From NCBI GenBank assembly GCA_963774265.1, contig CAVZDU010000001.1, positions 384,001 to 448,000 of the forward strand: DNA of 64,000 nt. Reading direction: 5' to 3'. The stretch is from an uncultured Chloroflexia bacterium (lineage in GTDB: Bacteria > Chloroflexota > Anaerolineae > CG2-30-64-16). How positions within the stretch are numbered: the first letter of the stretch is position 1; each line of letters begins with the position of its first letter. This document shows positions 1 through 64,000 of this stretch, piece by piece. The notes beneath the pieces were generated by a model. The model made no database searches, was not told where the DNA came from, and worked only from the letters and a program-made list of their open reading frames with translations. A program made the translations under genes and the position numbers.

Positions 1-245
1 CCATCGCCGCGCGCTACTTTGGTATCGGCCTGTCCAGCGTGGTCCAAATGTTCAACCCTGACCGGATTGTTATCGGTGGAGGGTTGGCGCATGTCAAGCA
101 CTGGTTAGTTGAACCGGGCTTGGTTGCGCTGCGGGAAAATGTTCATCCCGTGTTGCACAACTCAGCCGAGATCGTCTTCTCCCAACTATGGGAGGACGCG
201 GGCATAATCGGCGCGGCGTCCCTGGTGTGGGAAGTTAAGGTATGA
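1..245 (+). CDS. ROK family protein (sugar kinase or IolR-like regulator), 3' part only
   Basis: C-terminal ROK motifs NPDRIVIGGG and DAGIIGAA; truncated by window edge; precedes sugar ABC genes. Confidence 0.8.
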   Translation, partial: IAARYFGIGLSSVVQMFNPDRIVIGGGLAHVKHWLVEPGLVALRENVHPVLHNSAEIVFSQLWEDAGIIGAASLVWEVKV

Positions 246-321
246 GGCGCACGCCTTTACAGGCGTACGCACCTTTGCAGGGGAGAGTCAACCGTCACGT
301 CAGCGGAGCAAAGGAGCTGTC

Positions 322-1107
322 ATGAGTGAGGCAACACCCGTTATCGAGGCGCGCGGCATCTGTAAGTATTTCGGGGCCATCACCGCGTTGGAGGATGTCA
401 ACCTCCGGCTCATGAAGGGCGAAGTGCTGGGGGTCGTCGGCGATAACGGCGCCGGCAAAAGCACGTTGATGAAAGTGCTGGCGGGCATGTATCCACCCAA
501 CAAAGGCGAACTGCTGGTTCAGGGAGAGTCGCTGCACTTCCGCAGTCCCCGCGATGCGCGCGACCGCGGCATTGAGATGGTATATCAGGATCTCGCACTG
601 GCAGGCAACATGCGGATTCACGAGAACATCTTCCTGGGCCGCGAACACACCCGCAATGTACTCGGGTTCATTCCCCTGGTCAATCACAAATTGAATGCGG
701 TGGCCGCGCAAGAACACCTGGATCGGCTCAAAATTCAGGTCAAGAGCGTGAACCAGCGAGTGGAGGAGCTATCGGGCGGACAGCGCCAGGCCGTCGCCAT
801 CGCGCGCGCCACCGCGTTCGACGCACATGTAGTCATCATGGACGAGCCGACGGCGGCGTTGGCCATCAAAGAGGTCAGCAAAGTGCTCGACCTGATCAAG
901 GACCTAAGGGATAACGGCATCGGCGTTATCCTGATCAGCCATCGTTTGGACGACATTTTCTATGTCTGCGACCGGATCATGGTGCTGTTCCATGGGCACA
1001 ACTTCGCCGAAGCACCTCTGAGTAAGACCGACCGCAATGAAGTTATCGGCTGGATCATGGGCAACAAGCGCAAGGATAACGGACCCGCAAGCACCGACCT
1101 GCATTGA
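322..1107 (+). CDS. Sugar ABC transporter ATP-binding protein (single domain)
   Basis: Walker A GDNGAGKST, LSGGQRQ signature, Walker B VIMDEP, ISH; RBS aaggag. Confidence 0.95.
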   Translation: MSEATPVIEARGICKYFGAITALEDVNLRLMKGEVLGVVGDNGAGKSTLMKVLAGMYPPNKGELLVQGESLHFRSPRDARDRGIEMVYQDLALAGNMRIHENIFLGREHTRNVLGFIPLVNHKLNAVAAQEHLDRLKIQVKSVNQRVEELSGGQRQAVAIARATAFDAHVVIMDEPTAALAIKEVSKVLDLIKDLRDNGIGVILISHRLDDIFYVCDRIMVLFHGHNFAEAPLSKTDRNEVIGWIMGNKRKDNGPASTDLH

Positions 1108-1141
1108 TGCACGCGCATTCCAAAGGATAGAGGGCAATCCC

Positions 1142-2158
1142 ATGACAGACTCACCTATCTCGCAATCGGAAACCGCCCGCCAAGAAAGCTTGCGCATCAA
1201 ATTAATACCCTTCATTGATCGCTACGGCGTGCTGCTGCTCGTAATGGCGATGGGAGCGGTGTCCTACCTGCTTGAACCCGAAGTGTTCCTGACGTGGGGC
1301 AATATCAGCAACATTTTCCGCCAGATTGCATTCAACGCCATGCTTGCGCTTGGCGAGTTTCTTGTGATCCTGACGGCAGGCATTGACCTGTCCGTCGGCT
1401 CAGTGCTGGCGCTAGCGATGATGTCCACCGCCGTATTGGGGCGAGATGGTTATCCGACACCGGTCCTGCTCGTGACACCCCTTCTCGTCGGCATGGCCTG
1501 CGGAATCGTCAACGGGCTGGGCCTGACCAAGCTCAGGCTGCCCCACCCGTTCATCATGACGCTGGGCATGCTCAACATTGCCCGCGGCGTGACGAATCTG
1601 ATTTCGGGCGGCGTGCCGATCAGCGGCCTGTCTGAGCCGGTGCGCTGGATGGGCGCGAGCAATATCACCATCGCGAACGTGGAAATTCCAGTGAGTCTGC
1701 TGGTGATCGTGGTGGCTTATGCGCTGGTTGGAGTCTTTTTGCATTACACGCGCACAGGCCGGCATATCTATGCTATCGGCGGCAATCCGCAGGCCGCGCG
1801 CGTGAGCGGCATTAACGTGGATCGCACGTTGGTGCTGGTGTACGGCCTGTGCGGTATGCTGGCCGGTTTCTCCGGTCTGTTGTTGGCCGGGCGCACCGGC
1901 TCGGGTTTTCCCAACGCGGGCCTGGGCCAGGAACTGGACGCGATCTCGGCCGTCATCATCGGCGGCGCGAGCTTTTTTGGGGGGCGCGGCTCAGTGTTGG
2001 GCGTGTTTGCAGGCGCGCTGATCATCGGCCTGCTACGTAACATCTTGAACTTGCAGAATGTGCAGGTCTTCTGGCAGCAGGTGTTCATCGGCGTGGTGAT
2101 CATCGGCGTGGTGTATTTTGACGTGCTGCGCCGCCGCGCCGGTTCGACGAACGCCTAG
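1142..2158 (+). CDS. Sugar ABC transporter permease (RbsC-like)
   Basis: GIDLSVGS, GRHIYAIGGNPQAARVSGI, ELDAISAVIIGGAS motifs; hydrophobic; ATG 1142 after gaggg. Confidence 0.93.
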   Translation: MTDSPISQSETARQESLRIKLIPFIDRYGVLLLVMAMGAVSYLLEPEVFLTWGNISNIFRQIAFNAMLALGEFLVILTAGIDLSVGSVLALAMMSTAVLGRDGYPTPVLLVTPLLVGMACGIVNGLGLTKLRLPHPFIMTLGMLNIARGVTNLISGGVPISGLSEPVRWMGASNITIANVEIPVSLLVIVVAYALVGVFLHYTRTGRHIYAIGGNPQAARVSGINVDRTLVLVYGLCGMLAGFSGLLLAGRTGSGFPNAGLGQELDAISAVIIGGASFFGGRGSVLGVFAGALIIGLLRNILNLQNVQVFWQQVFIGVVIIGVVYFDVLRRRAGSTNA

Positions 2159-2338
2159 AGCACCGGTCAAGGTGTCCCGGAACGATTGTGACCCGGCCCG
2201 TTCAATCGGTGACGCAATGACAGGAGGTGATGTATGTAGGAGGAGATGCGGTGCCCGCATCCAGCAAGTTGCTCGACTCTCGGAGCTGCACTGGCAGCCC
2301 ATATCTGAATCAGGTCACTCACCTAACAAGGAGGAACT

Positions 2339-5114
2339 ATGAAGGTCTTTAGGCTCGTAAGCCTGTTGATCGTCGCGGCCATCGTCCTGACGTCGTGCGC
2401 CACCCCCACAGCTGCACCGCAACCCACCTCCGCCTCTGCGCCGGCGGCAGCTCAACCGACTACGGCACCGGCTGCGCCAGCAGCAAAGCAGCCCCAGGAC
2501 ATCAAGATCCTGGTGAACATGAAGGGACCTGGCGGCGGCAACCCGTTCTGGGCCGCCGTGGAACAGGGCGCGATCGACGCCGGCAAGGCGCTCGGCGTGC
2601 AGGTGACTGTGATGGCGCCGCCGGCCGAGTCCGACGTGCCCGCGCAGATTGCCCAGATCGAAGACGCACTGACCAAGGGTGTGGACGGCATCGCGCTCGC
2701 ACCGACCGATCCGGCCGCGCTCGCACCGGTCGTGCAGAAGGCACTGGACAAAGGTGTCAAGGTGGTGTTCATTGACACCAAGGGCCAGAACGAAGGCGTC
2801 ACCTTCATCGGCACCAACAACGAAGCCGGCGCCAAGCTGGCCGGCGATTACATGTGCAAGAACCTCAAGTCGGGCGACAAGGTCGCCATCTTGCAGGGCC
2901 TCATCACGCAAAGCACCGGCAAAGCACGCGCCGATGGCTCCAAAGCCGGCCTCTCGGCCTGCGGTCTCAACATCGTCGCTGAAACCCCAGCTGAATGGGA
3001 CACGGCCAAGGCCCAGGCTGCCATGGAAGACATCCTGACCAAGAACCCCGACCTCAAGGGGGTCTTCGGCAGCAACGACAACATGGCGCTCGGTGCCGTC
3101 GAAGCCATCAAGAACGCTAAGCTCACCGGCAAAGTCATGGTGGTCGGCTTCGACGCCAACCCGAACGCGGCGGCGGCGGTGTTGGCGGGCCAGATGAACG
3201 CGACGGTGGCCCAAGCGCCGTCAAACATGGGCAAGTTCGGCGTCGAGAATCTGCTCAAGCTGATCCAGGGTGAGACGATCCCCGGCAACATCGATACCGG
3301 CACGGAACTCGTCACCATCGACAACGCGGCCAAGTATGCACCCGCCGGAGCAGCGCCGGCAGCGGCAACGAAGGATCTCAAGGACATCAAGATCCTGGTG
3401 AACATGAAGGGACCTGGCGGCGGCAACCCATTCTGGGCCGCCGTGGAGCAGGGTGCGAAGGACGCCGGCAAGGCGCTCGGCGTGCAGGTGACTGTGATGG
3501 CGCCGCCGGCCGAGTCCGACGTGCCCGCGCAGATTGCCCAGATCGAAGACGCACTGACCAAGGGTGTGGACGGCATCGCGCTCGCACCGACCGATCCGGC
3601 CGCGCTCGCACCGGTCGTGCAAAAGGCGCTGGACGAGGGTGTCAAGGTGGTGTTTGTTGACACCAAGGGCCAGAACGAAGGCGTCACCTTCATCGGCACC
3701 AACAACGAAGCCGGCGCCAAGCTGGCCGGCGATTACATGTGCAAGAACCTCAAGTCGGGCGATAAGGTCGCCATCTTGCAGGGCCTCATCACGCAAAGCA
3801 CCGGCAAAGCGCGCGCCGATGGCTCCAAAGCCGGCCTCTCGGCCTGCGGTCTCAACATCGTCGCTGAAACCCCAGCTGAATGGGACACGGCCAAGGCCCA
3901 GGCTGCCATGGAAGACATCCTGACCAAGAACCCCGACCTCAAGGGGGTCTTCGGCAGCAACGACAACATGGCGCTCGGTGCCGTCGAAGCCATCAAAAAC
4001 GCCAAGCTCACCGGCAAGATCATGGTGGTCGGCTTCGACGCCAACCCGAATGCGGCGACGGCGGTGCTGGCGGGCCAGATGAACGCGACGGTGGCCCAAG
4101 CGCCGTCAAACATGGGCAAGTTCGGCGTCGAGAATCTGCTCAAGCTGATCCAGGGTGAGACGATCCCCGGCAACATCGATACCGGCACGGAACTCGTCAC
4201 CATCGACAACGCGGCCAAGTATGCACCCGCCGGAGCAGCGCCGGCAGCGGCAACGAAGGCAGCTCAAGGACATCAAGATCCTGGTGAACATGAAGGGACC
4301 TGGCGGCGGCAACCCGTTCTGGGCCGCCGTGGAGCAGGGTGCGAAGGACGCCGGCAAGGCGCTCGGCGTGCAGGTGACTGTGATGGCGCCGCCGGCCGAG
4401 TCCGACGTGCCCGCGCAGATCGCCCAGATCGAAGACGCACTGACCAAGGGTGTGGACGGCATCGCGCTCGCACCGACCGATCCGGCCGCGCTCGCACCGG
4501 TCGTGCAAAAGGCGCTGGACAAGGGTGTCAAGGTGGTGTTTGTTGACACCAAGGGCCAGAACGAAGGCGTCACCTTCATCGGCACCAACAACGAAGCCGG
4601 CGCCAAGCTGGCCGGCGATTACATGTGCAAGAACCTCAAGTCGGGCGACAAGGTCGCCATCTTGCAGGGCCTCATCACGCAAAGCACCGGCAAAGCGCGC
4701 GCCGATGGCTCCAAAGCCGGCCTCTCGGCCTGCGGCCTCAACATCGTCGCTGAAACCCCAGCTGAATGGGACACGGCCAAGGCCCAGGCTGCCATGGAAG
4801 ACATCCTGACCAAGAACCCCGACCTCAAGGGGGTCTTCGCCAGCAACGACAACATGGCGCTCGGTGCAGTCGAAGCCATCAAGAACGCCAAGCTCACCGG
4901 CAAGATCATGGTGGTCGGCTTCGACGCCAACCCGAACGCGGCGGCGGCGGTGCTGGCGGGCCAGATGAACGCGACGGTGGCCCAAGCGCCGTCAAACATG
5001 GGCAAGTTCGGCGTCGAGAATCTGCTCAAGCTGATCCAGGGCGAGACCATCCCCGGCAACATCGACACCGGCACAGAACTCGTCACCATCGACAACGCGG
5101 CCAAGTACAAGTAA
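2339..5114 (+). CDS. Sugar (probably inositol) ABC substrate-binding lipoprotein with three tandem RbsB-like domains; one +1 frameshift near 4259
   Basis: Lipobox LTSC, PAT-rich linker, then three copies of NPFW...GTNN...NDNMALGA...VGFD...IDTG; ORFs 2339..4546 and 4155..5114 join at the copy2/copy3 linker (aaggatctc versus aaggcagctc). Confidence 0.85.
2498..5107 (+). repeat. Tandem direct repeat of about 885 bp x 3 (SBP domain copies)
   Basis: gacatcaagatcctggtgaac starts at 2498, 3383 and 4269 (spacings 885 and 886); copies differ by scattered substitutions only. Confidence 0.95.
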
Positions 5115-5124
5115 TCGGCATCCG

Positions 5125-5171
5125 GGTTCCCAGGTCGCAAAGTGCGTGCCAGCCTTTGCGGCCTGGGAACC
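5125..5171 (+). terminator. Stem-loop after SBP gene (terminator or mRNA stabiliser)
   Basis: GGTTCCCAGGTCGCAAAG ... CTTTGCGGCCTGGGAACC inverted repeat. Confidence 0.65.
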
Positions 5172-5186
5172 GCAATCGAGGCAAAC

Positions 5187-6201
5187 ATGACAGACAGAGT
5201 CAACATCGCCGTCATCGGGACGGGGCGTATGGGCAGCGTCCACACGCGCAACCTGGTGCGCAAAATCCCCGAAGCTAACGTCGCCGCGGTGTGCGACATC
5301 CGACTGGATGTCGCACAGACCCTCGCCGACGAGCTCGGCATCCAACGGGTCGTGGCAGACTATCACGAGTTGCTGGCCGATCCAGATATACCGGCCGTTC
5401 TCATCGCGACGCCGACAGATACCCATACCATGATCATCGAAGACGCGGCTCGAGCGGGCAAGCACATTTTTTCCGAGAAAGCCGCTCTCGCTCGATCTGG
5501 CCAGCATTGACGCGGCGCTGGACGTGGTGGAGCAGGCCGGGGTCAAGTTGCAGGTAGGCTTTAACCGGCGTTTCGATCAGAGCTTCAGGCGCCTCCGAGA
5601 AGTCGTGGCCTCGGGCCAGATTGGCCGGCCCTGCATCTTGCGCATCACCGACCGCGACCCGGAGCCGCCTCCGATTTCCTACATCAAGAACGCCGGCTGT
5701 ATCTTTCTCGACCTGACCATCCACGATTTTGACATGGTGCGTTACCAGATGGGGGATGTGGAAGAAGTCTATGCAACCGGCAATGTCCTGATCAACCCGG
5801 AGATCGGTGAAGTGGACGATATCGATACCGCCGTGGTCACGTTGCGCTTCGCCAACGGCGCGCTCGGTTTGATTGATAACAGCCGCCAGGCCGTGTATGG
5901 CTACGATCAGCGCCTCGAAGTGCTGGGGACAACCGGCGCGGTTATGGCGAATAATCAGACGATAGACACAGTTTCGCAAGCCGACGTTAATGGTTTTCAC
6001 TCATCCGTGCTGCCCCACTTCTTCATGAACCGGTATGCGGAAGCGTATGTGACCGAAGTGCGGGAGTTTATCGAATGTGTTCGGGACGACAAGACGCCAT
6101 CGGTCACCGGGCGTGACGGACGACTCGCGGTGGTGCTTGCCCATGCCGCTATCAGGGCATGGAAAGAAAATCGTCCGGTCAGGTTGAGTGAGATCGGATA
6201 G
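5187..6201 (+). CDS. iolG: Inositol 2-dehydrogenase (Gfo/Idh/MocA family); frameshift near 5475
   Basis: GTGRMG, IATPTDTH, GKHIFSEK, VGFNRRFD, DLTIHDFD, YGYDQRLEV; two ORFs join by one indel; inositol gene context. Confidence 0.85.
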
Positions 6202-6260
6202 GACGGCTCTCCTTTGGACGCCCAGCCCGTCCCTAATCTGCAACCATCAGGAGCTACTTC

Positions 6261-7386
6261 ATGTCAAGCCAAGTGATTCCGCAAGGTCTTCTACCCACCA
6301 ACCTCCCCGACCTCTTCTTCGAGGACAACGCGGTCGGACGGATGAAGAAGGAAGTCTGGGATGCCAGCGACGCCCAGATCGACGCCATCCTGGCCGAGTA
6401 CGGCGTGCCTTCCCCGGTGGAGTGGGGCAAGCCCGGCTCCTATATCCAGACGACAACGCGCTGGCAGGTGGAGGAAAACCGGAAGAAGAACGACATCGTC
6501 TTCATTCCGGTCGGCTGCACTGAGCTGCACGGCCAGCACCTGCCCAGCGCATCCGACACCCTCTACGTCAGCCAGATCTGCGAGGGCGTGCGGCGCTACA
6601 CCGCCAAGCGCGGCGCTGCCGTCAACCTGGCGCTGCCCCCGCTGAACTACGGCGCGCATCCGTACCACCACGTCGGCATGCCCGGCACCGTCATCGTGCG
6701 CGAGCACGTCGTGCGCGAGATGATGATCGACGTGATGCTCGGCCTGTGGAACGACGGCTTCCGCAAGCAGCTCATCGTCAACAACCACGGCCAGTTGTGG
6801 GTGCTGGAGTCGGCGGTGCAGGAGTTCCAGAAGCGCTACCAGCTTCCCGGCATCTTCCGGGTGATCGACTGGCACCGCGGCGTGCGCGAGTTCTTCCGCG
6901 CCACCGACCGGGGCGGCCGGCTGGACACCAACTTCGTCCACGCCGACGAATCGGAGACCTCGCTGGGCCTGCTGCTGCACCCCGACATGGTGGACATGAA
7001 GTACGCCGTCGACACCGAGGGCAAGAGCTATCTGCCCGACGGCCACTTCGACAAGTCGGTGGATCCCTTCGGCCGGCCGTCCCGCTGGTCGGAAGGCGAA
7101 GGCCACTTCGCCATCGAGATCGCGGCCACGCCGGAGGGTGTGGTGGGCAAGTCCACGCACGGCGCGGCCGAGAAGGCCAAGCGTCCCGATGGCGGCCATC
7201 CTGAAGTACCTGACGCTGTGGAACGACCACGTGCTCGAGGCCTTCCCGCCGGGCAAGGTGCCGCCGGTGGAGGAAGTCACGTTGCGCACCGAGCGGGACA
7301 TGGAGCCCTACCTGCGCGAGCCGCTGAGCGAGGGCTGGAAGCCGGTCTACGCGCTGCCGCGGATCGGGCAGGGGACAGAGGTCTGA
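6261..7386 (+). CDS. iolN: Creatininase-family hydrolase, 3-dehydro-scyllo-inosose hydrolase-like; frameshift near 7186
   Basis: IPVGCTELHG.HLP..SD, NNHG, HADESETS creatininase motifs; adjacent to IolM/IolO-like genes as in the Thermotoga pathway. Confidence 0.75.
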
Positions 7387-7415
7387 ACTCAGTCCAAGGT
7401 GGAACTTGCAGGCAT

Positions 7416-7444
7416 ACCTCCAAGGTCTCGGAGACCTCGAAGGT
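7416..7444. repeat. Intergenic palindrome (ACCTnnnAGGT family)
   Basis: ACCTCCAAGGTCTC-G-GAGACCTCGAAGGT; related to 41091..41124. Confidence 0.55.
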
Positions 7445-7505
7445 TTGTGTAGGCAGGTTCCATCTTGGAATCAATATAGGGCCGACTAGGCGAGGAGACA
7501 ACAGC

Positions 7506-8704
7506 ATGAAGGGCAAGATGCAGGGCGTGACCCTGGTTGCGGATTGGGCGCCCAAGCCGGGTTTCACACTCGGCGCGAAGGACATCGAAGGTCGCCAGAC
7601 CTATCTGGGCAGCCAGGTATGGAAGAACCCACGGATCGAGATGCGAGAGTACGACATCCCCATCACCGGGTCCGGAAGAAGTGCTGCTGGAGGTCAAGGC
7701 GTGCGGCATCTGCGGCTCGGATGTCCACATGGCCCAGGCGGAGCAGGACGGCTACATCTTCTACCCCGGGCTGACGGGCTTTCCCTGCATTCTCGGGCAC
7801 GAGTTCTCGGGCGTGGTCGTCGAAGCGGGCAAGAATGCGTTCGACAAGCGAACGAACAAGCCCTTCAAGGGCGGCGAGCCGGTCACGTCGGAGGAGATGC
7901 TGTGGTGTGCGCAATGCCGTCCGTGCGCCGACGGGCAGCCCAACCACTGCGAGCGGCTGGACGAAGTGGGCTTCAACGTCAACGGCGCGTATGCCAAGTA
8001 CATGGTGCTGCCGTCGCGCACGCTCTGGAGCCTGGAGCCGCTGAAGAAGGTCTACAAGGGCGACGACCTCTTCATCGCCGGCAGCCTGGTGGAACCCACC
8101 AGCGTGGCCTACAACGCCGTGATCGAGCGCGGCGGCGGCATCCGCCCGGGCGACCGCGTCGTCATCCTGGGCGGCGGGCCGATCGGCCTGGCGGCCTGCG
8201 CCATCCTCAAGCGAGCCGGAGCATCCCAGGTCATCATCTCCGAGCCGCAGGAAGAGCGCACCCGGCTGGCGCTGCAGATCGGCGCGGACTACGCCATCAA
8301 CCCGCTCAAGGAGGACTTCGCCGAGCGCGTGCTGGAGATCACCGAGGGCATGGGCGCCGATCTGTTCATGGAGGCCACCGGCCTGCCGACGGTGGTCTAT
8401 CCCGGCATCGAGCGCGTCATCTGGGAGGGCCGGACGCTGAACAGCCGCGTGGTGGTGACGGCCCGCGCCGAGGCCAAGATGCCGGTGACCGGCGAGGTGC
8501 TGCAGGTGCGCCGCGCCAGCATCATCGGCGCGCAGGGCCATTCGGGGCACGGCAACTTCCCGCGCGTGATCGAGTGCATGGCCACCGGCATGGACATGAC
8601 GCGCATCAGCACCAAGAAGATCACGCCTGGAGGAGGTGCCGGAGAACATCATCAAGCTGCAGACCGATCGCAGCGAGTGCAAGATCACGTACGTGGCAAG
8701 CTGA
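7506..8704 (+). CDS. iolM: Zinc-dependent alcohol dehydrogenase, scyllo-inosose 3-dehydrogenase-like; frameshifts near 7667 and 8626
   Basis: CGICGSDVH, GHEFSG, CAQCRPC..G..NHC, GGGPIG; start MKGKMQ after aggag; restored C-terminus LEEVPENIIKLQTDRSECKITYVAS-stop. Confidence 0.75.
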
Positions 8705-8901
8705 AAACCAGCAGTCTTGAGATGGCCCTGCGTCGCAGGTGTTCGCAGGGCCAGGTCGGGAGAGCGATGAAGATCCAGTTTCTCGGCACCGGCACCGGCC
8801 TGCCCAGCCGTGGTGGCTGGGCTGATGAACGAGGACGGGGAATGAATAGAGAGAGGCAAGAGATCGGAAACAGGATCGCCCAGGGCGGTCGCCCAGGGCG
8901 A

Positions 8902-9717
8902 ATGAGTGTCGTACTGTCCACGCAGCCGGCCCGTTTTGAGGCGGTGGCGTTCAAAGGGGATTTCGAGGCCAACCTGGCGCGCATCGCAGGATATGGTTAC
9001 GAGGGCGTCGAGCTGGCCGTACGCGAGCCGGCACTCCTGGACGCCGACGACGTGTGGGCGAAAGTGACCGCCGTCGGGCTGACGGTGCCGGCCATCGGCA
9101 CCGGACAGGCCTGGGGCGAGGAGGGGCTGTCCTTCACCGATCCCTCGGCCGAGGTGCGCGCCGCTGCGATCGCACGGGCCAAGAGCCACATTCCGTTGGC
9201 CGAGCACCTGGGCGCCACAATCATCATCGGCCTGCTCCGCGGCATCTTGCGGCCGGGAGTTGGTCGCGACCAGGCCATGGCCTGGCTGGTGGCCGCACTC
9301 GAGGAGTGCTGCGACGCGGCAAAGGGCGCAGGCGTACGCCTGGCCCTGGAGCCGATCAACCGCTACGAGACGACGCTCATCAACACGGTTGCCCAAGGCA
9401 TGGCGCTGCTCGAGGCCGTGGGCGCGACCAACCTGGGCCTGCTGCTGGACACCTTCCACATGAACATCGAAGAGCCGATCATCGAAAACAGCATCCAGCA
9501 AGCGGGCGACCACATCTTCCACTTTCATGTGGCAGACTCAAACCGCTGGCATCCGGGCGCGGGGCATCTGGACTTCGCAACGATGCTCACGTCGTTGTTC
9601 GGCACGGGCTACACCGGCTTCGTCAGCGGGGAGTTCTTGCCGATGCCGGATGCAGAAACGGCAGCGCTACGAGGGATTAAACATCTGCGCGGCCTGACAG
9701 AATCAGGCCATCCTTAG
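8902..9717 (+). CDS. iolO: Sugar phosphate isomerase/epimerase (TIM barrel), 5-keto-L-gluconate epimerase-like
   Basis: [48 protein letters not shown] closely match recalled Thermotoga TM0416; start uncertain (8767, 8842 or 8902). Confidence 0.75.
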
Positions 9718-9740
9718 ACGTCACACCTTCAGGAGGGGCA

Positions 9741-10577
9741 GTGCTGCTTGGCTTTCACGGCGCTACCACGATGACCAGCGACCTGGAGACAGATGTCGCC
9801 GCGACCCGGCGGGCAGGGTTCACGGCATTGGAACTCTGGGCATCCAAGATCGACCGGTATCTGGCCACGCATTCTATCGCGGAACTGCGGGGCTTACTTG
9901 AGAGCAACGGCATCGCGCCGATGAGCATCAACTCGATCGAGTTCATCGCGTTTCGCAGCGATGACGAATATCGCGGGATCAAGGAGCGCTGCAAGCAGCT
10001 ATCCGAAATCTGCGAGCAGATCGGCTGTCCGGTCGTGGTGGTCGTTCCCAGCCCCACCCCCGATCGCAACGTGCCGTGGGATGATGTGGTGGCGGAGTAC
10101 GTGAAGGTGCTTCGGGAGTTGGCGGATATCGCTGCGCCGCATGGTGTGGGGCTTTCCTTCGAGTTCCTGGGCTTCGGTTGGTGCACGGTTCGGACGCCGC
10201 GCGCCGCGTGGGAAATAGTCAAGAAGACCGGCCGCGCCAACGTCGGCATCACGGTCGACTGCGCTCATTTTTATGGAGGCGGCGGCCTGATGACAGAGCT
10301 CGACGATCTCGACCCCTCCCGCATCTTCGTGTTCCATCTCGACGACCTCGAAGACACACCGAAAGAGGCGATCAGCGATGCCACCCGCCTGCTGCCAGGC
10401 CTGGGCGTCATCCCGCTCGACGAAATTTGCCGGCACATGAAGGCCAATGGCTACGATGGGGCCTGCTCCATCGAACTGTTCCGCCCCGAGTATTGGGAGT
10501 GGAATGCAACCGACCTCGCCGTGAAGGCGCGAGAGGCGGCCCTGCAGGTGCTATCACCGCACTTCGCCGTGGAGTAA
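9741..10577 (+). CDS. iolI: Inosose isomerase-like TIM-barrel protein
   Basis: [38 protein letters not shown] resemble Bacillus IolI; GTG start with RBS aggagg. Confidence 0.7.
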
Positions 10578-10599
10578 CCGGGGTCTGGCCATGAAGCAA

Positions 10600-10619
10600 G
10601 CCCCACCTCGCGGTGGGGC
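10600..10619. terminator. Hairpin between convergent genes
   Basis: GCCCCACC-TCGC-GGTGGGGC. Confidence 0.55.
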
Positions 10620-10637
10620 CCGGCGTGAGATCTCCTT

Positions 10638-12350
10638 CTAGTCCACCCAAAGCGGCACGAACTTAAACTCGTCCACATCCACCAACCCCTGATCGGTCAG
10701 CTTCAAGTGGGGAATGACCTCCAGCGCGAGAAAACTGAGCGCCATAAACGGATCGTGCAGGCCGGAGCCCAGGCCGTGCGCCGCAGCGATGACCTCATCG
10801 AGTTGCCGGCGCACATCGGCGATCGGCTTGTTCGACATCAGACCCGCGACCGGCAGCGGCAGGCGGGCGAGGATGCGCACCCCATCGGCCACCGCTAACC
10901 CACCGCCCATATCGGCCAGCGCGCCTGCGGCCGTTGTCAGGGAGACATTGTCGACGCCCGCAACAATCAGGTTGTGATGATCGTGGGCGATCGTGGATGC
11001 GATCGCACCCCGGCGGATCCCCAGGCCCTGCACAAATCCTTTGCCCATCTGTCCGCTCGCCATGTGCCGCTCGATGACTGCCATCTTGGCGATATCTTGC
11101 TCATAATCAGGGGTGGCGACCCCGGATTGCGAGGGAATTTCGAGCACGCGCTTGTCGGTGATCAGCTCGTCTGGGCGCACACCGATCACATTCGCCCGCC
11201 GGCCCTCCGCGGGGATCGTGAAGTTGACTGTGTGCCAATTGATGTTCATGGAGCCGCGCAGGTAGGAAGGCCGCTCCGGCACATCGAGCGGCACGATCCT
11301 GCCTTCTTCAGCGGCGATCTGCCCGCCGCGAATCACCAGCCGGACGTTGAACTCCTGCGGATCATCAAACACGATCATGTCCGCGCGGTTGCCCGGGCGA
11401 ATCCCGCCCCGATCGTACATCCGGAACCACTCGGCTGTGTTCAATGTAGCCATGCGGATGGCTGTGACCAGATCGACGCCGGACCGGATTGCGGTGCGGA
11501 CGAGGTAATCGACGCTGCCCTGATCGAGCAAATCTCCAGGATGCCGATCGTCGGTACAGAAACAAATGCGGCGCACATTATCGGGGGTGAGCATGGGCAG
11601 GAGTGGGCCCAGGTTGTGGGCATTGGTGGCTTCACGAACGAGAATGTACATGCCGAGGCGCAGCTTCTCCAGTGCCTCTTCCACGGAAGTGCATTCGTGG
11701 TCCGACCCGATCCCGGCGGCCACGTAGGCATTGAGCGCCTTGCCGGTCAGCCCGGGCGCATGCCCGTCCAGTACACGCGTCCTGAAGGCGTCCAACTTCT
11801 CCAGAGTGTCGTGGTCTTCGTTGACCACGCCGTGGTAGTTCATCATCTCGGCCAGGCCTAACACCCACGGATCGCTCTGCAGGGATGCGATATCTTTTGC
11901 CTCGAGGTATGCGCCGGCCGTCGCCATATGGGTGGAAGGAACGCAGGATGGCACCATCACATACATGCTCAACCGGCCGTACTTGGCCTGGTCGAACATG
12001 TAGCGGATACCGTCCAGGCCGAGGACATTAGTGATCTCATGCGGATCAGCCACCACAGCCGTGACTCCGCGCGGTACAACAGCCGCCGCAAACTGTCGCA
12101 CCCCAACCATCGCGCTTTCGATATGGACGTGTGCATCGATGAGACCAGGGGCCAGGTAGGCGCCCTTCAGATCGATCTCGCTCGCCCCCGTGTAACCGCT
12201 GCCGATCCCCGCAATGCGAGCATTATGAATCGCGACATCTGCCGGGTAGATTTCACTGGAATAAACGTTAACGAGCTTCGCGTTGCGCAGGACGAGGTCC
12301 GCCGGCGCATCACCGCGGGCCACGCGTATCAAGTTGTTGAGTTCCGCCAT
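10638..12350 (-). CDS. ade: Adenine deaminase
   Basis: DAHVHIES, DPHEI.NVLG, LAEMMN, DGHAP, DHEC, TDDRHP, AHDHHN, LPLPVAGLMS, VIPHLKLTD. Confidence 0.95.
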   Translation of the reverse strand: MAELNNLIRVARGDAPADLVLRNAKLVNVYSSEIYPADVAIHNARIAGIGSGYTGASEIDLKGAYLAPGLIDAHVHIESAMVGVRQFAAAVVPRGVTAVVADPHEITNVLGLDGIRYMFDQAKYGRLSMYVMVPSCVPSTHMATAGAYLEAKDIASLQSDPWVLGLAEMMNYHGVVNEDHDTLEKLDAFRTRVLDGHAPGLTGKALNAYVAAGIGSDHECTSVEEALEKLRLGMYILVREATNAHNLGPLLPMLTPDNVRRICFCTDDRHPGDLLDQGSVDYLVRTAIRSGVDLVTAIRMATLNTAEWFRMYDRGGIRPGNRADMIVFDDPQEFNVRLVIRGGQIAAEEGRIVPLDVPERPSYLRGSMNINWHTVNFTIPAEGRRANVIGVRPDELITDKRVLEIPSQSGVATPDYEQDIAKMAVIERHMASGQMGKGFVQGLGIRRGAIASTIAHDHHNLIVAGVDNVSLTTAAGALADMGGGLAVADGVRILARLPLPVAGLMSNKPIADVRRQLDEVIAAAHGLGSGLHDPFMALSFLALEVIPHLKLTDQGLVDVDEFKFVPLWVD

Positions 12351-12409
12351 TGGAGCCCTCCTTAGATGACATGCCACTTGCCTGCGGGCAGGTGAATAGA
12401 GGTTGCGCG

Positions 12410-12484
12410 ATTATACCACAACCAAAACCCGCACGTGCGACATGACGCGAGTCATTTGCGCGACGGGCGGGGTCACGTTACAAT
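12410..12484. promoter_or_regulatory. Divergent sigma70-type promoters with a central palindromic operator
   Basis: Minus strand TGgTATAAT (12418-12410); plus strand TTGCGC-N17-TACAAT (12456-12484); ATGAC-GCGA-GTCAT at 12442-12455. Confidence 0.55.
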
Positions 12485-12575
12485 CATTTCGCGCGACAGG
12501 GGCGTCGCGTACCTCGTGCACGTGATCCGCCCTTTTGCCGCAGTCAATTACCTACACTCTGAAGGAGGAGTCTCA

Positions 12576-13865
12576 ATGCGCAAGCAGCTCTGGGGCGTTC
12601 TCGCCCTGCTCATGGTGATCTCGATGATCGCCACATCCTGCGCCACTCCGGCCGCCCCGCCAGCCCCGGCGGCGGCCCCCACCACTGCTCCCGCTGCGGA
12701 GCAACCCAAGCCCGCCGAACCGACCGCTGCGCCTGCACAGGCGGCCGAACAACCCGCCCTGCAGATCCCTGAAGTCGTCGCAGGCAAATTCAACATCGGG
12801 ATGGTCTTGATCGGCCCCCACGATGATGGCGGCTGGAGCCAGGCGCACTATGAGGGCCTGGAATACATCGCCAAGAACATGCCCGACGCGCACATCGCCT
12901 ACGTGGAGAACGTGCCCGAGGGCACCGACTCAGAACAGGCCTTCCGCAGCCTGGCCCGCAAGGGCTTCAAACTCATCTTCGGCACGTCGTTCGGCTTCGG
13001 CGACCCGATGGAGATCGTAGCCGGCGAATTCCCCGATGCCATGTTCATCCATCTGACCGGGTACAAGTCCAATCAGACCAACTTCGGCAACCTGATGGGC
13101 GCTATGGAAAACATGAAGTACCTGGCGGGTATGCTGGCCGGCGCGCGCGCCAAGATGGACGGCAATCCGAAACTGGGCTACATGGCCACTTTCCCCATCC
13201 CGGAGGAGCTCCGCCTGGGCAATGCGTTCATGTTGGGCGCCAAGAAGACTTGCCCCGAGTGCACCATGGACGTGCGCTGGCTGAACACGTGGCATGACCC
13301 CATCATCGAGAAAGAATCCGCAGCCTCGCTGTTCGATGCGGGTGCACAGGTCGTCCTGACTGGCGCGGACACGCCGGCGGTCGCAGATGTCGCGACAGCC
13401 AAGGGCAAGTGGGGCATCACCTATGACTGGTACGGCTCCTGCAAAGCTGAGCGCTGCCTCACTGCGCCGTACTGGAACTGGGGTCCCATCTATCTGAACA
13501 TCGCCAAGCAGGTGCAAGCCGGCACGTACAAGGCGGGTTGGGAGTACTTCGACTCGGACTCCGGCGCCTTGGGTATCTACGGCTTCATGGAGGGCGAGCA
13601 GCCCACGAAGGGCGCGGCCGAGCTGCCGGCCGAGGTGCTGCAGATGGTGAAGGACACCCTGGCCAAGATGCAGAAGGGCGAATTCACCCGCTTCGACGTC
13701 TTCACCGGCCCGATCAAGGATAACCAGGGCAACACCGTGGTGCCGGCCGGCGAGAAGATGGTGCAGGCGGACCTGGACCAGTTCCCGCCCGGCGCGGAAG
13801 GCCTGGCGTGCAAGTACTGCATGAAGTGGTGGGCCGAGGGCGTCACCGCTGAACCGCCCAAGTAA
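12576..13865 (+). CDS. BMP family ABC substrate-binding lipoprotein (purine/nucleoside)
   Basis: Lipobox ATSC, PAT-rich linker, GPHDDGGWSQAH, IFGTSFGF, YLAGMLAG, WNWGP. Confidence 0.9.
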   Translation: MRKQLWGVLALLMVISMIATSCATPAAPPAPAAAPTTAPAAEQPKPAEPTAAPAQAAEQPALQIPEVVAGKFNIGMVLIGPHDDGGWSQAHYEGLEYIAKNMPDAHIAYVENVPEGTDSEQAFRSLARKGFKLIFGTSFGFGDPMEIVAGEFPDAMFIHLTGYKSNQTNFGNLMGAMENMKYLAGMLAGARAKMDGNPKLGYMATFPIPEELRLGNAFMLGAKKTCPECTMDVRWLNTWHDPIIEKESAASLFDAGAQVVLTGADTPAVADVATAKGKWGITYDWYGSCKAERCLTAPYWNWGPIYLNIAKQVQAGTYKAGWEYFDSDSGALGIYGFMEGEQPTKGAAELPAEVLQMVKDTLAKMQKGEFTRFDVFTGPIKDNQGNTVVPAGEKMVQADLDQFPPGAEGLACKYCMKWWAEGVTAEPPK

Positions 13866-13882
13866 ACGGCGGGATAGGGATC

Positions 13883-13916
13883 AACGGGTGACAGGTGCGT
13901 TCCTGTCACCCGTTTT
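13883..13916 (+). terminator. Stem-loop after SBP gene
   Basis: AACGGGTGACAGG-N6-CCTGTCACCCGTT followed by TT. Confidence 0.7.
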
Positions 13917-13954
13917 GGTTATCAGCCAGGCATCGTGCCAACAGGAGAAGCTGC

Positions 13955-15505
13955 ATGCCCGAACTCGTCAATGCTGTCGACATGCGCGGGATTGTCAAGC
14001 GCTTCCCAGGGGTGCTTGCCAACGATCATGTCGACTTTGATCTGCGCCAAGGCGAAGTGCATGCGTTGCTCGGTGAAAACGGCGCCGGCAAAAGCACTTT
14101 GATGAATGTCCTGGCCGGACTATACAAGCCTGAAGAAGGCACGATATCCGTTGAAGGCAAACGGGTCAGTTTCGGCTCCCCGCGTGACGCCATCGCCGCC
14201 GGCCTGGGGATGGTACACCAACACTTCATGTTGGTTCCCTCCCAGACCGTCACCGAGAACATCATTTTGGGCTTAGATACGCCTCGCTTTGTTCTCAACC
14301 TCGCGGAACTGGATAAGCGCATCGTGGCCTTGCAGGAGCAATACGGCCTGAAGGTGGATCCCAAGGCTAAGATATGGCAACTCAGCGTCGGTGAACAACA
14401 ACGGGTTGAAATCCTAAAAATGCTGTACCGCGGTGCACGCGTCCTCATTTTGGACGAACCGACCGCAGTGCTGACGCCGCAGGAAATCAAGGAACTTATC
14501 GCCACCCTTAAGGGTATGGTCGCCAACGGACACTCCATCGTCTTTATCAGCCACAAGCTGGATGAGGTGCTGGCGATCGCCAACCGCGTGACGGTGCTCC
14601 GCCAGGGTCGCGTGACGGCCGCGGGTGTCAGCGCCGTTGGGGTCAGCAAGCGTCAATTGGCCGAACTGATGGTGGGACGCGAAGTTGTCTTCACCGTCCA
14701 AAAACCGGCGGCCGTCCCCGGCTCCGTCATGCTGGACCTGCAAGATATCTGCGCCGAGAACGACCGCGGCTTGCAGGCGCTCAAAGGCCTCTCGCTGCAG
14801 GTGCGCGCGGGCGAAATCGTGGGCATGGCAGGAGTGGCAGGCAACGGTCAAAGCGAACTTGCCCAGGCGATCACCGGCCTGCGCAAGTGCACCGGAGGCC
14901 ACGTGTTGATCAATGGCGAAGACATCGTCAACCGCTCGCCGCGCGAGGCCATCAACCGCCAGGTCGCATACGTGCCGGGAGACCGCACCGGTGTGGGCAG
15001 CGCGCCCAGCCTGAGCCTGGCTGAAAACCTGATCATGAAGAACTATCGGGACGCGCCGGTGAGCACGGGTTGGGTCTTGAACCGGCTGGTGATCCGCGAG
15101 CAAGCGACTGAATTGAAAGCGACCTACGACATCGCTGCGCCCAACATCGACGTGCAGGTCCGCCTGCTTTCCGGTGGAAATCTGCAAAAAGCGATCCTGG
15201 CACGCGAGATGTCGGCGCACCCGAAGATCATCGTGGCGGTCCAGCCGACGCGCGGCCTGGATGTGGGCGCCATCGAGGCGGTGCAGCGGGTCCTGCTTGC
15301 GGAACGCGCTCGCGGCACGGCTATCTTGCTCTTCTCAGAGGAGCTCGAAGAGGTCATGTCCCTGTCCGATCGCATCGCTGTGATCTACGAAGGGCAGATC
15401 ATGGGCGAGGTAAAGCCGGAAGAGACAACCCTGGAGCAGATCGGTCTGATGATGGCAGGACAACGTCTGGAGACAATCAGGGGGGAAGCCGATGACCACC
15501 CATAA
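13955..15505 (+). CDS. Nucleoside/purine ABC transporter ATP-binding protein (double domain)
   Basis: GENGAGKST, MVHQHFML, LSVGEQQRVEI, DEPTAVL, LSGGNLQK, PTRGLD. Confidence 0.95.
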   Translation: MPELVNAVDMRGIVKRFPGVLANDHVDFDLRQGEVHALLGENGAGKSTLMNVLAGLYKPEEGTISVEGKRVSFGSPRDAIAAGLGMVHQHFMLVPSQTVTENIILGLDTPRFVLNLAELDKRIVALQEQYGLKVDPKAKIWQLSVGEQQRVEILKMLYRGARVLILDEPTAVLTPQEIKELIATLKGMVANGHSIVFISHKLDEVLAIANRVTVLRQGRVTAAGVSAVGVSKRQLAELMVGREVVFTVQKPAAVPGSVMLDLQDICAENDRGLQALKGLSLQVRAGEIVGMAGVAGNGQSELAQAITGLRKCTGGHVLINGEDIVNRSPREAINRQVAYVPGDRTGVGSAPSLSLAENLIMKNYRDAPVSTGWVLNRLVIREQATELKATYDIAAPNIDVQVRLLSGGNLQKAILAREMSAHPKIIVAVQPTRGLDVGAIEAVQRVLLAERARGTAILLFSEELEEVMSLSDRIAVIYEGQIMGEVKPEETTLEQIGLMMAGQRLETIRGEADDHP

Positions 15506-16607
15506 TGCAGCCGCCAAGGGTTTCCAGTTCCCCTTCTCGTTGCGCATGGAGCGGCGCCTCGGGATGCCGAAATGGTTGCCTGCCGCTACATCTATCGGCG
15601 CCGTCATTGTGGCTCTGATTATCGGCGGGGTCGTGATCCAGTTGGGCGGCGGACATCCGCTCAAAGCGTACCAACACATCCTCAAGGCTGCGTTCGGCAG
15701 TGTGGGCGTTTTCAATGACACGCTGGTAAAGGCCACGCCACTGATCCTGGTGGGGCTGGCGTGTGCGCTCACTTTCCGCATGCGGCTGTGGAACATCGGC
15801 GCGGAAGGCCAGTTCTACATGGGCGCCTGGGGCGCGAGCGCGGTCGTGCTGTTCCCCCTTCTCCCGGCCACTACATCGAGGCCGCTCATGCTGTTGGCAA
15901 TGGCGGTGGCGGGCTTTCTTTGCGGCGCGCTGTGGGGCTTCATCCCCGGCTATCTGAAGGCCAAGCTCAATGTCAATGAAGTCGTCACCACACTGATGAT
16001 GAACTACATTGCCACCTCCTGGGTGCTCTTCTGGGTGTTTGGAGCATGGAGCGAGGGCGGCTTTCAGATGTCCCGCATGTTCCCCAAGACTGCCTGGCTG
16101 CCCCGGCTGGCAGACTACGCCAAACAAGTGCCGTTCTTCAGCGGCCTGACGTTGCACGGCGGCATCTTGATCGGCCTCGTGGCGACAGGGGTGGTCTGGT
16201 TTATCGTCTATCGCAGCAAATGGGGCTACGAGATCCGGTTGATCGGCGACAATCCCCGCGCGGCAAACTATGCCGGCATCGACATCGTGCGCAACACCGT
16301 GCTGGTGATGATGCTCTCCGGCGGCCTGGCGGGCCTGGCGGGCATGTCGGAGATTTCGGGCGTGGTGCACCGCTTACAGAGCGCGATTTCGCCTGGCTAC
16401 GGGTTCACGGGCATCATCGTGGCCTGGTTGGCGAAGCTGAACCCAATTGTAGTGGTCCTGGTCTCCATCTTGTTTGGCGGCCTGATCCTGGCCGGCCGGG
16501 AAATCCAACCGTCCGGCGTCCCGCGCATGTTGCAAGGAATCATCCTGTTCTGCGTGATTGCCAGCGACGTGCTGCTCAGGTATCGAGTCCGGCTCGTGCG
16601 CCGCTAA
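15492..16607 (+). CDS. Nucleoside/purine ABC transporter permease 1
   Basis: NIGAEGQ, NEVVTTLMMNY, GYGFTGIIVA; hydrophobic. Confidence 0.92.
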   Translation: MTTHNAAAKGFQFPFSLRMERRLGMPKWLPAATSIGAVIVALIIGGVVIQLGGGHPLKAYQHILKAAFGSVGVFNDTLVKATPLILVGLACALTFRMRLWNIGAEGQFYMGAWGASAVVLFPLLPATTSRPLMLLAMAVAGFLCGALWGFIPGYLKAKLNVNEVVTTLMMNYIATSWVLFWVFGAWSEGGFQMSRMFPKTAWLPRLADYAKQVPFFSGLTLHGGILIGLVATGVVWFIVYRSKWGYEIRLIGDNPRAANYAGIDIVRNTVLVMMLSGGLAGLAGMSEISGVVHRLQSAISPGYGFTGIIVAWLAKLNPIVVVLVSILFGGLILAGREIQPSGVPRMLQGIILFCVIASDVLLRYRVRLVRR

Positions 16608-16618
16608 GGAGGTTAGCC

Positions 16619-17587
16619 ATGATCGACTGGATCGTCATCCTCCAGGCCGGCGTCGCAACCGGCACGGTGTTGCTCTTCGCCAGCATCGGTGAGATTCTGG
16701 CCGAGCGATCTGGCGTGATGAACCTGGGCGTCGAAGGTATGATGCTCATTGGGGCCATGTTCGCGTTCAAAGTTGCGGTCGGCACCGGCAACCCCTGGCT
16801 GGGCTTGCTTGCGGCTATGTTGGCTGCCGGCGCGCTCAGCTTGCTGCATGCAGTCGTCACCATCAGCTTCCAGGCTGACCAGGTGGTCAGCGGTCTGGCC
16901 ACCAACTTTGTTGGCGTTGGTCTCAGCCTGGTTCTCGGCGAAGGCTTGAGTAAGGCGGGCACGACCGCGCTGCTGCCCAACTGGACGGTGCCCGGACTGT
17001 CGGCCATCCCGGTCCTCGGCCCCATCCTCTTCACCAACCACAGCGTACTGGTCTACTTCGGCTATCTGCTAACCCCCGCGGTCTGGTACTACATCAACCG
17101 GACGCGGCCCGGTCTGCACCTCCGCGCGGTGGGCGAGTATCCCTCGGCGGCTGATGCGTTGGGCATCAGCGTCTACGGTCTTCGTTACGCCTACGTATTC
17201 GTTGGGGGTCTGCTGGCCGGATTGGCCGGCGCCACGATCAGCCTGGCCATTTCCCCGGGCTGGTTCAGTGAGCTGACCACGGCCGGCCAGGGCTGGATCG
17301 CGATCGGCCTGGTGATCTTCGCGCAGTGGAATCCGTGGCGGGCGATGGCCGGCGGCTATGTGTTCGGCGCGCTGCGGCGGCTCATCCTGGATTTGCAGGG
17401 GCCGACAACGCTCTTCTGGTTCGCTAATCCGTTCCGCGCACAAAGCCCAGGCTTCTTCCTGCAGATGGTGCCGTACGCGCTGACCATCCTGATCCTGGTG
17501 ATCGGATCGCGCGCCGCGATGAAAAAACGCATGGGCGCACCGGCGGCGTTGGGGCTGCCGTATGTGCGCGGCGAACGCGGAAGGTAG
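16619..17587 (+). CDS. Nucleoside/purine ABC transporter permease 2
   Basis: ERSGVMNLGVEG, LRAVGE.P.AADALG, GQGWIAI, PAALGLPY; RBS aaggagg. Confidence 0.92.
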   Translation: MIDWIVILQAGVATGTVLLFASIGEILAERSGVMNLGVEGMMLIGAMFAFKVAVGTGNPWLGLLAAMLAAGALSLLHAVVTISFQADQVVSGLATNFVGVGLSLVLGEGLSKAGTTALLPNWTVPGLSAIPVLGPILFTNHSVLVYFGYLLTPAVWYYINRTRPGLHLRAVGEYPSAADALGISVYGLRYAYVFVGGLLAGLAGATISLAISPGWFSELTTAGQGWIAIGLVIFAQWNPWRAMAGGYVFGALRRLILDLQGPTTLFWFANPFRAQSPGFFLQMVPYALTILILVIGSRAAMKKRMGAPAALGLPYVRGERGR

Positions 17588-17590
17588 CGC

Positions 17591-17639
17591 GCGACACCCC
17601 GTGCCGGGTGGTTGCAAAGCGCCCGGCACGGGGTGTCGC
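17591..17639. terminator. Bidirectional terminator between convergent genes
   Basis: Perfect 18-bp stem GCGACACCCCGTGCCGGG ... CCCGGCACGGGGTGTCGC. Confidence 0.8.
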
Positions 17640-17647
17640 AGTAGCGG

Positions 17648-20600
17648 CTATGCACTCTTCCAATAGTCCATCCCCGTCGGACTCCGGCTCGCGCCCAGCT
17701 CGCGCAGCAATGCCTCACCCCGGCTGCCGATGACTGGCCCATCGTTCCACGTGTTCAACACCGCACGCCGCGGCGCGGTCGGCCGGTTCAGATAGGCCTT
17801 CAGGGCTTGGCGCAACACGTCATCACTTACCTCCGCCACGCTCAGGCGGCTGCCATTATCCTCCGCCACCAGCACTGACCGCCCCTGCCAGATAACGACA
17901 TGCGTCGACGCCACCCGCGCAAATCGGAACTCCGCGATTGGGGAGACAACCTGCTCTCCACCCCCGGCTATAGACTCTGCGTTCTCTGTGCTCTCTGTGG
18001 CTAGTGTTCGCAGTTCTCCGCCATACAGGTTCGCCGGGTCCAAAGCGGAAAGCACGACGAGTTCATCGCTCCTTGCGAGCCCGTCCCGCACGGCGCGCAG
18101 TGCCTCCACTGCGTGGGGCAGCGCGTACTGCACGCCCGACAGACCGTTGATGAAGTATCCCCGGCGCACCTCGCCGCGCATCTCCATGCGCCGCAACTGC
18201 TCGGACAGTTCGCCCCAACTCCACGGCGCCTCGCGCGGTGCGCGGAGCTCACGGAACCCATCGGGCGGCTTGTGACCTTCCCACAAGGCCCTTACGGACG
18301 TGGCACCCACTTCCTCGTCGGCCCATGTCCAACGGCTCTCGAACCGCGCGATGATCTCCGGCGTGATGACGCCGTACCGATTCAGTGCGATCTGGGCCAG
18401 GCCCAGGCCCCGCTCATCGCCCCGCAGCGCGGGCCCCATGACTGCAGCCCTGCTCACCAGCGACCAACGGCCGGCCCAGTCCTGTTCCCATTCCGCCTCG
18501 GCATCCAGCCGCTGCCCGACGCTGCGCTTGAGGTCACGGAGGCGCTGTTGCGACAGGCGCGCACCGCCCCGGCCGCGCCCAACGGGTCGGGGCGGGAGGC
18601 GAGACGCCAGGTCCTCCTCGAGTGCGCTCATCGGCCGGGGCGCGCCCGGCTCGCTGCGAACCTGCAAGACGGCCGCCAGCGCGCCGAGGTCCTCGCCGTT
18701 CACGATGCCGGCCAGGGCAAGCTGGCGCAGCGCGTCGCGCAAGACTTCTGTCCCCAGTCTCATACCGCCCTGGATGTCAGCGAAGAAGGAGGGGCCTTCC
18801 GATTTGAGGTAGGCGAACACGTCGCCCGCTGGCCCTGCAGGCAAGGCAGCCGGCAGGTCGGACAGGAAGAGACCGCCCTCGCGGCGTGCGATGAAGCGCA
18901 CATCCGCCCGGCCGCCTTCACTTCCGGCAGCAACCCAGGTGATCTCCCCGCTCTGCACCAGCTGGTCCAGGTCACGCCAACTATTGCGTGCGATGCGGCC
19001 CGGCAGCACCTCACGCTCCCATGCCGTTGCAGGCAGCGCCAGGCCGCGCAGTTGCCGCATACTCTGACCGAGGCCGCGTGCCTCACCCGGCCGCGCGGGG
19101 CCCACTCCTTGCCAGCTCAGGAGAAAAGCCTGGTACGCCGCCAGGGGGACAGGTTGCACTTGGTGGCGGAGCTGGTTGAGCGTGCGGCGGTAGAGTTGTT
19201 CGAATACCTGCCGGTCACAATACTCGAGCGCGGCGCCTTCCACCGTGAAATGGCCCTCAACGATCGTATGGTCGGCGAGGAGTTGGCCTAACGCGGCGTC
19301 TAGCCAGGCTGGATCAAAGGCGTAACGGTTGAGGATGGCTGGCCGCGTGACCGGGCCGGACCAGCGCAGCCAGCGACACAGGATGGACGCCAAGCTAGAG
19401 CTATGCGCGTCCTTCGACTGCGCCACCCCGTGACTCCGCTCAGGAAGCAAGACCGTGTACTCGCCGGCCAACTCAGCCGAAACCCACCGCGGCTCCGCGC
19501 CTCGCGTCGTGGGGATATCCAGGAGGACGATCGTGCCGCGTCCGGCTAACTCGGCCAGCCAGGGTCGCGGGTCGGACGCGCTGCGTGCGGTTACCTCCGC
19601 TTCGGTCAGGTCGCCCAACTCAAGGAGGAGCACAGCCAGTTCCTCCGCAGTGCGTGCCCGGCGTTGATCGGCCGTGTGGCCCGCATTGGCGATAACGGCC
19701 TCTACCGCCTCCGGTCTGAGCGGCAGCCGGCCGGAATCCGAACCTTCAAGCAAATCCTCCACCAACTCTCGCCGCATGGCCAGGGACTGCAGCTGCTGCT
19801 CGGCCTTGGGCGTATCCCACTCGTACATGTAGGTGCTGATGAACTGGTACAGGAGCCCGGCGGCCAGGGGTGAGGGGACGCGCGTCTGTACGGGGATCAC
19901 CTTGACGCGACCTTCTTCAATACCGCCCAGGAGTTCATCAAGGTGGCCCAGGTCCATCACGTCGCGTAGACAATCGCGATAGGTCTCGGCCATCAGGGGG
20001 AATTCGGGCAGGTTACGGACCGTAGCAAGCAGATCACGCGCCTTGAGCCGTTGCAGCCAGAAAGGCGTGCGCTTGTGACCGCGCGAGCGGGGCAGGAGCA
20101 GGGCGCGGGCTGCATTGACGCGGAACCGCGCACCAAACACGGCCGAGTTGGGGAGCTCGCGGAAGATACGCTGGCGGGCCTCGCGTGGCAACATGTCCGC
20201 GACGATCTGGCCGGGAATGGAAAGATCAATACCTGCGAACGCACCTTCTTGTGGCACGCCTGCGGCCAGCGCACCTGCGTCGTCCGCACCCAGCACCGCA
20301 CCGGGAAACCTCAGGAGGATGCCATCATCGCTCACCAGGCTTTCAATCTCGATGCCTGTGCGCTCCTTAAGCGCATCAACCAGGGCCAGTGACCACGCAC
20401 CGTTGATCCGCCCGCCGAAAGGAGAATGGACCACGACGCGCGCTTCGCCGACCGCGTCGAAGAATATCTCGACGATAATCGTATCATCCGAAGAGATCGC
20501 GCCGAGCGCTTCGATCTGGCGGCTGACGTAGTCGAGAAGGGCGCGCGCCGAGTTGAGGTCCAGGCTGAACTCAGAGCGCAGCCACCTGATGATCCCTTCC

Positions 20601-22537
20601 CGGTCATCTCCTCGCAGCCGGATCTCCTCCGCGACTGCGCGGCGCAACCGGCCGATGCGCACCCCTAGATCATACGACCGCCAGGGATAGTCGCCCTTCC
20701 AGAAAGGCATCCGCGGCAAGTGGCCGGCTGCGTCATCCACGATCACCCGGTCGTCCTCCAACGCCTGCACCCGCCATACGCTGGAGCCCAGCATGAACAC
20801 GTCGCCGGGGCGCGTCTCGAAGATGAACTCCTCGTCCAACGTGCCAACCTTCGTCTTGCCGTCCGCCAGGTACACATCGTATGCCCCGGTGTCGGGAATC
20901 GTGCCGGCGTTCGAGAGAGCCAGGAGCCGCGTGCCGGGCAAAGGGGCCAGGCGGTCGTTCATCCGATCCCAGGCGATGCGCGCCCGCAACGAGGCGTGCC
21001 CTGGCCCGCCGAAGGCCTGGAACCGGCCGGACACCATGAACAGCACCGACTCCCACGCGCCACGTGAAAGATCACGGTAGGGATAGGCGCGACGGACCAG
21101 GTTGTAGAGCGCATCGCCGTCCCACTCGTCTACGCCGACTGCAGCGATAACCTGCTGCGCAAGCACATCGAGCGCGTTCGCGGGGGCTGTCGTTGGCTCT
21201 ACCGCACCGTCGAGCATCCCACGCACCACGGCCGCGGCCTCCACCAGATCCTCCCGGTGCGTCGCGTAGATGCGGCCTTTGCTCGTCTGGCCGACCAGGT
21301 GACCTGAGCGCCCCACGCGCTGCAAACCTTGGGCGACACTGCGTGGAGCCTGAAGCTGCACCACCAGGTCGACGGAGCCGATGTCGATTCCCAACTCCAG
21401 CGTGCCAGTAGAGACCAGCGCAGGGAGCTTGCCCGCCTTCAGCGCCTCTTCCATCGCGCGGCGTGACTCTTTGGATGTGCTGCCGTGGTGCGCCTTGATT
21501 GGTCCTTCCGCGCCGATGGCGAAAATGCCTTTGTCGCGCATGACGCCGCCAGGCGCAAGGGCCTCGGTTGAGCCGGGTGCGATCTCCTCAGATCGCTCGG
21601 CTTCGATCTGCGCGTTGAGGCGGTCCGCGGTGCGTTCTGCCAGGCGGCGGTTGTTAACAAAGATCAGGGTGGTGCGATGGCGCATCACATCGCCGAGCAC
21701 TTGCGGGATGACCGACGGCCAAATGGATCCGCCGGGAAGGTCGCGGAAGTCCTCGACGGGCATCACCACTTCGAGGTCGAGGGCTTTCTTATAGCCCGTA
21801 TCCACGATGGCGACCGGACGCGCGGTGAATCGAGCGTGTGGAGCGTCCTCAACTTGTCCTCCCAGGAAGCGTGCGGCCTCTTCAAGCGGCCGAATCGTGG
21901 CCGAGAGGCCGATCCGCTGCAGCGGGCGACCTACGAGGTGCTCCAGCCGTTCGAGGCTGAGGGTCAAATGGACGCCGCGCTTCTCACCGACGAGGGTATG
22001 GATTTCGTCGACAATGACGCTGCGGACCGTGCGCAACATGTCCCGGCCTCGCGGGCTGGTAAGGATGAGGTAGAGCGACTCGGGCGTAGTGATGAGGATG
22101 TGGGGCGGCTGCTTGACCATCGCCGCGCGCACGTGGCTTGGGGTATCGCCCGTCCGCACCGCGACGCGCAGTGGAGGAAGAGGCTGATCGAGCCGGCCGG
22201 CTTCCGCGCGGATGCCAGCCAAAGGCCCACGAAGGTTGCGCTCAATGTCGTTGTTCAGCGCCTTGAGGGGCGAAATGTAGAGCAGGCGCACGCCGTGCGC
22301 GGCACTCGATGCCAGCTCGCGGTAGATATCGTCAATACCCCAGAGGAAGGCCGCCAGGGTCTTGCCAGAGCCAGTGGGTGCGAGGATGAGGGTGTTGTCG
22401 CCGCGCGCGATGGCCGGCCAACCCTCGGCCTGTGGCGGTGTAGGCTCGCCGAGGTTGGCCTCGAACCAGCGCCGTACCGGTAAGGAAAAACGCGCGATGG
22501 CGCTATATGCATTGCCAGGAGTAGATATGCCGCTCAT
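17648..22537 (-). CDS. lhr: Lhr-family large DEAD/DEAH helicase with C-terminal domain
   Basis: APTGSGKT, SPLKAL, TTPESL, DEIH, LSAT, HHGS, LELGID, QRVGRSGH, GTIPD, LDEEF, HSPFG. Confidence 0.92.
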   Translation of the reverse strand: MSGISTPGNAYSAIARFSLPVRRWFEANLGEPTPPQAEGWPAIARGDNTLILAPTGSGKTLAAFLWGIDDIYRELASSAAHGVRLLYISPLKALNNDIERNLRGPLAGIRAEAGRLDQPLPPLRVAVRTGDTPSHVRAAMVKQPPHILITTPESLYLILTSPRGRDMLRTVRSVIVDEIHTLVGEKRGVHLTLSLERLEHLVGRPLQRIGLSATIRPLEEAARFLGGQVEDAPHARFTARPVAIVDTGYKKALDLEVVMPVEDFRDLPGGSIWPSVIPQVLGDVMRHRTTLIFVNNRRLAERTADRLNAQIEAERSEEIAPGSTEALAPGGVMRDKGIFAIGAEGPIKAHHGSTSKESRRAMEEALKAGKLPALVSTGTLELGIDIGSVDLVVQLQAPRSVAQGLQRVGRSGHLVGQTSKGRIYATHREDLVEAAAVVRGMLDGAVEPTTAPANALDVLAQQVIAAVGVDEWDGDALYNLVRRAYPYRDLSRGAWESVLFMVSGRFQAFGGPGHASLRARIAWDRMNDRLAPLPGTRLLALSNAGTIPDTGAYDVYLADGKTKVGTLDEEFIFETRPGDVFMLGSSVWRVQALEDDRVIVDDAAGHLPRMPFWKGDYPWRSYDLGVRIGRLRRAVAEEIRLRGDDREGIIRWLRSEFSLDLNSARALLDYVSRQIEALGAISSDDTIIVEIFFDAVGEARVVVHSPFGGRINGAWSLALVDALKERTGIEIESLVSDDGILLRFPGAVLGADDAGALAAGVPQEGAFAGIDLSIPGQIVADMLPREARQRIFRELPNSAVFGARFRVNAARALLLPRSRGHKRTPFWLQRLKARDLLATVRNLPEFPLMAETYRDCLRDVMDLGHLDELLGGIEEGRVKVIPVQTRVPSPLAAGLLYQFISTYMYEWDTPKAEQQLQSLAMRRELVEDLLEGSDSGRLPLRPEAVEAVIANAGHTADQRRARTAEELAVLLLELGDLTEAEVTARSASDPRPWLAELAGRGTIVLLDIPTTRGAEPRWVSAELAGEYTVLLPERSHGVAQSKDAHSSSLASILCRWLRWSGPVTRPAILNRYAFDPAWLDAALGQLLADHTIVEGHFTVEGAALEYCDRQVFEQLYRRTLNQLRHQVQPVPLAAYQAFLLSWQGVGPARPGEARGLGQSMRQLRGLALPATAWEREVLPGRIARNSWRDLDQLVQSGEITWVAAGSEGGRADVRFIARREGGLFLSDLPAALPAGPAGDVFAYLKSEGPSFFADIQGGMRLGTEVLRDALRQLALAGIVNGEDLGALAAVLQVRSEPGAPRPMSALEEDLASRLPPRPVGRGRGGARLSQQRLRDLKRSVGQRLDAEAEWEQDWAGRWSLVSRAAVMGPALRGDERGLGLAQIALNRYGVITPEIIARFESRWTWADEEVGATSVRALWEGHKPPDGFRELRAPREAPWSWGELSEQLRRMEMRGEVRRGYFINGLSGVQYALPHAVEALRAVRDGLARSDELVVLSALDPANLYGGELRTLATESTENAESIAGGGEQVVSPIAEFRFARVASTHVVIWQGRSVLVAEDNGSRLSVAEVSDDVLRQALKAYLNRPTAPRRAVLNTWNDGPVIGSRGEALLRELGASRSPTGMDYWKSA

Positions 22538-22662
22538 GTTTCCCCCCAAAGGAGATTGAATCATCAGGAGAGAGGTTTGTCAACGACACAGGCGCTGTAA
22601 TGTGCTTACAACCCGCCGCTTCATGCGCAGACCGCACGGCGCTGTGACACTCCTCCAAAAAC

Positions 22663-22712
22663 CGTGTGACATGACGCGTGTCATACCCTCGCCCCGCACT
22701 AAGTGCTATCTT
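22663..22712 (+). promoter_or_regulatory. Putative operator and extended -10 upstream of PFOR
   Basis: CGTGTGACATGACGCGTGTCAT (20/22 identical to 12434..12455), then TGcTATCTT at 22704-22712. Confidence 0.5.
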
Positions 22713-22790
22713 TATTCTGTTGAAAAACAACTCTCATGTCAGCACATGACTCCACCAGATGGGGTCTGTTTTGTCGCGCAGTTTGGATAA

Positions 22791-26437
<3,647 letters not shown>

Positions 26438-26510
26438 GCAGCGATGAGCTTCGGACGAGGAGACGATCGTCCAGTACCAGTCCCGATCACCGTCACACGC
26501 AAGGAATACC

Positions 26511-27512
26511 ATGACAGATCTCACCACGACCTACATGGGCCTGACCCTGAAGAATCCCATCGTGCCGTCGGCGTCGCCGCTGTCGAAGCGCCTCGACGGC
26601 ATCAACGCCAGATGGAAGATGCCGGCGCGGCGGCCATCACGATGTACTCGCTGTTCGAGGAGCAGATCGACATCGAGGCGCTGGCTCAGCATCACTTCAT
26701 CGAGCAAGACGACCTTCATGTCGGCCGAGGCGACGGCCTACTTCCCGAAGGCCAGCCGACTACAACCGCGGCCCGGACGGCTACCTCGAGCTGATCCGCC
26801 AGGCCAAGGCGGCCGTGAATGTCCCGGTCATCGGCAGCCTGAACGGCGTCACCCCCGGCGGCTGGACGCGCTATGCCAAGCTGATCGAGGAAGCCGGCGC
26901 CGATGCGCTGGAGCTGAACGTCTACCTGATCCCCACGCGCACTCGATCTGTCAAGCGACGGCGTGGAGAACACCTACCTCGAGATCCTGCGCGAGGTCAA
27001 GGCCCAGGTGAAGATCCCGGTGGCGATGAAGCTCAGCCCGTTCTTCAGCGCGATGCCCAACATGGCCCACCGGCTGGATCGCGCCGGCGCCGACGGCGCT
27101 GGTGCTGTTCAACCGCTTCTACCAGCCCGACTTCGACCTGGAGGAGCTGACCGTCACGCCGCACCTGGTGCTGAGCACACCGTGGGAGATGCGGCTGCCG
27201 TTGCGCTGGATCGCCATCCTCTACGGCCACGTCAATGCATCGCTGGCGCTCACCACCGGCATCCACACGCGCGGAAGACGTGGTGAAAGCCATCATGGCC
27301 GGCGCCGACATCGCCAACGTCGCCTCGGTGCTGCTGGAGCAAGGCGCCGGGCCAGATCAGCGACCTGATCGGCGGCGTGCAGCCAATGGATGGAGGAGCA
27401 CGAGTACGAGTCCGTGAGCCAGATGAAGGGCGCGCTGAGCCAGCGCAACGTGGCCGAGCCGGCCGCCTTCGAGCGGGCGAACTACATGAAGGTGTTGGGT
27501 AGCTGGCACTAA
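26511..27512 (+). CDS. Dihydroorotate dehydrogenase-like flavoprotein; multiple frameshifts
   Basis: [51 protein letters not shown]; typical neighbour of nifJ. Confidence 0.8.
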
Positions 27513-27571
27513 GCCAGGCTATCTGCCCCATAAAACCAGGTCTTCGCCTGCGCGGGGATCTGGGTCCCTTC

Positions 27572-27618
27572 GCACGGCCTCCCGAAGCCTCATGCCAGCA
27601 GGTTTGGGGAGGCCGTGC
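27572..27618 (+). terminator. Stem-loop after nifJ-DHODH operon
   Basis: GCACGGCCTCCC ... GGGAGGCCGTGC inverted repeat. Confidence 0.65.
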
Positions 27619-27666
27619 AACCGCATCACTTCCTTAAATTTTGCAGCTCGGTGATATTTTGGGTTC

Positions 27667-27720
27667 TTGACAGCTTGTGAATTTTCTGATAATCTAGTCC
27701 TCAGACCTCAGACGTCTGAG
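27667..27720 (+). promoter_or_regulatory. Sigma70 promoter and palindromic operator for the purine catabolic operon
   Basis: TTGACA-N17-TAATCT with TG extension; CTCAGAC-CTCAGACGTCTGAG immediately downstream. Confidence 0.65.
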
Positions 27721-27823
27721 GATGCTGGTTCCCCGTCCAATGCGCAATGATTGCAGCTTGGAGCGAATCATTCATGCCGACTCACAATCCAGATCACGCC
27801 TTCCCCCAGTTCGCTGGCCGCGC

Positions 27824-27900
27824 GCACGGTGCGCACGGTGCGTACGGTGCGTACGGGCGGACCTGCATGTCCGCCCTCGTGTCCGCCTTCTCGTCCGCCT
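27824..27900 (+). repeat. REP-like element (GTAC-GGGCGGAC family) with amplified ends
   Basis: (GYACGGTGC)3-GTACGGGCGGAC-CTGCAT-GTCCGCCC followed by degenerate GTCCGCC repeats. Confidence 0.85.
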
Positions 27901-27957
27901 GTTTCGCCGCCAGCTACGTGTCCACTCGACCATCGCACCGATCCTCGGAGGTAGTCC

Positions 27958-29127
27958 ATGCCGCCAGATACGGCCACTAAGTCTCTGCCTTCGGCCCGCA
28001 AGCCGCCTGTTGACTGGGTGGGGCTGCTGCTCAGAGCAGCAGCGCCTGTCTTGGCCATCCTCGTCGCCCTCCTCGTGGGAGCAATCGTGCTTCTCCTCTT
28101 GGGCGCCAATCCGCTCACTGCATACGCCGCCATGGTCAAAGGCGTCTTCGGCAGCACGTACGGTTTCACGCAATCGCTGGTTAAGGCGACGCCCCTGCTG
28201 TTGGTCGGTCTGGGCATCTGCATCGCCTTCCGCGCCAGCGTGCATCAACATCGGCGGCGAAGGCCAGATCATCGCGGGCGCGTTGATGACCACCTGGTTC
28301 TCGCTGCAGTTTCGCACCTGGCCCGGCTGGCTGCTGATCCCAGCCACCATGATCATGGGGTTCCTGGCCGGGGCGTTTTGGGGGTTCATCCCCGGCATCC
28401 TGAAGGCCCGGCTCAACGTCAACGAAATCCTGAGCACGGTCATGATGAACGCCATCGGCTTACAGCTCATGAACCTCCTGCTCCGCGGTCCCCTGATTGA
28501 CCCCGCGGGCGTCACCGCGGGGACGTTTCTGCATCAGTCCGAACGCCTGCCCGAACAGGTATGGCTGGGCCGGCTGTGCCGCAGACCCAATTGCACACCG
28601 GGGCCGCCATTGCGGTGGTGCTGGCGGTGCTGGTCTACATCTTCCTGTGGCGCACTACCATCGGCTATCGGATCCGCGCCGTGGGCCTGAGCCCGGAGGC
28701 CTCCAGATACGCGGGCATCCGCGTGCCGTTCTACCAGGCCTTGTCGCTGACGCTGGCCGGTGGGTTCGCCGGGCTGGCCGGAGTGGTCGAGGTCATCGGC
28801 GTGCAGCACCGCCTGCTGGAAGGCATCACCAGCGGCTATGGCTTCTCAGGCATCGTGGCCGCGCTGTTCGGCGGCCTGCACCCGCTCGGCCTGATTCCAG
28901 CGTCGTGGCTGTTCGGCAGCCTGTTGGTGGGCGCTGACATGATGCAGCGGGCCGTCCAGGTGCCTTCGGCGCTAATCGATGCGTTGCTGGGCCTGATCGT
29001 GCTGTTGGTAATCGGCTCGCAGATGTGGTCGCACCGCATGGCTACGCGCCGAACGATCGCTTTGGCGAAGAAAGCAGAGCTTGTAGGGCGACCGCAGGTC
29101 GCCCCCGGAACGGAGGCCAAGGCATGA
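27958..29127 (+). CDS. Nucleoside/purine ABC permease 1 (second system); frameshifts near 28243 and 28572
   Basis: KATPLLL, NIGGEGQ, NEILSTVMMN, GYGFSGIVAAL; RBS ggagg. Confidence 0.85.
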
Positions 29128-30059
29128 ACGAGATCACGACAACCGCGATCGTTATCGGTATCCTCACCTCGGCCGTCCGCCTGGCGACACCGTATCTGTA
29201 TGCGAGCCATCGGCGAGGCGATCTCGGAGCTCTCCGGCGTGGTCAACCTGGGCGTGGACGGCATCATGCTGATGGGCGCGTACGGGGCCTTCTTCGTGGC
29301 CTTGAACACGGGCAATCTGTGGCTGGGCCTGCTGGCCGGCGCTGCTCGTCGGCGTGTTGATGGGCCTGCTCATGGCATTCATCAGCGTCACCCTGAAGGC
29401 CGAACAAGGCATCAGCGGCATCGGCCTGTACATGTTCGGGTTGGGCCTCTCCAGCCTGCTGTTCAAGACCACCATCGGCACGGTCAAGACCATCGTAGGA
29501 TTCCAGCCGGTCAAGATTCCGCTGCTCGGCGACATCCCATTCATCGGCGAGATCCTTTTCAACCAGAGCCTGCCGGTCTACGGCGCGTTCCTGCTGGTAC
29601 CGCTGGCCTGGTTCATCCTGGACAAGACGACCTGGGGATTGCAGCTAAAGGCCGTCGGGCAGACCCCGGCCGCGGCTGACTCGCTGGGTGTGAACGTCGA
29701 TCGGGTGCGCTACATCGCGACCTGCGTGGGCTCGATGCTGGCCGGGCTGGCCGGCGCGTCGCTGTCGCTGGCGTTGGTCAACCTGTTCCAGGAGAACCTG
29801 ACCGCAGGCCTGGGCTTCATCGCGGTGGCGCTGGTCTATTTTGGCGGCTGGCGGCCGCTGGGCATCATGCTCGGTGCGCTGCTCTTCAGCACGGTCAACG
29901 CGTTCCAGTTGTGGATGCAGGTGCTGGGGGTCCCCATTCCGTCCGATGTGGCGGTGATGTTGCCCTACCTGCTTGACGATCGTGGCGCTGGCCTTCACAG
30001 TGAACCGCGTGCGAGGGCCGGCAGCACTCAACAAGCCCTTCGAACGCGGGGCGCACTAG
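29124..30059 (+). CDS. Nucleoside/purine ABC permease 2 (second system); frameshifted
   Basis: ELSGVVNLGVDG, LKAVGQTP.AADSLG, GLGFIAVA, PAALNKPF. Confidence 0.85.
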
Positions 30060-30060
30060 G

Positions 30061-30152
30061 GAATCGAAGATGAAAGATTGAAGATTGAGGGTTGAAGTTC
30101 TGCGTTCCTCAACCTGTGATCTTCAATCTGCAATCGAAAATCGGAAATCGGA
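30061..30152. repeat. Intergenic 7-nt-periodic inverted repeat
   Basis: gattgaa/gattgag/ggttgaa arms versus ctcaacc/cttcaat, then aaatcgg repeats. Confidence 0.6.
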
Positions 30153-30168
30153 AAAAGGAGAAGGTAGT

Positions 30169-31191
30169 ATGAAAACCCGCACGTTGTTCGTTCTTGTCAT
30201 GGTGATCGCTCTCGGCATGGTTGCCGCTGCTGGCCGGATGTGGCGGCGGCGCGGCCACCACCGGCGGCAGCACTGCCGCCAAACCGCTGCGCGTCGCCGT
30301 GGTGATGCCCAGCGCCACCACCGATATGGCGTTCAGCCAGTCCATGTTCGCACGCACTCAAGACCGTCCAGGCTGAGATGGGCGGCGAGGCGAAGATGGA
30401 GATCAAGTACTCGGAGAACATGTTCAAGGTGCCGGATGCCGCGGCCGCGCTCCGTGACTACGCCAGCCAGGGCTTCGACATCGTCATCGCCCACGGCTCG
30501 CAGTACGGCACTTCGGTCCAGGAAGTCGCCAAGGACTTCCCCAAGATGACCTTCGCCTGGGGCACCGACGTCAACACCTTCGGGATGCCGAACGTCTATG
30601 CCTACACGCCGCCGCCGAAGCAGGGTGGCTACGTCAACGGCGTGATGGCAGCGATGCTCTCCAAGAGCAAGGTGATCGGCGTGACCGGCCCGGTGGAAGT
30701 CGGGCGATGCCAAGACCTACATCGACGGCTTTGTCCAGGGCGTGGCGTCGGTCGATCCGACCATCAAGGTCTCCAAGACCTGGACCGGCTCCTTCTCGGA
30801 CGTGGCGCTGATGACCGAGGCGGCCAAGACGCACATCGCCGCCGGCGCGGACGTGTTGACCGGCTCCTCGCAGTCCGTGGTCGGCTCCATCAATGCGGCC
30901 AAGGAGAAGGGCACCGTGCTGTGGTTCGGCACGCAGCAGGACCAGGCCATCCCTGGCCCCGCAGAACGTCGTCGCCAGCCAGCAGTACGACTGGACCGGC
31001 ATCCTGAAGCAGATGATCGAGAACCGCAAGAACGGCAAACTGGGCGGTGAGACCTTCACCCTGGAGCTCAAGAATGACGGCTTGAAGATCGTCTACAACT
31101 CTGGCTATCAGCTGCCCGGACAATGTCAAGAAAGCCGCCGATGCGGCGATCGACGGCATCAAGGGCGGCACGCATCAAGGTCAACCCGTAA
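30169..31191 (+). CDS. BMP family ABC substrate-binding protein (second system); several frameshifts
   Basis: Signal peptide, DMAFSQSM, LRDYASQG..IAHGSQYG, GYVNG..AA, WTGSFSD, GADVL. Confidence 0.8.
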
Positions 31192-31194
31192 CAA

Positions 31195-31252
31195 TGAATG
31201 AAAGGAAGAAGGAAGAAGGAAGCAGGATCTTCCTATCTTCCTTCTTCCTTCA
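31195..31252. repeat. (GAAGGAA)n-GATC-(TTCCTTC)n palindrome
   Basis: aaggaagaaggaagaaggaagcaggatcttcctatcttccttcttccttca. Confidence 0.85.
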
Positions 31253-31281
31253 AGCACTGATGCAAGGGCCAGGAGTGGAAG

Positions 31282-32850
31282 ATGGCGAATCAAGCGAGTC
31301 ATGATCTCAAACGGCATGTATACCGCCGCATCCAACGCATCGAGATGTGCAATATCATCAAGCGGTTCCCGGGCGTCCTTGCGAATGAAAAGGTTTGTTT
31401 CGATGTCAACGCCGGCGAAGTGCATGCCCTGCTGGGCGAAAACGGCGCGGGCAAAAGCACTCTGATGCGCCAGCTCTTTGGCCTCTACAAGCCCGACGAG
31501 GGCGAAATTCTCATCGACGGCAAGCCCGTTATCTTCAGTTCCCCGGCCGACGCGATTCACGCCGGCATCGGCATGATCCACCAGCATTTCATGCTCGTGC
31601 CCACGCTGACCGTGACGGAGAATGTTGCGCTGGGGTTAGCTTCATCACGCGAACCGCTGTTGGATCTCGACCGGGTGGAGAAGCGCGTGCGCGAGCTCTC
31701 GGAAGAGTACGGGTTGAAAGTCGATCCGGATGCCTGCATCTGGCAGCTCTCGGTCGGCGAGCAGCAGCGCGTGGAGATCCTCAAGGCGCTCTATCGGGGC
31801 GCGGGTATGATTATTTTGGACGAGCCCACCGCCGTCTTGACCCCCCAGGAGGTCAAAGACCTGTTTGTGACATTCAAGCGCATGGTTGCTGAGGGCCACG
31901 GGCTGGTCTTTATTTCGCACAAGCTCTACGAGGTGCTGGCCATCAGCAACCGCATTACGGTGTTGCGCAATGGACGATTCAGCGGCGAGGTTGCCACCAA
32001 GGATGTCACGCGCGACCAGTTGGCCACGATGATGGTCGGCCGCGAGATCAAACGCTTCGCGCCGCCGCCGCAGGAAACCGGCAGGCCGCTGCTCCAAATT
32101 CAAGGATTGCACGCCATGGGCGATCGTGGTGTAGAAGCGCTGCGCGGCATCGATATGGAGATTCACGCCGGTGAAATCTTGGGCCTGGCAGGCGTGTCGG
32201 GCAACGGGCAACGCGAGTTGGCGGGTTGTCTGGGCGGGATGCGTAAGGTGACCGCCGGCACTATCTCAGTAGACGGCAAAGACCTGACGCACGTCTCGGT
32301 GCAAGAACGTCTGAAAGCCGGACAGGCTTTCATTCCCGAAGAACGCATGCGGGACGGCGCCATCAAGGAGTTCTCCGTCCAGGAGAACCTCTTCCTGCTG
32401 GACCATGCCTCGCCCCAATTCACACATGGGATTTTTCTGGATTTCGCCAAAATGGCTGCGCACGCCAAGTCGCTGATCAGCGAATTCGCCGTGAAAACTC
32501 CCAGCCTGGATACCCCTATTAAGAACCTTTCCGGCGGTAATATTCAAAAAGCAATCATGGCCCGCGAGCTCTCGCGAAAGCCCAAGGTCCTGATTGCCGC
32601 CCAACCCTCGCGCGGCGTGGATATCGGCGCCACAGAATACATCCACCAACGCCTGCTCCAGCAGCGAGCGGAGGGAAAAGCGGTGCTTCTTATTTCGGAA
32701 GATCTGGACGAAGTGCGGGCGCTGTCCGACCGTATCGCGGTCATCTACGAAGGCCGGATCACTGGCGTAGTGAAGCGCGATCAAGCCACCATCGAGCAGC
32801 TAGGCCTGATGATGGCAGGCGTGCCCATGCACGAAGCCCTTGGAAATTGA
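31282..32850 (+). CDS. Nucleoside/purine ABC ATP-binding protein (second system)
   Basis: GENGAGKST, MIHQHFML, LSVGEQQRVEI, LSGGNIQK, PSRGVD. Confidence 0.95.
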   Translation: MANQASHDLKRHVYRRIQRIEMCNIIKRFPGVLANEKVCFDVNAGEVHALLGENGAGKSTLMRQLFGLYKPDEGEILIDGKPVIFSSPADAIHAGIGMIHQHFMLVPTLTVTENVALGLASSREPLLDLDRVEKRVRELSEEYGLKVDPDACIWQLSVGEQQRVEILKALYRGAGMIILDEPTAVLTPQEVKDLFVTFKRMVAEGHGLVFISHKLYEVLAISNRITVLRNGRFSGEVATKDVTRDQLATMMVGREIKRFAPPPQETGRPLLQIQGLHAMGDRGVEALRGIDMEIHAGEILGLAGVSGNGQRELAGCLGGMRKVTAGTISVDGKDLTHVSVQERLKAGQAFIPEERMRDGAIKEFSVQENLFLLDHASPQFTHGIFLDFAKMAAHAKSLISEFAVKTPSLDTPIKNLSGGNIQKAIMARELSRKPKVLIAAQPSRGVDIGATEYIHQRLLQQRAEGKAVLLISEDLDEVRALSDRIAVIYEGRITGVVKRDQATIEQLGLMMAGVPMHEALGN

Positions 32851-32880
32851 AGATTACGAAATTGAGACGAACTCCAACCC

Positions 32881-33064
32881 GTACGGGGGTACGGTGCGTA
32901 CGGGCGGACCTGCGTGTCCGCCCCAACCCGCAACTCTTGCGCGACCGCACATCGCCCCCGAAGCGGGAGCGGCGCAGGATGCGCGAAGGGCGGCCGCAGG
33001 ATGCCGTAAGGGCGGCCGCGGATGCCGTACGGGCAGACCTGTGTGTCCGCCCCCGTGTCCGCCC
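32881..33064 (+). repeat. Composite REP-like cluster (two GTAC-GGGCRGAC copies flanking internal direct repeats)
   Basis: Copies at 32898 and 33027; between them gggcggccgc-ggatgccgta occurs twice. Confidence 0.8.
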
Positions 33065-33089
33065 GCACTCGGCAAGGGGGGCCATCCCT

Positions 33090-33902
33090 GTGGGACTACG
33101 TAGCCCGGGTCCAGGCGCCCGGCCTCTTTACATCTGGGCCGTCGACGCGTTGTATGAGCTGATCGAAACGGGCGTCTATGGGCCAGGCCAGCCCCTGCCC
33201 GCTGAGGCCGAGCTTGCCATGCAGTTGGGCGTCTCACGATCTACTCTGCGTGAGGCGCTAGGCTATTTAGAGAAAGATGGGCTAATCATCCGCAAGCACG
33301 GAGTGGGCACCTTCGTGGCGCCTCACTCAGCTCAGATTTCGGGCGGTCTGGAACGATTGGCCACCTTTCGCTCTGTCGCCGAACTTGCGGGCGCGTCCGT
33401 GCAGATTGTATCTCGCACGGTTACCCTGACGGAGGCCGATGAGGTTGCGGGCAGAGCGCTCCAGGTGCCTCCAGGCAGCGAACTGGAGCGGGTGGAAGTG
33501 ACCGAGGCAGTCGACGGCTGCACCATGGTCTATTTGGACGGACTGATTGCCAGTAAGTGGGTGGATCATGAAAAGCTGGCCTCCGACGAGGGGTCGCTCT
33601 TGGAGTATCTGGTCCGGCAGACGCATCTACCGATCGCGTACTCACGTTCATTGATCTACGCCATTGGCGCCAACCAAGACCTGGCCCGCCGGTTGGGCGT
33701 GCCGGAAGGCGAAGCGGTCCTACAGCTGGTCGAGACGGTGTATACCGATAAGGATCTGCCCATCGCATTCTTCCGCAACTACTTTGTGACTAACGGCTAC
33801 CATCTAAAGATCGTCCGCCGGATCGCCAAAGTGCCCGGCATCAAAATGCCCGGCATTAGGGAATTGAAGACTACGGGGGGAAGCGAGCATGGAACGGTTT
33901 AG
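33090..33902 (+). CDS. GntR family (HutC/UTRA) transcriptional regulator
   Basis: LPAEAELAMQLGVSRSTLREAL...GVGTFV HTH plus UTRA-like C-terminus; start uncertain (frame open from 32847; GTG 33090 follows aaggggg). Confidence 0.88.
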   Translation: MGLRSPGPGARPLYIWAVDALYELIETGVYGPGQPLPAEAELAMQLGVSRSTLREALGYLEKDGLIIRKHGVGTFVAPHSAQISGGLERLATFRSVAELAGASVQIVSRTVTLTEADEVAGRALQVPPGSELERVEVTEAVDGCTMVYLDGLIASKWVDHEKLASDEGSLLEYLVRQTHLPIAYSRSLIYAIGANQDLARRLGVPEGEAVLQLVETVYTDKDLPIAFFRNYFVTNGYHLKIVRRIAKVPGIKMPGIRELKTTGGSEHGTV

Positions 33903-34839
33903 CTACGTGCGGGCAGAGAGCATCCCGCACGCGGTGACACTGCTGAACACGCCGGGGGTGCGCAGCCGCGTGCTCGCGGGGGGCACGGATCTGGTGCTCC
34001 TGGCACGTGAAGATCGCGATTTATGCGACCGGGTGATCGACATCACGCTCGTGCCGGAACTACATGAGATTCGGCATGTTCAGTCCGAGCAGGGAAACTG
34101 GCCCGCAGGCCGTCCTGAGGACCGGGTCATCATCGGCGCGGCCGCGACGTTCAGCGAGATCGTGGCGTCCGCGCTCGTTCGTGAGACCGCTCCTCTCCTG
34201 GTCGAGGCCTGCCACTCAGTAGGCGCGACCCAGATTCGCAACATGGGCACCCTGGGTGGGAATGTCGCCAACGCGGCCGCCTGCGCCGATTCCCTCCCGG
34301 CGCTGGTTTGTCTGGATGCGCTGGCGCATGTCCTCACTCCGTCCGGCGAACTAACCTGGCCGGTGGCTGAATTCGTCACCCGGCCAAACCGAACCCAACT
34401 GCCGCCAGGGGGCCTTCTGACCGCGTTGAGCTATTTTGTCCCTGCCCCGGGCAGTCGCAGCGTGTTCCTGAAGTTGGGGCGGCGCAACGCGATGGCGATC
34501 TCTCGCCTGACGGTCGCTGCGCTAGGCCGGACCGATGACGAGGGTTGCATCGCGGAAATACGAATTGTGCCCGGCTCGGCTACACCTCACATTCACCGTT
34601 TCTCGCAGACCGAGTCCCGCATGCTCGGCCAGAAGCCGACCGTCGCGCTGTGTGAAGAGGCCGGACAAATTGCGGTCGCAGAGATGTCAGAGATCACCGG
34701 CAAACGCTGGTCAAGCGAATTCAAAGAGCCTGCTCTGCAGGCCATGGTGACGCGAGCGTTGCTATCCCTCTTCTGCCTCAACGCGAAGCACGAAGCAGAC
34801 CTGTCAAGTCTTGGCGCCAGCGAGGAGACACGGGCATGA
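33889..34839 (+). CDS. Molybdenum hydroxylase FAD-binding subunit (XdhB/CoxM-like)
   Basis: LAGGTDL, QIRNMGTLGGN, FLKLGRRNAMAIS. Confidence 0.92.
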   Translation: MERFSYVRAESIPHAVTLLNTPGVRSRVLAGGTDLVLLAREDRDLCDRVIDITLVPELHEIRHVQSEQGNWPAGRPEDRVIIGAAATFSEIVASALVRETAPLLVEACHSVGATQIRNMGTLGGNVANAAACADSLPALVCLDALAHVLTPSGELTWPVAEFVTRPNRTQLPPGGLLTALSYFVPAPGSRSVFLKLGRRNAMAISRLTVAALGRTDDEGCIAEIRIVPGSATPHIHRFSQTESRMLGQKPTVALCEEAGQIAVAEMSEITGKRWSSEFKEPALQAMVTRALLSLFCLNAKHEADLSSLGASEETRA

Positions 34840-35333
34840 ATATCGAATTCTCGCTAAACGGCAACCCAATAAGTGTCGAAGCCCCGGCTGACATCAGCCT
34901 GCTCCATCTCCTGCGCGACGTCATTGGCCTGACCGGGACAAAGGAAGGCTGCGGCGTCGGCGAGTGCGGCGCGTGCAGCGTTTTGCTCGACGGCCGGCTG
35001 GTCAACTCCTGCCTGGTCCTGGCGCCTCAGGCCGGCGGACGTGAGGTGGTCTCCATCGAAGGCATCCGCGGCGCAGACGGCGGCCCAAATGACCTCCAGC
35101 AGAATTTCATCGATCACGGCGCAGTGCAATGTGGCTATTGCATCCCCGGCATGGTGTTGGCGGGTGAGGCGCTGCTGAGCAGAACGCTGACACCCAACCG
35201 GGCCGAAATCCGGGAAGCCATCGCCGGCAACCTGTGTCGCTGCACCGGTTACCAGCAAATCGTCGATGCTATCGAGGTCACCGCGGCAGATCGTAGGGGC
35301 CAGGTCCACAGGACTGAGGTGACCCATGGCTGA
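34836..35333 (+). CDS. Molybdenum hydroxylase [2Fe-2S] subunit (XdhC/CoxS-like)
   Basis: GTKEGCGVGECGAC, QCGYCIPG, GNLCRCTGY. Confidence 0.95.
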   Translation: MNIEFSLNGNPISVEAPADISLLHLLRDVIGLTGTKEGCGVGECGACSVLLDGRLVNSCLVLAPQAGGREVVSIEGIRGADGGPNDLQQNFIDHGAVQCGYCIPGMVLAGEALLSRTLTPNRAEIREAIAGNLCRCTGYQQIVDAIEVTAADRRGQVHRTEVTHG

Positions 35334-37677
35334 GTTCAAATATGTCGGCAAACCAGCGCGCCGCGTCGATGCACTGGATAAAGTCCTGGGGACGGCCAAG
35401 TACACCGCTGACTATCGCCTGCCGGGCATGTTGCGCGCGCGCTGCCTGCGCAGCGACCTGCCGCACGCACGAATCGTCCGCCTGGATGTGACCCCTGCTC
35501 TGCAGGTGCCGGGCGTGAGGGCGGCCGTCACAGGCGAGGACTATGTCAATCACGGCAACTTTGGCTACCCGGTCCAGGATATGTACATGCTGGCGCACGA
35601 GCGCGTGCGCTACGTGGGAGATGCAATTGCGGCCGTCGCAGCTGAGACCGAAGAAGCACTCGCGGCCGGCCTGGCGGCAATCATCTGTGAGCTAGAGCCA
35701 CTGCCCGGCGTCTTCGACCCGGAAGAGGCGCTGAAGCCGGATGCACCGCTCGTCGGTGAGCAGCCCTGGGACGCACCGACCGAGCCGCGCGGCAACCTGC
35801 TCATAACACATATCGTCCGCAAAGGCGATCCGGACCCCATCCTGCAAGAATCCGAGATTCAACTGGACGAACACTACAGCACCGCTCACCAGGAGCACGC
35901 CTACATTGAGACCGAGGCAGCGCTGGCGGTTCCCTGGCCTGACGGCAGCGGCGTCACGGTCTACTCGCCTAGCCAAAGCCCGTTCGCCGACCGCAACAAC
36001 CTGTGCCGTGTCCTCGGCCTGGGCGTGGAGAACGTGCGCGTGATCCAACCGCCGGTGGGCGGCGCGTTCGGCGGCAAGGATGATCAGATCTATCAGACCA
36101 CGGGCCAGGTGGCCAAACTTGCGCTGCTCACCGGTCGTCCCGTGCAGATGACCTTCAGCCGCGAAGAGTCCATGATCTTCTCCTACAAGCGGAACCCCAT
36201 GCGGGTGCACATCCGGCTCGGGGCCGACCGCAACGGCAAGCTGCGAGCCAGCAAGATCGATCTCGTGGTGGACAGCGGCGCGTACTCGGCCATCACGCCG
36301 TTCGTGGCGTGGCGCGGCAATATCCACGCCATGGGGGCCTATCGCTATGACGCGTGTCACGTCGACACCCATGTGGCATACACCAACAACGGCTATACCG
36401 GCGCGTTCCGCGGATTCGGCAACACAGAGACCACGGCCTGCATCGAGCAGGCTGTGGACATGCTGGCCGACCGCCTGGGCATCGACCCCATCGAGCTGCG
36501 CCTGATGAACTGCCTGCGGCCCTGCGACGAAACCGCGCACGGCCAGCGCCTGGGCGAGGATGTGGCGCTGGTCGAATGCCTGGAGCACGTGCGCCGTGTC
36601 TCCGACTGGGACCGCAAACGCCGCGAATACGGGCGCAACAACCTTCAACCTTCAATCCGTCGCGGCATCGGCGTGGCGTGCTTCTTCCACGGCCTGTCGC
36701 TGGGCGCGGAAGGAGACGACTTCGCGGTCAGCACAATCCAGGTCAATGATGACACTTCGCTCAGCCTCACCTCGGGCCTGACCGATTATGGCACCGGCTC
36801 GCGTACGGTCTTCACGCTCATTGCCGCGGAAGTTCTCGGGCTCAAACCGGAACGCATCCACATGCACCGGCCCGATACCGATACGGCCATCGCCGGCGGT
36901 CCCACCGTCGCCTCGCGCGCTACGGTGTTGGGCGGCAACGCGGTGCGCGTCACGGCCGAGCGGCTTAACAGCCTTCTGCTTCAGGCCGCGGCCGACCTTT
37001 TCGGGTGCAGCCTGATTCAGGTGCTACGTGACGGAGAGCGCTTCATCGGGCCGCAAGAGGAACCAGCTAGCTTCGAAGACGTTGTTAATCATGCCCGCCA
37101 GATGGGTCTGACCCTCTCGGCGCACGGCCGTTGGGACGCACCTGCCATCCATTGGTCGCTGGAGAGCGGCACGGGCAAGCCCTACTTCGCGTATCACTAC
37201 GGCGCGCAGGTGGCGGAAGTCGTTGTAGACATGGGGACGGGTAAGGTGGACGTGTCCGGCATCTGGGCCAGCCACAACACCGGGACGGTGATCTTCCCGC
37301 AGGGGATGCTGGGCCAACTCTATGGCGGGATCACCCAGGGGCTAGGCTACGCGCTGATGGAACGGGTGGACTTCGACCAGGGTTACATGCAGGCAACTAA
37401 CTTCGATGAATATCTGATCCCCACAGCCCTGGATGTTCCTGATATCGTGGGGCACTTCGTGCAAAAACCTTTCAGTTTCGGGCCCTTCGGCGCGAAGAAC
37501 ATAGGCGAGCCCGCCATGGTGCCCACGGCGCCAGCCATCGTCAACGCCATCACCCATGCCACAGGCAGACGCATCCCTGATCTGCCCGCAAACCTGGAGC
37601 GAGTGCTGATCGGTCACGACCTGCGGCAGAAGGGATCGGATCGGGCGTGCAAACTGGGATTGAATGTTACAGGTTGA
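35326..37677 (+). CDS. Xanthine dehydrogenase family molybdopterin-binding subunit 1
   Basis: QEHAYIE, GGAFGGK, AFRGFG, ASR, GAKNIGE. Confidence 0.93.
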   Translation: MAEFKYVGKPARRVDALDKVLGTAKYTADYRLPGMLRARCLRSDLPHARIVRLDVTPALQVPGVRAAVTGEDYVNHGNFGYPVQDMYMLAHERVRYVGDAIAAVAAETEEALAAGLAAIICELEPLPGVFDPEEALKPDAPLVGEQPWDAPTEPRGNLLITHIVRKGDPDPILQESEIQLDEHYSTAHQEHAYIETEAALAVPWPDGSGVTVYSPSQSPFADRNNLCRVLGLGVENVRVIQPPVGGAFGGKDDQIYQTTGQVAKLALLTGRPVQMTFSREESMIFSYKRNPMRVHIRLGADRNGKLRASKIDLVVDSGAYSAITPFVAWRGNIHAMGAYRYDACHVDTHVAYTNNGYTGAFRGFGNTETTACIEQAVDMLADRLGIDPIELRLMNCLRPCDETAHGQRLGEDVALVECLEHVRRVSDWDRKRREYGRNNLQPSIRRGIGVACFFHGLSLGAEGDDFAVSTIQVNDDTSLSLTSGLTDYGTGSRTVFTLIAAEVLGLKPERIHMHRPDTDTAIAGGPTVASRATVLGGNAVRVTAERLNSLLLQAAADLFGCSLIQVLRDGERFIGPQEEPASFEDVVNHARQMGLTLSAHGRWDAPAIHWSLESGTGKPYFAYHYGAQVAEVVVDMGTGKVDVSGIWASHNTGTVIFPQGMLGQLYGGITQGLGYALMERVDFDQGYMQATNFDEYLIPTALDVPDIVGHFVQKPFSFGPFGAKNIGEPAMVPTAPAIVNAITHATGRRIPDLPANLERVLIGHDLRQKGSDRACKLGLNVTG

Positions 37678-37722
37678 AGGTTTCCTGACCTCAACTTTCA
37701 ACCTGTAACCTGTAACCCGTAA
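37667..37722. repeat. 7-nt-periodic inverted repeat overlapping the xdh stop codon
   Basis: ttacaggttgaagg ... actttcaacctgtaacctgtaacccgtaa. Confidence 0.65.
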
Positions 37723-37736
37723 AGAGGTGAACCAAA

Positions 37737-38948
37737 ATGGATCAAATCAAAGAGCTCCACTCACGTGTCCAACAGAGCCGGGACGACATCATCCAGTTCA
37801 TGCGCGACATCTGCGCCATCCCCTCGATGAACTCCGAAATCGGCCCGGTCGGCGAACGCATCCAGGCCGAGATGCGCAAACTCGGCTGGGAAGAGGCGCG
37901 CTTCGACAAAATGGGCAACACCGTGGGCCGCATCGGCGACGGGCCCAAGGTCATCGTCTACGACTCGCACATCGACACGGTCGGCGTCGGCGACCCCGCT
38001 GAATGGGAATGGGACCCCTTCATCGGCAAGGTGGAGGACGGCCGTCTCTACGCGCGCGGCGCCTGCGACGAAAAAGGCAGCACCCCCGGCATGGTCTATG
38101 GCCTGGCCATGGCGCGCGACCTGGGCTGGCTCGACGGCTACACCGTCTACTACTTCGGTAATATGGAAGAATGGTGTGACGGCATCGCGCCCAATACGTT
38201 TGTAGAGGTGGATCCCAAGGTTCGGCCCGACTTTGTGGTTATCGGCGAGCCGACCAAGATGCAAGTGTACCGCGGACACAAGGGCCGCATCGAGATGAAG
38301 ATCACGGCGTCGGGCCGGTCGGCCCATGCGGCCTCGCACTACCTGGGCGATAACGCTGTGTACAAGATGGCAGCGATTATCACGCAGATACGCGAGCTGG
38401 ATCGTCGTTTCCATTTCGGACTGGGTGTGCACCCGGTGCAAGGATATCCTTCGATCGCGGTCACCGATGTTCATGTCCGTACGGCTTCCCTCAATGCCGT
38501 GCCTGATGAGTTCACGATCTACATCGACCGGCGCATCACTTCAAATGAGCCCCACGACCATGTCATCGATCAGGTCAGGGGGCTCATTCCTGATTATCTT
38601 CAGGAAGAGATCTCCGTCGAGGAGCTCTTCTACGACGAGCCCTCCTACACGGGATTCGTCTTCCCCGTGAGCAAATACTACCCTGCATGGTTGCTGGAAG
38701 ACAACCATCCACTGGCCGCAGCAGGCCAGCGCGCAATCCAGGCGCTCTGGGGTGAAGAACGGCCGCTCGGCACATGGGACTTCTCCACCAATGGCACGTA
38801 TTGGGCGGGCAAGGCAGGCATCCCGTCGATCGGCCTCGGCCCGGGCGACGAGAAAACGGCCCACATGCGCCACGAAAACGTGCCCCTGGACGAAGTCGTC
38901 CAGGCCACCGAATGGTATGCGGCTCTGCCGAAGATGCTTAAGGAATAA
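37737..38948 (+). CDS. ygeY: YgeY family M20 hydrolase
   Basis: DSHIDTVG, RGACDEKG, EEWCDG, EPT...YRGHKGR, FSTNG, GPGDE..AH; purine cluster context. Confidence 0.85.
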   Translation: MDQIKELHSRVQQSRDDIIQFMRDICAIPSMNSEIGPVGERIQAEMRKLGWEEARFDKMGNTVGRIGDGPKVIVYDSHIDTVGVGDPAEWEWDPFIGKVEDGRLYARGACDEKGSTPGMVYGLAMARDLGWLDGYTVYYFGNMEEWCDGIAPNTFVEVDPKVRPDFVVIGEPTKMQVYRGHKGRIEMKITASGRSAHAASHYLGDNAVYKMAAIITQIRELDRRFHFGLGVHPVQGYPSIAVTDVHVRTASLNAVPDEFTIYIDRRITSNEPHDHVIDQVRGLIPDYLQEEISVEELFYDEPSYTGFVFPVSKYYPAWLLEDNHPLAAAGQRAIQALWGEERPLGTWDFSTNGTYWAGKAGIPSIGLGPGDEKTAHMRHENVPLDEVVQATEWYAALPKMLKE

Positions 38949-38952
38949 CCCT

Positions 38953-39027
38953 AACCACGAAGACACCGAGGCACGAAGTGCCGTAAAGGCCTTATGACAA
39001 CCTCGAGCCCTTGTGTCATTGTGACTA
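38953..39027. repeat. Degenerate inverted repeat (ACCACRAAGACAC family)
   Basis: aaccacgaagacac ... ttgtgtcattgtgac; related to 49889..49981. Confidence 0.55.
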
Positions 39028-39050
39028 ATCTAGGCTGAAAGGACTATCGT

Positions 39051-40031
39051 ATGCGTAGCTTTATTGGTCGTGACATCCTTTCGCTCAAAGAATTCGAGCG
39101 TCAGGAATTCTTCCGGGTCTTCGACGTTGCGGCGCGGATGGAACCGGTTGCCCGCGATCGTCGAAACCTGGATATGCTCAAGGACAAGATACTCGTCACC
39201 GCTTTCTATCAGCCGTCCACCCGCACCCGCCTGGCACACGAGGCGGCCATGCACCGGCTGGGCGGCCACGTCACCGGCTTCTCAGACGCGAAGATGACCC
39301 GGGCCGGCGACTGGTATCAGGAGTCGATCAAAGATACCGTCAAGATGTTGGAGTTCTACGGGGATGTGATCGTGATGCGTCACTTCCAGAAGGGCGCACC
39401 GCACGAGGCCGCGATGTGGTCGTCGGTGCCGATCCTCAACGGCGGCGACGGCTGGGGCGAGCACCCGACGCAGATTCTCACGGATCTGTACACCGTTCTG
39501 CAGCAGAAGCACCATATCGACGGGCTCAAGTGGGTCGCCGTAGGCGACATGCGGATGCGGACGATGCACTCACTGGGTTATGCGCTCACGCAGTTCGATT
39601 GCCCCATCACGTTTGTCTCACCAGGCCCGGACGATCTGTTCCCCGGTTCGCCAGACATGCGCATGCCGGAGGAGTACAAGACTGACTTCCAGCGTTATTC
39701 GCTGAATTTCAAGGAGGCCGAGCACGTCGAGCAGGTCATCGCCGACGCTGACGTGATCCTCGTCGAGCCGGTGATCCAGCCGGATTATACGAAGGCCCGC
39801 CAAGAAGCGGCAACCGACTACAGCCTCACCCCTGCCAACTACAAGATTACGCGAGAGCTGCTCGCGACAAAGGCCAAGTCGAATGCCATGCTGCTGCACT
39901 CTCTGCCTCGCATGGATGAAATCCCGCTGGATGTGGACATCACGCGCTGGTCCCGCTATTGGCAGGAGGCGTTCAACGGCGTCGTCATGCGCATGGCACT
40001 ACTGGCGCTCGTCTTGGGCGGCGTAGATTAA
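39051..40031 (+). CDS. ATCase-like carbamoyltransferase with divergent acceptor site
   Basis: FYQPSTRTR, MRH, NGGDG..EHPTQ, HSLPR; canonical PyrB SSxxKGE and RxQxER motifs absent. Confidence 0.85.
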   Translation: MRSFIGRDILSLKEFERQEFFRVFDVAARMEPVARDRRNLDMLKDKILVTAFYQPSTRTRLAHEAAMHRLGGHVTGFSDAKMTRAGDWYQESIKDTVKMLEFYGDVIVMRHFQKGAPHEAAMWSSVPILNGGDGWGEHPTQILTDLYTVLQQKHHIDGLKWVAVGDMRMRTMHSLGYALTQFDCPITFVSPGPDDLFPGSPDMRMPEEYKTDFQRYSLNFKEAEHVEQVIADADVILVEPVIQPDYTKARQEAATDYSLTPANYKITRELLATKAKSNAMLLHSLPRMDEIPLDVDITRWSRYWQEAFNGVVMRMALLALVLGGVD

Positions 40032-40090
40032 ACGTCTGGCCATAGGTTCTTTGTGATTGGTCCAGACTTCAACCAACAGGAGAAAGAGTT

Positions 40091-41077
40091 ATGCAAACCT
40101 ATCTTCATGGCCGTGACCTCATCGGCGATCTCGATTTCTCGAAAGAGGAAGTCGAGACCGTTTTGGACGTGGCGTTCGATCTCAAACGCAAGCGCGCGCT
40201 GAACGAACCCCATGCCTACCTGCGCGATAAGGTGCTCGCGATGCTGTTCTTCTTCAGCAGCACACGCACGCGCGGCTCGTTCGAGGCCGGCATGGCCCAG
40301 CTCGGCGGCCATGGCGCTTTCATCGAAAGCACAACCACCCAGATCGCGCACGGCGACACCCCGAAAGAGATCGGCGAGATTTTCGGCCGCTACTTCGACG
40401 GCATCGCCATCCGCCACTGCGATTGGCCCATCGGCAACGCTTACCTGAACGCGGTTGCGAAAGCTTCCCGCGTGCCGGTGCTCAACATGCAGTGCGAGAT
40501 CTACCACCCCTTCCAGTGTCTCGCCGATCTGATGACCATCATGGAAAAGAAGGGCCGCGATCTGCGCAAGAAGAAGATCGTCGTCTCGTGGGCGTATGCT
40601 GCGTCATACCTCAAGCCGATCTCCGTGCCGCAATCCCTGATCCTGCAGATGCCGCGCTTCGGCATGGATGTCGTGCTGGCGCATCCGCCGGAATTCCAAC
40701 TGATGCCGGAGATTGTGGGCATGGCAAAGGAGCAGGCTCGCAAATTCAAGACCAGCTTCGAGATCGTCAGCGATCCGAATGGCATGGATATCGCTTTCAA
40801 GGATGCGGATGTTATCTACGCCAAGTCGTGGGGGCCGCTGTTGACTACCACCGATAAGGTGGAGGGCAAGAAGCTCCAGGACTCGTACAAGCACTGGATC
40901 ACCGACGAGCGCAAGATGGCCCTCGCCCAGCCCGATGCCATCTACATGCATCCCCTGCCGGCCGACCGCAACATCGAGGTGACCGATGGCGTCATCGATG
41001 GCCCCAACTCGGTCGTCTACGATGAGGCGGAGAATCGCCTGCATGCACAAAAGGCGGTCATGGCGTTGACCATGTAG
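40091..41077 (+). CDS. YgeW-like (knotted) carbamoyltransferase
   Basis: SSTRTR, NMQC...HP.Q..AD, WAYAASYLKPISVPQS, RFGMDV.LAHP, YAKSW, MHPLPAD resemble recalled YgeW motifs; shorter than E. coli YgeW. Confidence 0.8.
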   Translation: MQTYLHGRDLIGDLDFSKEEVETVLDVAFDLKRKRALNEPHAYLRDKVLAMLFFFSSTRTRGSFEAGMAQLGGHGAFIESTTTQIAHGDTPKEIGEIFGRYFDGIAIRHCDWPIGNAYLNAVAKASRVPVLNMQCEIYHPFQCLADLMTIMEKKGRDLRKKKIVVSWAYAASYLKPISVPQSLILQMPRFGMDVVLAHPPEFQLMPEIVGMAKEQARKFKTSFEIVSDPNGMDIAFKDADVIYAKSWGPLLTTTDKVEGKKLQDSYKHWITDERKMALAQPDAIYMHPLPADRNIEVTDGVIDGPNSVVYDEAENRLHAQKAVMALTM

Positions 41078-41090
41078 AAAGAGACAAGAG

Positions 41091-41124
41091 ACCTGATAGG
41101 TTTCCTTCGCGAGACCTGTCAGGT
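41091..41124. repeat. Intergenic palindrome (ACCTGnnAGGT family)
   Basis: ACCTGATAGGTTTC-N6-GAGACCTGTCAGGT. Confidence 0.65.
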
Positions 41125-41142
41125 GCTCCAAGGAGTATCCAC

Positions 41143-42108
41143 ATGACACCACAACCCAAGAGAGTCGCGGTCGTCGCCATTGGCGGTAATTCGCTGATCC
41201 TGGACGCCAAGCACCAAACCGTCGAAGACCAATACCTAGCGGCAAAAGAGACCACTTGTCACATCGCAGATATGATCGAGGCCGGGTGGGAAGTTGCCAT
41301 CGGCCACGGCAATGGGCCACAAGTCGGCTTCATCTTGCGCCGTTCCGAGATCGCAGCGAAGGTCGAGGGCATGCACGAGGTGCCGCTGGACGTGTGTGGC
41401 GCCGATAGCCAGGGCGCCATCGGCTACGCACTGCAGCAGACCCTCCAGAACTGGTTGTTCCAACGCAAGATCCAGAAGAACGTCGCGACAGTCATCACCC
41501 AGGTGCTGGTAGACCGCAACGATTCGGCATTCAAGAATCCCACGAAGCCCATCGGTAGCTTCATGAGTGAAGACGAGGCCAAACGCCGCGAGGCAGAGAT
41601 GGCCTGGTCGGTGGTCGAGGATGCCGGACGGGGCTGGCGCCGCGTCGTCGCATCACCGCTGCCCAAAGAAGTAGTGGAGATCGAGACCGTCAAGGCGCTC
41701 ATCAATGCCGGCGTCGTCGTCATCACGGTAGGCGGGGGCGGCATCCCTGTAATCGACCCGGGCGATGGGAATTACCAGGGCACGGCCGCCGTCATCGATA
41801 AGGACTATGCCTCCAGCTTGCTTGCGCAAAGCATCAATGCCGACATGTTCCTGATCTCGACCGCGGTCGAGAAAGTGGCGATCAACTTCGGCAAGCCGGA
41901 TCAGCAGTGGCTGGACCGCATGACCCTGTCTGAGGCCAAGAAATACCTGGCGGAGGGCAAACACTTCGCCAAGGGGTCGATGGCTCCCAAGGTCCAGGCC
42001 ATCATCTGGTACATGGAAGCCGGCGGCAAGCATGCCATCATCACCAACCCGGAAAACATCGGCCGCGCGCTGCGTGGCGAGACTGGGACACATATCGTGC
42101 CGGATTGA
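41143..42108 (+). CDS. arcC: Carbamate kinase
   Basis: VAIGGNS, HGNGPQVG, NPTKPIG, GWRRVVASP, GGGGIPV, VIDKD, GSMAPKV. Confidence 0.95.
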   Translation: MTPQPKRVAVVAIGGNSLILDAKHQTVEDQYLAAKETTCHIADMIEAGWEVAIGHGNGPQVGFILRRSEIAAKVEGMHEVPLDVCGADSQGAIGYALQQTLQNWLFQRKIQKNVATVITQVLVDRNDSAFKNPTKPIGSFMSEDEAKRREAEMAWSVVEDAGRGWRRVVASPLPKEVVEIETVKALINAGVVVITVGGGGIPVIDPGDGNYQGTAAVIDKDYASSLLAQSINADMFLISTAVEKVAINFGKPDQQWLDRMTLSEAKKYLAEGKHFAKGSMAPKVQAIIWYMEAGGKHAIITNPENIGRALRGETGTHIVPD

Positions 42109-42122
42109 AGTGGGAGCATCAC

Positions 42123-43366
42123 GTGGATCACGTAAAATCGCTGAAGTGTCTGATCTGCGGCGCAGAGTATCGGCCGGACGAGGTGGAGTATATCTGCCCA
42201 CACCATGGGGAAGACGGTATCCTTGACGTCCAGTACGATTACGATCTCATCAAAACCCGCATCAGTCCCCTGTCGCTCGCACAGGACCGCAACAACACCA
42301 TCTGGCGGTATAAACCGCTGTTGCCGATCCACCCTGACAGTCCGGTCCCGCCTCTCACCATAGGTTGGACGCCATTGTACCGGGCTGACCGGCTGGCAGC
42401 GGGGTTGGGGCTGAAGCACGTGTGGGTCAAAGATGACGGGCGCAACCCGAGCGCATCCTTCAAGGATCGGGCGAGTGCTATCGCAGTGGTAAAGGCGCAG
42501 GAGAGGGGCGCCGAGATCATCACCACGTCCAGCACGGGTAATGCCGGCGCAGCGCTTTCCGCACTGTGCGCCAGCGTGGGACAACCCAACGTGATCTTCG
42601 TGCCCGAATCCGCACCACCCGCAAAGGTCGCGCAATTGCTGGTCTACGGCAGCACCGTGATGCTGGTTCGCGGCAGCTACGATGACGCGTTCGAGCTGTG
42701 TGCGTGGGCGGCCAAAGAATTCGGCTGGTACAACCGCAACACTGGCTACAACCCGTACATGAGCGAAGGCAAGAAGACGGCCTCGCTCGAGATTTGTGAG
42801 CAATTAGAGTGGGACGCGCCGGACTGGATCGTCGTCTCGGTCGGGGATGGTTGCATCATCGGCGGTCTGTATAAAGGGCTGTTTGACCTGCACAGCCTCG
42901 GCTGGATCAAAAAGATGCCCCGCATCCTGGGCGTTCAGGCCGCTGGGTCGGCTGCGCTGTACGACGCGTGGCGCACGCGGCATCGACGCAATGGAAATGC
43001 AGCCGATCGACGCACACACGATTGCTGACAGCATCTCCGCCGGGCTGCCGGCCGACCGAATCAAGGGCCTGGCGCGCCGTGCGGGCGACCGGTGGGGCAT
43101 ATACCAAGGTGACCGACGAGGAAATCATCGCGGCGATCCCGGTGCTGGCGCAGCGCAGCGGCGTTTTCGCGGAGCCAGCAGGCGCTGCGTCGTATGCAGG
43201 ACTTAGCCAGGCGGTCAAAGAGGGACTAATCGATCCCGAAGAGCGCATCGTCGTCCTCGTGACCGGCAATGGACTGAAAGACATTGCGACGGCGCGTAAG
43301 TCCGTTTCGGAACCCTATGTTGTTGATAAAGACCTGGCCGACGTGAAACGCGTGCTGGGCCGATAA
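42123..43366 (+). CDS. Threonine synthase-like PLP enzyme (fold type II); frameshifts near 42975 and 43065
   Basis: CxxC...C zinc knuckle, GWTPL, NPSASFKDR, SSTGNAG, EGKKT, EPAGAAS, VTGNGLKD. Confidence 0.85.
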
Positions 43367-43369
43367 TAC

Positions 43370-43422
43370 GGAAGGAAGAAGGAAAAAGGAAGAAGGAGAT
43401 CTTCCTTCTTCCTTCTTCCCTC
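43370..43422. repeat. (GAAGGAA)n-GATC-(TTCCTTC)n palindrome
   Basis: ggaaggaagaaggaaaaaggaagaaggagatcttccttcttccttcttccc. Confidence 0.85.
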
Positions 43423-43437
43423 TGGAAAGGCATTCAC

Positions 43438-44899
43438 ATGATCGATCTGACTGTCCATCCCGATCGCCTCGAGCGCACCGTCCAACGGGCGCGCGAGCGC
43501 AACATCATCATCCCGACCTTCAAGCAGATGCAGAACCCGGCCCTCGATCCCCGACAAAGTCAAGGCGGGACTGAAAAACATCGGACTGTGGGATATCAAC
43601 CCATTGAACCTCTTCCGCATCACCTGGAAGAACGAGCCCGTGGCAAAAGGTGGCGGATTCGGCGGCGTTAATTATCTGGACCTGCCCAAGGCGCTGACCG
43701 GTGTGGACGCGCGCATCATTGTGCTGGTGGGCAAGTGGTTCCCCACCGGCGCGCACAAGGTCGGCGCTGCGTTCGGCTGCCTTGCGCCCCGCCTGGTGAC
43801 CGGCCAGTTCGACCCGACCACCCAGAAGGCCGTCTGGCCCTCCACGGGCAACTACTGCCGCGGCGGCGCGTACGATTCGGCCCTGCTGGCATGCCAATCG
43901 ATCGCCATCCTGCCCGAAGGCATGAGCCGCGAGCGGTTCGAATGGCTGTCCAAGGTGGCCGGCGAGGTGATCGCAACCCCTGGCACAGAGAGCAACGTCA
44001 AGGAAATCTTCGACAAGTGCTGGGAGCTGCGCCGCTCGGGCCAGGATCTGATGATCTTCAACCAATTCGAAGAGTTCGGCAATGTCTTGTGGCATTATGC
44101 AGTCACGGGCAATGCCTTTGAAGAAGTGCTGGCGGAGCAACTGCGCCCTGGAGAAACCTTGGCAGGCTCAGTCTTCACCACCGGCTCCGCAGGAACTATC
44201 AACGCAGGCGACCGCTTGAAAGAACTGTTCCCGCAGAGCAAGATCGCAGCCAGCGAGGCGCTGCAATGTCCTACTCTGCTGCAGAACGGCTTCGGCGCAC
44301 ATCGCATCGAAGGCATCGGCGACAAGCACGTGCCGTGGATCCACAATGTCAAGAACACTGACATGGTGATGGCGGTTGACGACGAAGTTCCCATGCAGAT
44401 GATCCGGCTGTTCAACGAGCCGGAGGGGCGCAAGTACCTGGTCGAAAAGGGTGTCCCCGAAGAATTGGTGGCGAAGCTCGACACGATCGGCATTTCCGGT
44501 GCAGCCAACATCGCATCGGCTATCAAGATGGCAAAGTGGTACGAGTGGGGCGAGGGCGATGTAGTTGTCACCCTGCTGACGGACTCCATGGAACTGTACG
44601 GCTCCCGCCTGACTGAGCTCACCGCTGAACGCGGCGAGTTCACTTCCCGCGACGCAGCCGCCGCATATCATCAGCACATCCTGGGCCTCAGCACCGACTA
44701 CGTCGAAGAGCTGACCTATCCGGCCCGCAAGCGCGTACACAACCTGAAGTACTACACCTGGGTCGAGCAACAAGGCAAGACCTATGAAGAAATCCTGGCG
44801 CAGTGGGACCAGAAGGATTACTGGACCAGCGTCCACGGCCAGGTCAATGCAATTGACGCGTTGATCGAGGAGTTTAACGCGAAGGTCGGGTTGCTGTAA
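43438..44899 (+). CDS. PLP-dependent fold type II enzyme (cysteine synthase-like); frameshift near 43545
   Basis: FPTGAHKVGA (PLP Lys), PSTGNY, NQF, GSAGT, HRIEGIGD, GISG. Confidence 0.8.
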
Positions 44900-44918
44900 G
44901 GAAGTGGCCCTGCAACTC

Positions 44919-44999
44919 GTACGGTGCGTACGGTGCGTACGGGCGGACCTGCGTGTCCGCCCTCGTGTCCGCCCTGCGTGTCCGCCCTCGTGTCCGCCC
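44919..44999 (+). repeat. REP-like element (GTAC-GGGCGGAC family) with amplified ends
   Basis: (GTACGGTGC)2-GTACGGGCGGACCTGC followed by four GTGTCCGCCC units. Confidence 0.9.
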
Positions 45000-45026
45000 A
45001 ACCTGCAACCCGAACAGGAGTTTGCC

Positions 45027-48000
45027 ATGTCCGACTACTTGATGATCCAACCCTTCGCCGTCCAGTTGCGGCGGATCCTGAAAGAATACGAGGCGACCGA
45101 TTCCATCTTTGGGATTCACAAGTCGCTCTTCTATACCCCGAAAGCGAACGCCCCGTTCGCAGTCCCCGATGTCTATGGCAAGTATCTGGGCACGCCCATC
45201 GGCCCATCGGCCGGCCCGCACACCCAGTGCAGTCAGAACATCATCAGCGCCTGGTTGTGCGGCGGTCGCTTCATCGAGCTGAAGACGGTGCAGATCCTCG
45301 ACGAGTTGGTGATTCCGCGGCCCTGCATCGACATGGAAGACGAGGGCTACAACGTCGAATGGTCGCAGGAACTGAGGCTGGAAGAATCGGCGCACGAATA
45401 TGCCGTTGCCTGGGCGCTGGTGCACGTCCTGCCGCGCATCTTGCGTTGGGATGTAGGGGCGGGTCTCGCACCCGCCATCCCCGGCGCCATTTTCGACATG
45501 AGCGTTGGCTACAACCTGGAAGGCATCCGTAGCCCGCGCGTCGTCAACTTCATGAACAAGATGGAAGACGCCTCCGAGGAGGTCGCCCAGATCAAGGCCA
45601 TCCTGCGCCGCGACTTCCCTCAGTTCGCAGATATCGAGATCCCCAACCGAATCGCCAACAGCATCACCCTTTCCACCATGCACGGCTGCCCGCCCGATGA
45701 AATCGAGCGCATCACCGAACATCTGTTGACCGACCGTAAGCTGCACACCATCGTCAAGATGAACCCGACCCTGCTGGGCAAGGAACAGGTGCTCGATATC
45801 CTGCACAACGCTCTCGGTTTTCGCGAGATCGTTATCCCCGATTCGGTCTTCGAACATGACATCGCCTACGACAAGGCGGTTGGGCTGATCGGCCGGATGC
45901 AAAACGTGGCTGCACAGCAAGGCCTGGCATTCGGCGTCAAGCTGAGCAACACGCTGGCCATGCACAACCACAAGCAGGTCATGCCCGGCGACGAAATGTA
46001 CATGTCGGGCCGCGCGCTCTACCCGGTCACTATGAACCTGTTTAACAAGCTGGCGCACGAATTTAACGGTGACCTGCGCGTTTCCTACTCGGCCGGCGCA
46101 GATGCGTTGAACATCGCCACCATCGCGTCTTGCGGCCCAGTTCCCATCACCGCCTGCTCTGACCTGCTGAAACCCGGCGGTTACGCCCGTTTCGGCCAAT
46201 GGCTGGAAAACCTTGAAACAGCGATGGTTGCCGCAGGTGCGAAGAACCTGACCGAATTCTCCGCCAACAAACTGGACAACGTCAAGGCCGCCGCAGCTGC
46301 TGCGTTGACTGACCATCGATGGAAGAAAGAATATGTTCCCTACGGCCTGCCCAAAGTGAAATCGGGACTGGGGCTATGGGACTGTATTGTCGCGCCATGC
46401 ATGGAGCCCTGTGCCGTGTGCCAGGACGTGCCGGAATACAATTGGTGGATCGCCCAGGGTGACCCGGACAAATCACTCGAAGTCATCCTGCAGCGCAACC
46501 CCATGCCCGGCGTCACCGGCTACGTCTGCACGCACTTGTGCCAGACGCGCTGCGTTCGCAATGATTACGAGGAGTCAGTTGGCATACGTGCACTCAAACG
46601 TTACGCTGAGGAGCACGGCCAGATTCGGCCGCTCGCTGCCAAAGAAAGCGTGGACCGAAAAGTGGCCATTATCGGCAGCGGCCCATCGGGTTTCTCCGCG
46701 GCCTTCTACCTTGCGCTCAGCGGTGTGGATGTCACCATGTTCGAGGCCAAGGATGTACTGGGGGGTATGATGCGCCTGGTGCCAGTCTTCCGACTGCCGT
46801 GGGAAATCATCCAGCGGGACGTTGACCGCATCCTGAACCTGGGCGTCAAGCTTGAATTCAACCACCCGATCGTCGACGCGCCGGAAAGGCTACTTGTAGG
46901 GGCGGGTCTAGCACCCGCCCAACAGGGGTTTGACGCCGTCGGTTACGATGCCGTCGGTTACGATGCCGTCGGTTACGATGCCGTCGGTTACGACGCAGTG
47001 TACGTGGCTACGGGCTTCCAGAAGGATACGCCATTGCCCATCCCCGGCATTGAAGGACAAGGCGTACATGTCGCCATGGACTTGCTCGACCGGACCCGTC
47101 GTGGAGAGCGCCCGAACCTGGGTAAGAAAGCGCTGGTTATCGGCGGCGGCGACACAGCTATGGACGCAGTACGGACATCCGCCCGCCTGACCGGCAACCC
47201 GACCACCATCGTCTACCGGCGCTCTCGCGAAGAGATGCCAGCCAGTCCCGAGGAACTTGAAGGGGCTCTGGAAGAAAGCAACATCTTGATGGAGCTCGTC
47301 TCGCCGGTGCGCGTTGTGCTGGATGACAGCGGGAAGGTCGTTGCCCTGGAATGCCAACGCAATGTCTTGGGAGAGCCCGGCCCGGACGGCCGTCGCAAGC
47401 CCGTCGCCATTCCTGGCAGCGAGTTCCAGATCCCGTGCGACTCGGTCATCCTCGCAGTTGGCCAAAGTCCCGATTTCGAATTCCTCCGAGGCAGCGCCAT
47501 CAAAACCACCCGACAGGGCGGCATCGCGATTGACCCGGTGACGGGTGCAACCGGAACACCGGGCGTCTACGCCGGGGGTGACGCCGCAGAAGCCGGCCCA
47601 GAAAGCATCATTGCGGCCTGCCAGGGGGGCCGCCGAGCCGCACAGAGCATCTGCCAGCAATTCGGCATCGCTTTCAAAGAGCCGCCCTCGGAAAAGCCTG
47701 TCCTGTCCCAGGACGAAATCATCGAAGTCAAACGAGTGCGGACACGTAAGATCGAACAAGTGGAGCCGGGCTGCCTGCCCGTCCCGTTCCGCAGCGGCTT
47801 CGACATGATCGAATTGACGCTGACGCCGGCCGAGGCCGTCATTGAGGCCAGGCGCTGTGTTCAGTGCACCACCTTCTGCGATAAGTGCGTCGAGGTGTGC
47901 CCCAACCGCGCCAACCAAACCTTCCTCATGCGGCCTGTAGATGTGATGCTACCCCGCCTGGCAATGACCTCAGAGGCGTCGCAACCCGCTGGGTTGCACG

Positions 48001-48467
48001 TGATCGGCTACGAACGCTTCGTCATCGGCCAGGAGCGGCAAATTATCAACATCAACGACTTCTGCAACGTGTGCGGTGACTGCACCACCTTCTGTGTTCA
48101 CCACGGCCAGCCCTGGATGGATAAACCGCGGCTGTTCTTGAACGAAAAGGACTTCCTGGCCGAGGATCACAACGCCTATCGGATAACTGCCAACGGCATG
48201 GATGCCGCCGGCATCATCCGACACCGCGACGTGGGGGCGGCTGGCCAGCCGCGTGAATCACAACTCACGCGGTCTGGCGGCCACCTGGTCTACGAGTGCC
48301 CCGAAGCGCGCGTAACCCTCACGCCGGCATTCGAAATCAAGGAGATGGTTGCGAAGTCGTCGTTTGCCGCCGGCATGCATGCCGCCTTGTCCCTGCGAGA
48401 CGCCGCCGAACTGGCCGTGATTCTCAAGGGCGTCACCGAGACACTGCCGCACCTGGTGGTTGCATAA
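45027..48467 (+). CDS. ygfK: YgfK-like Fe-S flavoprotein oxidoreductase
   Basis: GPSAGPHTQ..QNI, ELKTVQ, PRPCID..DEGYNVEWS, LSTMHGCPP.EIE, KLSNT, MYMSG, GltD-like GSGPSG and GGGDTAMD, C-terminal CDKCVEVCPNRAN and CNVCGDC. Confidence 0.9.
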   Translation: MSDYLMIQPFAVQLRRILKEYEATDSIFGIHKSLFYTPKANAPFAVPDVYGKYLGTPIGPSAGPHTQCSQNIISAWLCGGRFIELKTVQILDELVIPRPCIDMEDEGYNVEWSQELRLEESAHEYAVAWALVHVLPRILRWDVGAGLAPAIPGAIFDMSVGYNLEGIRSPRVVNFMNKMEDASEEVAQIKAILRRDFPQFADIEIPNRIANSITLSTMHGCPPDEIERITEHLLTDRKLHTIVKMNPTLLGKEQVLDILHNALGFREIVIPDSVFEHDIAYDKAVGLIGRMQNVAAQQGLAFGVKLSNTLAMHNHKQVMPGDEMYMSGRALYPVTMNLFNKLAHEFNGDLRVSYSAGADALNIATIASCGPVPITACSDLLKPGGYARFGQWLENLETAMVAAGAKNLTEFSANKLDNVKAAAAAALTDHRWKKEYVPYGLPKVKSGLGLWDCIVAPCMEPCAVCQDVPEYNWWIAQGDPDKSLEVILQRNPMPGVTGYVCTHLCQTRCVRNDYEESVGIRALKRYAEEHGQIRPLAAKESVDRKVAIIGSGPSGFSAAFYLALSGVDVTMFEAKDVLGGMMRLVPVFRLPWEIIQRDVDRILNLGVKLEFNHPIVDAPERLLVGAGLAPAQQGFDAVGYDAVGYDAVGYDAVGYDAVYVATGFQKDTPLPIPGIEGQGVHVAMDLLDRTRRGERPNLGKKALVIGGGDTAMDAVRTSARLTGNPTTIVYRRSREEMPASPEELEGALEESNILMELVSPVRVVLDDSGKVVALECQRNVLGEPGPDGRRKPVAIPGSEFQIPCDSVILAVGQSPDFEFLRGSAIKTTRQGGIAIDPVTGATGTPGVYAGGDAAEAGPESIIAACQGGRRAAQSICQQFGIAFKEPPSEKPVLSQDEIIEVKRVRTRKIEQVEPGCLPVPFRSGFDMIELTLTPAEAVIEARRCVQCTTFCDKCVEVCPNRANQTFLMRPVDVMLPRLAMTSEASQPAGLHVIGYERFVIGQERQIININDFCNVCGDCTTFCVHHGQPWMDKPRLFLNEKDFLAEDHNAYRITANGMDAAGIIRHRDVGAAGQPRESQLTRSGGHLVYECPEARVTLTPAFEIKEMVAKSSFAAGMHAALSLRDAAELAVILKGVTETLPHLVVA
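46932..47000 (+). repeat. In-frame 15-bp tandem repeat (DAVGY)4 inside ygfK
   Basis: GAYGCCGTCGGTTAC x4 plus a partial unit. Confidence 0.95.
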
Positions 48468-48525
48468 AGGAAGAAAGAAGAAGGAAAATTGGGATCTTCC
48501 ATCTTCCTTCTTCCATCTTCCTTCT
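48467..48525. repeat. (GAAGGAA)n-GATC-(TTCCTTC)n palindrome
   Basis: aggaagaaagaagaaggaaaattgggatcttccatcttccttcttccatcttccttct. Confidence 0.85.
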
Positions 48526-48540
48526 CGTAGGAGATGTGAC

Positions 48541-49884
48541 ATGACATCCAAACTACTGATTACGAACGGTCAGGTCTTCACGCTGGGGAAAGCAAACGCG
48601 GAGATACCGAACGGCGCGATCTACTGTGAAGGAGACACGATCGTTGAGGTTGGAGAGACCGCTGCACTCTCCGCCAAACACCCTGGCGCCGAGCGCCTGG
48701 ATGCAGGAGGCAAGATCGTCCTGCCTGGCATGCTCTGCGGCCACACGCATTTCTACGGCCTATTCTCGCGCGGCATGGCCATCCCCGGTGCGCCCGCTGC
48801 CAACTTCACCGAAATCCTCGAGCGCTTGTGGTGGAAGCTGGATCGGGCGCTCCTGGATGAGGACATCCGCTATAGCGCGCTGGTCTGCCTCGTGGACGCG
48901 GTCAAGCACGGCTGCACGACCCTGATCGACCATCATGCCAGCCCAAGCGCAATCCACGGCAGCCTGGACATCATCGCCGAGGCCGTCAAGCAAACCGGCT
49001 TGCGCGCCAGCTTGTGCTACGAGGTCACCGACCGCAACGGCATGGACGGCGCGCGTGCCGGGATCGCAGAGAACGTCCGTTGGCTCAAGCGCTGCCGGAC
49101 GGAGAAGGATCCACAGCTCGCTGGCTCGTTCGGGTTTCATGCCGCGCTGACGCTCTCCGACGAGACGCTCGAAAACTCGGTGGCCGCGATAGGTGGCCTG
49201 GATACCGGCTTCCATATCCACGTAGCCGAGGGTGTGGCTGACCAGGAAGAGAGCCTCCGTAAGTACAACATGCGAGTGATCGAGCGACTGTACAAATTCG
49301 GCATCCTGGGGCCAAAGACGATCGCGGTCCATTGCGTCCACCTGGACGCGTTCGAGAAGGACATCTTGCGCGAGACCGAGACCCTCGTGACCCACCAACC
49401 GCGTTCCAACATGAACAATGCGGTGGGGCTGCCCGACGTGGCCGGCATGCTGGCCCGCGGCATCCCTGTCGCTCTCGGTAATGACGGCTTCTCGAACTTC
49501 ATGGTCGACGAGATGAAGGCGGCCTACCTGGCGCACAAGCACAGCAGCGGCGATCCGCGCGCCATGGGTGGCGACGTCGTGTTCCAAATGCAATACCCCA
49601 ACAACGCGAACCTGTGCCGTCAGTTCTTCCCGAAACCGGTGGGAGCAATCGAGCCGGGCGCCTTCGCCGATATCACCATCTGGGATTATCGTCCGCCCAC
49701 GCCCTTGAACACGGGCAATCTGCCGTGGCACATCCTCTTTGGCGTCGACGGCGCAGTCGTGACGCACACCATCGCGTCCGGCAAGGTGCTGATGAAGGAC
49801 CGCCAACTGACCATGCTCGACGAAACGGCGATTATGGCTCGTGCGCGCGAGCTCGCACCGCAGATTTGGAAACGGGTCGGATAG
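48541..49884 (+). CDS. ssnA: SsnA-like amidohydrolase
   Basis: HTHFYG..SRG, FTEILE.LWWKLD, IDHHAS, CYEVTDRNG, GFHIHVAEG, PRSNMNNAVG, LGNDG. Confidence 0.9.
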   Translation: MTSKLLITNGQVFTLGKANAEIPNGAIYCEGDTIVEVGETAALSAKHPGAERLDAGGKIVLPGMLCGHTHFYGLFSRGMAIPGAPAANFTEILERLWWKLDRALLDEDIRYSALVCLVDAVKHGCTTLIDHHASPSAIHGSLDIIAEAVKQTGLRASLCYEVTDRNGMDGARAGIAENVRWLKRCRTEKDPQLAGSFGFHAALTLSDETLENSVAAIGGLDTGFHIHVAEGVADQEESLRKYNMRVIERLYKFGILGPKTIAVHCVHLDAFEKDILRETETLVTHQPRSNMNNAVGLPDVAGMLARGIPVALGNDGFSNFMVDEMKAAYLAHKHSSGDPRAMGGDVVFQMQYPNNANLCRQFFPKPVGAIEPGAFADITIWDYRPPTPLNTGNLPWHILFGVDGAVVTHTIASGKVLMKDRQLTMLDETAIMARARELAPQIWKRVG

Positions 49885-49888
49885 ATTC

Positions 49889-49981
49889 ACCACAAAGACA
49901 CAAGAGCTCCAAGCTTCACGAGGCTTGCTCCTTTGTGAGGCTTGCAAAGCAAGCCGCTTGGCTTCTTTGTGTCTTTGTGGT
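49889..49981. repeat. Miniature inverted-repeat element (15-bp perfect arms)
   Basis: ACCACAAAGACACAA ... TTGTGTCTTTGTGGT. Confidence 0.8.
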
Positions 49982-50017
49982 TAACTAAGGATCCCTATCA
50001 TGCAAGAGGAGGCTCGC

Positions 50018-50203
50018 ATGGCTGAGATCACTTTCTCGTGGGTGCGTGCGCTTCGAGAAGGGACGCTGACCCAGGTTCAAATGGAGTCCTTGGAAGCCTT
50101 GGTCGACAACGACGAAGCAGAATCACTGGAAGAAGCTGCCCGCTTGCTCGACGTTCAGGCGACGCATAATCCCGGAGGCGAGCCGGGGACCCGCGCATAC
50201 TAG
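50018..50203 (+). CDS. Small acidic hypothetical protein (61 aa)
   Basis: Strong RBS gaggagg before ATG 50018; helical acidic composition; co-oriented in the operon. Confidence 0.55.
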   Translation: MAEITFSWVRALREGTLTQVQMESLEALVDNDEAESLEEAARLLDVQATHNPGGEPGTRAY

Positions 50204-50240
50204 CATCGCTTGGGCGGCGGCGTTGGTATAGCAAAGCCAA

Positions 50241-50382
50241 CCTGTTGGGGCGGACCTGTTGGGGCGGACCTGTTGGGGCGGACCTGTTGGGGCGGACCTG
50301 TTGGGGCGGACCTGTTGGGGCGGACCTGTTGGGGCGGACCTGTTGGGGCGGACCTGTTGGGGCGGACCTACGTGTCCGCCCC
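50241..50382 (+). repeat. (CCTGTTGGGGCGGA)9 tandem array ending in a full REP hairpin
   Basis: Nine perfect 14-bp units 50241-50366, then completion as GGGGCGGAC-CTACGT-GTCCGCCCC. Confidence 0.95.
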
Positions 50383-50503
50383 GTGGGTGGACTGAGTTCG
50401 CACACGTCGCCAGGACAGGAAGACCACAAAGCTTCACGAAGCGAAAATGAAACTCTTGGTGAAGCGTTATACCCTGGCGCCTTTGTAGTTTACGGAGATG
50501 CAT

Positions 50504-52063
50504 ATGTGGCATACCTACTATGCGCCGGCCACGGTCGGCGAAGCGCTCGACCTGTTGGGCCAGCACGGCGACGCCTGCCGTCTGATCGCGGGCGGCTCGG
50601 ACCTGATCCTGGAGTTGGAGCGTGGTGTGCGCCACCAGGAGATCCTGGTGGACATCTCTCGCGTCGCCGGCTTGGGTCAGGTCGTCTACACGCGCAGCAG
50701 TTCTGTGAACTCAACCGATGTAGCGCAAGTTGACAACCCCCGCTGCCCGGATAGTGCCGGCATGCTGACTCTTGGCGCTAACGTGACGCACAACCAGGTG
50801 GTGGCCAATACCGACGCGGTCGCCTGCGCCTTTCCCCTGGCTCGTGCATGCTGGTTGGTCGGCGCGCCACAAATCCGCAATCGCGGCACGGTTGCCGGCA
50901 ACTTGATCACCGCCAGCCCTGCGAACGATACCATTACGCCGCTGTGGGCCATGGATGCAACGGTGACCCTGGTCAGCGCCGCGCGAGGCGAGCGCACCCT
51001 CCCGTTCGACCAGTTTTTCCTCGGTGTCCGCCGCACGACCCTGCTGCCCGAGGAGATGCTCGTCCGAATCAACGTCCCAACCTTGAAACGAAGCGAGCGC
51101 GGCACGTTTCTGAAGCTAGGTCTGCGCCAGGCGCAGGCGATCAGCCTGATCAATGTCGCCGCCGTGCTCGATTTCGGCAGCGACGGCTCCATCTTACGGG
51201 CCCGCATCGCGCTTGGGGCAGTCGCCCCCACCATCGTGCGGGCGAGTCAGGCTGAGTCTTATCTAGCCGGCAAGATGCTGCGATCCAGGGATCGCTCAGA
51301 TGATGTGATCGATGAGGCGGCAGAACTGGCGGCAGGAGCGGCCCGGCCCATCTCCGACATACGTGCTGGCGCCGACTACCGCCGTGATATGGTGCGCGTA
51401 TACACCGCACGCGCCCTGTGCGAATTGCGCGACGGGACCGAACGCGATGGGTGGCCCGAAAAGCCGGTGCTGCTGTGGGGCACACGTCGGGGCGACAACG
51501 ATGCGCGATCCAGGGATCGCTCGATCCAGGGATCGCAGCATCGCCCGATCACCCCGACGCCACCCCAGCAGGACGGCATTTCCTTCACACTCAACGGACA
51601 GCCGGTGACCCTGCATGGCGCACATGGCAAAACGCTGTTGCGCGCTCTGCGCGAGGATGCCGGCCTGACCGGCACCAAGGAAGGTTGCGCCGAAGGCGAG
51701 TGTGGGGCATGCACGATCTGGCTAGACGGTGTGGCCGTGATGAGCTGCCTCGTGCCGGCTGAACGGGCCGCTGGCTGCGACGTCGTTACGGTGGAAGGGC
51801 TGGGGACGCCTCCGGCAGTCAACAGAGATGGAGAGCCGGCTGCAGTCGTCACGGCGCTGCATCCGTTACAGCAGGCGTTCATCGATGCAGGTGCGGTGCA
51901 GTGCGGCTATTGCACGCCCGGTATCCTTATGTCCGCTGCGAACCTGATGCAAGAGGTGACCCATCCGACCCTGACCCAGGTCAAGGAAGCACTCACCGGC
52001 AATCTCTGCCGCTGCACGGGATACTACAAGATCCTCGAAGCGGTGGAAAAGGCGGTCCAATGA
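50504..52063 (+). CDS. Fused FAD-binding plus [2Fe-2S] subunit of a molybdenum hydroxylase
   Basis: N-terminal IAGGSDL, QIRNRGTVAGN, FLKLGLR; C-terminal GTKEGCAEGECGAC, QCGYCTPG, GNLCRCTGY in one frame. Confidence 0.9.
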   Translation: MWHTYYAPATVGEALDLLGQHGDACRLIAGGSDLILELERGVRHQEILVDISRVAGLGQVVYTRSSSVNSTDVAQVDNPRCPDSAGMLTLGANVTHNQVVANTDAVACAFPLARACWLVGAPQIRNRGTVAGNLITASPANDTITPLWAMDATVTLVSAARGERTLPFDQFFLGVRRTTLLPEEMLVRINVPTLKRSERGTFLKLGLRQAQAISLINVAAVLDFGSDGSILRARIALGAVAPTIVRASQAESYLAGKMLRSRDRSDDVIDEAAELAAGAARPISDIRAGADYRRDMVRVYTARALCELRDGTERDGWPEKPVLLWGTRRGDNDARSRDRSIQGSQHRPITPTPPQQDGISFTLNGQPVTLHGAHGKTLLRALREDAGLTGTKEGCAEGECGACTIWLDGVAVMSCLVPAERAAGCDVVTVEGLGTPPAVNRDGEPAAVVTALHPLQQAFIDAGAVQCGYCTPGILMSAANLMQEVTHPTLTQVKEALTGNLCRCTGYYKILEAVEKAVQ

Positions 52064-54411
52064 GCGAAAACGTACGGGCGGACCTGTGTGTCCGCCCCCG
52101 TGTCCGCCCCATGAGCACACCCGCCCAAACTCACACTCACGCAGTGGGCGCTAACGCCGCGCGCATCGATGCACCGGGCAAGGTGACCGGTGAGACGCTC
52201 TACCCCGGTGATATCTCCTATGCAGACCAGCTTCATATGGCAACTTTGTTCGCCGGCCGCGTACATGCGCGCGTGCTGAGCATCAATACATCGGCTGCCG
52301 AGGCTGCGCCGGGCGTCGTAGCGGTGTTTACGGCAAAAGACGTGCCGGTGAACGAGTATGGACTCCAGATCAAGGACCAACCGGTCCTTTGCGGTCCCGG
52401 CTCGGCAAAACCTGGGACGGACGTGGTGCGCTTCGTCGGTGACCAGCTCGCGCTCGTGGTGGCTGAGACTGAGGGTCAGGCGCGCGCGGCGTGCAAGCTG
52501 ATTCGAGTCGAATGGGAAGATCTGCCCCTGGTGCTCGATGCTGAGGAAGCTATGCAGCCCGGCGCGTACCTGCTCCACCCGAACAGAGCCGACAACATCT
52601 GCTACAGCTACCGTATCCGCAAGGGCGACGTAGCGCAGGGATTTGCCGACGCCGACGTCGTCATCGAGGGAGTCTATCAGACGCCGGTGCAGGAGCATGC
52701 CTATCTCCAGCCCGAGGCGGGCGTGGCCCATATCGACGACGCGGGCCGCGTGACCGTGGAGGTCGCGGGTCAGTGGACGCACGTCGATCAGGAGTCGATC
52801 GCCCACGCCCTGGGCCTGCCCATCGACCAGGTCCGCGTCATCTACCCGGCCATCGGCGGCGCCTTCGGCGGCCGCGAGGACATGTCCGTACAGATCACGC
52901 TCGCGCTCGCAGCCTGGCGACTCGCCGAACGCGGGGTGCGGCGTCCCGTCAAGACCATCTGGACCCGCGAGGAGTCACTCGCCGGTCACGGCAAGCGCCA
53001 CACGATGAAGCTCTACACCAGATGGGGCGCGAAGAAAGACGGGATGTTGACAGCCATAGAGGTTAAGGTCATCGCAGATGGCGGCGCGTACATGTATACC
53101 AGCAACAAAGTGCTGGGCAACACCACGCTGACCTGCACCGGGCCTTACGCGGTTCCCCACGCGGCCGTCGATACCTACGCCGTTTACACAAATAACGTCC
53201 CGGGCGCCGCATTCCGTGGTTTCGGCGGCCCCCAGGGCCACTTTGCCGCCGAGACACAGATGGATCGCCTGGCCGAGGCGTTGGGTATGGACCCGGTCGA
53301 GCTGCGCCTGAAGAACATCCTCACTGAGGACAAGCTGCTCACCGTGGGCACCCCCATCCCTGGCGGTGTCGGCCTGACCGCGGTGGTGACCGCGGCAGCC
53401 GCCGCAGCTGGCTGGAAACAGGACGAAGCCGGACACTGGCGCCGACCGGCGTACGGGGCGTACGGGGCGTACGGGCGGACCTGCGTGTCCGCCCCCGTGT
53501 CCGCCCCCGTGTCCGCCCGTTCCACTTCCTCCACCATCAAGCGCGGCATTGGTTTTGCGGCAGGTTTCAAGAATGTGGGGTTCTCCTTCGGTTACCAGGA
53601 GAACAGCTACGCGCGCGTTGAGCTGCGGGGAACCGGGGAGATCGCCGAAGCCACCGTCTATTTTGCCGGCGCCGACTGCGGCCAGGGTAACCACACCATC
53701 ATCTCACAGGCCGCGGCCGAGGTTCTGGGCATCCCCCTTGCCCACGTGCGCGTCGTTGCATCCGACACCGCGCAAATGGGCAACGCCGGCAGCGCATCCG
53801 CCTCGCGCCTCACGTATATGAGTGCGAACGCTGTTAAGGGCGCGGCCGAAAAGGCGCTAACCGCCTGGCAAAACGAAGATCGCCCCGCAGTGGGTGAGAA
53901 CGTGTATCTTGCGCCCAAGACCACGCAGCTGGATCACGACACGGGTTACGGCAAACCCAACTTCGCGTATGGCTACACGGCGCAAGCTGTGCAGGTGGCC
54001 GTCGACACAGAAACCGGCCAGGTGCGCGTGGAGAAATTCATCTGTGCTGATGACGTGGGCAAGGCTGTCAATCCGCAGCAGGTCGTGGGACAGATCGAGG
54101 GGGCTGTCATTCAGGCGCTCGGCTACTCGCTCTTGGAGGATTGGAAAACCAAGGACGGCCGCGTCCTCACAGACAGACTCAGCACCTATCTGATCCCCAC
54201 CGTGCTGGATCTGCCCGACCAGCTCGAGTCGATCATCGTCGAGGTGCCGGACCCAAACGGCCCCTGGGGCGCTCGGGGCATGGGCGAAGTGCCCTACTTG
54301 CCCGTGGCGGCCGTCGTCGCTGCCGCGGTATACGATGCCATCGGCATAAGATTCAACGAGTTCCCGCTGACGCCAGAGCGAGTATGGCGTGGGCTGCAGA
54401 CAAAAAAGTAG
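52060..54411 (+). CDS. Xanthine dehydrogenase family molybdopterin-binding subunit 2
   Basis: QEHAYLQPE, GGAFGGREDMSVQ, AFRGFGGPQ, ASR, GARGMGE; ATG 52060 overlaps upstream TGA (alternative start 52111). Confidence 0.93.
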   Translation: MSENVRADLCVRPRVRPMSTPAQTHTHAVGANAARIDAPGKVTGETLYPGDISYADQLHMATLFAGRVHARVLSINTSAAEAAPGVVAVFTAKDVPVNEYGLQIKDQPVLCGPGSAKPGTDVVRFVGDQLALVVAETEGQARAACKLIRVEWEDLPLVLDAEEAMQPGAYLLHPNRADNICYSYRIRKGDVAQGFADADVVIEGVYQTPVQEHAYLQPEAGVAHIDDAGRVTVEVAGQWTHVDQESIAHALGLPIDQVRVIYPAIGGAFGGREDMSVQITLALAAWRLAERGVRRPVKTIWTREESLAGHGKRHTMKLYTRWGAKKDGMLTAIEVKVIADGGAYMYTSNKVLGNTTLTCTGPYAVPHAAVDTYAVYTNNVPGAAFRGFGGPQGHFAAETQMDRLAEALGMDPVELRLKNILTEDKLLTVGTPIPGGVGLTAVVTAAAAAAGWKQDEAGHWRRPAYGAYGAYGRTCVSAPVSAPVSARSTSSTIKRGIGFAAGFKNVGFSFGYQENSYARVELRGTGEIAEATVYFAGADCGQGNHTIISQAAAEVLGIPLAHVRVVASDTAQMGNAGSASASRLTYMSANAVKGAAEKALTAWQNEDRPAVGENVYLAPKTTQLDHDTGYGKPNFAYGYTAQAVQVAVDTETGQVRVEKFICADDVGKAVNPQQVVGQIEGAVIQALGYSLLEDWKTKDGRVLTDRLSTYLIPTVLDLPDQLESIIVEVPDPNGPWGARGMGEVPYLPVAAVVAAAVYDAIGIRFNEFPLTPERVWRGLQTKK
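52072..52110 (+). repeat. REP-like element in the 5' end of the Mo subunit 2 gene
   Basis: GTACGGGCGGACCTGTGTGTCCGCCCCCGTGTCCGCCCC between two in-frame ATGAGC. Confidence 0.9.
53451..53518 (+). repeat. REP-like element inserted in frame in Mo subunit 2
   Basis: (GTACGGGGC)2-GTACGGGCGGACCTGC-(GTGTCCGCCCCC)2-GTGTCCGCCC translated AYGAYGAYGRTCVSAPVSAPVSA. Confidence 0.92.
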
Positions 54412-54517
54412 AAACCGATTCAGCTCTTGAGACCCCGACACATGGCCCATGGGCTTTCTACAGCTCATGGGCTGTTTAGTGATGCTGGCTGTCAACCATC
54501 TTCTCAGGAGGAGACGC

Positions 54518-55102
54518 ATGTTGGAAGACCTTGTGCTGAAGAATCGCAGTTACCGGCGCTTCTACGAGGATGTATCGGTCGATAGGGCCACCCTGCGCGA
54601 GCTAATCGGGCTTGCGCGACTATCCGCGTCGGCGCGCAACCTGCAGCCGCTGCGCTATGTCCTCTGTGTTGATCGTGACACCAACGCTGCCGTTTTCTCC
54701 AGCCTGGCGTGGGCCGGCTATCTGAAGGACTGGCCCGGCCCGGTTGAGGGCGAGCGACCGGCGGCCTATATCGTCGTGTTGGCTGACACAACGCTTAGCA
54801 GCCAGGCTTATATCGGCGTTGACCACGGCCTGGCGGTGCAGAACATCTTGCTGGGTGCAGTCGAGGCTGGGCTGGGCGGCTGCATCATCGGCTCCATACA
54901 GCGCGATCGGCTGCGCCAGATCCTGGCAATCTCAGACCACTACGAAATCCTGGTGGTGTTGGCGTTGGGCAAGCCCAGGGAAACGGTCGTGATCGATCCT
55001 GTCGGCCCCGACGGCGACATCAAGTACTGGCGCGACGCCGACAGTGTCCACCACGTACCCAAGCGGTCGTTGGACGAACTCATCATTGGCGAGCGCGGGT
55101 AG
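54518..55102 (+). CDS. Nitroreductase family protein
   Basis: RSYRRF, ASARNLQP, WAGYL, D.GLAVQNILL.A..GLGGC, VPKRSL; RBS aggagg. Confidence 0.9.
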   Translation: MLEDLVLKNRSYRRFYEDVSVDRATLRELIGLARLSASARNLQPLRYVLCVDRDTNAAVFSSLAWAGYLKDWPGPVEGERPAAYIVVLADTTLSSQAYIGVDHGLAVQNILLGAVEAGLGGCIIGSIQRDRLRQILAISDHYEILVVLALGKPRETVVIDPVGPDGDIKYWRDADSVHHVPKRSLDELIIGERG

Positions 55103-55114
55103 GGAGGGGGTATC

Positions 55115-55915
55115 ATGGCAGATCGTGCCGGCGGCTACACTGAATATCGCTTCACCGCTGAATTCTACGACCACATCGCGCCCTACCGTGAGCGGCATGA
55201 CGTGGCCTTCTTTGTCGAGATGGCGCAGGCGTCGGGCGGCCCCGTGTTGGAAATTGGCTGCGGCACCGGCCGCGTGCTGATCCCCACAGCCCGCGCAGAT
55301 ATCAAGATCGTCGGCCTGGACCTGTCGCCGTCGATGCTGGCAGTCTGCCGGGGCAACCTGGCTGCGGAACCGGCTGAGGTGCAGGCACAGGTGCAGTTGG
55401 TGGAAGCCGACATGCGCGACTTCGACCTGGGCCGGAAGTTCGCCCTCGCCACCCTCCCGTTCCGACCGTTCCAGCATCTGACGAGCGTCGAAGACCAGTT
55501 GGCCTGCCTGGCTGCGATCCACCGCCATCTGCGCCCTGGCGGCCGACTGGTGCTCGACCTGTTCAATCCGTCGATGCCCTCTCTGGCTGCGCCGGAGCGA
55601 CTGGAAGAGTTCGGCGAAGAGCCGGAGTTTACCATGCCCGATGGCCGCCGCGTGCTGCGTCGGGCGCGCATTGCGGCGCGGGACTACTTCACGCAGGTGC
55701 AAGACACTGAGCTGATCTACTACGTGACCCACGGGGACGGCCGGCAGGAACGCCTGGTGCACGCCTTCCCCATGCGTTACCTGTTCCGCTTCGAGGCCGA
55801 GCACCTGCTGGCCAGATGTGGGTTTGAGGTCGAAGCGCTGTATAGCGACTACGACCGCAGCCCCTATGGATCGCAGTATCCGGGTGAGCTCATCTTCGTG
55901 GCGCGCAAGGGCTGA
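55115..55915 (+). CDS. Class I SAM-dependent methyltransferase
   Basis: VLEIGCGTGR, GLDLS..ML, ADMRDF, HLRPGG. Confidence 0.92.
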   Translation: MADRAGGYTEYRFTAEFYDHIAPYRERHDVAFFVEMAQASGGPVLEIGCGTGRVLIPTARADIKIVGLDLSPSMLAVCRGNLAAEPAEVQAQVQLVEADMRDFDLGRKFALATLPFRPFQHLTSVEDQLACLAAIHRHLRPGGRLVLDLFNPSMPSLAAPERLEEFGEEPEFTMPDGRRVLRRARIAARDYFTQVQDTELIYYVTHGDGRQERLVHAFPMRYLFRFEAEHLLARCGFEVEALYSDYDRSPYGSQYPGELIFVARKG

Positions 55916-55927
55916 TCGCGAAGACTG

Positions 55928-58477
55928 ATGCTCTCGCCGCGCGCATGGTATACTCCCGCAGTGATGACGCGGTATCGCCTTACCCTGGTCTGCCTGTTCC
56001 TTTTCGCCGTCGCACTGGCGCTGCGCCTGGCAGGACTGGGCACCTTCCTGACCCCGGACGAAAACCTGTGGGCAGCGCGCACGGCCCAGTTCCTGGCCGC
56101 GCTGAACGCCCACGATTGGGCTGCGACCAGCATCACGGGGCATCCCGGCGTCACCACAATGTGGGCCGGGAGCCTGGGATTGATCGCCAAGTGGCTGTTC
56201 GCACGTTCTCCCGGTGCGACCAGCTTCCTGGCTTCGGTGAACGAGCTAGCCGCAGACCCTGTGCGGCTCGACTTCTTGCTATGGCTGCGCATGCCGGTTG
56301 CCCTGGCCTGCGCCGCAGCGATCATCATAGTCTACCTGCTCGCGCGGCGGGTAATGGACGAACGCGCGGCCCTGTTGGGCGCCGGGCTGCTTGTCTTTGA
56401 CCCGTTCCTGTTGGCCCATGGTCGCTTGCTGCAGATGGATGGACTGCTCGCCGCAGGAATAGCGGTGGCGTGGCTGGCACTTCTGGCGGCGCTCCATACG
56501 GGACGGCGCCGATTCTATATACTCAGCGGCCTTAGCATCGGGGCTGCCTTGCTGACCAAGTCACCGGCCCTGGTGATGGGTCCGCTGATGCTCGGCGCGA
56601 TCGTCCTGGTGCGCCTGAGACAGCAGGCGCCGACTTCCGCCAGGCTGCGCCGGATCGGCGCGGATCTGTTGTGGACGGGCGTTCCCGCCGCGATCATCAT
56701 CTTTCTGCTTTGGCCTGCGATGTGGGTGGAGCCGCGCGCTGCGCTGGGCAACGTCTGGGGATTGATGACCACCTACGGCGGCGATGCACACGAGTTGGGC
56801 AGCTATTGGCTGGGGAAGCCGACGCCGGAGCCCGGCGCGCTCTTCTACGCGGCGACCCTGGCGCTGCGGACGACGCCGGTAACCTCGATCGGGTTGCTGC
56901 AAGCCCTTGCAGCAGGCTTTCTCCATCGCGAGATCGCTCCGCCTACAGGGAACCGCCACGCCGGCTGGGCGCTGCTGGCCTTCGTACTCTGGTTCGGCAT
57001 CATGCTGACCCTGGGCGCCAAGAAACTCGACCGATACCTGTTGCCGATCTTTCCCGCAGTTGATCTGCTGGCCGCATGGGGTTGGACGCACGCACTCTGT
57101 TGGGTGGCCGCTCGAGCGCGACAGCATCCCTTAGGACTGCGCACCTTGAGAGCTAAGAACCAGCCCAGTGCGATAACGAAGCTGCCATGGGTAGGCGCCG
57201 CACTGTTGGGAATCATCCCTGTGGGACTGGTGGGCATCCAGGCCTGGGGCGCGCTGGCCGAGCGGCCAAGCTACCTGACTGCCTTCAACCCGCTGGCGGG
57301 AGGAATTCGTGCGGCGGCGCGCACCCTCCCGGTCGGTTGGGGCGAGGGATTGGAAGAGGCCGCCGCCTACCTGAACGATTTGCCGGGCGCCGGATTGGGA
57401 ACCATCCCTGTGGGAACCGGCCACGCCGCCGCCTGGTATGGCAAGAATGTTTTCGGCGCGTTTTACCGTGGCGCCAGCTTTGACCTCTATTACGATACCC
57501 CTGTCGCCACAGACCTCTACGCCCGCGACATAGATTGGGTCATCACCTACATCAATCAGGAGCAGCGCGGCCTGGTGGATCCATCGGTAGCCACCCGGCT
57601 CGGCACGCCGCTGCACACTGTGGCGCGGGATGGTGTCACCCTGGCCAGCGTGTACGCCTGGCCGAAGCCATTCGCACACACGAGTGATCGGCGGATCGGC
57701 GAAGGATTGCGGCTGTTGGGGTGGCAGGTGGGCGATCACAACCGGCGCGAAGGTGCACTGCCGGTGGCCCTCTACTGGGACGCGACAGAAGCCGCAGCCG
57801 TCCCTGGACAGCGCGTGGTGATCTGGATGAAGGATGCTGCGGGCGAAGTCTGGACCACCGCGGAGGAGACGACTGGGAATAGTCTCTTTGGGACCGAAAT
57901 AGATCCTGTGGGCGGAGATCCATCCCCGTGGGAGCAGCCCGTCGTGGTCCAGTCGTTCGCGCTGCACCCACCCATCGGCCTCAGCCCCGGCGTCTATCGT
58001 ATCGAGATCGCGCCCTTTGCCGGAAACGCCACTGAGCTGGCGGTGCTGGAGATCGGGGCCACGCGTCTGTCCGAGGTGGCTTCGCTTGGCCCCCAGGTGG
58101 TGACGCCACCGGGAGAGGTCCGCTTCGGCGATGTCGCTCGTTTGATCGGGTCCAGCCTGGACACTACGGGCGAGTCCTGGACGGTGGACCTGGTCTGGGC
58201 GTGGCTGGTTTCGCTGGGAGAGCCTCATCATTACTTCATACACGTGGTGGGCGCTGACGACACGATCATCACGCAGCAGGATGGCCCCCTGGCCCAAGCG
58301 GGTGGCCCCGACGAACTGACGCGCCAGCGCATTCATTTGGCTATCCCATCGGGGATGCCTGCGGCTTATCGCGTCTATGTGGGCGTCTACAGGCCGCGGG
58401 ACGGCGCGCGGCTGCCACTCGCAATAAACAACCAGCCCGCGCCTGACGGTCGCTACCTGCTCGCGACATGGCCGTAA
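55928..58477 (+). CDS. GT39/PMT-ArnT-like membrane glycosyltransferase with extracellular C-terminal domain
   Basis: TPDE, HPG, multiple TM helices, ALLTKSPA, RYLLP, C-terminal FGD..RL.G and YVGVY...G.RLP repeats. Confidence 0.8.
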   Translation: MLSPRAWYTPAVMTRYRLTLVCLFLFAVALALRLAGLGTFLTPDENLWAARTAQFLAALNAHDWAATSITGHPGVTTMWAGSLGLIAKWLFARSPGATSFLASVNELAADPVRLDFLLWLRMPVALACAAAIIIVYLLARRVMDERAALLGAGLLVFDPFLLAHGRLLQMDGLLAAGIAVAWLALLAALHTGRRRFYILSGLSIGAALLTKSPALVMGPLMLGAIVLVRLRQQAPTSARLRRIGADLLWTGVPAAIIIFLLWPAMWVEPRAALGNVWGLMTTYGGDAHELGSYWLGKPTPEPGALFYAATLALRTTPVTSIGLLQALAAGFLHREIAPPTGNRHAGWALLAFVLWFGIMLTLGAKKLDRYLLPIFPAVDLLAAWGWTHALCWVAARARQHPLGLRTLRAKNQPSAITKLPWVGAALLGIIPVGLVGIQAWGALAERPSYLTAFNPLAGGIRAAARTLPVGWGEGLEEAAAYLNDLPGAGLGTIPVGTGHAAAWYGKNVFGAFYRGASFDLYYDTPVATDLYARDIDWVITYINQEQRGLVDPSVATRLGTPLHTVARDGVTLASVYAWPKPFAHTSDRRIGEGLRLLGWQVGDHNRREGALPVALYWDATEAAAVPGQRVVIWMKDAAGEVWTTAEETTGNSLFGTEIDPVGGDPSPWEQPVVVQSFALHPPIGLSPGVYRIEIAPFAGNATELAVLEIGATRLSEVASLGPQVVTPPGEVRFGDVARLIGSSLDTTGESWTVDLVWAWLVSLGEPHHYFIHVVGADDTIITQQDGPLAQAGGPDELTRQRIHLAIPSGMPAAYRVYVGVYRPRDGARLPLAINNQPAPDGRYLLATWP

Positions 58478-58481
58478 GCGC

Positions 58482-60158
58482 ATGGAAGATGTCGGGGTCT
58501 TGGAGACCGCTCGTATGTCAGATCTGAGATTCGTTTCGCGCCGATCGCCTGTCTATGGCCAACGCGGCATGGTGGCGACTTCACAGCCTCTGGCCGTGGC
58601 AGCCGGGCTGGACGCTCTGGCTGCGGGAGGCAACGCAGCCGATGCGGCAGTGGCCACCGCAGCAGCTCTCAACGTCACCGAACCGACGTCGACCGGCATC
58701 GGAGGCGACTGCTTTGCGCTCTTCTACGAGGCCGCGACTGGGCAGGTCACTGCGCTCAACGGATCAGGTCGCGCTCCGGCAGCATTGACCCTGGAACGAC
58801 TCGCTCGAGAAGGCTTCGAGTTTGAGTTGCCACCATTCCATGCACACACGGTCACCGTACCCGGAGCATGCGGCGGGTGGTGCGACTTGGTTGAGCGTCA
58901 CGGCCGCCTGGCGATGCCCCAAATCCTGGCCCCTGCGATCCGCCTGGCCGAAGAAGGTTTCCCGGTTGCGCCCATCACCGCCCACTTCTGGGAGCGCGGC
59001 GTAGAGCGCCAATTGCGCCACGCCTTGGGCGGTCTGGCGCTGACCATCGACGGCCGCGCACCCCGGGCGGGGGAGATCTTCCGGAACCCAGGTCTTGCCC
59101 GCACGCTGCGGATTGTCGCCGAGGGTGGCAAGGCGGCCTTCTATGAAGGCGAAATCGCCCACGACATCGCTGCGGCCGTTCAGGCATCCGGTGGGGTGCT
59201 CAATGAGCAGGATCTGGCCGAGCATCGAAGCACATGGGATCAGCCGATCAGCACAACCTATCGCGGCATCCGCCTCTGGGAATGTCCCCCGAATGGCCAG
59301 GGGCTTGCCGCGCTGTTGGCGCTGAACATTCTGGAAGCGTTTGACCTCCAAACACTCGATCCACTGTCTCCCGAACGGCTGCATCTTCAAATTGAGGCGA
59401 TGCGGATTGCCTTTGCCGACACGCGATGGTACGTGGCCGACCCCGCCTTTAGTCCGGCGCCCCTCGATGCACTGCTATCCAAGATCTACGCCGAGGAACG
59501 CAGAAAGCTGATCGACCCCAAGCGCGCCACAGTAGACCCGGTCCACGGTAGCCCCACTAGTGGCTCCAATACGGTTTACCTGACCGTAGTAGATGGCGAG
59601 GGCAACGCGTGCTCGTTCATCAACAGCAACTATGCGGGCTTCGGCACGGGCATCGTCCCGAGCGGCCGCGGCTTCACACTGCAAAATCGAGGGCATAATT
59701 TCACCCTGGAGCCGGGTCATCCGAACGCGCTGGCTCCACGAAAAAGGCCCTATCACACGATCATCCCTGCCTTGGCTACACGCGAAGCAGACGGAAGCCT
59801 GTACGCCAGCTTCGGCGTAATGGGAGGCTTCATGCAGCCGCAAGGACACCTGCAGGTGCTGTCTGCGCTCGTCGATGACGCCGTGGACCCGCAGGCCGCG
59901 CTCGATCGGCCGCGCTTCTGCATTACCATACCGGGCGCCACACCCCAAGAAACTCTGACTGACGGTATTGCATTAGAAGAGGGCATTCCTGCCTCGACGC
60001 TCGCGGCGCTGCAAGAAATGGGACACTCTGTCAGTCTTGTGAGTGGCCTCGACCGGGCTGTGTTCGGCCGCGGCCAAATCATCCTGCGCGACCCTGAGTC
60101 CGGCATCCTGACCGGAGGCAGCGACCCGCGCGCTGACGGATGCGCCATGTGTCTATAG
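58482..60158 (+). CDS. ggt: Gamma-glutamyltransferase family Ntn hydrolase
   Basis: ATSQPLA, GGNAADAA, GIGGD, TVPG, PPNGQG, N-TVYL nucleophile, KRPYHTIIP, GVMGGFMQPQG, GSDPRADG. Confidence 0.9.
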   Translation: MEDVGVLETARMSDLRFVSRRSPVYGQRGMVATSQPLAVAAGLDALAAGGNAADAAVATAAALNVTEPTSTGIGGDCFALFYEAATGQVTALNGSGRAPAALTLERLAREGFEFELPPFHAHTVTVPGACGGWCDLVERHGRLAMPQILAPAIRLAEEGFPVAPITAHFWERGVERQLRHALGGLALTIDGRAPRAGEIFRNPGLARTLRIVAEGGKAAFYEGEIAHDIAAAVQASGGVLNEQDLAEHRSTWDQPISTTYRGIRLWECPPNGQGLAALLALNILEAFDLQTLDPLSPERLHLQIEAMRIAFADTRWYVADPAFSPAPLDALLSKIYAEERRKLIDPKRATVDPVHGSPTSGSNTVYLTVVDGEGNACSFINSNYAGFGTGIVPSGRGFTLQNRGHNFTLEPGHPNALAPRKRPYHTIIPALATREADGSLYASFGVMGGFMQPQGHLQVLSALVDDAVDPQAALDRPRFCITIPGATPQETLTDGIALEEGIPASTLAALQEMGHSVSLVSGLDRAVFGRGQIILRDPESGILTGGSDPRADGCAMCL

Positions 60159-60238
60159 GAGCCAAGTGCATAAGTCCGACCGTTGGCCGAAAGGCGAACG
60201 ACATCTCTGCAAAGGTCTGACTCTCGACACAACCGAAA

Positions 60239-61651
60239 ATGACGCCGAATATCCCTTCTGCCTTTTTGAGCCGCATGTCCGCCCTCCTGGGCGACGAATT
60301 CCCGGCTTTCCTGGCGAGTTATGAGCAGCCGCCTATGACCGGTCTGCGCGCCAACACGCTGAAAATCGTCCCTCAAACTCTGGCAGAATCGCTATCCATT
60401 GATCTGACGCCGGTGCCTTGGTCGACCGACGCCTTCCTGGTTGCGGCGGCCGACCATGCACGCCCAGGCAAGCACCCCTACCACGCGGCCGGGCTTTATT
60501 ACCTGCAAGATCCCTCGGCTATGATGCCTGTGGAGGTCCTCGATCCGCAGCCGGGTGAGACAGTGCTCGATCTTTCAGCCGCGCCGGGCGGCAAGTCAAC
60601 CCAGATCGCAGCGCGCCTGGCCGGACGTGGGCTGCTGATCGCCAATGAGGTGGTGCAAAAGCGCGGGTGGGAGCTGGCCGGAAACCTGGAACGCTGGGGA
60701 GCCACAAATGTGGCCATTACCGCGGAAACCCCTGAGCGTCTTGCCGAACGGTTCCCGGATTTCTTCGATGCAGTGCTCGTCGACGCGCCCTGTTCCGGTG
60801 AAGGAATGTTTCGCAAGAGCCTGGCCGCCCGGCGAGCCTGGACCCCTGCCCTGGTCGAAGGATGCGCGTTGAGACAGAAGGGCATCCTGGAGCAAGCAGC
60901 GCTGCTGGTGCGACCAGGGGGCCGGCTCGTCTATTCGACCTGCACGTTCGCTCCCGAAGAGGATGAGGGCGCCGTTGTGCGCTTTCTGACGCGCCACCCT
61001 GAATTCACGCTTGCCGAGCCGCCGGCGCGCCCCGGCTTTTGTCCAGGCCGCCCGGATTGGTTGCCGCCCCAACTGCTGGCGAAGCAGCCTTACGGACAGC
61101 AGCCGGAGCTTGCACGCTGTGTCCGCCTGTGGCCGCATCGGGGCCCCGGCGAGGGGCATTTCGCCGCTTTATTGGTGAAGTCAGAGCTGGCGGCGCACAT
61201 GTCGGAGACCTCCGCCCGCCGGCCTACACGTCTGCCAAAAGTCGCGCAGTCCGCCTTCGATGCGTTCGCCACAAAAGCACTGACAGATGCGCCGGCGGAG
61301 GCCTCCCTGGCTCTGATCGGCTCCTACCTCTACGCACTCCCTGTTGGCCTGCCGGATCTCAGCCGATTGCGCTTTCTCCATCCAGGCTGGTGGCTGGGAG
61401 AACTTAAGAAGGATCGCTTCGAGCCAAGCCATGCGTTCGCGTTGGGGCTGGCCCCTTCCGAGGTGCGGCAGGTTGTGGATTATCCCGCAGACAGCGACGA
61501 TCTTCTTGCCTATCTTCGCGGCGAAACGCTCGCCTCTTCCGGCGAAGACGGTTGGACATTGGTGGCGGTGGACGGATTTTCGCTGGGCTGGGGCAAGCGC
61601 GTCGCGGGTCGCCTGAAAAGCCACTACCCGAAGGGGTTGCGTCGGGTTTAG
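60239..61651 (+). CDS. RsmF/RsmB (NOL1/NOP2/Sun) RNA m5C methyltransferase
   Basis: YYLQDPSA, DLSAAPGGKS, DAPCSGEGMFRK, YSTCTF, GEGHF, RFEPSHA, YPKGLR. Confidence 0.92.
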   Translation: MTPNIPSAFLSRMSALLGDEFPAFLASYEQPPMTGLRANTLKIVPQTLAESLSIDLTPVPWSTDAFLVAAADHARPGKHPYHAAGLYYLQDPSAMMPVEVLDPQPGETVLDLSAAPGGKSTQIAARLAGRGLLIANEVVQKRGWELAGNLERWGATNVAITAETPERLAERFPDFFDAVLVDAPCSGEGMFRKSLAARRAWTPALVEGCALRQKGILEQAALLVRPGGRLVYSTCTFAPEEDEGAVVRFLTRHPEFTLAEPPARPGFCPGRPDWLPPQLLAKQPYGQQPELARCVRLWPHRGPGEGHFAALLVKSELAAHMSETSARRPTRLPKVAQSAFDAFATKALTDAPAEASLALIGSYLYALPVGLPDLSRLRFLHPGWWLGELKKDRFEPSHAFALGLAPSEVRQVVDYPADSDDLLAYLRGETLASSGEDGWTLVAVDGFSLGWGKRVAGRLKSHYPKGLRRV

Positions 61652-61718
61652 TATAGCGACCGAGAAAACAGTCCTGCCGACTGCGCGGCACCCTGTGGGC
61701 AAGAGAGGGTTGGAGACC

Positions 61719-63134
61719 GTGCTTATCTACGAAGCACTCAGAATTCGGAAGGGTGATGTCATCTCCCTCGTTGGCGGCGGGGGCAAGACAACCATGATGT
61801 TCCGCCTTGCCGATGAGCTGACTGCGGCCGGCCTGAAAGTGGTTACCACGATGACCACCAAGATATTTGTCGGTCAGATGTCCCGCGCACCGGCGCGCGT
61901 GGTGTTGCAGGGCGAAGGCGCACTTCTGGCGCAACTCCCGGGATTACTGGCGGACCACAACCACGTGCTGGTTGCCGGCAGCACCCTGGTCGAACAAGAC
62001 AAGGTGCAGGGCCTGGATCCCGCCCTGGTTGATCGCATCGCTGCCCATCCTGCCGTCGATGCAGTGGTGATCGAGGCCGACGGGTCGCGACGCCTGCCGT
62101 TCAAGGCTCCTGCACCCCACGAGCCGGTGATCCCCCCGGGTGCGACCGTCGTCGTGCCAACGGTCGGGCTGGACATCTTGGGTCGTCCGCTGACGGCAGA
62201 GTATGTTCATCGCCCAGACCGGGTTGCGGCGCTCACCGGCGCCAACCTTGGCGATCCCGTCACACCCACCATGATCGCGGCGGTGCTGGCGCATCCCGAT
62301 GGCGGCAGCAAAGCCGTCCCCGCGTCAGCGCGCCTGATCCCGTTCCTGAACAAAGTCGAGGATGAAGCCACGCTGGTCTCGGCGCGCGAAATCGCCCGGC
62401 TGCTCCTGCACGCCTTCGGCACTCCCATTGGGACGATTCCCGGTCCGCGCATCGACAGCGTGGTGATCGGGGCGGCGCTGGCCGCGAACCCTGTGGCCGA
62501 GGTCTGGGGTCGTGTCGCCGCAGTGGTGCTGGCCGCTGGTCAGGCGAAACGGTTCGGACTGCTGAAACAGGTGCTGCCCTGGCACGGTACGCCACTTGTG
62601 GCTAACGTCGCACAACAGGCGCTAAGCTGTCCTGATGTCCACCACGTCGTCGTAACGACAGGCGCCGAGGGCCAGCAGGTACGCGCCGCCCTGGAGACGT
62701 GTGCCGCCGACCCCCACCTCACCATAGTCGATGTCTTCGATTGGGCCGACGGCCAAAGCCACAGCGTACGCGCCGGTTTGCAGGCTGCCCAAGATAGCGC
62801 TGGGGCAGCGATTACTGGCGTGCTATTCCTCCTGGCCGACCAACCGGGCGTCTCATCAGCGCTGTTGTCCGCTCTTGTGCAACGCCACCGCGAGACATTG
62901 GCGCCAGTTGTTGCGCCACGCCATGAGGGCCAGCGCGGCAACCCCGTGCTCTTTGACCGTCGTACGTTTGCCGAATTTGGCGCACTCACAGGTGACGTGG
63001 GCGCACGCTCAATCATTCGCCGCCATGAGGATGCGATCGCCTGGGTGGATTGGCCGTCCGCCGAAATCCTGAAGGATATTGATACCCCGGATGCCTATGC
63101 CGCCGCGCAATCTGAAACTCGGCCGGCGCCTTAA
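61719..63134 (+). CDS. yqeC: YqeC-MocA fusion (selenium-dependent Mo-hydroxylase accessory protein plus nucleotidyltransferase)
   Basis: SLVGGGGKTT, TMTTKI, IEADGSRRLPFKAP..HEP, then VLAAGQAKRFG..K, LADQP, GNPVLF, DIDTP. Confidence 0.85.
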   Translation: MLIYEALRIRKGDVISLVGGGGKTTMMFRLADELTAAGLKVVTTMTTKIFVGQMSRAPARVVLQGEGALLAQLPGLLADHNHVLVAGSTLVEQDKVQGLDPALVDRIAAHPAVDAVVIEADGSRRLPFKAPAPHEPVIPPGATVVVPTVGLDILGRPLTAEYVHRPDRVAALTGANLGDPVTPTMIAAVLAHPDGGSKAVPASARLIPFLNKVEDEATLVSAREIARLLLHAFGTPIGTIPGPRIDSVVIGAALAANPVAEVWGRVAAVVLAAGQAKRFGLLKQVLPWHGTPLVANVAQQALSCPDVHHVVVTTGAEGQQVRAALETCAADPHLTIVDVFDWADGQSHSVRAGLQAAQDSAGAAITGVLFLLADQPGVSSALLSALVQRHRETLAPVVAPRHEGQRGNPVLFDRRTFAEFGALTGDVGARSIIRRHEDAIAWVDWPSAEILKDIDTPDAYAAAQSETRPAP

Positions 63135-63886
63135 GTGCTTTGAGGGTGAACCGATTTCGCGCGCGTCGAAATGAAGCGAAGGCCGAAAAGGGCCAGAATC
63201 GCTAGAGCGAGGCCTAAAACCTGTCCCAACCTTAAGCCGCTGAACGCCGTCGCCGTTACATCCGCCGACCGGAACGCCTCCACAAACCAGAGCGTCAACC
63301 CGTAGCCCAACAACGCCGTCAGCGCAGGAGCTCCCCCTCGGCTGCCCAACCGAATGAGGTGGACAACATAGGCCGCCACCGCGGCGAGCGCGATCATCTC
63401 GTAGATCTGCACCGGATGCCGCTCGACGCCCCACAAAGTCACTGACCACGGCAGATTCGCTGGCGCGCCAGGATTCCGGCCCGTCAACAGCGCGCCGATC
63501 GCCGCTACGGCGAGACCTGCAAGCAGCCCGGGCGCGAAGGCGTCGAGCATTGCGATCAGCGGAAGCCTCCGCCGGTAGATGTACCATCCCGCGACGGCGA
63601 TCGCGGCAAGCATGCCCGGCCACAGCAGAAAGGCCGAGGTGTTGAACCCGAAAATCTCAAGCGGCTGTGAGCGGTAAGACGGCCAAAAGACCAGCACATG
63701 GGCAAATCGTCCCACAATCACGCCGGCCAGTAGGCCATATAGTCCAGCATTGTAGATATGATCGCCATCCAGCGCGAGCCATTTGGCCGCGCGTGCACCC
63801 ACCGCCAGGGCGACCCATCCCGCCAAAACGAGGGCCAGCGGATAGGTCTGGATGGCAAAGGGACCGCTTTGAAGCACAGGCAACAT
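63131..63886 (-). CDS. Prolipoprotein diacylglyceryl transferase (Lgt)-like membrane protein
   Basis: G.....Y, GRFAHV, LD..AP, LPW, RHPVQIYE, FVEAFR; divergent from canonical Lgt. Confidence 0.7.
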   Translation of the reverse strand: MLPVLQSGPFAIQTYPLALVLAGWVALAVGARAAKWLALDGDHIYNAGLYGLLAGVIVGRFAHVLVFWPSYRSQPLEIFGFNTSAFLLWPGMLAAIAVAGWYIYRRRLPLIAMLDAFAPGLLAGLAVAAIGALLTGRNPGAPANLPWSVTLWGVERHPVQIYEMIALAAVAAYVVHLIRLGSRGGAPALTALLGYGLTLWFVEAFRSADVTATAFSGLRLGQVLGLALAILALFGLRFISTRAKSVHPQST

Positions 63887-63895
63887 GGGTAAATC

Positions 63896-64000
63896 CTACG
63901 GGTAAACCGAACGAAGCCGCTGGGACAACGTCGCTTCAGTGAGCGGACCGACCTGCATTTGGCGGACCACTCCCGCTCGGTCGATAAAAAAAGTCGTGGG
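63896..64000 (-). CDS. TlpA/redoxin-family thioredoxin-like protein, C-terminal fragment
   Basis: Reverse strand reads PTTFFIDRAGVVRQMQVGPLTEATLSQRLRSVYP-stop; truncated by window edge. Confidence 0.75.
   Translation of the reverse strand, partial: PTTFFIDRAGVVRQMQVGPLTEATLSQRLRSVYP

Follow-up and report, generated by a model that had tools for sequence, protein, structure and literature searches.

Seven hairpins in a Chloroflexota genome belong to a RAYT-associated REP family with stuttered ends

We find that seven short hairpins in the window (the whole 64 kb stretch of DNA analysed) are REPs of the GTAG-tagged superfamily, that their family is associated with a RAYT gene, and that tandem repeats ("stutter") are enriched beside family hairpins. 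Taken as a whole, we consider it likely that these are RAYT-linked REPs, that the window copies form a local GTAC subfamily, and that their stutter was caused by hairpin-promoted slippage.

A pattern search of the 64 kb window for GGGCRGAC-N(4-8)-GTCYGCCC returned exactly 7 matches, all of the form GGGCRGAC-N6-GTCCGCCC and starting at 27855, 32902, 33031, 44941, 50360, 52076 and 53473, while 100 shuffles of the window gave 0 matches. All seven copies named in the sequence-only reading were recovered (its coordinates count in the 4-nt head and ours do not). The asymmetric loop CTRYRT lies on the + strand in 7/7 window hairpins, and no inverted partner was found beside any of them, so the co-orientation described earlier holds within the window, as does the CAACC flanking of several copies (both sides of 32902, right of 44941, left of 50360). 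Genes called from 28561 to 58477 are all on the + strand. The head is GTAC in six copies and GTTG in one. Since no T run follows any of the seven hairpins (the next bases are TCGTG, CAACC, CCGTG or CGTGG), they are not intrinsic terminators, and 0 Rfam families matched in the window at gathering score.

All seven copies, taken with their arrays, lie on the + strand. Copy 1 (27822..27900) runs from a left 9-mer array (x3.9, 27822-27856) through a GTAC head and the hairpin (27855-27876) into degenerate right 12-nt units (27869-27900), upstream of an ABC permease ORF starting at 27958. Copy 2 (32880..32923), 52 nt past the stop of an ABC ATPase gene, has two extra left units (9-mer about x3, 32880-32906), GTAC and the hairpin at 32902-32923. 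Copy 3 (32969..33064), upstream of a GntR domain, has a 22-nt array (x3.1, 32969-33034) running into its GTAC head, a hairpin with one stem mismatch (33031-33052, GGGCAGAC) and one extra right 12-mer at 33053-33064. Between a stop at 44899 and an ATG at 45027 lies copy 4 (44918..44999), with the left 9-mer (x2.8, 44918-44942), the hairpin (44941-44962) and the right arm in four copies (x3.9, 44952-44999; periods 12/13, 25-nt super-unit). The intergenic copy 5 (50240..50381) consists of a 14-nt unit repeated x9.3 at 100% identity (50240-50369), each unit comprising the head GTTG, the whole left arm and CT, and then the hairpin (50360-50381); this array is not spelled out in the sequence-only reading. 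Copy 6 (52072..52110), with a GTAC head, a hairpin at 52076-52097 and one extra right 12-mer (x1.9, 52088-52110), sits at the junction of an FAD/2Fe-2S subunit gene and a molybdopterin subunit gene, either directly behind the upstream stop codon or among the opening codons of the latter. Copy 7 (53448..53518) has the left 9-mer (x3.1, 53448-53475), the hairpin (53473-53494) and the right 12-mer (x2.9, 53484-53518); it is read in frame as part of the molybdopterin subunit gene (52111-54411) and encodes AYGAYGAYGRTCVSAPVSAPVSA. The window copies other than 53473 and 52076 lie between genes. Two sister GTAG hairpins, both on the + strand, in frame in a 1146-aa oxidoreductase gene and encoding VGAGLAPA, were also found: one at 45453..45477 (GTAG GGGCGGGT ctcgc ACCCGCCA, one mismatch) and one at 46896-46920 (within 46896..46993), behind which the host codons G(F/Y)DAV are amplified as a 15-nt array (x3.9, 46935-46993).

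The genome holds 29 copies of this GTAG-type REP on 5 contigs, with an 8-bp stem and a 6-nt loop. The loop and stem foot are invariant in the 29 copies, stem pairs 1-3 are G-C in 29/29, and all six stem variants are compensated. A search with the left half alone gave 56 matches with a bimodal distribution: 29/56 had 0-1 stem mismatches and, among the other 27, 26 had 4-7 and one had 2. Heads across the 29 copies were GTAG (18), GTAC (8) and GTTG (2), and "double-foot" GTAG...CTAC forms are present in the genome too. Family copies also lie within unrelated genes, nuo genes and a UvrD-like helicase gene. Twenty-nine is a low copy number for a REP family. At least 123 stretches, spread over many phyla, contain the exact 22-mer hairpin; in other genomes the head is GTAG in 72/86 copies (80 loci) and GTAC in 0/86, which counts against canonical membership of the window copies, although their GTAC head fits the published GTMG degeneracy of the GTAG-tagged superfamily. 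Neighbours within 30 kb share a stem in 40/57 pairs, against 14.5 expected (40 was reached in 0/10000 shuffles), and we infer local spread of the window subfamily.

Co-orientation is a local feature of the window, and a genome-wide orientation bias is absent. Beyond the window we counted 11 sense and 6 antisense copies, with 5 more undecidable, and inverted pairs were found at C3:336479/336514 and C3:419440/419501. Such an outcome is one half of what the sequence-only reading had said would refute it. Strand bias, earlier suggested as a property of the family, does not extend to it, and orientation therefore lends no support to the RNA-level role that had been drawn from it.

The sequence-only reading had proposed a REP family and a search for a RAYT gene flanked by its motif, and such a gene lies at C3:418683-419309 of this genome (G000), on a different contig from the window, in a MAG that is 84% complete with 5.65% contamination. 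It encodes 208 aa with the motifs NHFH, WQ and YIDENP. Four family copies lie upstream of it, two inside it and one downstream, the last accompanied by an inverted partner and by a 17-nt array (x6.8). The two inner hairpins, between NHFH and WQ, encode VGADLRVGP and VRADLRVGP and leave the frame open for 208 aa. The best NCBIfam match, REP_Tyr_transpos (NF047646), reaches 57.9 bits against a cut-off of 80, in two stretches, and PF01797 reaches 20.7 bits against a cut-off of 23; the insert breaks both matches in two, and both models are generic rather than subclass profiles. Homologs at 47-75% identity in Dehalococcoidia, deltaproteobacterial and Bacteroidetes MAGs have this hairpin, too, at the corresponding position of the loop (the Y motif of the Bacteroidetes homolog is YIMNNP). 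As in the C3 enzyme, the loop hairpins at homolog loci L048 and L103 are in frame between NHFH and WQ. There are three further RAYT paralogs in the genome, two of which (C10 and C1:1019441) have their own REP type inside and around the gene. The family is associated with a RAYT, and the C3 enzyme probably moves these copies.

Hairpins on both sides of the gene and two in frame in the HuH-Y loop match the hallmark published for TnpA-REP subclass 2.4, equivalent to RAYT group 4 (Quentin, Siguier, Chandler & Fichant 2018, PMC6006769). Table 1 of that paper gives the subclass motifs as NH[IFV]H (HuH), WQ (W) and YIxNNP (Y); the C3 RAYT agrees in NHFH and WQ, has 208 aa where about 194 aa are reported, and with YIDENP is off YIxNNP at one position. 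Further likenesses are long canonical REPs headed by 5' GT[AG]G and closed at the foot by three consecutive G-C pairs, "double-foot" forms, short repeats in the variable loop and a patchy spread over phyla, whereas the GTAC or GTTG heads of the window copies differ (PMC6006769). The GTAG-tagged REP superfamily (Di Nocera, De Gregorio & Rocco 2013, PMC3733652), with 24 numbered families, is described across phyla, within ORFs and in tandem reiteration with flanking DNA; its head is an unpaired GTAG at the hairpin foot, with degenerate GYAG, GYRG, GTRG and GTMG permitted. The family here resembles it in the head tetranucleotide, the 6-9 bp stem (8 here) with alternative complementary residues, the dimers, clusters and clusters reiterated in tandem with flanking DNA, the sites downstream of ORFs between co-directional genes with the head TAG as stop, the REPs within ORFs, often of repair genes (here the UvrD-like helicase), the occurrence in Chloroflexi, and a RAYT gene flanked by its own repeats (REPtron), as at C3 (PMC3733652).

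The E. coli REP/BIME and Marinomonas REPtron systems also combine a single-stranded hairpin with a GTAG guide; their enzymes cleave at a guide-chosen dinucleotide and strand transfer was shown in vitro (Corneloup et al. 2021, PMC8266576). These enzymes belong to groups 2 and 3 rather than group 4, and E. coli REPs have a bulged stem, unlike the family here (PMC8266576). Because a GTAC head shifts the cleavage site in Marinomonas (one RAYT tested) and E. coli TnpA-REP accepts no change in GTAG (PMC8266576), the window copies with their GTAC/GTTG heads may be poor RAYT substrates, yet they have multiplied. IS200/IS605 elements share a Y1 HuH transposase and subterminal hairpins, and their single-strand, strand-specific transposition is tied to the lagging-strand template (PMC6006769, PMC8266576), whereas the REPs described here are gene-less hairpins of 26 nt. 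The two true IS200-type genes in the genome (C7:428276, C1:1281552) have other hairpins at their flanks, not this REP family. Rickettsia palindromic elements (RPEs) are tolerated in surface loops of proteins, and most are longer, form another sequence family and have no known transposase. Mentioned in PMC3733652, they too are small palindromic repeats in frame inside genes.

Counting stutter when a tandem repeat fell within 12 nt of a hairpin, we found it at 19/29 family copies (13/22 outside the window) and at 37/78 GTAG-GGGC hairpins, against 1.6% of random windows and 9.7% of other G+C-rich hairpins; the stuttered left and right ends noted earlier are real and enriched genome-wide. Array periods deep inside real genes are 9, 12, 15, 15, 18, 24 and 51, plus a 16+20 pair summing to 36, whereas intergenic periods include 14, 16, 17, 19, 22, 23, 25, 31, 41 and 73. 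Unit lengths thus keep the frame deep inside genes and mostly do not between genes, which reveals a frame filter. The earlier description of units as mostly 9 and 12 nt fits the window arrays but is not intrinsic to the family, with many other lengths between genes; that such units preserve the reading frame was seen directly for 53473 only, most window copies lying between genes. Extra arms give the stuttered copies many alternative pairing registers, as the low MFE structure frequency (0.002-0.06) indicates. GTACGGKGC, the left 9-mer, does not simply copy the hairpin 5' end (GTACGGGCG), and a single slippage event does not yield it. In other genomes a tandem repeat touches the same hairpin at about 6/80 loci, much more rarely than here, which counts against the main reading; something particular to this lineage would lie behind the frequent stutter.

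All four inserts that we compared are missing from the same-genus orthologs recovered. Copy 6 is absent at the FAD/2Fe-2S-molybdopterin gene junction in 7/7 of them, and copy 7 from the same loop of the molybdopterin subunit in 7/7. At the site of the sister hairpin 45453-45477 the same-genus orthologs have other sequence, and in G002 and G004 the place where the 46896 hairpin and its array sit is an empty site, reading LL-(E/D)QGF-DAVY. Judged from these comparisons, the inserts were probably gained recently.

The stutter could instead be a transposase footprint, an explanation that we regard as unlikely: a RAYT would cut single-stranded DNA beside or within the hairpin and rejoin sister-copy ends, duplicating the interval between two cleavage sites (head and left arm, right arm and spacer, or host DNA). 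In this genome each RAYT-paired REP type that we saw does come with stutter, which extends into the loops of the RAYT genes themselves, and in a Bacteroidetes RAYT loop a 24-nt unit is repeated x4.4. The 14-nt array at 50240-50369 and a 24-nt array in a NuoEF-like gene can be phased to unit ends at C/T (the slash marks the cut), the cleavage dinucleotide reported for GTAG-guided RAYTs, and the right-hand units of GTAC-headed copies can all be phased at G/T, the site reported for the Marinomonas GTAC guide (PMC8266576). The fit is nonetheless weak, because arrays phase in many ways and GT and CT dinucleotides are frequent; the sole possible junction in the array at 53448-53475 is G/G, and the 18-nt array at C2:516736 has no C/T end. 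A GTTG head is moreover predicted to choose CA, but CT is seen at 50360, and published cleavage sites flank the hairpin on its 5' and 3' sides rather than falling in the loop (PMC8266576). Assembly artefact is a very improbable source of the stutter or of its unit counts. Genes in the window that look frameshifted (27958-29127, 29354-30073, 30378-31007, 42105-43028) mean that this long-read metagenome assembly may hold indel errors, but similar stutter occurs in independent assemblies (G002, other phyla), intragenic arrays leave long reading frames open, and unit sequences and lengths are highly varied.

Retention of the hairpins for an mRNA role in the operon, as stabilisers or punctuation between cistrons with sense orientation selected, strikes us as improbable. 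Copies between co-directional genes are indeed mostly sense (11, 5 in the window and 6 outside, against 2 antisense), several lie 1-52 nt past the upstream stop codon (at C6:202195 the GTAG head is the stop), and many REPs are reported downstream of ORFs and plausibly transcribed (PMC3733652). However, copies of one cluster are not independent, intragenic copies outside the window are 5 sense and 4 antisense, and neither a T run behind the hairpins nor an Rfam match was found. The same-genus orthologs of the operon all do without the inserts, so the operon works without the hairpins. Least probable of all is that the palindromes serve the GntR-family regulator (about 33130-33902) as operators at promoters of the purine-catabolism cluster, even with 7/13 strict copies of the genome in that cluster and two just upstream of the regulator gene. 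We disfavour it: the stems vary with compensating changes, which points to structure rather than a protein-read sequence; copies are found in nuo genes and other, unrelated genes and both within and beside the RAYT; the same 22-mer appears across phyla in unrelated contexts; and orthologous operons are hairpin-free.

The REP/RAYT partnership and the tandem reiteration of GTAG REPs are already known (PMC6006769, PMC3733652). In the superfamily the repeated unit is a whole REP or dimer, whereas here it is usually half a hairpin (PMC3733652); PMC6006769 notes "short repeats" only for the transposase loop, and half-arm stutter at dispersed copies and amplification of host codons are not described there, supplementary figures S6 and S10 aside. 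Under the reading that we prefer, the REP unit consists of a head tetranucleotide and a G+C stem of 8 bp, whose three foot pairs are G-C, with the conserved asymmetric loop CTGYGT, and such hairpins in single-stranded DNA would be the substrate of the cognate RAYT (TnpA-REP, subclass 2.4 / group 4) on another contig. The window subfamily, whose stem is GGGCGGAC and whose head has mutated to GTAC, would have spread across 25.7 kb from a nearby founder whose ends were already stuttered, so that its copies would be alike in head, right-hand unit and direction. Stutter would be the tandem repetition of one hairpin arm together with a few bases next to it, or of the host sequence alongside. Its most likely cause is a hairpin that promotes replication slippage or misalignment, after which arrays would lengthen and shorten like any short tandem repeat, and within genes only frame-keeping arrays would survive.

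A search of the window for GGGCRGAC-N(4-8)-GTCYGCCC returned seven matches, starting at 27855, 32902, 33031, 44941, 50360, 52076 and 53473, and none of 100 dinucleotide-preserving shuffles contained one. The stem is palindromic, therefore hairpin direction was taken from the asymmetric loop (CTRYRT) and the flanks; all seven hairpins run in the same direction on the + strand, and no inverted partner was found near any of them. The unpaired tetranucleotide 5' of the hairpin foot (the head) is GTAC in six copies and GTTG in one. Four copies carry 2-3 additional units of the left 9-mer GTACGGKGC and five carry 1-3 additional units of the right 12-mer YCGTGTCCGCCC, which bears out the sequence-only reading of seven co-oriented hairpins with repeated ends. 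At window 50240-50369, a 14-nt unit (head, entire left arm and CT) is repeated 9.3 times at 100% identity, and a partial unit, ACCT, ends the array. The DNA sets for the window were three contig sets from one study at a low share (0.07-0.12); one contig (X3) links 50244 to 50379 via 11 other letters, which would make an empty or variant site, but with a shorter side of 26 letters and a depth of 3 this contig is too weak to use. Scanning the window for Rfam families and tRNAs gave no matches.

The source assembly, in which the window is C1:384001-448000, is a 5.51-Mb MAG in 10 contigs, 84% complete and 5.65% contaminated, and the strict hairpin occurs in it 13 times (seven in the window, five on C3 and one on C2). 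With the four central stem positions left free, we found 29 copies whose stems have no more than one mismatch; they are invariant in the loop, in the three G-C foot pairs and in the closing pair, and stem pairs 4-7 take six combinations, every one compensated. A query of left half plus loop gave 56 matches, of which 29 had 0-1 right-arm mismatches, one had two and 26 had 4-7; since left-half-only matches split this cleanly, arm complementarity is no product of the filter. Heads are GTAG in 18 of the 29 copies, GTAC in eight and GTTG in two. A wider scan for these three heads followed by a GGG hairpin gave 98 strand-specific matches, compared with 1-23 apiece for other tetranucleotides preceding GGG, and included sister types (loops CTTGC or GGCC) and "double-foot" GTAG...CTAC forms.

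Of the 57 pairs of copies at most 30 kb apart, 40 have identical stems (14.5 expected; 0 of 10,000 shuffles reached 40). The window subfamily combines the stem GGGCGGAC with a GTAC head, and a 14-kb nuo-gene cluster (C1:1287984-1301844) holds six copies with the stem GGGGCGAC and a GTAG head in both orientations, most of them in frame in genes for a UvrD-like helicase, NuoN, a NuoG-like protein and NuoE-F. Stem variants private to neighbourhoods of 15-30 kb argue for short-range copying, and this local sharing, together with the right-hand unit common to the window copies, suggests an already stuttered founder, its ends abutted by tandem repeats.

A profile scan of the genome with Pfam Y1_Tnp (PF01797) returned three genes; two of them are IS200-type, and their flanking hairpins are unrelated to the family. 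A fourth Y1 gene (C3:418683-419309, minus strand, 208 aa; motifs NHFH, WQ and YIDENP) was spotted only through the flanks of the C3 family copies. Two family hairpins lie in its HuH-Y loop, and because the domain is split the PF01797 scan missed it; for the same reason its best NCBIfam match, a REP-associated tyrosine transposase (RAYT) model found in two stretches, scores 57.9 bits, below the cut-off of 80. Four more family copies lie directly upstream of the gene; downstream come a copy that has an inverted partner and a 17-nt x6.8 array of that copy's arm, and the locus contains four stem variants. A RAYT gene flanked by the motif, which the sequence-only reading had proposed to look for, is therefore present. 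We conclude that the element is a GTAG-type REP and that its RAYT probably belongs to subclass 2.4 (a TnpA-REP class of PMC6006769), and we infer that this cognate RAYT acts on the hairpins. Downstream of the gene, C3:418225-418400 contains a REP doublet, six 17-nt arm repeats and then a short copy of the RAYT post-loop sequence (encoding EIMQWFK), which looks like what is left of a further RAYT loop or like a partial duplication of the gene.

Using the cognate RAYT as a tblastn query, we found three subclass-2.4-like paralogs in the same genome (C1:1019441-1019995, C10:187913-188653 and C5:45826-46338). The C1 and C10 paralogs each have their own REP type in loop and flanks, again stuttered: the former has GTAGAGACGTTGCATGCAACGTCTCTAC in the loop and 5' of the gene with an 18-nt stutter downstream, and the latter has a 15-nt x8.1 array in its loop. 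The hairpin of the C1 paralog is the commonest perfect hairpin in the genome scan, its GAGACGT stem occurring in 24 copies.

Orientation classes were assigned from rough codon-usage gene calls, with intragenic cases verified by translation. Among the 22 copies outside the window, sense copies number six between co-directional genes and five within genes, antisense copies two and four, respectively, and five copies in convergent or divergent spacers are undecidable. With 11 sense vs 6 antisense copies, and with inverted pairs occurring in the family, strict co-orientation is a trait of the window cluster and not of the family; the co-orientation noted earlier thus holds in the window (7/7) but does not extend genome-wide. 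Between co-directional genes, 11 copies are sense (five in the window, six outside) vs two antisense, a weak hint of an orientation bias of intergenic copies, although copies of one cluster are not independent. GC skew of the contigs is too weak for a replication-direction call, and the window lies near a shallow cumulative-skew minimum on C1.

Stutter was scored as a TRF repeat (period >=7, score >=40) at most 12 nt from the hairpin. By this measure it accompanies 19 of 29 family copies, 13 of the 22 outside the window and 37 of 78 GTAG-GGGC hairpin loci, vs 1.6% of random 30-nt windows and 9.7% of other G+C-rich perfect hairpins (n = 566), although some TRF-positive loci are whole-REP arrays and not every count is half-arm stutter. 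The stuttered ends described from the window alone are thus enriched across the genome. The repeated units are of three kinds: on the left side, the head and left arm with a few bases; on the right side, a few bases and then the right arm; and host sequence adjoining the hairpin. Arrays deep in verified genes have periods of 9, 12, 15, 15, 18, 24 and 51, with one 16+20 pair (sum 36), whereas intergenic periods include 14, 16, 17, 19, 22, 23, 25, 31, 41 and 73. Unit length is therefore not inherently a multiple of three, and selection for an open frame filters it; frame-preserving unit lengths, as proposed from the 9- and 12-nt units, are the rule deep inside genes but mostly not between them. 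Around hairpin copies in 80 loci of foreign genomes, tandem repeats cover 6.1% of sequence at most 60 nt from the hairpin vs 3.1% farther away, a two-fold excess only.

All called genes between 28561 and 58477 lie on the + strand. Pfam identifies the hosts of window copies as an ABC ATPase, a GntR/UTRA regulator, a PLP enzyme, an amidohydrolase, two xanthine-dehydrogenase-type subunit sets and a 1146-aa pyridine-nucleotide oxidoreductase with a DPD-type 4Fe-4S domain. The region 33889-55102, its gene content checked in part against Pfam, holds the two xanthine-dehydrogenase-type sets, an M20 peptidase-like gene, two carbamoyltransferase-like genes, a carbamate kinase-like gene, PLP enzymes, the large DPD-type oxidoreductase and the amidohydrolase, and resembles the enterobacterial ygeW-ygfK-ssnA-xdh purine-catabolism neighbourhood. 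A reading of the hairpins as GntR operators was rejected: stems vary with compensation, copies lie in unrelated genes, and orthologous operons are without hairpins. Four genes look frameshifted part-way (27958-29127, 29354-30073, 30378-31007 and 42105-43028; an ABC permease in two ORFs, a second permease, a BMP-type binding protein and a PLP enzyme), and they may be either assembly indels or pseudogenes.

Nearly all spacers of the cluster hold a REP or a palindrome with heptamer arms. Such heptamer elements lie at 30066-30154, 31202-31251, 43371-43423 and 48465-48525, and also at 37695-37722; one hairpin pairs (AAGGAAG)x3.7 with (TCTTCCT)x3.3, and a direct (AACCTGT)x3.3 array occurs as well. 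Several GTAC-headed copies are bracketed by CAACC or TGCAACYC, resembling (CAACCYG) heptamers (window 32890-32945, 44905-45025 and 50225-50245; C6:78590-78740 elsewhere in the genome), and in a Dehalococcoidia MAG (L053:360-400) 13 nt separate this same REP from an (AGAACCT)x4.1 array. Insertion may favour heptamer arrays or leave them behind as by-products.

Orthologous loci provided empty sites for comparison. The copy at 53473 lies in a loop of the molybdopterin subunit, dividing its MoCoBD_2 match into two stretches, and is missing from all seven same-genus orthologs, each of which has a different loop sequence, with other palindromes or tandem repeats in at least three of the seven. The loop equivalent to 53440-53530 (in L015-L021, the orthologs of 52111-54411) is hypervariable across the genus: one relative (G001) has a 15-bp-arm palindrome, AGAAACCAGGTTTCT, in two others (G004 and G005) a small hairpin is surrounded by long tandem repeats containing AATCTTC heptamers, and the inserts differ genome by genome, all in frame. 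For the copy at 52076, the gene junction is without a hairpin in 7/7 orthologs, and in the closest ones stop and start overlap as ATGA. The oxidoreductase gene contains two sister hairpins encoding the peptide VGAGLAPA. At the second of these sites, two relatives (G002 and G004) read LL-(E/D)QGF-DAVY and the source genome reads LL-hairpin-QGF-DAV-(GYDAV)x4-Y, indicating that host codons were amplified beside the insert. Other in-frame family hosts are a PHP-UvrD-like helicase, NuoN (two copies), a NuoG-like protein, a NuoE-F fusion, a 2074-aa surface protein and a CHAT/TPR protein.

The exact 22-mer was found in at least 123 stretches of a species-representative genome collection, with Bacteroidota, Clostridia, Deltaproteobacteria, Acidobacteriota, Chloroflexota, Nitrospirota, Cyanobacteria and others among the matches listed. 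In 80 foreign loci drawn from these (86 copies), the head is GTAG in 72 copies and GTAC in none. A RAYT homolog (47-75% identity) lies beside the exact hairpin in 3/80 loci (a Dehalococcoidia, a deltaproteobacterial and a Bacteroidetes MAG), and in all three the hairpin sits at the same RAYT loop position or directly after the stop codon. Among relatives, a stricter pattern was found in 3/40 genomes, two of the seven of the same genus and one of the same class; one relative (G002) has a stuttered copy with a GTAC head. At L048:395-425, a foreign locus, and at C6:202191-202216 in the source genome, the TAG of the GTAG head is the upstream gene's stop codon, and at the former that gene is the RAYT itself.

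How the arrays arose can be read in two ways. Hairpin-promoted slippage, which we favour, would produce units heterogeneous in length and content, with plain host sequence among them, as seen; many arrays are perfect, suggesting recent origin, and short partial units end arrays, as microhomology slippage predicts. In predicted folds, additional arms create many competing registers (MFE ensemble frequency 0.002-0.06 in stuttered copies), and misalignment is expected on a multi-register arm template of this kind. Loss of mismatch repair was set aside as the source of the many tandem repeats, given that MutS and MutL homologs with open reading frames are present.

It is nonetheless attractive to suppose that the transposase makes the arrays, since stutter accompanies every REP/RAYT pair inspected in the genome and guide-dependent cleavage is known from biochemistry: PMC8266576 reports cleavage between C and T with a GTAG guide, and between G and T or G and A with a GTAC mutant in Marinomonas. 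However, the corresponding junction rule (C/T for GTAG, G/T for GTAC) fits some arrays and not others, and phasing is ambiguous. We consider it unlikely that arrays of half-arms and flanking sequence naturally record cleavage and strand transfer by the RAYT rather than polymerase slippage. Were they to do so, every array junction would be an enzyme-chosen site, the window subfamily with its GTAC head would represent a natural guide mutant whose cleavage site has shifted, and RAYT activity could, unusually, be read from the arrays in the genome itself. REP insertion would then generate, in a directed way, in-frame tandem repeats within enzyme loops, such as the G(F/Y)DAV x5 array of the oxidoreductase and the molybdopterin-subunit loop that is hypervariable across the genus.

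As far as the accessible text of PMC6006769 goes, subclass 2.4 corresponds to Bertels group 4, contains short repeats in its variable loop and is patchy across phyla. PMC3733652, likewise in part, describes GTAG REPs in many phyla, Chloroflexi included, REPs inside genes (frequently repair genes), the head TAG as a stop codon, and REP clusters reiterated together with flanking DNA. Half-arm stutter at dispersed copies and adjacent-codon amplification do not appear in the passages of these two texts that were consulted, and we claim no novelty for them. REP multiplication is still described as poorly understood in the corresponding part of PMC8266576.

The pair described here is one more REP/RAYT, probably of a published subclass, in an uncultured lineage. 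It has value for annotation, because several "odd" enzyme peptides are translated hairpins. At dispersed copies, half-hairpins or neighbouring host codons are tandemly repeated far more often than expected by chance, and this excess, together with the frame filter inside genes, makes REPs local seeds of protein loop-length variation in this genome.

Follow-up and report, generated by a model that had tools for sequence, protein, structure and literature searches.

In the window, the whole 64,000-nt stretch of DNA that was analysed, a gene cluster for urate degradation by the reductive (2,8-dioxopurine) pathway was identified, which is an Anaerolineae version of this system and has final steps built unlike those of E. 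coli. Here, a pseudo-aspartate carbamoyltransferase (pseudo-ATCase), designated CT1, is followed by a second carbamoyltransferase, CT2, and a carbamate kinase. CT1 is suggested to phosphorolyse the ureido group otherwise hydrolysed by YgeY, by which one further carbamoyl phosphate and one further ATP would be gained; the probability of this reading is put at about 0.55.

Three co-directional open reading frames occupy positions 39051-42108, all features of the window listed here being on the + strand. They code for CT1 (326 aa; 39051-40031), in which the carbamoyl-phosphate site is intact but the acceptor site has been remodelled, for CT2 (328 aa; 40091-41077), a short sister of YgeW, and for the carbamate kinase (41143-42108; NF009007 417.6 bits, cut-off 266; TIGR00746 382.5 bits, cut-off 358.25). 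No other carbamate kinase was found in the assembly, in which E. coli YqeA gives this gene as its single tblastn match, at 54% identity. The first-pass annotation had placed an ATCase-like enzyme before a YgeW-like enzyme and the kinase, with YgeY still present, and this was borne out. The gene for the YgeY-family M20 amidohydrolase (37737-38948; TIGR03526 445.2 bits, cut-off 321.5) is located directly 5' of CT1, and its product shares 37% identity with E. coli YgeY, which hydrolyses the remaining ureido group.

Further upstream, a three-subunit molybdoenzyme of the xanthine dehydrogenase family is encoded (33889-37677; FAD subunit 33889-34839, 2Fe-2S subunit 34836-35333, Mo subunit 35326-37677), with complete Pfam domains and with matches to the XdhB, XdhC and PucD/XdhA models all under their cut-offs. 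It is preceded by a GntR/UTRA regulator of the HutC type (32847-33902; Pfam GntR and UTRA), an ABC transporter ATPase with two cassettes (31282-32850; NF047930 514 bits; two Pfam ABC_tran domains) and a fragmented ABC importer of the BMP/PnrA type, represented by two permeases and a binding protein (27722-31007; partial matches to NCBIfam ABC_B6_perm_2, ABC_B6_perm_1 and ABC_BMP_B6). The cargo of this importer is probably a purine or nucleoside; orthologous binding proteins in related loci belong to Pfam Bmp. Among 80 related loci, the two-cassette ATPase is present in 28, and a GntR gene lies immediately 5' of CT1 or YgeY in 57.

Downstream of the kinase, a threonine-synthase-like PLP enzyme was identified (42105-43366; Pfam PALP), which is read in three frames, with breaks relative to the intact ortholog of genome G133, and has threonine synthases as its closest solved relatives. 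It is followed by a cysteine-synthase-like PLP enzyme (43604-44899; weak CysK match of 94.6 bits, Pfam PALP 49 bits, cysteine synthases of the PDB at most 65 bits), the gene for which occurs in 35 of the 80 loci. These two genes occupy the place of ygeX, which was not found in the assembly. In a sample of 121 genomes of the class, orthologs of the threonine-synthase-like enzyme were identified in 92 and YgeX in one, and the former is proposed as a stand-in for YgeX, the diaminopropionate ammonia-lyase. Next come a YgfK-type Fe-S flavoenzyme (44904-48467; TIGR03315 870.4 bits, cut-off 835.3; 36% identity to E. coli YgfK over 1077 aligned positions), which in E. coli is the 2,8-dioxopurine reductase, and the amidohydrolase SsnA (48460-49884; NF005540 553.7 bits, cut-off 444; TIGR03314 525 bits, cut-off 455.5), the role of which is the opening of the six-membered ring. 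A second enzyme of the xanthine dehydrogenase family (50498-54411) consists of a fused FAD and 2Fe-2S subunit (50498-52063) and a Mo subunit (51901-54411), with NCBIfam matches under cut-off. The features of a reductive urate cluster are SsnA, YgfK (or UacX), an XdhD-like reductase, HyuA, a carbamoyltransferase, YgeY, YgeX and carbamate kinase. Of these, SsnA, YgfK, YgeY and the kinase are over cut-off in the window, and the HyuA-type and XdhD-like genes are present elsewhere in the genome, namely a D-hydantoinase at G000:C1:361356-362714 (393.5 bits, cut-off 393.25) and the best XdhD-like gene of the assembly at G000:C10:54818-57835; YgeX is the one feature for which no gene was found.

The substrate of ATCases is L-aspartate. 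CT1 contains the Pfam domains OTCace_N and OTCace and matches the ATCase model TIGR00670 with 241.0 bits, barely over the cut-off of 236.95. The motif strings quoted in the first-pass annotation were all recovered in the translation, with STRTR at residues 56-60, KMTRAGDWYQES at 81-92, HPTQ at 138-141, GDMRMRTMHS at 165-174, EPVIQPDY at 239-246 and HSLPR at 283-287, and its description of kept carbamoyl-phosphate motifs next to altered acceptor loops holds throughout the family. In 71 of 71 aligned sequences, S52, T53, R54, T55, R105, H134, Q137, R167, L267 and P268 are invariant, and T228 is replaced by E, R229 by P, K83/K84 by D/Y, P266 by S (HPLP to HSLP) and E233-R234 by P/A-D. CT1 keeps the α-carboxylate and carbamoyl-phosphate residues of ATCases, R167 alone being retained from the aspartate site. 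R229 and Q231 have been described as the anchors of the aspartate β-carboxylate, and RxQxER has been reported for all known ATCases (PMC4581275). The canonical PyrBs of relatives have T-R-x-Q-K-E-R intact in six of six cases. By its residues, CT1 is not a PyrB and has lost the aspartate site, and its acceptor pocket is predicted to have changed from a cationic β-carboxylate anchor to an acidic or neutral one, with Glu-Pro in place of Thr-Arg and Asp-x-Tyr in place of Lys-Lys.

CT2 stays under every NCBIfam cut-off, with 248 of 306 bits for OTCase, 246 of 288 bits for AOTCase, and 177.4 and 188.8 bits for the YgeW models TIGR03316 (cut-off 500) and NF005538 (cut-off 453). With E. coli YgeW it shares 35% identity and the blocks QIAHG, NxQC..HPxQ, WAYxxSYxKPxSVPQ and YxKSW, and it is 68 residues shorter (328 versus about 396 aa), with three deletions. 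In the tree, CT2 is the sister of E. coli YgeW (SH-aLRT 91), its closest characterised relative. In genomes free of CT1, CT2 adjoins YgeY and the kinase, for example in G082, and in the 33 genomes with CT2 only it is usually found beside YgeY (for example, G082 and G025). On these similarities CT2 is identified as the local YgeW equivalent.

CT2 directly follows CT1 in 73 of the 80 related loci, and the other seven loci end within 450 bases past CT1, so that wherever more than 450 bases of sequence follow CT1, the order is found (73 of 73 loci). Of the 51 loci flanked on each side by 5 kb or more, all 51 contain CT2 and 49 a carbamate kinase. In the 121 genomes, CT2 orthologs were identified in 55 and CT1 in 23, 22 of which also contain CT2, the exception being located at a contig end. 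The arrangement of CT1, CT2 and kinase is far beyond chance. Purine-linked neighbours in the 80 loci include an 8-oxoguanine-deaminase-like gene (22 loci), adenine deaminase (20 loci) and Bmp-type transporters (about 25 loci).

In the proposed route, SsnA and the D-hydantoinase encoded elsewhere would convert the reduced purine to 2,3-diureidopropionate. CT2, as a trimmed sister of YgeW, would release one ureido group by phosphorolysis in a YgeW-like manner, and CT1 would phosphorolyse the other, which in E. coli is merely hydrolysed by the amidase YgeY. Both carbamoyl phosphates would be used by the single carbamate kinase, so that each urate would yield two ATP rather than one, and the 2,3-diaminopropionate left over would be deaminated by the threonine-synthase-like PLP enzyme in place of YgeX. 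The passage of the purine route through a diureidopropionate, stated in the first-pass annotation, is supported by the 2025 pathway papers, in which 2,3-diureidopropionate is an intermediate and the coupling of YgeW and YqeA to ATP has already been published (Li et al., PMC12507026; Liu et al., bioRxiv 10.1101/2025.04.24.650524). We infer the catalytic steps of CT1 and CT2, their order, the regiochemistry and the ATP yield; gene identities, residue changes, PyrB paralogy, the strict CT1-CT2 linkage and the YgeY distribution are directly established.

The order and regiochemistry of the two ureido cleavages are in dispute (PMC12990295). Most likely, CT2 would act on the 3-ureido group, and CT1 on the 2-ureido (N-α) group of 3-amino-2-ureidopropionate. 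The repeated occurrence of a descendant of the α-amino-specific ATCases where YgeY is lost would mark the YgeY substrate as a 2-ureido compound, and if this is true, the dispute on YgeW and YgeY would be settled in favour of YgeW removing the 3-ureido group. For E. coli YgeW, albizziin was identified as the product, which implies removal of the 2-ureido group (Li et al., PMC12507026); if CT2 acts like this YgeW, CT1 would have to act on the side-chain ureido group, unlike ATCases. Only tentatively is CT1 suggested to be a 2,3-diaminopropionate N-α-carbamoyltransferase, an activity not known to have been described, which together with CT2 would yield, by substrate-level phosphorylation, two ATP rather than one per urate degraded anaerobically. 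The configuration proposed for the intermediates by Liu et al. (bioRxiv 10.1101/2025.04.24.650524) is (R), as opposed to the L-aspartate of ATCases, an observation that counts against the CT1 route.

The distribution of YgeY differs between genomes with and without CT1. In the class sample, a YgeY ortholog was identified in 30 of the 33 CT2-only genomes and in 10 of the 23 CT1 genomes, these counts resting on related genomes. Genomes G133 (99% complete, three contigs), G068 and G137 contain CT1-CT2, SsnA and HyuA, and no YgeY-family match at E ≤ 1e-80 was found in them. CT1-positive, YgeY-negative rows appear in several separate places of the CT2 tree; an independent-pairs test of YgeY against CT1 on this tree, with only four supported contrasts, was not significant (median p 1). 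In the presence of CT1, YgeY becomes optional, being kept in 28 of 51 full-length loci, and CT1 tracks the loss of YgeY, as a second phosphorolytic route would predict. SsnA and HyuA are each present in 92 of the 121 genomes, and in 22 and 20 of the 23 CT1 genomes, respectively; being widespread in the class, they discriminate little.

The possibility that CT1 is the working PyrB of the organism, placed in a catabolic operon by chance, was also considered. It could draw on the TIGR00670 score above cut-off, on the name aspartate carbamoyltransferase given to the family in public sources, and on the assembly, in which pyrF is present and neither carB nor a second ATCase-family gene was found. 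The assembly is 84% complete and indel-prone, however, which makes the absence of pyrB unsurprising. RxQxER and K84 are replaced in all 71 members, and among 31 relatives, a PyrB of 356-378 bits (TIGR00670) was identified in 21 and a gene in the CT1 band (234.6-257.5 bits) in 15; 12 contain both, including three of the seven other genomes of the window's genus. Across the 121 genomes, identity to CT1 is bimodal, with values of 66% and more or of 43% and less. The phylogeny against PyrB that the first-pass annotation had called for places the CT1 clade (SH-aLRT 98) outside the clade (95) formed by E. coli PyrB and six of six canonical PyrBs of relatives. Its remark that pyrI and pyrC are not nearby also stands: PyrI was found nowhere in the assembly, CT1 has no pyrC neighbour, and the nearest dihydroorotase-superfamily gene is the D-hydantoinase about 60 kb upstream. 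The finding named there as fatal to the idea, a normal ATCase that is the only pyrB of the genome, applies by half: CT1 is the only ATCase-family gene found in the assembly, but it differs from normal ATCases, and a canonical PyrB is present as well in congeners. A function as PyrB is thus considered very improbable.

Scarcely more probable is a role of CT1 as a non-catalytic or regulatory partner, for example as a subunit with CT2 or the kinase, or as a trap working in the synthetic direction, by which carbamoyl phosphate is placed on an amine. Its strict adjacency to CT2 and the identity of 78-96% among the best 120 database matches would be in line with this, but the operon is catabolic and contains a carbamate kinase, and the carbamoyl-phosphate-binding and catalytic residues are all invariant in 71 of 71 sequences, which is unexpected for a pseudoenzyme. 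A more serious alternative, although an unlikely one, is that CT1, as a catabolic carbamoyltransferase, acts on some other ureido compound and runs parallel to CT2 and YgeY with only the kinase in common; allantoate or ureidoglycine, a hydantoinase-made N-carbamoyl amino acid, or an intermediate that stems from 8-oxoguanine or adenine are the candidates. YgeY is retained beside CT1 in the window and in 28 of the 51 full-length loci, which indicates that CT1 is not simply the replacement of YgeY and may serve another substrate. Allantoate is the substrate of the one characterised pseudo-ATCase (PMC4016543), many loci contain 8-oxoguanine-deaminase-like and adenine deaminase genes without SsnA or YgfK within 10 kb, and genome G038 (96% complete) contains CT1-CT2 and the threonine-synthase-like gene, with no SsnA, HyuA or YgeY ortholog found at the thresholds used. 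Against this, CT1 was never found without CT2 where the DNA continues, no allantoinase was recognised, the sole cyclic amidohydrolase candidate matching the D-hydantoinase model and reaching 247.6 bits for the allantoinase model (cut-off 357.85), and the genomes in which no YgeY ortholog was found are for the most part those with CT1.

It was as recently as 2025 that the reductive pathway of urate degradation was solved. If phosphorolysis by CT1 is true, a widespread exchange of a hydrolase for a transferase would double the energy gained per purine, which bears on how soil, sediment and digester anaerobes make a living from purines. The CT1 variant is a ready-made probe of the disputed cleavage steps, and a module of this kind could in principle be built into engineered urate-lowering probiotics, at which one of the 2025 papers aims. 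Since the CT1 family, present in at least 576 species-level genomes, passes the NCBI cut-off for ATCase and is named PyrB, metabolic reconstructions of Chloroflexota will count a catabolic gene towards pyrimidine synthesis.

In E. coli and Clostridium sporogenes, the urate pathway comprises the gene sets ygeW-ygeX-ygeY-hyuA-yqeA and ygfK-ssnA-ygfM-xdhD (PMC12507026; bioRxiv 10.1101/2025.04.24.650524). As there, YgfK, SsnA, YgeY, the kinase, enzymes of the Xdh family and a D-hydantoinase are all present here, a YgeW-related transferase adjoins the kinase, and a ureido group would be converted through carbamoyl phosphate to ATP. Unlike there, two carbamoyltransferases are present instead of one, CT2 is shorter than YgeW, YgeX was not found in the assembly, and many relatives dispense with YgeY.

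In kind, the idea has a forerunner, since a pseudo-ATCase beside a ygeW homologue was described in 2013 (Barba et al., PMC4016543). Pseudo-ATCases were defined there as ATCase-annotated paralogues which keep STRT and HPTQ, have lost RxQ and are altered in the H265-P268 motif; CT1, with STRT, HPTQ and HSLP and without R229, falls under this definition. As in that work, the CT1-type paralogue coexists with a genuine PyrB, and H[ST]LP replaces HPLP. The closest solved relative of CT1 is the Pyrococcus abyssi ATCase, the outgroup of that study. Subgroup 2 (Nocardioides sp. JS614) adjoins a ygeW homologue, xdhABC and hyuA, and the gene context of CT1 fits it. At R229-Q231, CT1 has P-V-[V/I/M] in the alignment used here, by which none of the published subgroup signatures (AIA/AIS/SIA, GX[SC], VXP) is matched; V-E-P is present two residues upstream, so that a subgroup call by motif 4 depends on the alignment. 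Subgroup 2 consisted of one member without a proposed function, in contrast to the size of the CT1 family.

For Rubrobacter xylanophilus Rxyl_2847 (ureidoglycine carbamoyltransferase, UGTCase), it was shown that allantoate and phosphate are converted to ureidoglycine and carbamoyl phosphate (PMC4016543). Like CT1, this is a pseudo-ATCase encoded next to a carbamate kinase gene among genes for purine catabolism, and, as proposed for CT1, it uses phosphate to split one ureido group off a diureido acid. Its context, however, is the oxidative pathway with uricase and allantoinase, neither of which was seen within the 64-kb window, and its motifs are HPLA and AIA/AIS/SIA. In the arginine deiminase pathway, with catabolic OTCase and kinase, ureido phosphorolysis is likewise pulled towards ATP by carbamate kinase, but with one transferase, one ureido group per substrate, and citrulline as the substrate. 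The L-2,3-diaminopropionate transcarbamylase of zwittermicin and viomycin biosynthesis, named in PMC4581275, interconverts diaminopropionate and β-ureidoalanine (albizziin). This is one of the reactions proposed for the CT1-CT2 module, but that enzyme is biosynthetic and OTCase-like.

In the assembly of the window (G000:C1:384001-448000; 5.5 Mb in 10 contigs, 84% complete), whose nearest database relatives are Anaerolineae (Chloroflexota) MAGs, the plus strand carries all real genes between about 27.7 and 54.4 kb. This block begins with fragments of a Bmp-type ABC importer (27722-31007) and its ATPase, followed by a GntR/UTRA regulator, a three-subunit Xdh-family enzyme and YgeY (37737-38948). 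The next three genes code for an ATCase-like carbamoyltransferase, designated CT1 (39051-40031), a second, short carbamoyltransferase, designated CT2 (40091-41077), and a carbamate kinase (41143-42108), the only one identified in the genome. A threonine-synthase-like (ThrS-like) PLP gene (42105-43366) overlaps the stop codon of the kinase gene, and a CysK-like PLP gene, YgfK and SsnA (44904-49884) and a second Xdh-family enzyme complete the block. YgeY, the kinase, YgfK and SsnA all scored above their curated NCBIfam cut-offs. A promoter/terminator scan returned 23 terminator-like sites, compared to 14.5 +/- 4.4 in shuffled sequences; the plus-strand sites at 43386 and 49910 are compatible with operon ends and are given little weight. 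In a search of sequencing runs, no RNA run carrying the window sequence was found, with at most 0.12 of its words present in any run.

Several genes are frame-broken or fragmentary. In the window, the ThrS-like gene needs three frames to be read, and the genes for the ABC permease and the binding protein are in pieces; elsewhere in G000, an argF-like gene (G000:C2:20836-21745) and a paralogue of CT2 (G000:C2:586147-587154) are also broken. This suggests either an indel-rich assembly or gene decay, and the broken genes may be the cause of the 84% completeness figure.

CT1 scored 241 bits on TIGR00670 (cut-off 236.95), and its best solved relative is the ATCase of Pyrococcus abyssi (222 bits), so that the predicted fold is clear already. 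CT1 was aligned as a family of 71 members (the protein of the window, 68 from related loci and those of the class genomes G133 and G068) with E. coli PyrB and six canonical PyrBs of relatives. The carbamoyl-phosphate residues and R167 (E. coli PyrB numbering) are invariant in 71/71 members. In the same 71/71, T228-R229-V-Q231-K-E233-R234 is replaced by E-P-V-[V/I/M]-Q-[P/A]-D; in addition, K83-K84 is changed to D-[W/F/Y]-Y in a loop longer by one residue, and HPLP to HSLP. In CT1 itself, T228 corresponds to E239, and K83/K84 to D87/Y89. The canonical PyrBs of the relatives have retained the ATCase residues (6/6). The available text of a review (PMC4581275) states that RxQxER is present in all known ATCases, that the beta-carboxylate of aspartate is held by R229 and Q231, and that the alpha-carboxylate is positioned by R167 and K84. 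Given these roles, the aligned residues imply that the site for carbamoyl phosphate and the alpha-carboxylate was kept in CT1, while the site for an anionic side chain was lost and its charge reversed. The first-pass annotation had described altered acceptor loops next to intact carbamoyl-phosphate motifs; all motif strings which it quoted are present in the CT1 translation, and the description holds throughout the alignment. By sequence, CT1 is a descendant of ATCase, yet no ATCase itself.

A search with TIGR00670 in 31 relatives, G000 included, gave two score classes, one of 356-378 bits (21 genomes) and one of 234.6-257.5 bits (15 genomes), the latter being the score band of CT1. Both classes occur together in 12 of the 31 genomes, including G003, G006 and G007 from the genus of the window. 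Across a sample of 121 genomes of the class, identity to CT1 was either at least 66% (23 genomes, including G000) or at most 43%, with nothing between. A carbamoyltransferase tree of 82 rows was calculated from 49 full-length representatives, hand-picked from 150 listed, together with CT1, CT2, canonical PyrBs and E. coli PyrB, ArgI and YgeW; the Nocardioides and Rubrobacter pseudo-ATCases were not included. Here, the CT1 family forms a clade (SH-aLRT 98) and is placed outside another (SH-aLRT 95), in which E. coli PyrB is grouped with every canonical PyrB of the relatives. The two score classes and this phylogeny, which had been proposed as a check, show CT1 to be a paralogue of true PyrB.

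The opposite possibility, that CT1 is a normal aspartate carbamoyltransferase and the only pyrB of the genome, is contradicted in its first part by the acceptor site altered in all 71 members and by the position outside the PyrB clade. As to its second part, searches of the 84%-complete G000 assembly identified pyrF, but neither pyrI nor carB nor a canonical pyrB. A synteny search for the pyrB region of a congener also found nothing, which is uninformative at this completeness. The absence of pyrB, pyrI and carB cannot count as real, because of the 84% completeness and the frequent frame breaks.

The reductive urate pathway of anaerobes was described in two 2025 studies (available text of 10.1101/2025.05.19.654654 and 10.1101/2025.04.24.650524). 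Urate is reduced to 2,8-dioxopurine by XdhD and dearomatised by YgfK, and the opening of both rings, by SsnA and HyuA, gives 2,3-diureidopropionate; in these papers, HyuA also served to prepare this compound from ureidomethyl-hydantoin. YgeW removes one ureido group with phosphate, YgeY, which acts after YgeW in both papers, removes the other with water, and YgeX deaminates the diaminopropionate so formed; ATP is made by YgeW and the kinase YqeA. The two groups differ as to the ureido group taken by YgeW, and a commentary counts this as an open question (PMC12990295, available text). With E. coli queries, HyuA-like and XdhD-like genes were identified elsewhere in G000, and no YgeX was found. 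By score, the HyuA-like gene codes for a D-hydantoinase (393.5 bits, cut-off 393.25) and not for an allantoinase.

According to section 9 of Li et al. (PMC12507026, available text), YgfK/UacX is missing from Chloroflexota, which rely on an F420-type enzyme; in contrast to this statement, YgfK is present above its curated cut-off beside SsnA in the window, and it was identified in 7 of 80 CT1 loci. In a second cluster of G000 (G000:C2:578000-590000), a CT2 paralogue is accompanied by a YgeY paralogue and by genes for an Xdh-like protein, a DHO_dh-domain protein (PydA/UacX-like) and an SsnA-like amidohydrolase. It may represent a second reductive route, of urate or pyrimidine type, with its own carbamoyltransferase.

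CT2 shares 35% identity with E. coli YgeW, relative to which it has three deletions, and long signature blocks are common to both. In the 82-row tree, CT2 is the sister of YgeW (SH-aLRT 91). CT2 is thus predicted to be the local YgeW. Orthologs (at least 69% identity) were identified in 55 of the 121 class genomes. In the 33 of these without CT1, a YgeY gene typically abuts CT2, as in the arrangements YgeY-CT2-kinase (G082) and YgeY-CT2 (G025). By analogy, YgeY and CT2 without CT1 would share the work as in E. coli, with one ureido group phosphorolysed and the other hydrolysed. Other Anaerolineae have a different tandem: at locus L100 (G023:C24:12000-26000), two CT2 paralogues, with 44% and 37% identity to CT2, lie together with a YgeY-like gene and a carbamate kinase. 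Judging by gene coordinates, G040, G046 and further genomes have this type of tandem too.

A search for related loci identified CT1 in at least 576 species-level genomes. For comparison, 80 loci were kept (79-95% identical; 77 Chloroflexota, two Terriglobia and one Eiseniibacteriota). CT2 follows CT1 in 73 of them, and the remaining seven contigs stop within 450 bases past CT1. When only the 51 loci with 5 kb or more of sequence on each side are counted, CT2 was present in all 51 and the carbamate kinase in 49, followed by GntR and ThrS-like genes (38 each), CysK-like genes (29), YgeY (28), SsnA and XdhA (eight each) and YgfK (six). Further neighbours in the 80 loci were 8-oxoguanine-deaminase-like genes (22), adenine deaminase (20) and FolD (10), and Bmp-type transporters were frequent. 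From these neighbour counts, the CT1-CT2 module is purine-linked throughout. The upstream urate genes adjoin it only in a minority of loci, the window included.

The Terriglobia and Eiseniibacteriota MAGs (L041, L042, L053) carry CT1-CT2-kinase-ThrS-like blocks with about 80% identity to that of the window, reflecting either lateral transfer or mis-binning. In L057 (13119-15155) and seven to eight other loci, a 678-aa ORF lies between the kinase and a Bmp binding protein; the L057 ORF gave no Pfam or NCBIfam match. In 16 of the 80 loci (e.g., L027:8263-8676), a small PF05635 ORF ('23S rRNA intervening sequence protein') separates genes of the CT1-CT2-kinase series.

A search with YgeY of the window (E<=1e-100) identified orthologs, 49-100% identical to it, in 43 of the 121 class genomes. 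They are present in 30 of the 33 genomes with CT2 and without CT1, being missing from G020, G104 and G139; G020 and G104 contain a more divergent YgeY-family gene, located beside CT2 in G020. Among the 23 CT1 genomes, an ortholog is present in just 10, counting the copy in G070, which is frame-broken, and that in G051, which is cut by a contig end. Decay of a shortened YgeY beside CT1 in G070 was considered and rejected, since the GntR and ThrS-like genes of the same assembly are broken too, and G070 was scored as YgeY-positive. G133 (99% complete, three contigs), G068 and G137 contain CT1-CT2, SsnA and HyuA, and no YgeY-family match at E<=1e-80. The genomes with CT1 and without YgeY occupy several separate places on the CT2 tree. 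An independent-pairs test on this tree was not significant (only four supported contrasts, median p 1) and neither supports nor rejects an association. That YgeY is dispensable where CT1 exists is thus suggestive, not proven. Of the 23 CT1 genomes, 22 contain SsnA and 20 a HyuA-type gene, which adds little, because each occurs in 92 of the 121 genomes. In G038 (96% complete), CT1, CT2 and the ThrS-like gene lie on one contig, and no SsnA, HyuA-type or YgeY ortholog was found at the thresholds used.

A YgeX-type diaminopropionate ammonia-lyase was identified in one of the 121 class genomes. The ThrS-like enzyme is present in 92; every one of the 23 CT1 genomes has it, and so do many that lack CT1. 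Its gene often adjoins CT2 or YgeY, also where CT1 is missing (an ortholog is L096:14276-15574, from G133). It is therefore a likely candidate for a class-wide, non-orthologous stand-in for YgeX, not tied to CT1. For the ThrS-like gene, this distribution also led to the rejection of the idea that both PLP enzymes arrived together with CT1.

We infer the catalytic steps, their order and the substrates of CT1 and CT2 as follows. By analogy with YgeW, CT2 would phosphorolyse one ureido group of 2,3-diureidopropionate, CT1 would phosphorolyse the remaining group, otherwise hydrolysed by YgeY, and the kinase would convert both carbamoyl phosphates to ATP. This second phosphorolysis with its extra ATP, as proposed in the first-pass annotation, is the best available explanation, with a probability of roughly 0.55. 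Because YgeY follows YgeW in both papers of 2025, the substrate of CT1 should be the mono-ureido intermediate. The favoured candidate would be 3-amino-2-ureidopropionate, yielding diaminopropionate. It is favoured because the ATCase ancestry of CT1 implies alpha-amino chemistry with R167 and R105 retained, because an invariant Glu occupies the T228-R229 position, and because the YgeY family comprises N-alpha-acyl amino acid hydrolases. This regiochemistry agrees with that of Liu et al. (10.1101/2025.04.24.650524, available text) and not with that of Li et al. In a possible alternative order, CT1 would convert diureidopropionate to albizziin, on which CT2 would then act; this order mirrors the Rubrobacter enzyme acting on allantoate.

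In the literature searched, supplements aside, no description of a reductive pathway with two transferases was found, and the available text of PMC12507026 contains 0 occurrences of PyrB, aspartate carbamoyltransferase or two carbamoyltransferases. Pseudo-ATCases were described as ATCase-annotated paralogues with STRT and HPTQ and without RxQ, rooting beside the P. abyssi enzyme (Barba et al. 2013, PMC4016543, available text), and CT1 conforms to this family definition. As read in our alignment with canonical PyrBs, its R229-Q231 motif matches none of the three signatures given there. A wider set of ATCase-like proteins (representatives P0129-P0148), with 41-47% identity to CT1, shares a 'TR-AGD-x-Y' 80s loop and lacks T-R at 228-229, which makes the pseudo-ATCase group wider and more diverse than its three subgroups published so far. 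In the same paper (PMC4016543), the pseudo-ATCase Rxyl_2847 of Rubrobacter was shown to cleave allantoate with phosphate, and the sole member of subgroup 2, from Nocardioides JS614, of unknown function there, adjoins a ygeW homologue, xdhABC and hyuA. The CT1 module is real, and it is a widespread and strongly conserved variant of a pathway already known; CT1, at its centre, belongs to a known, barely characterised enzyme group which is systematically mis-named PyrB.
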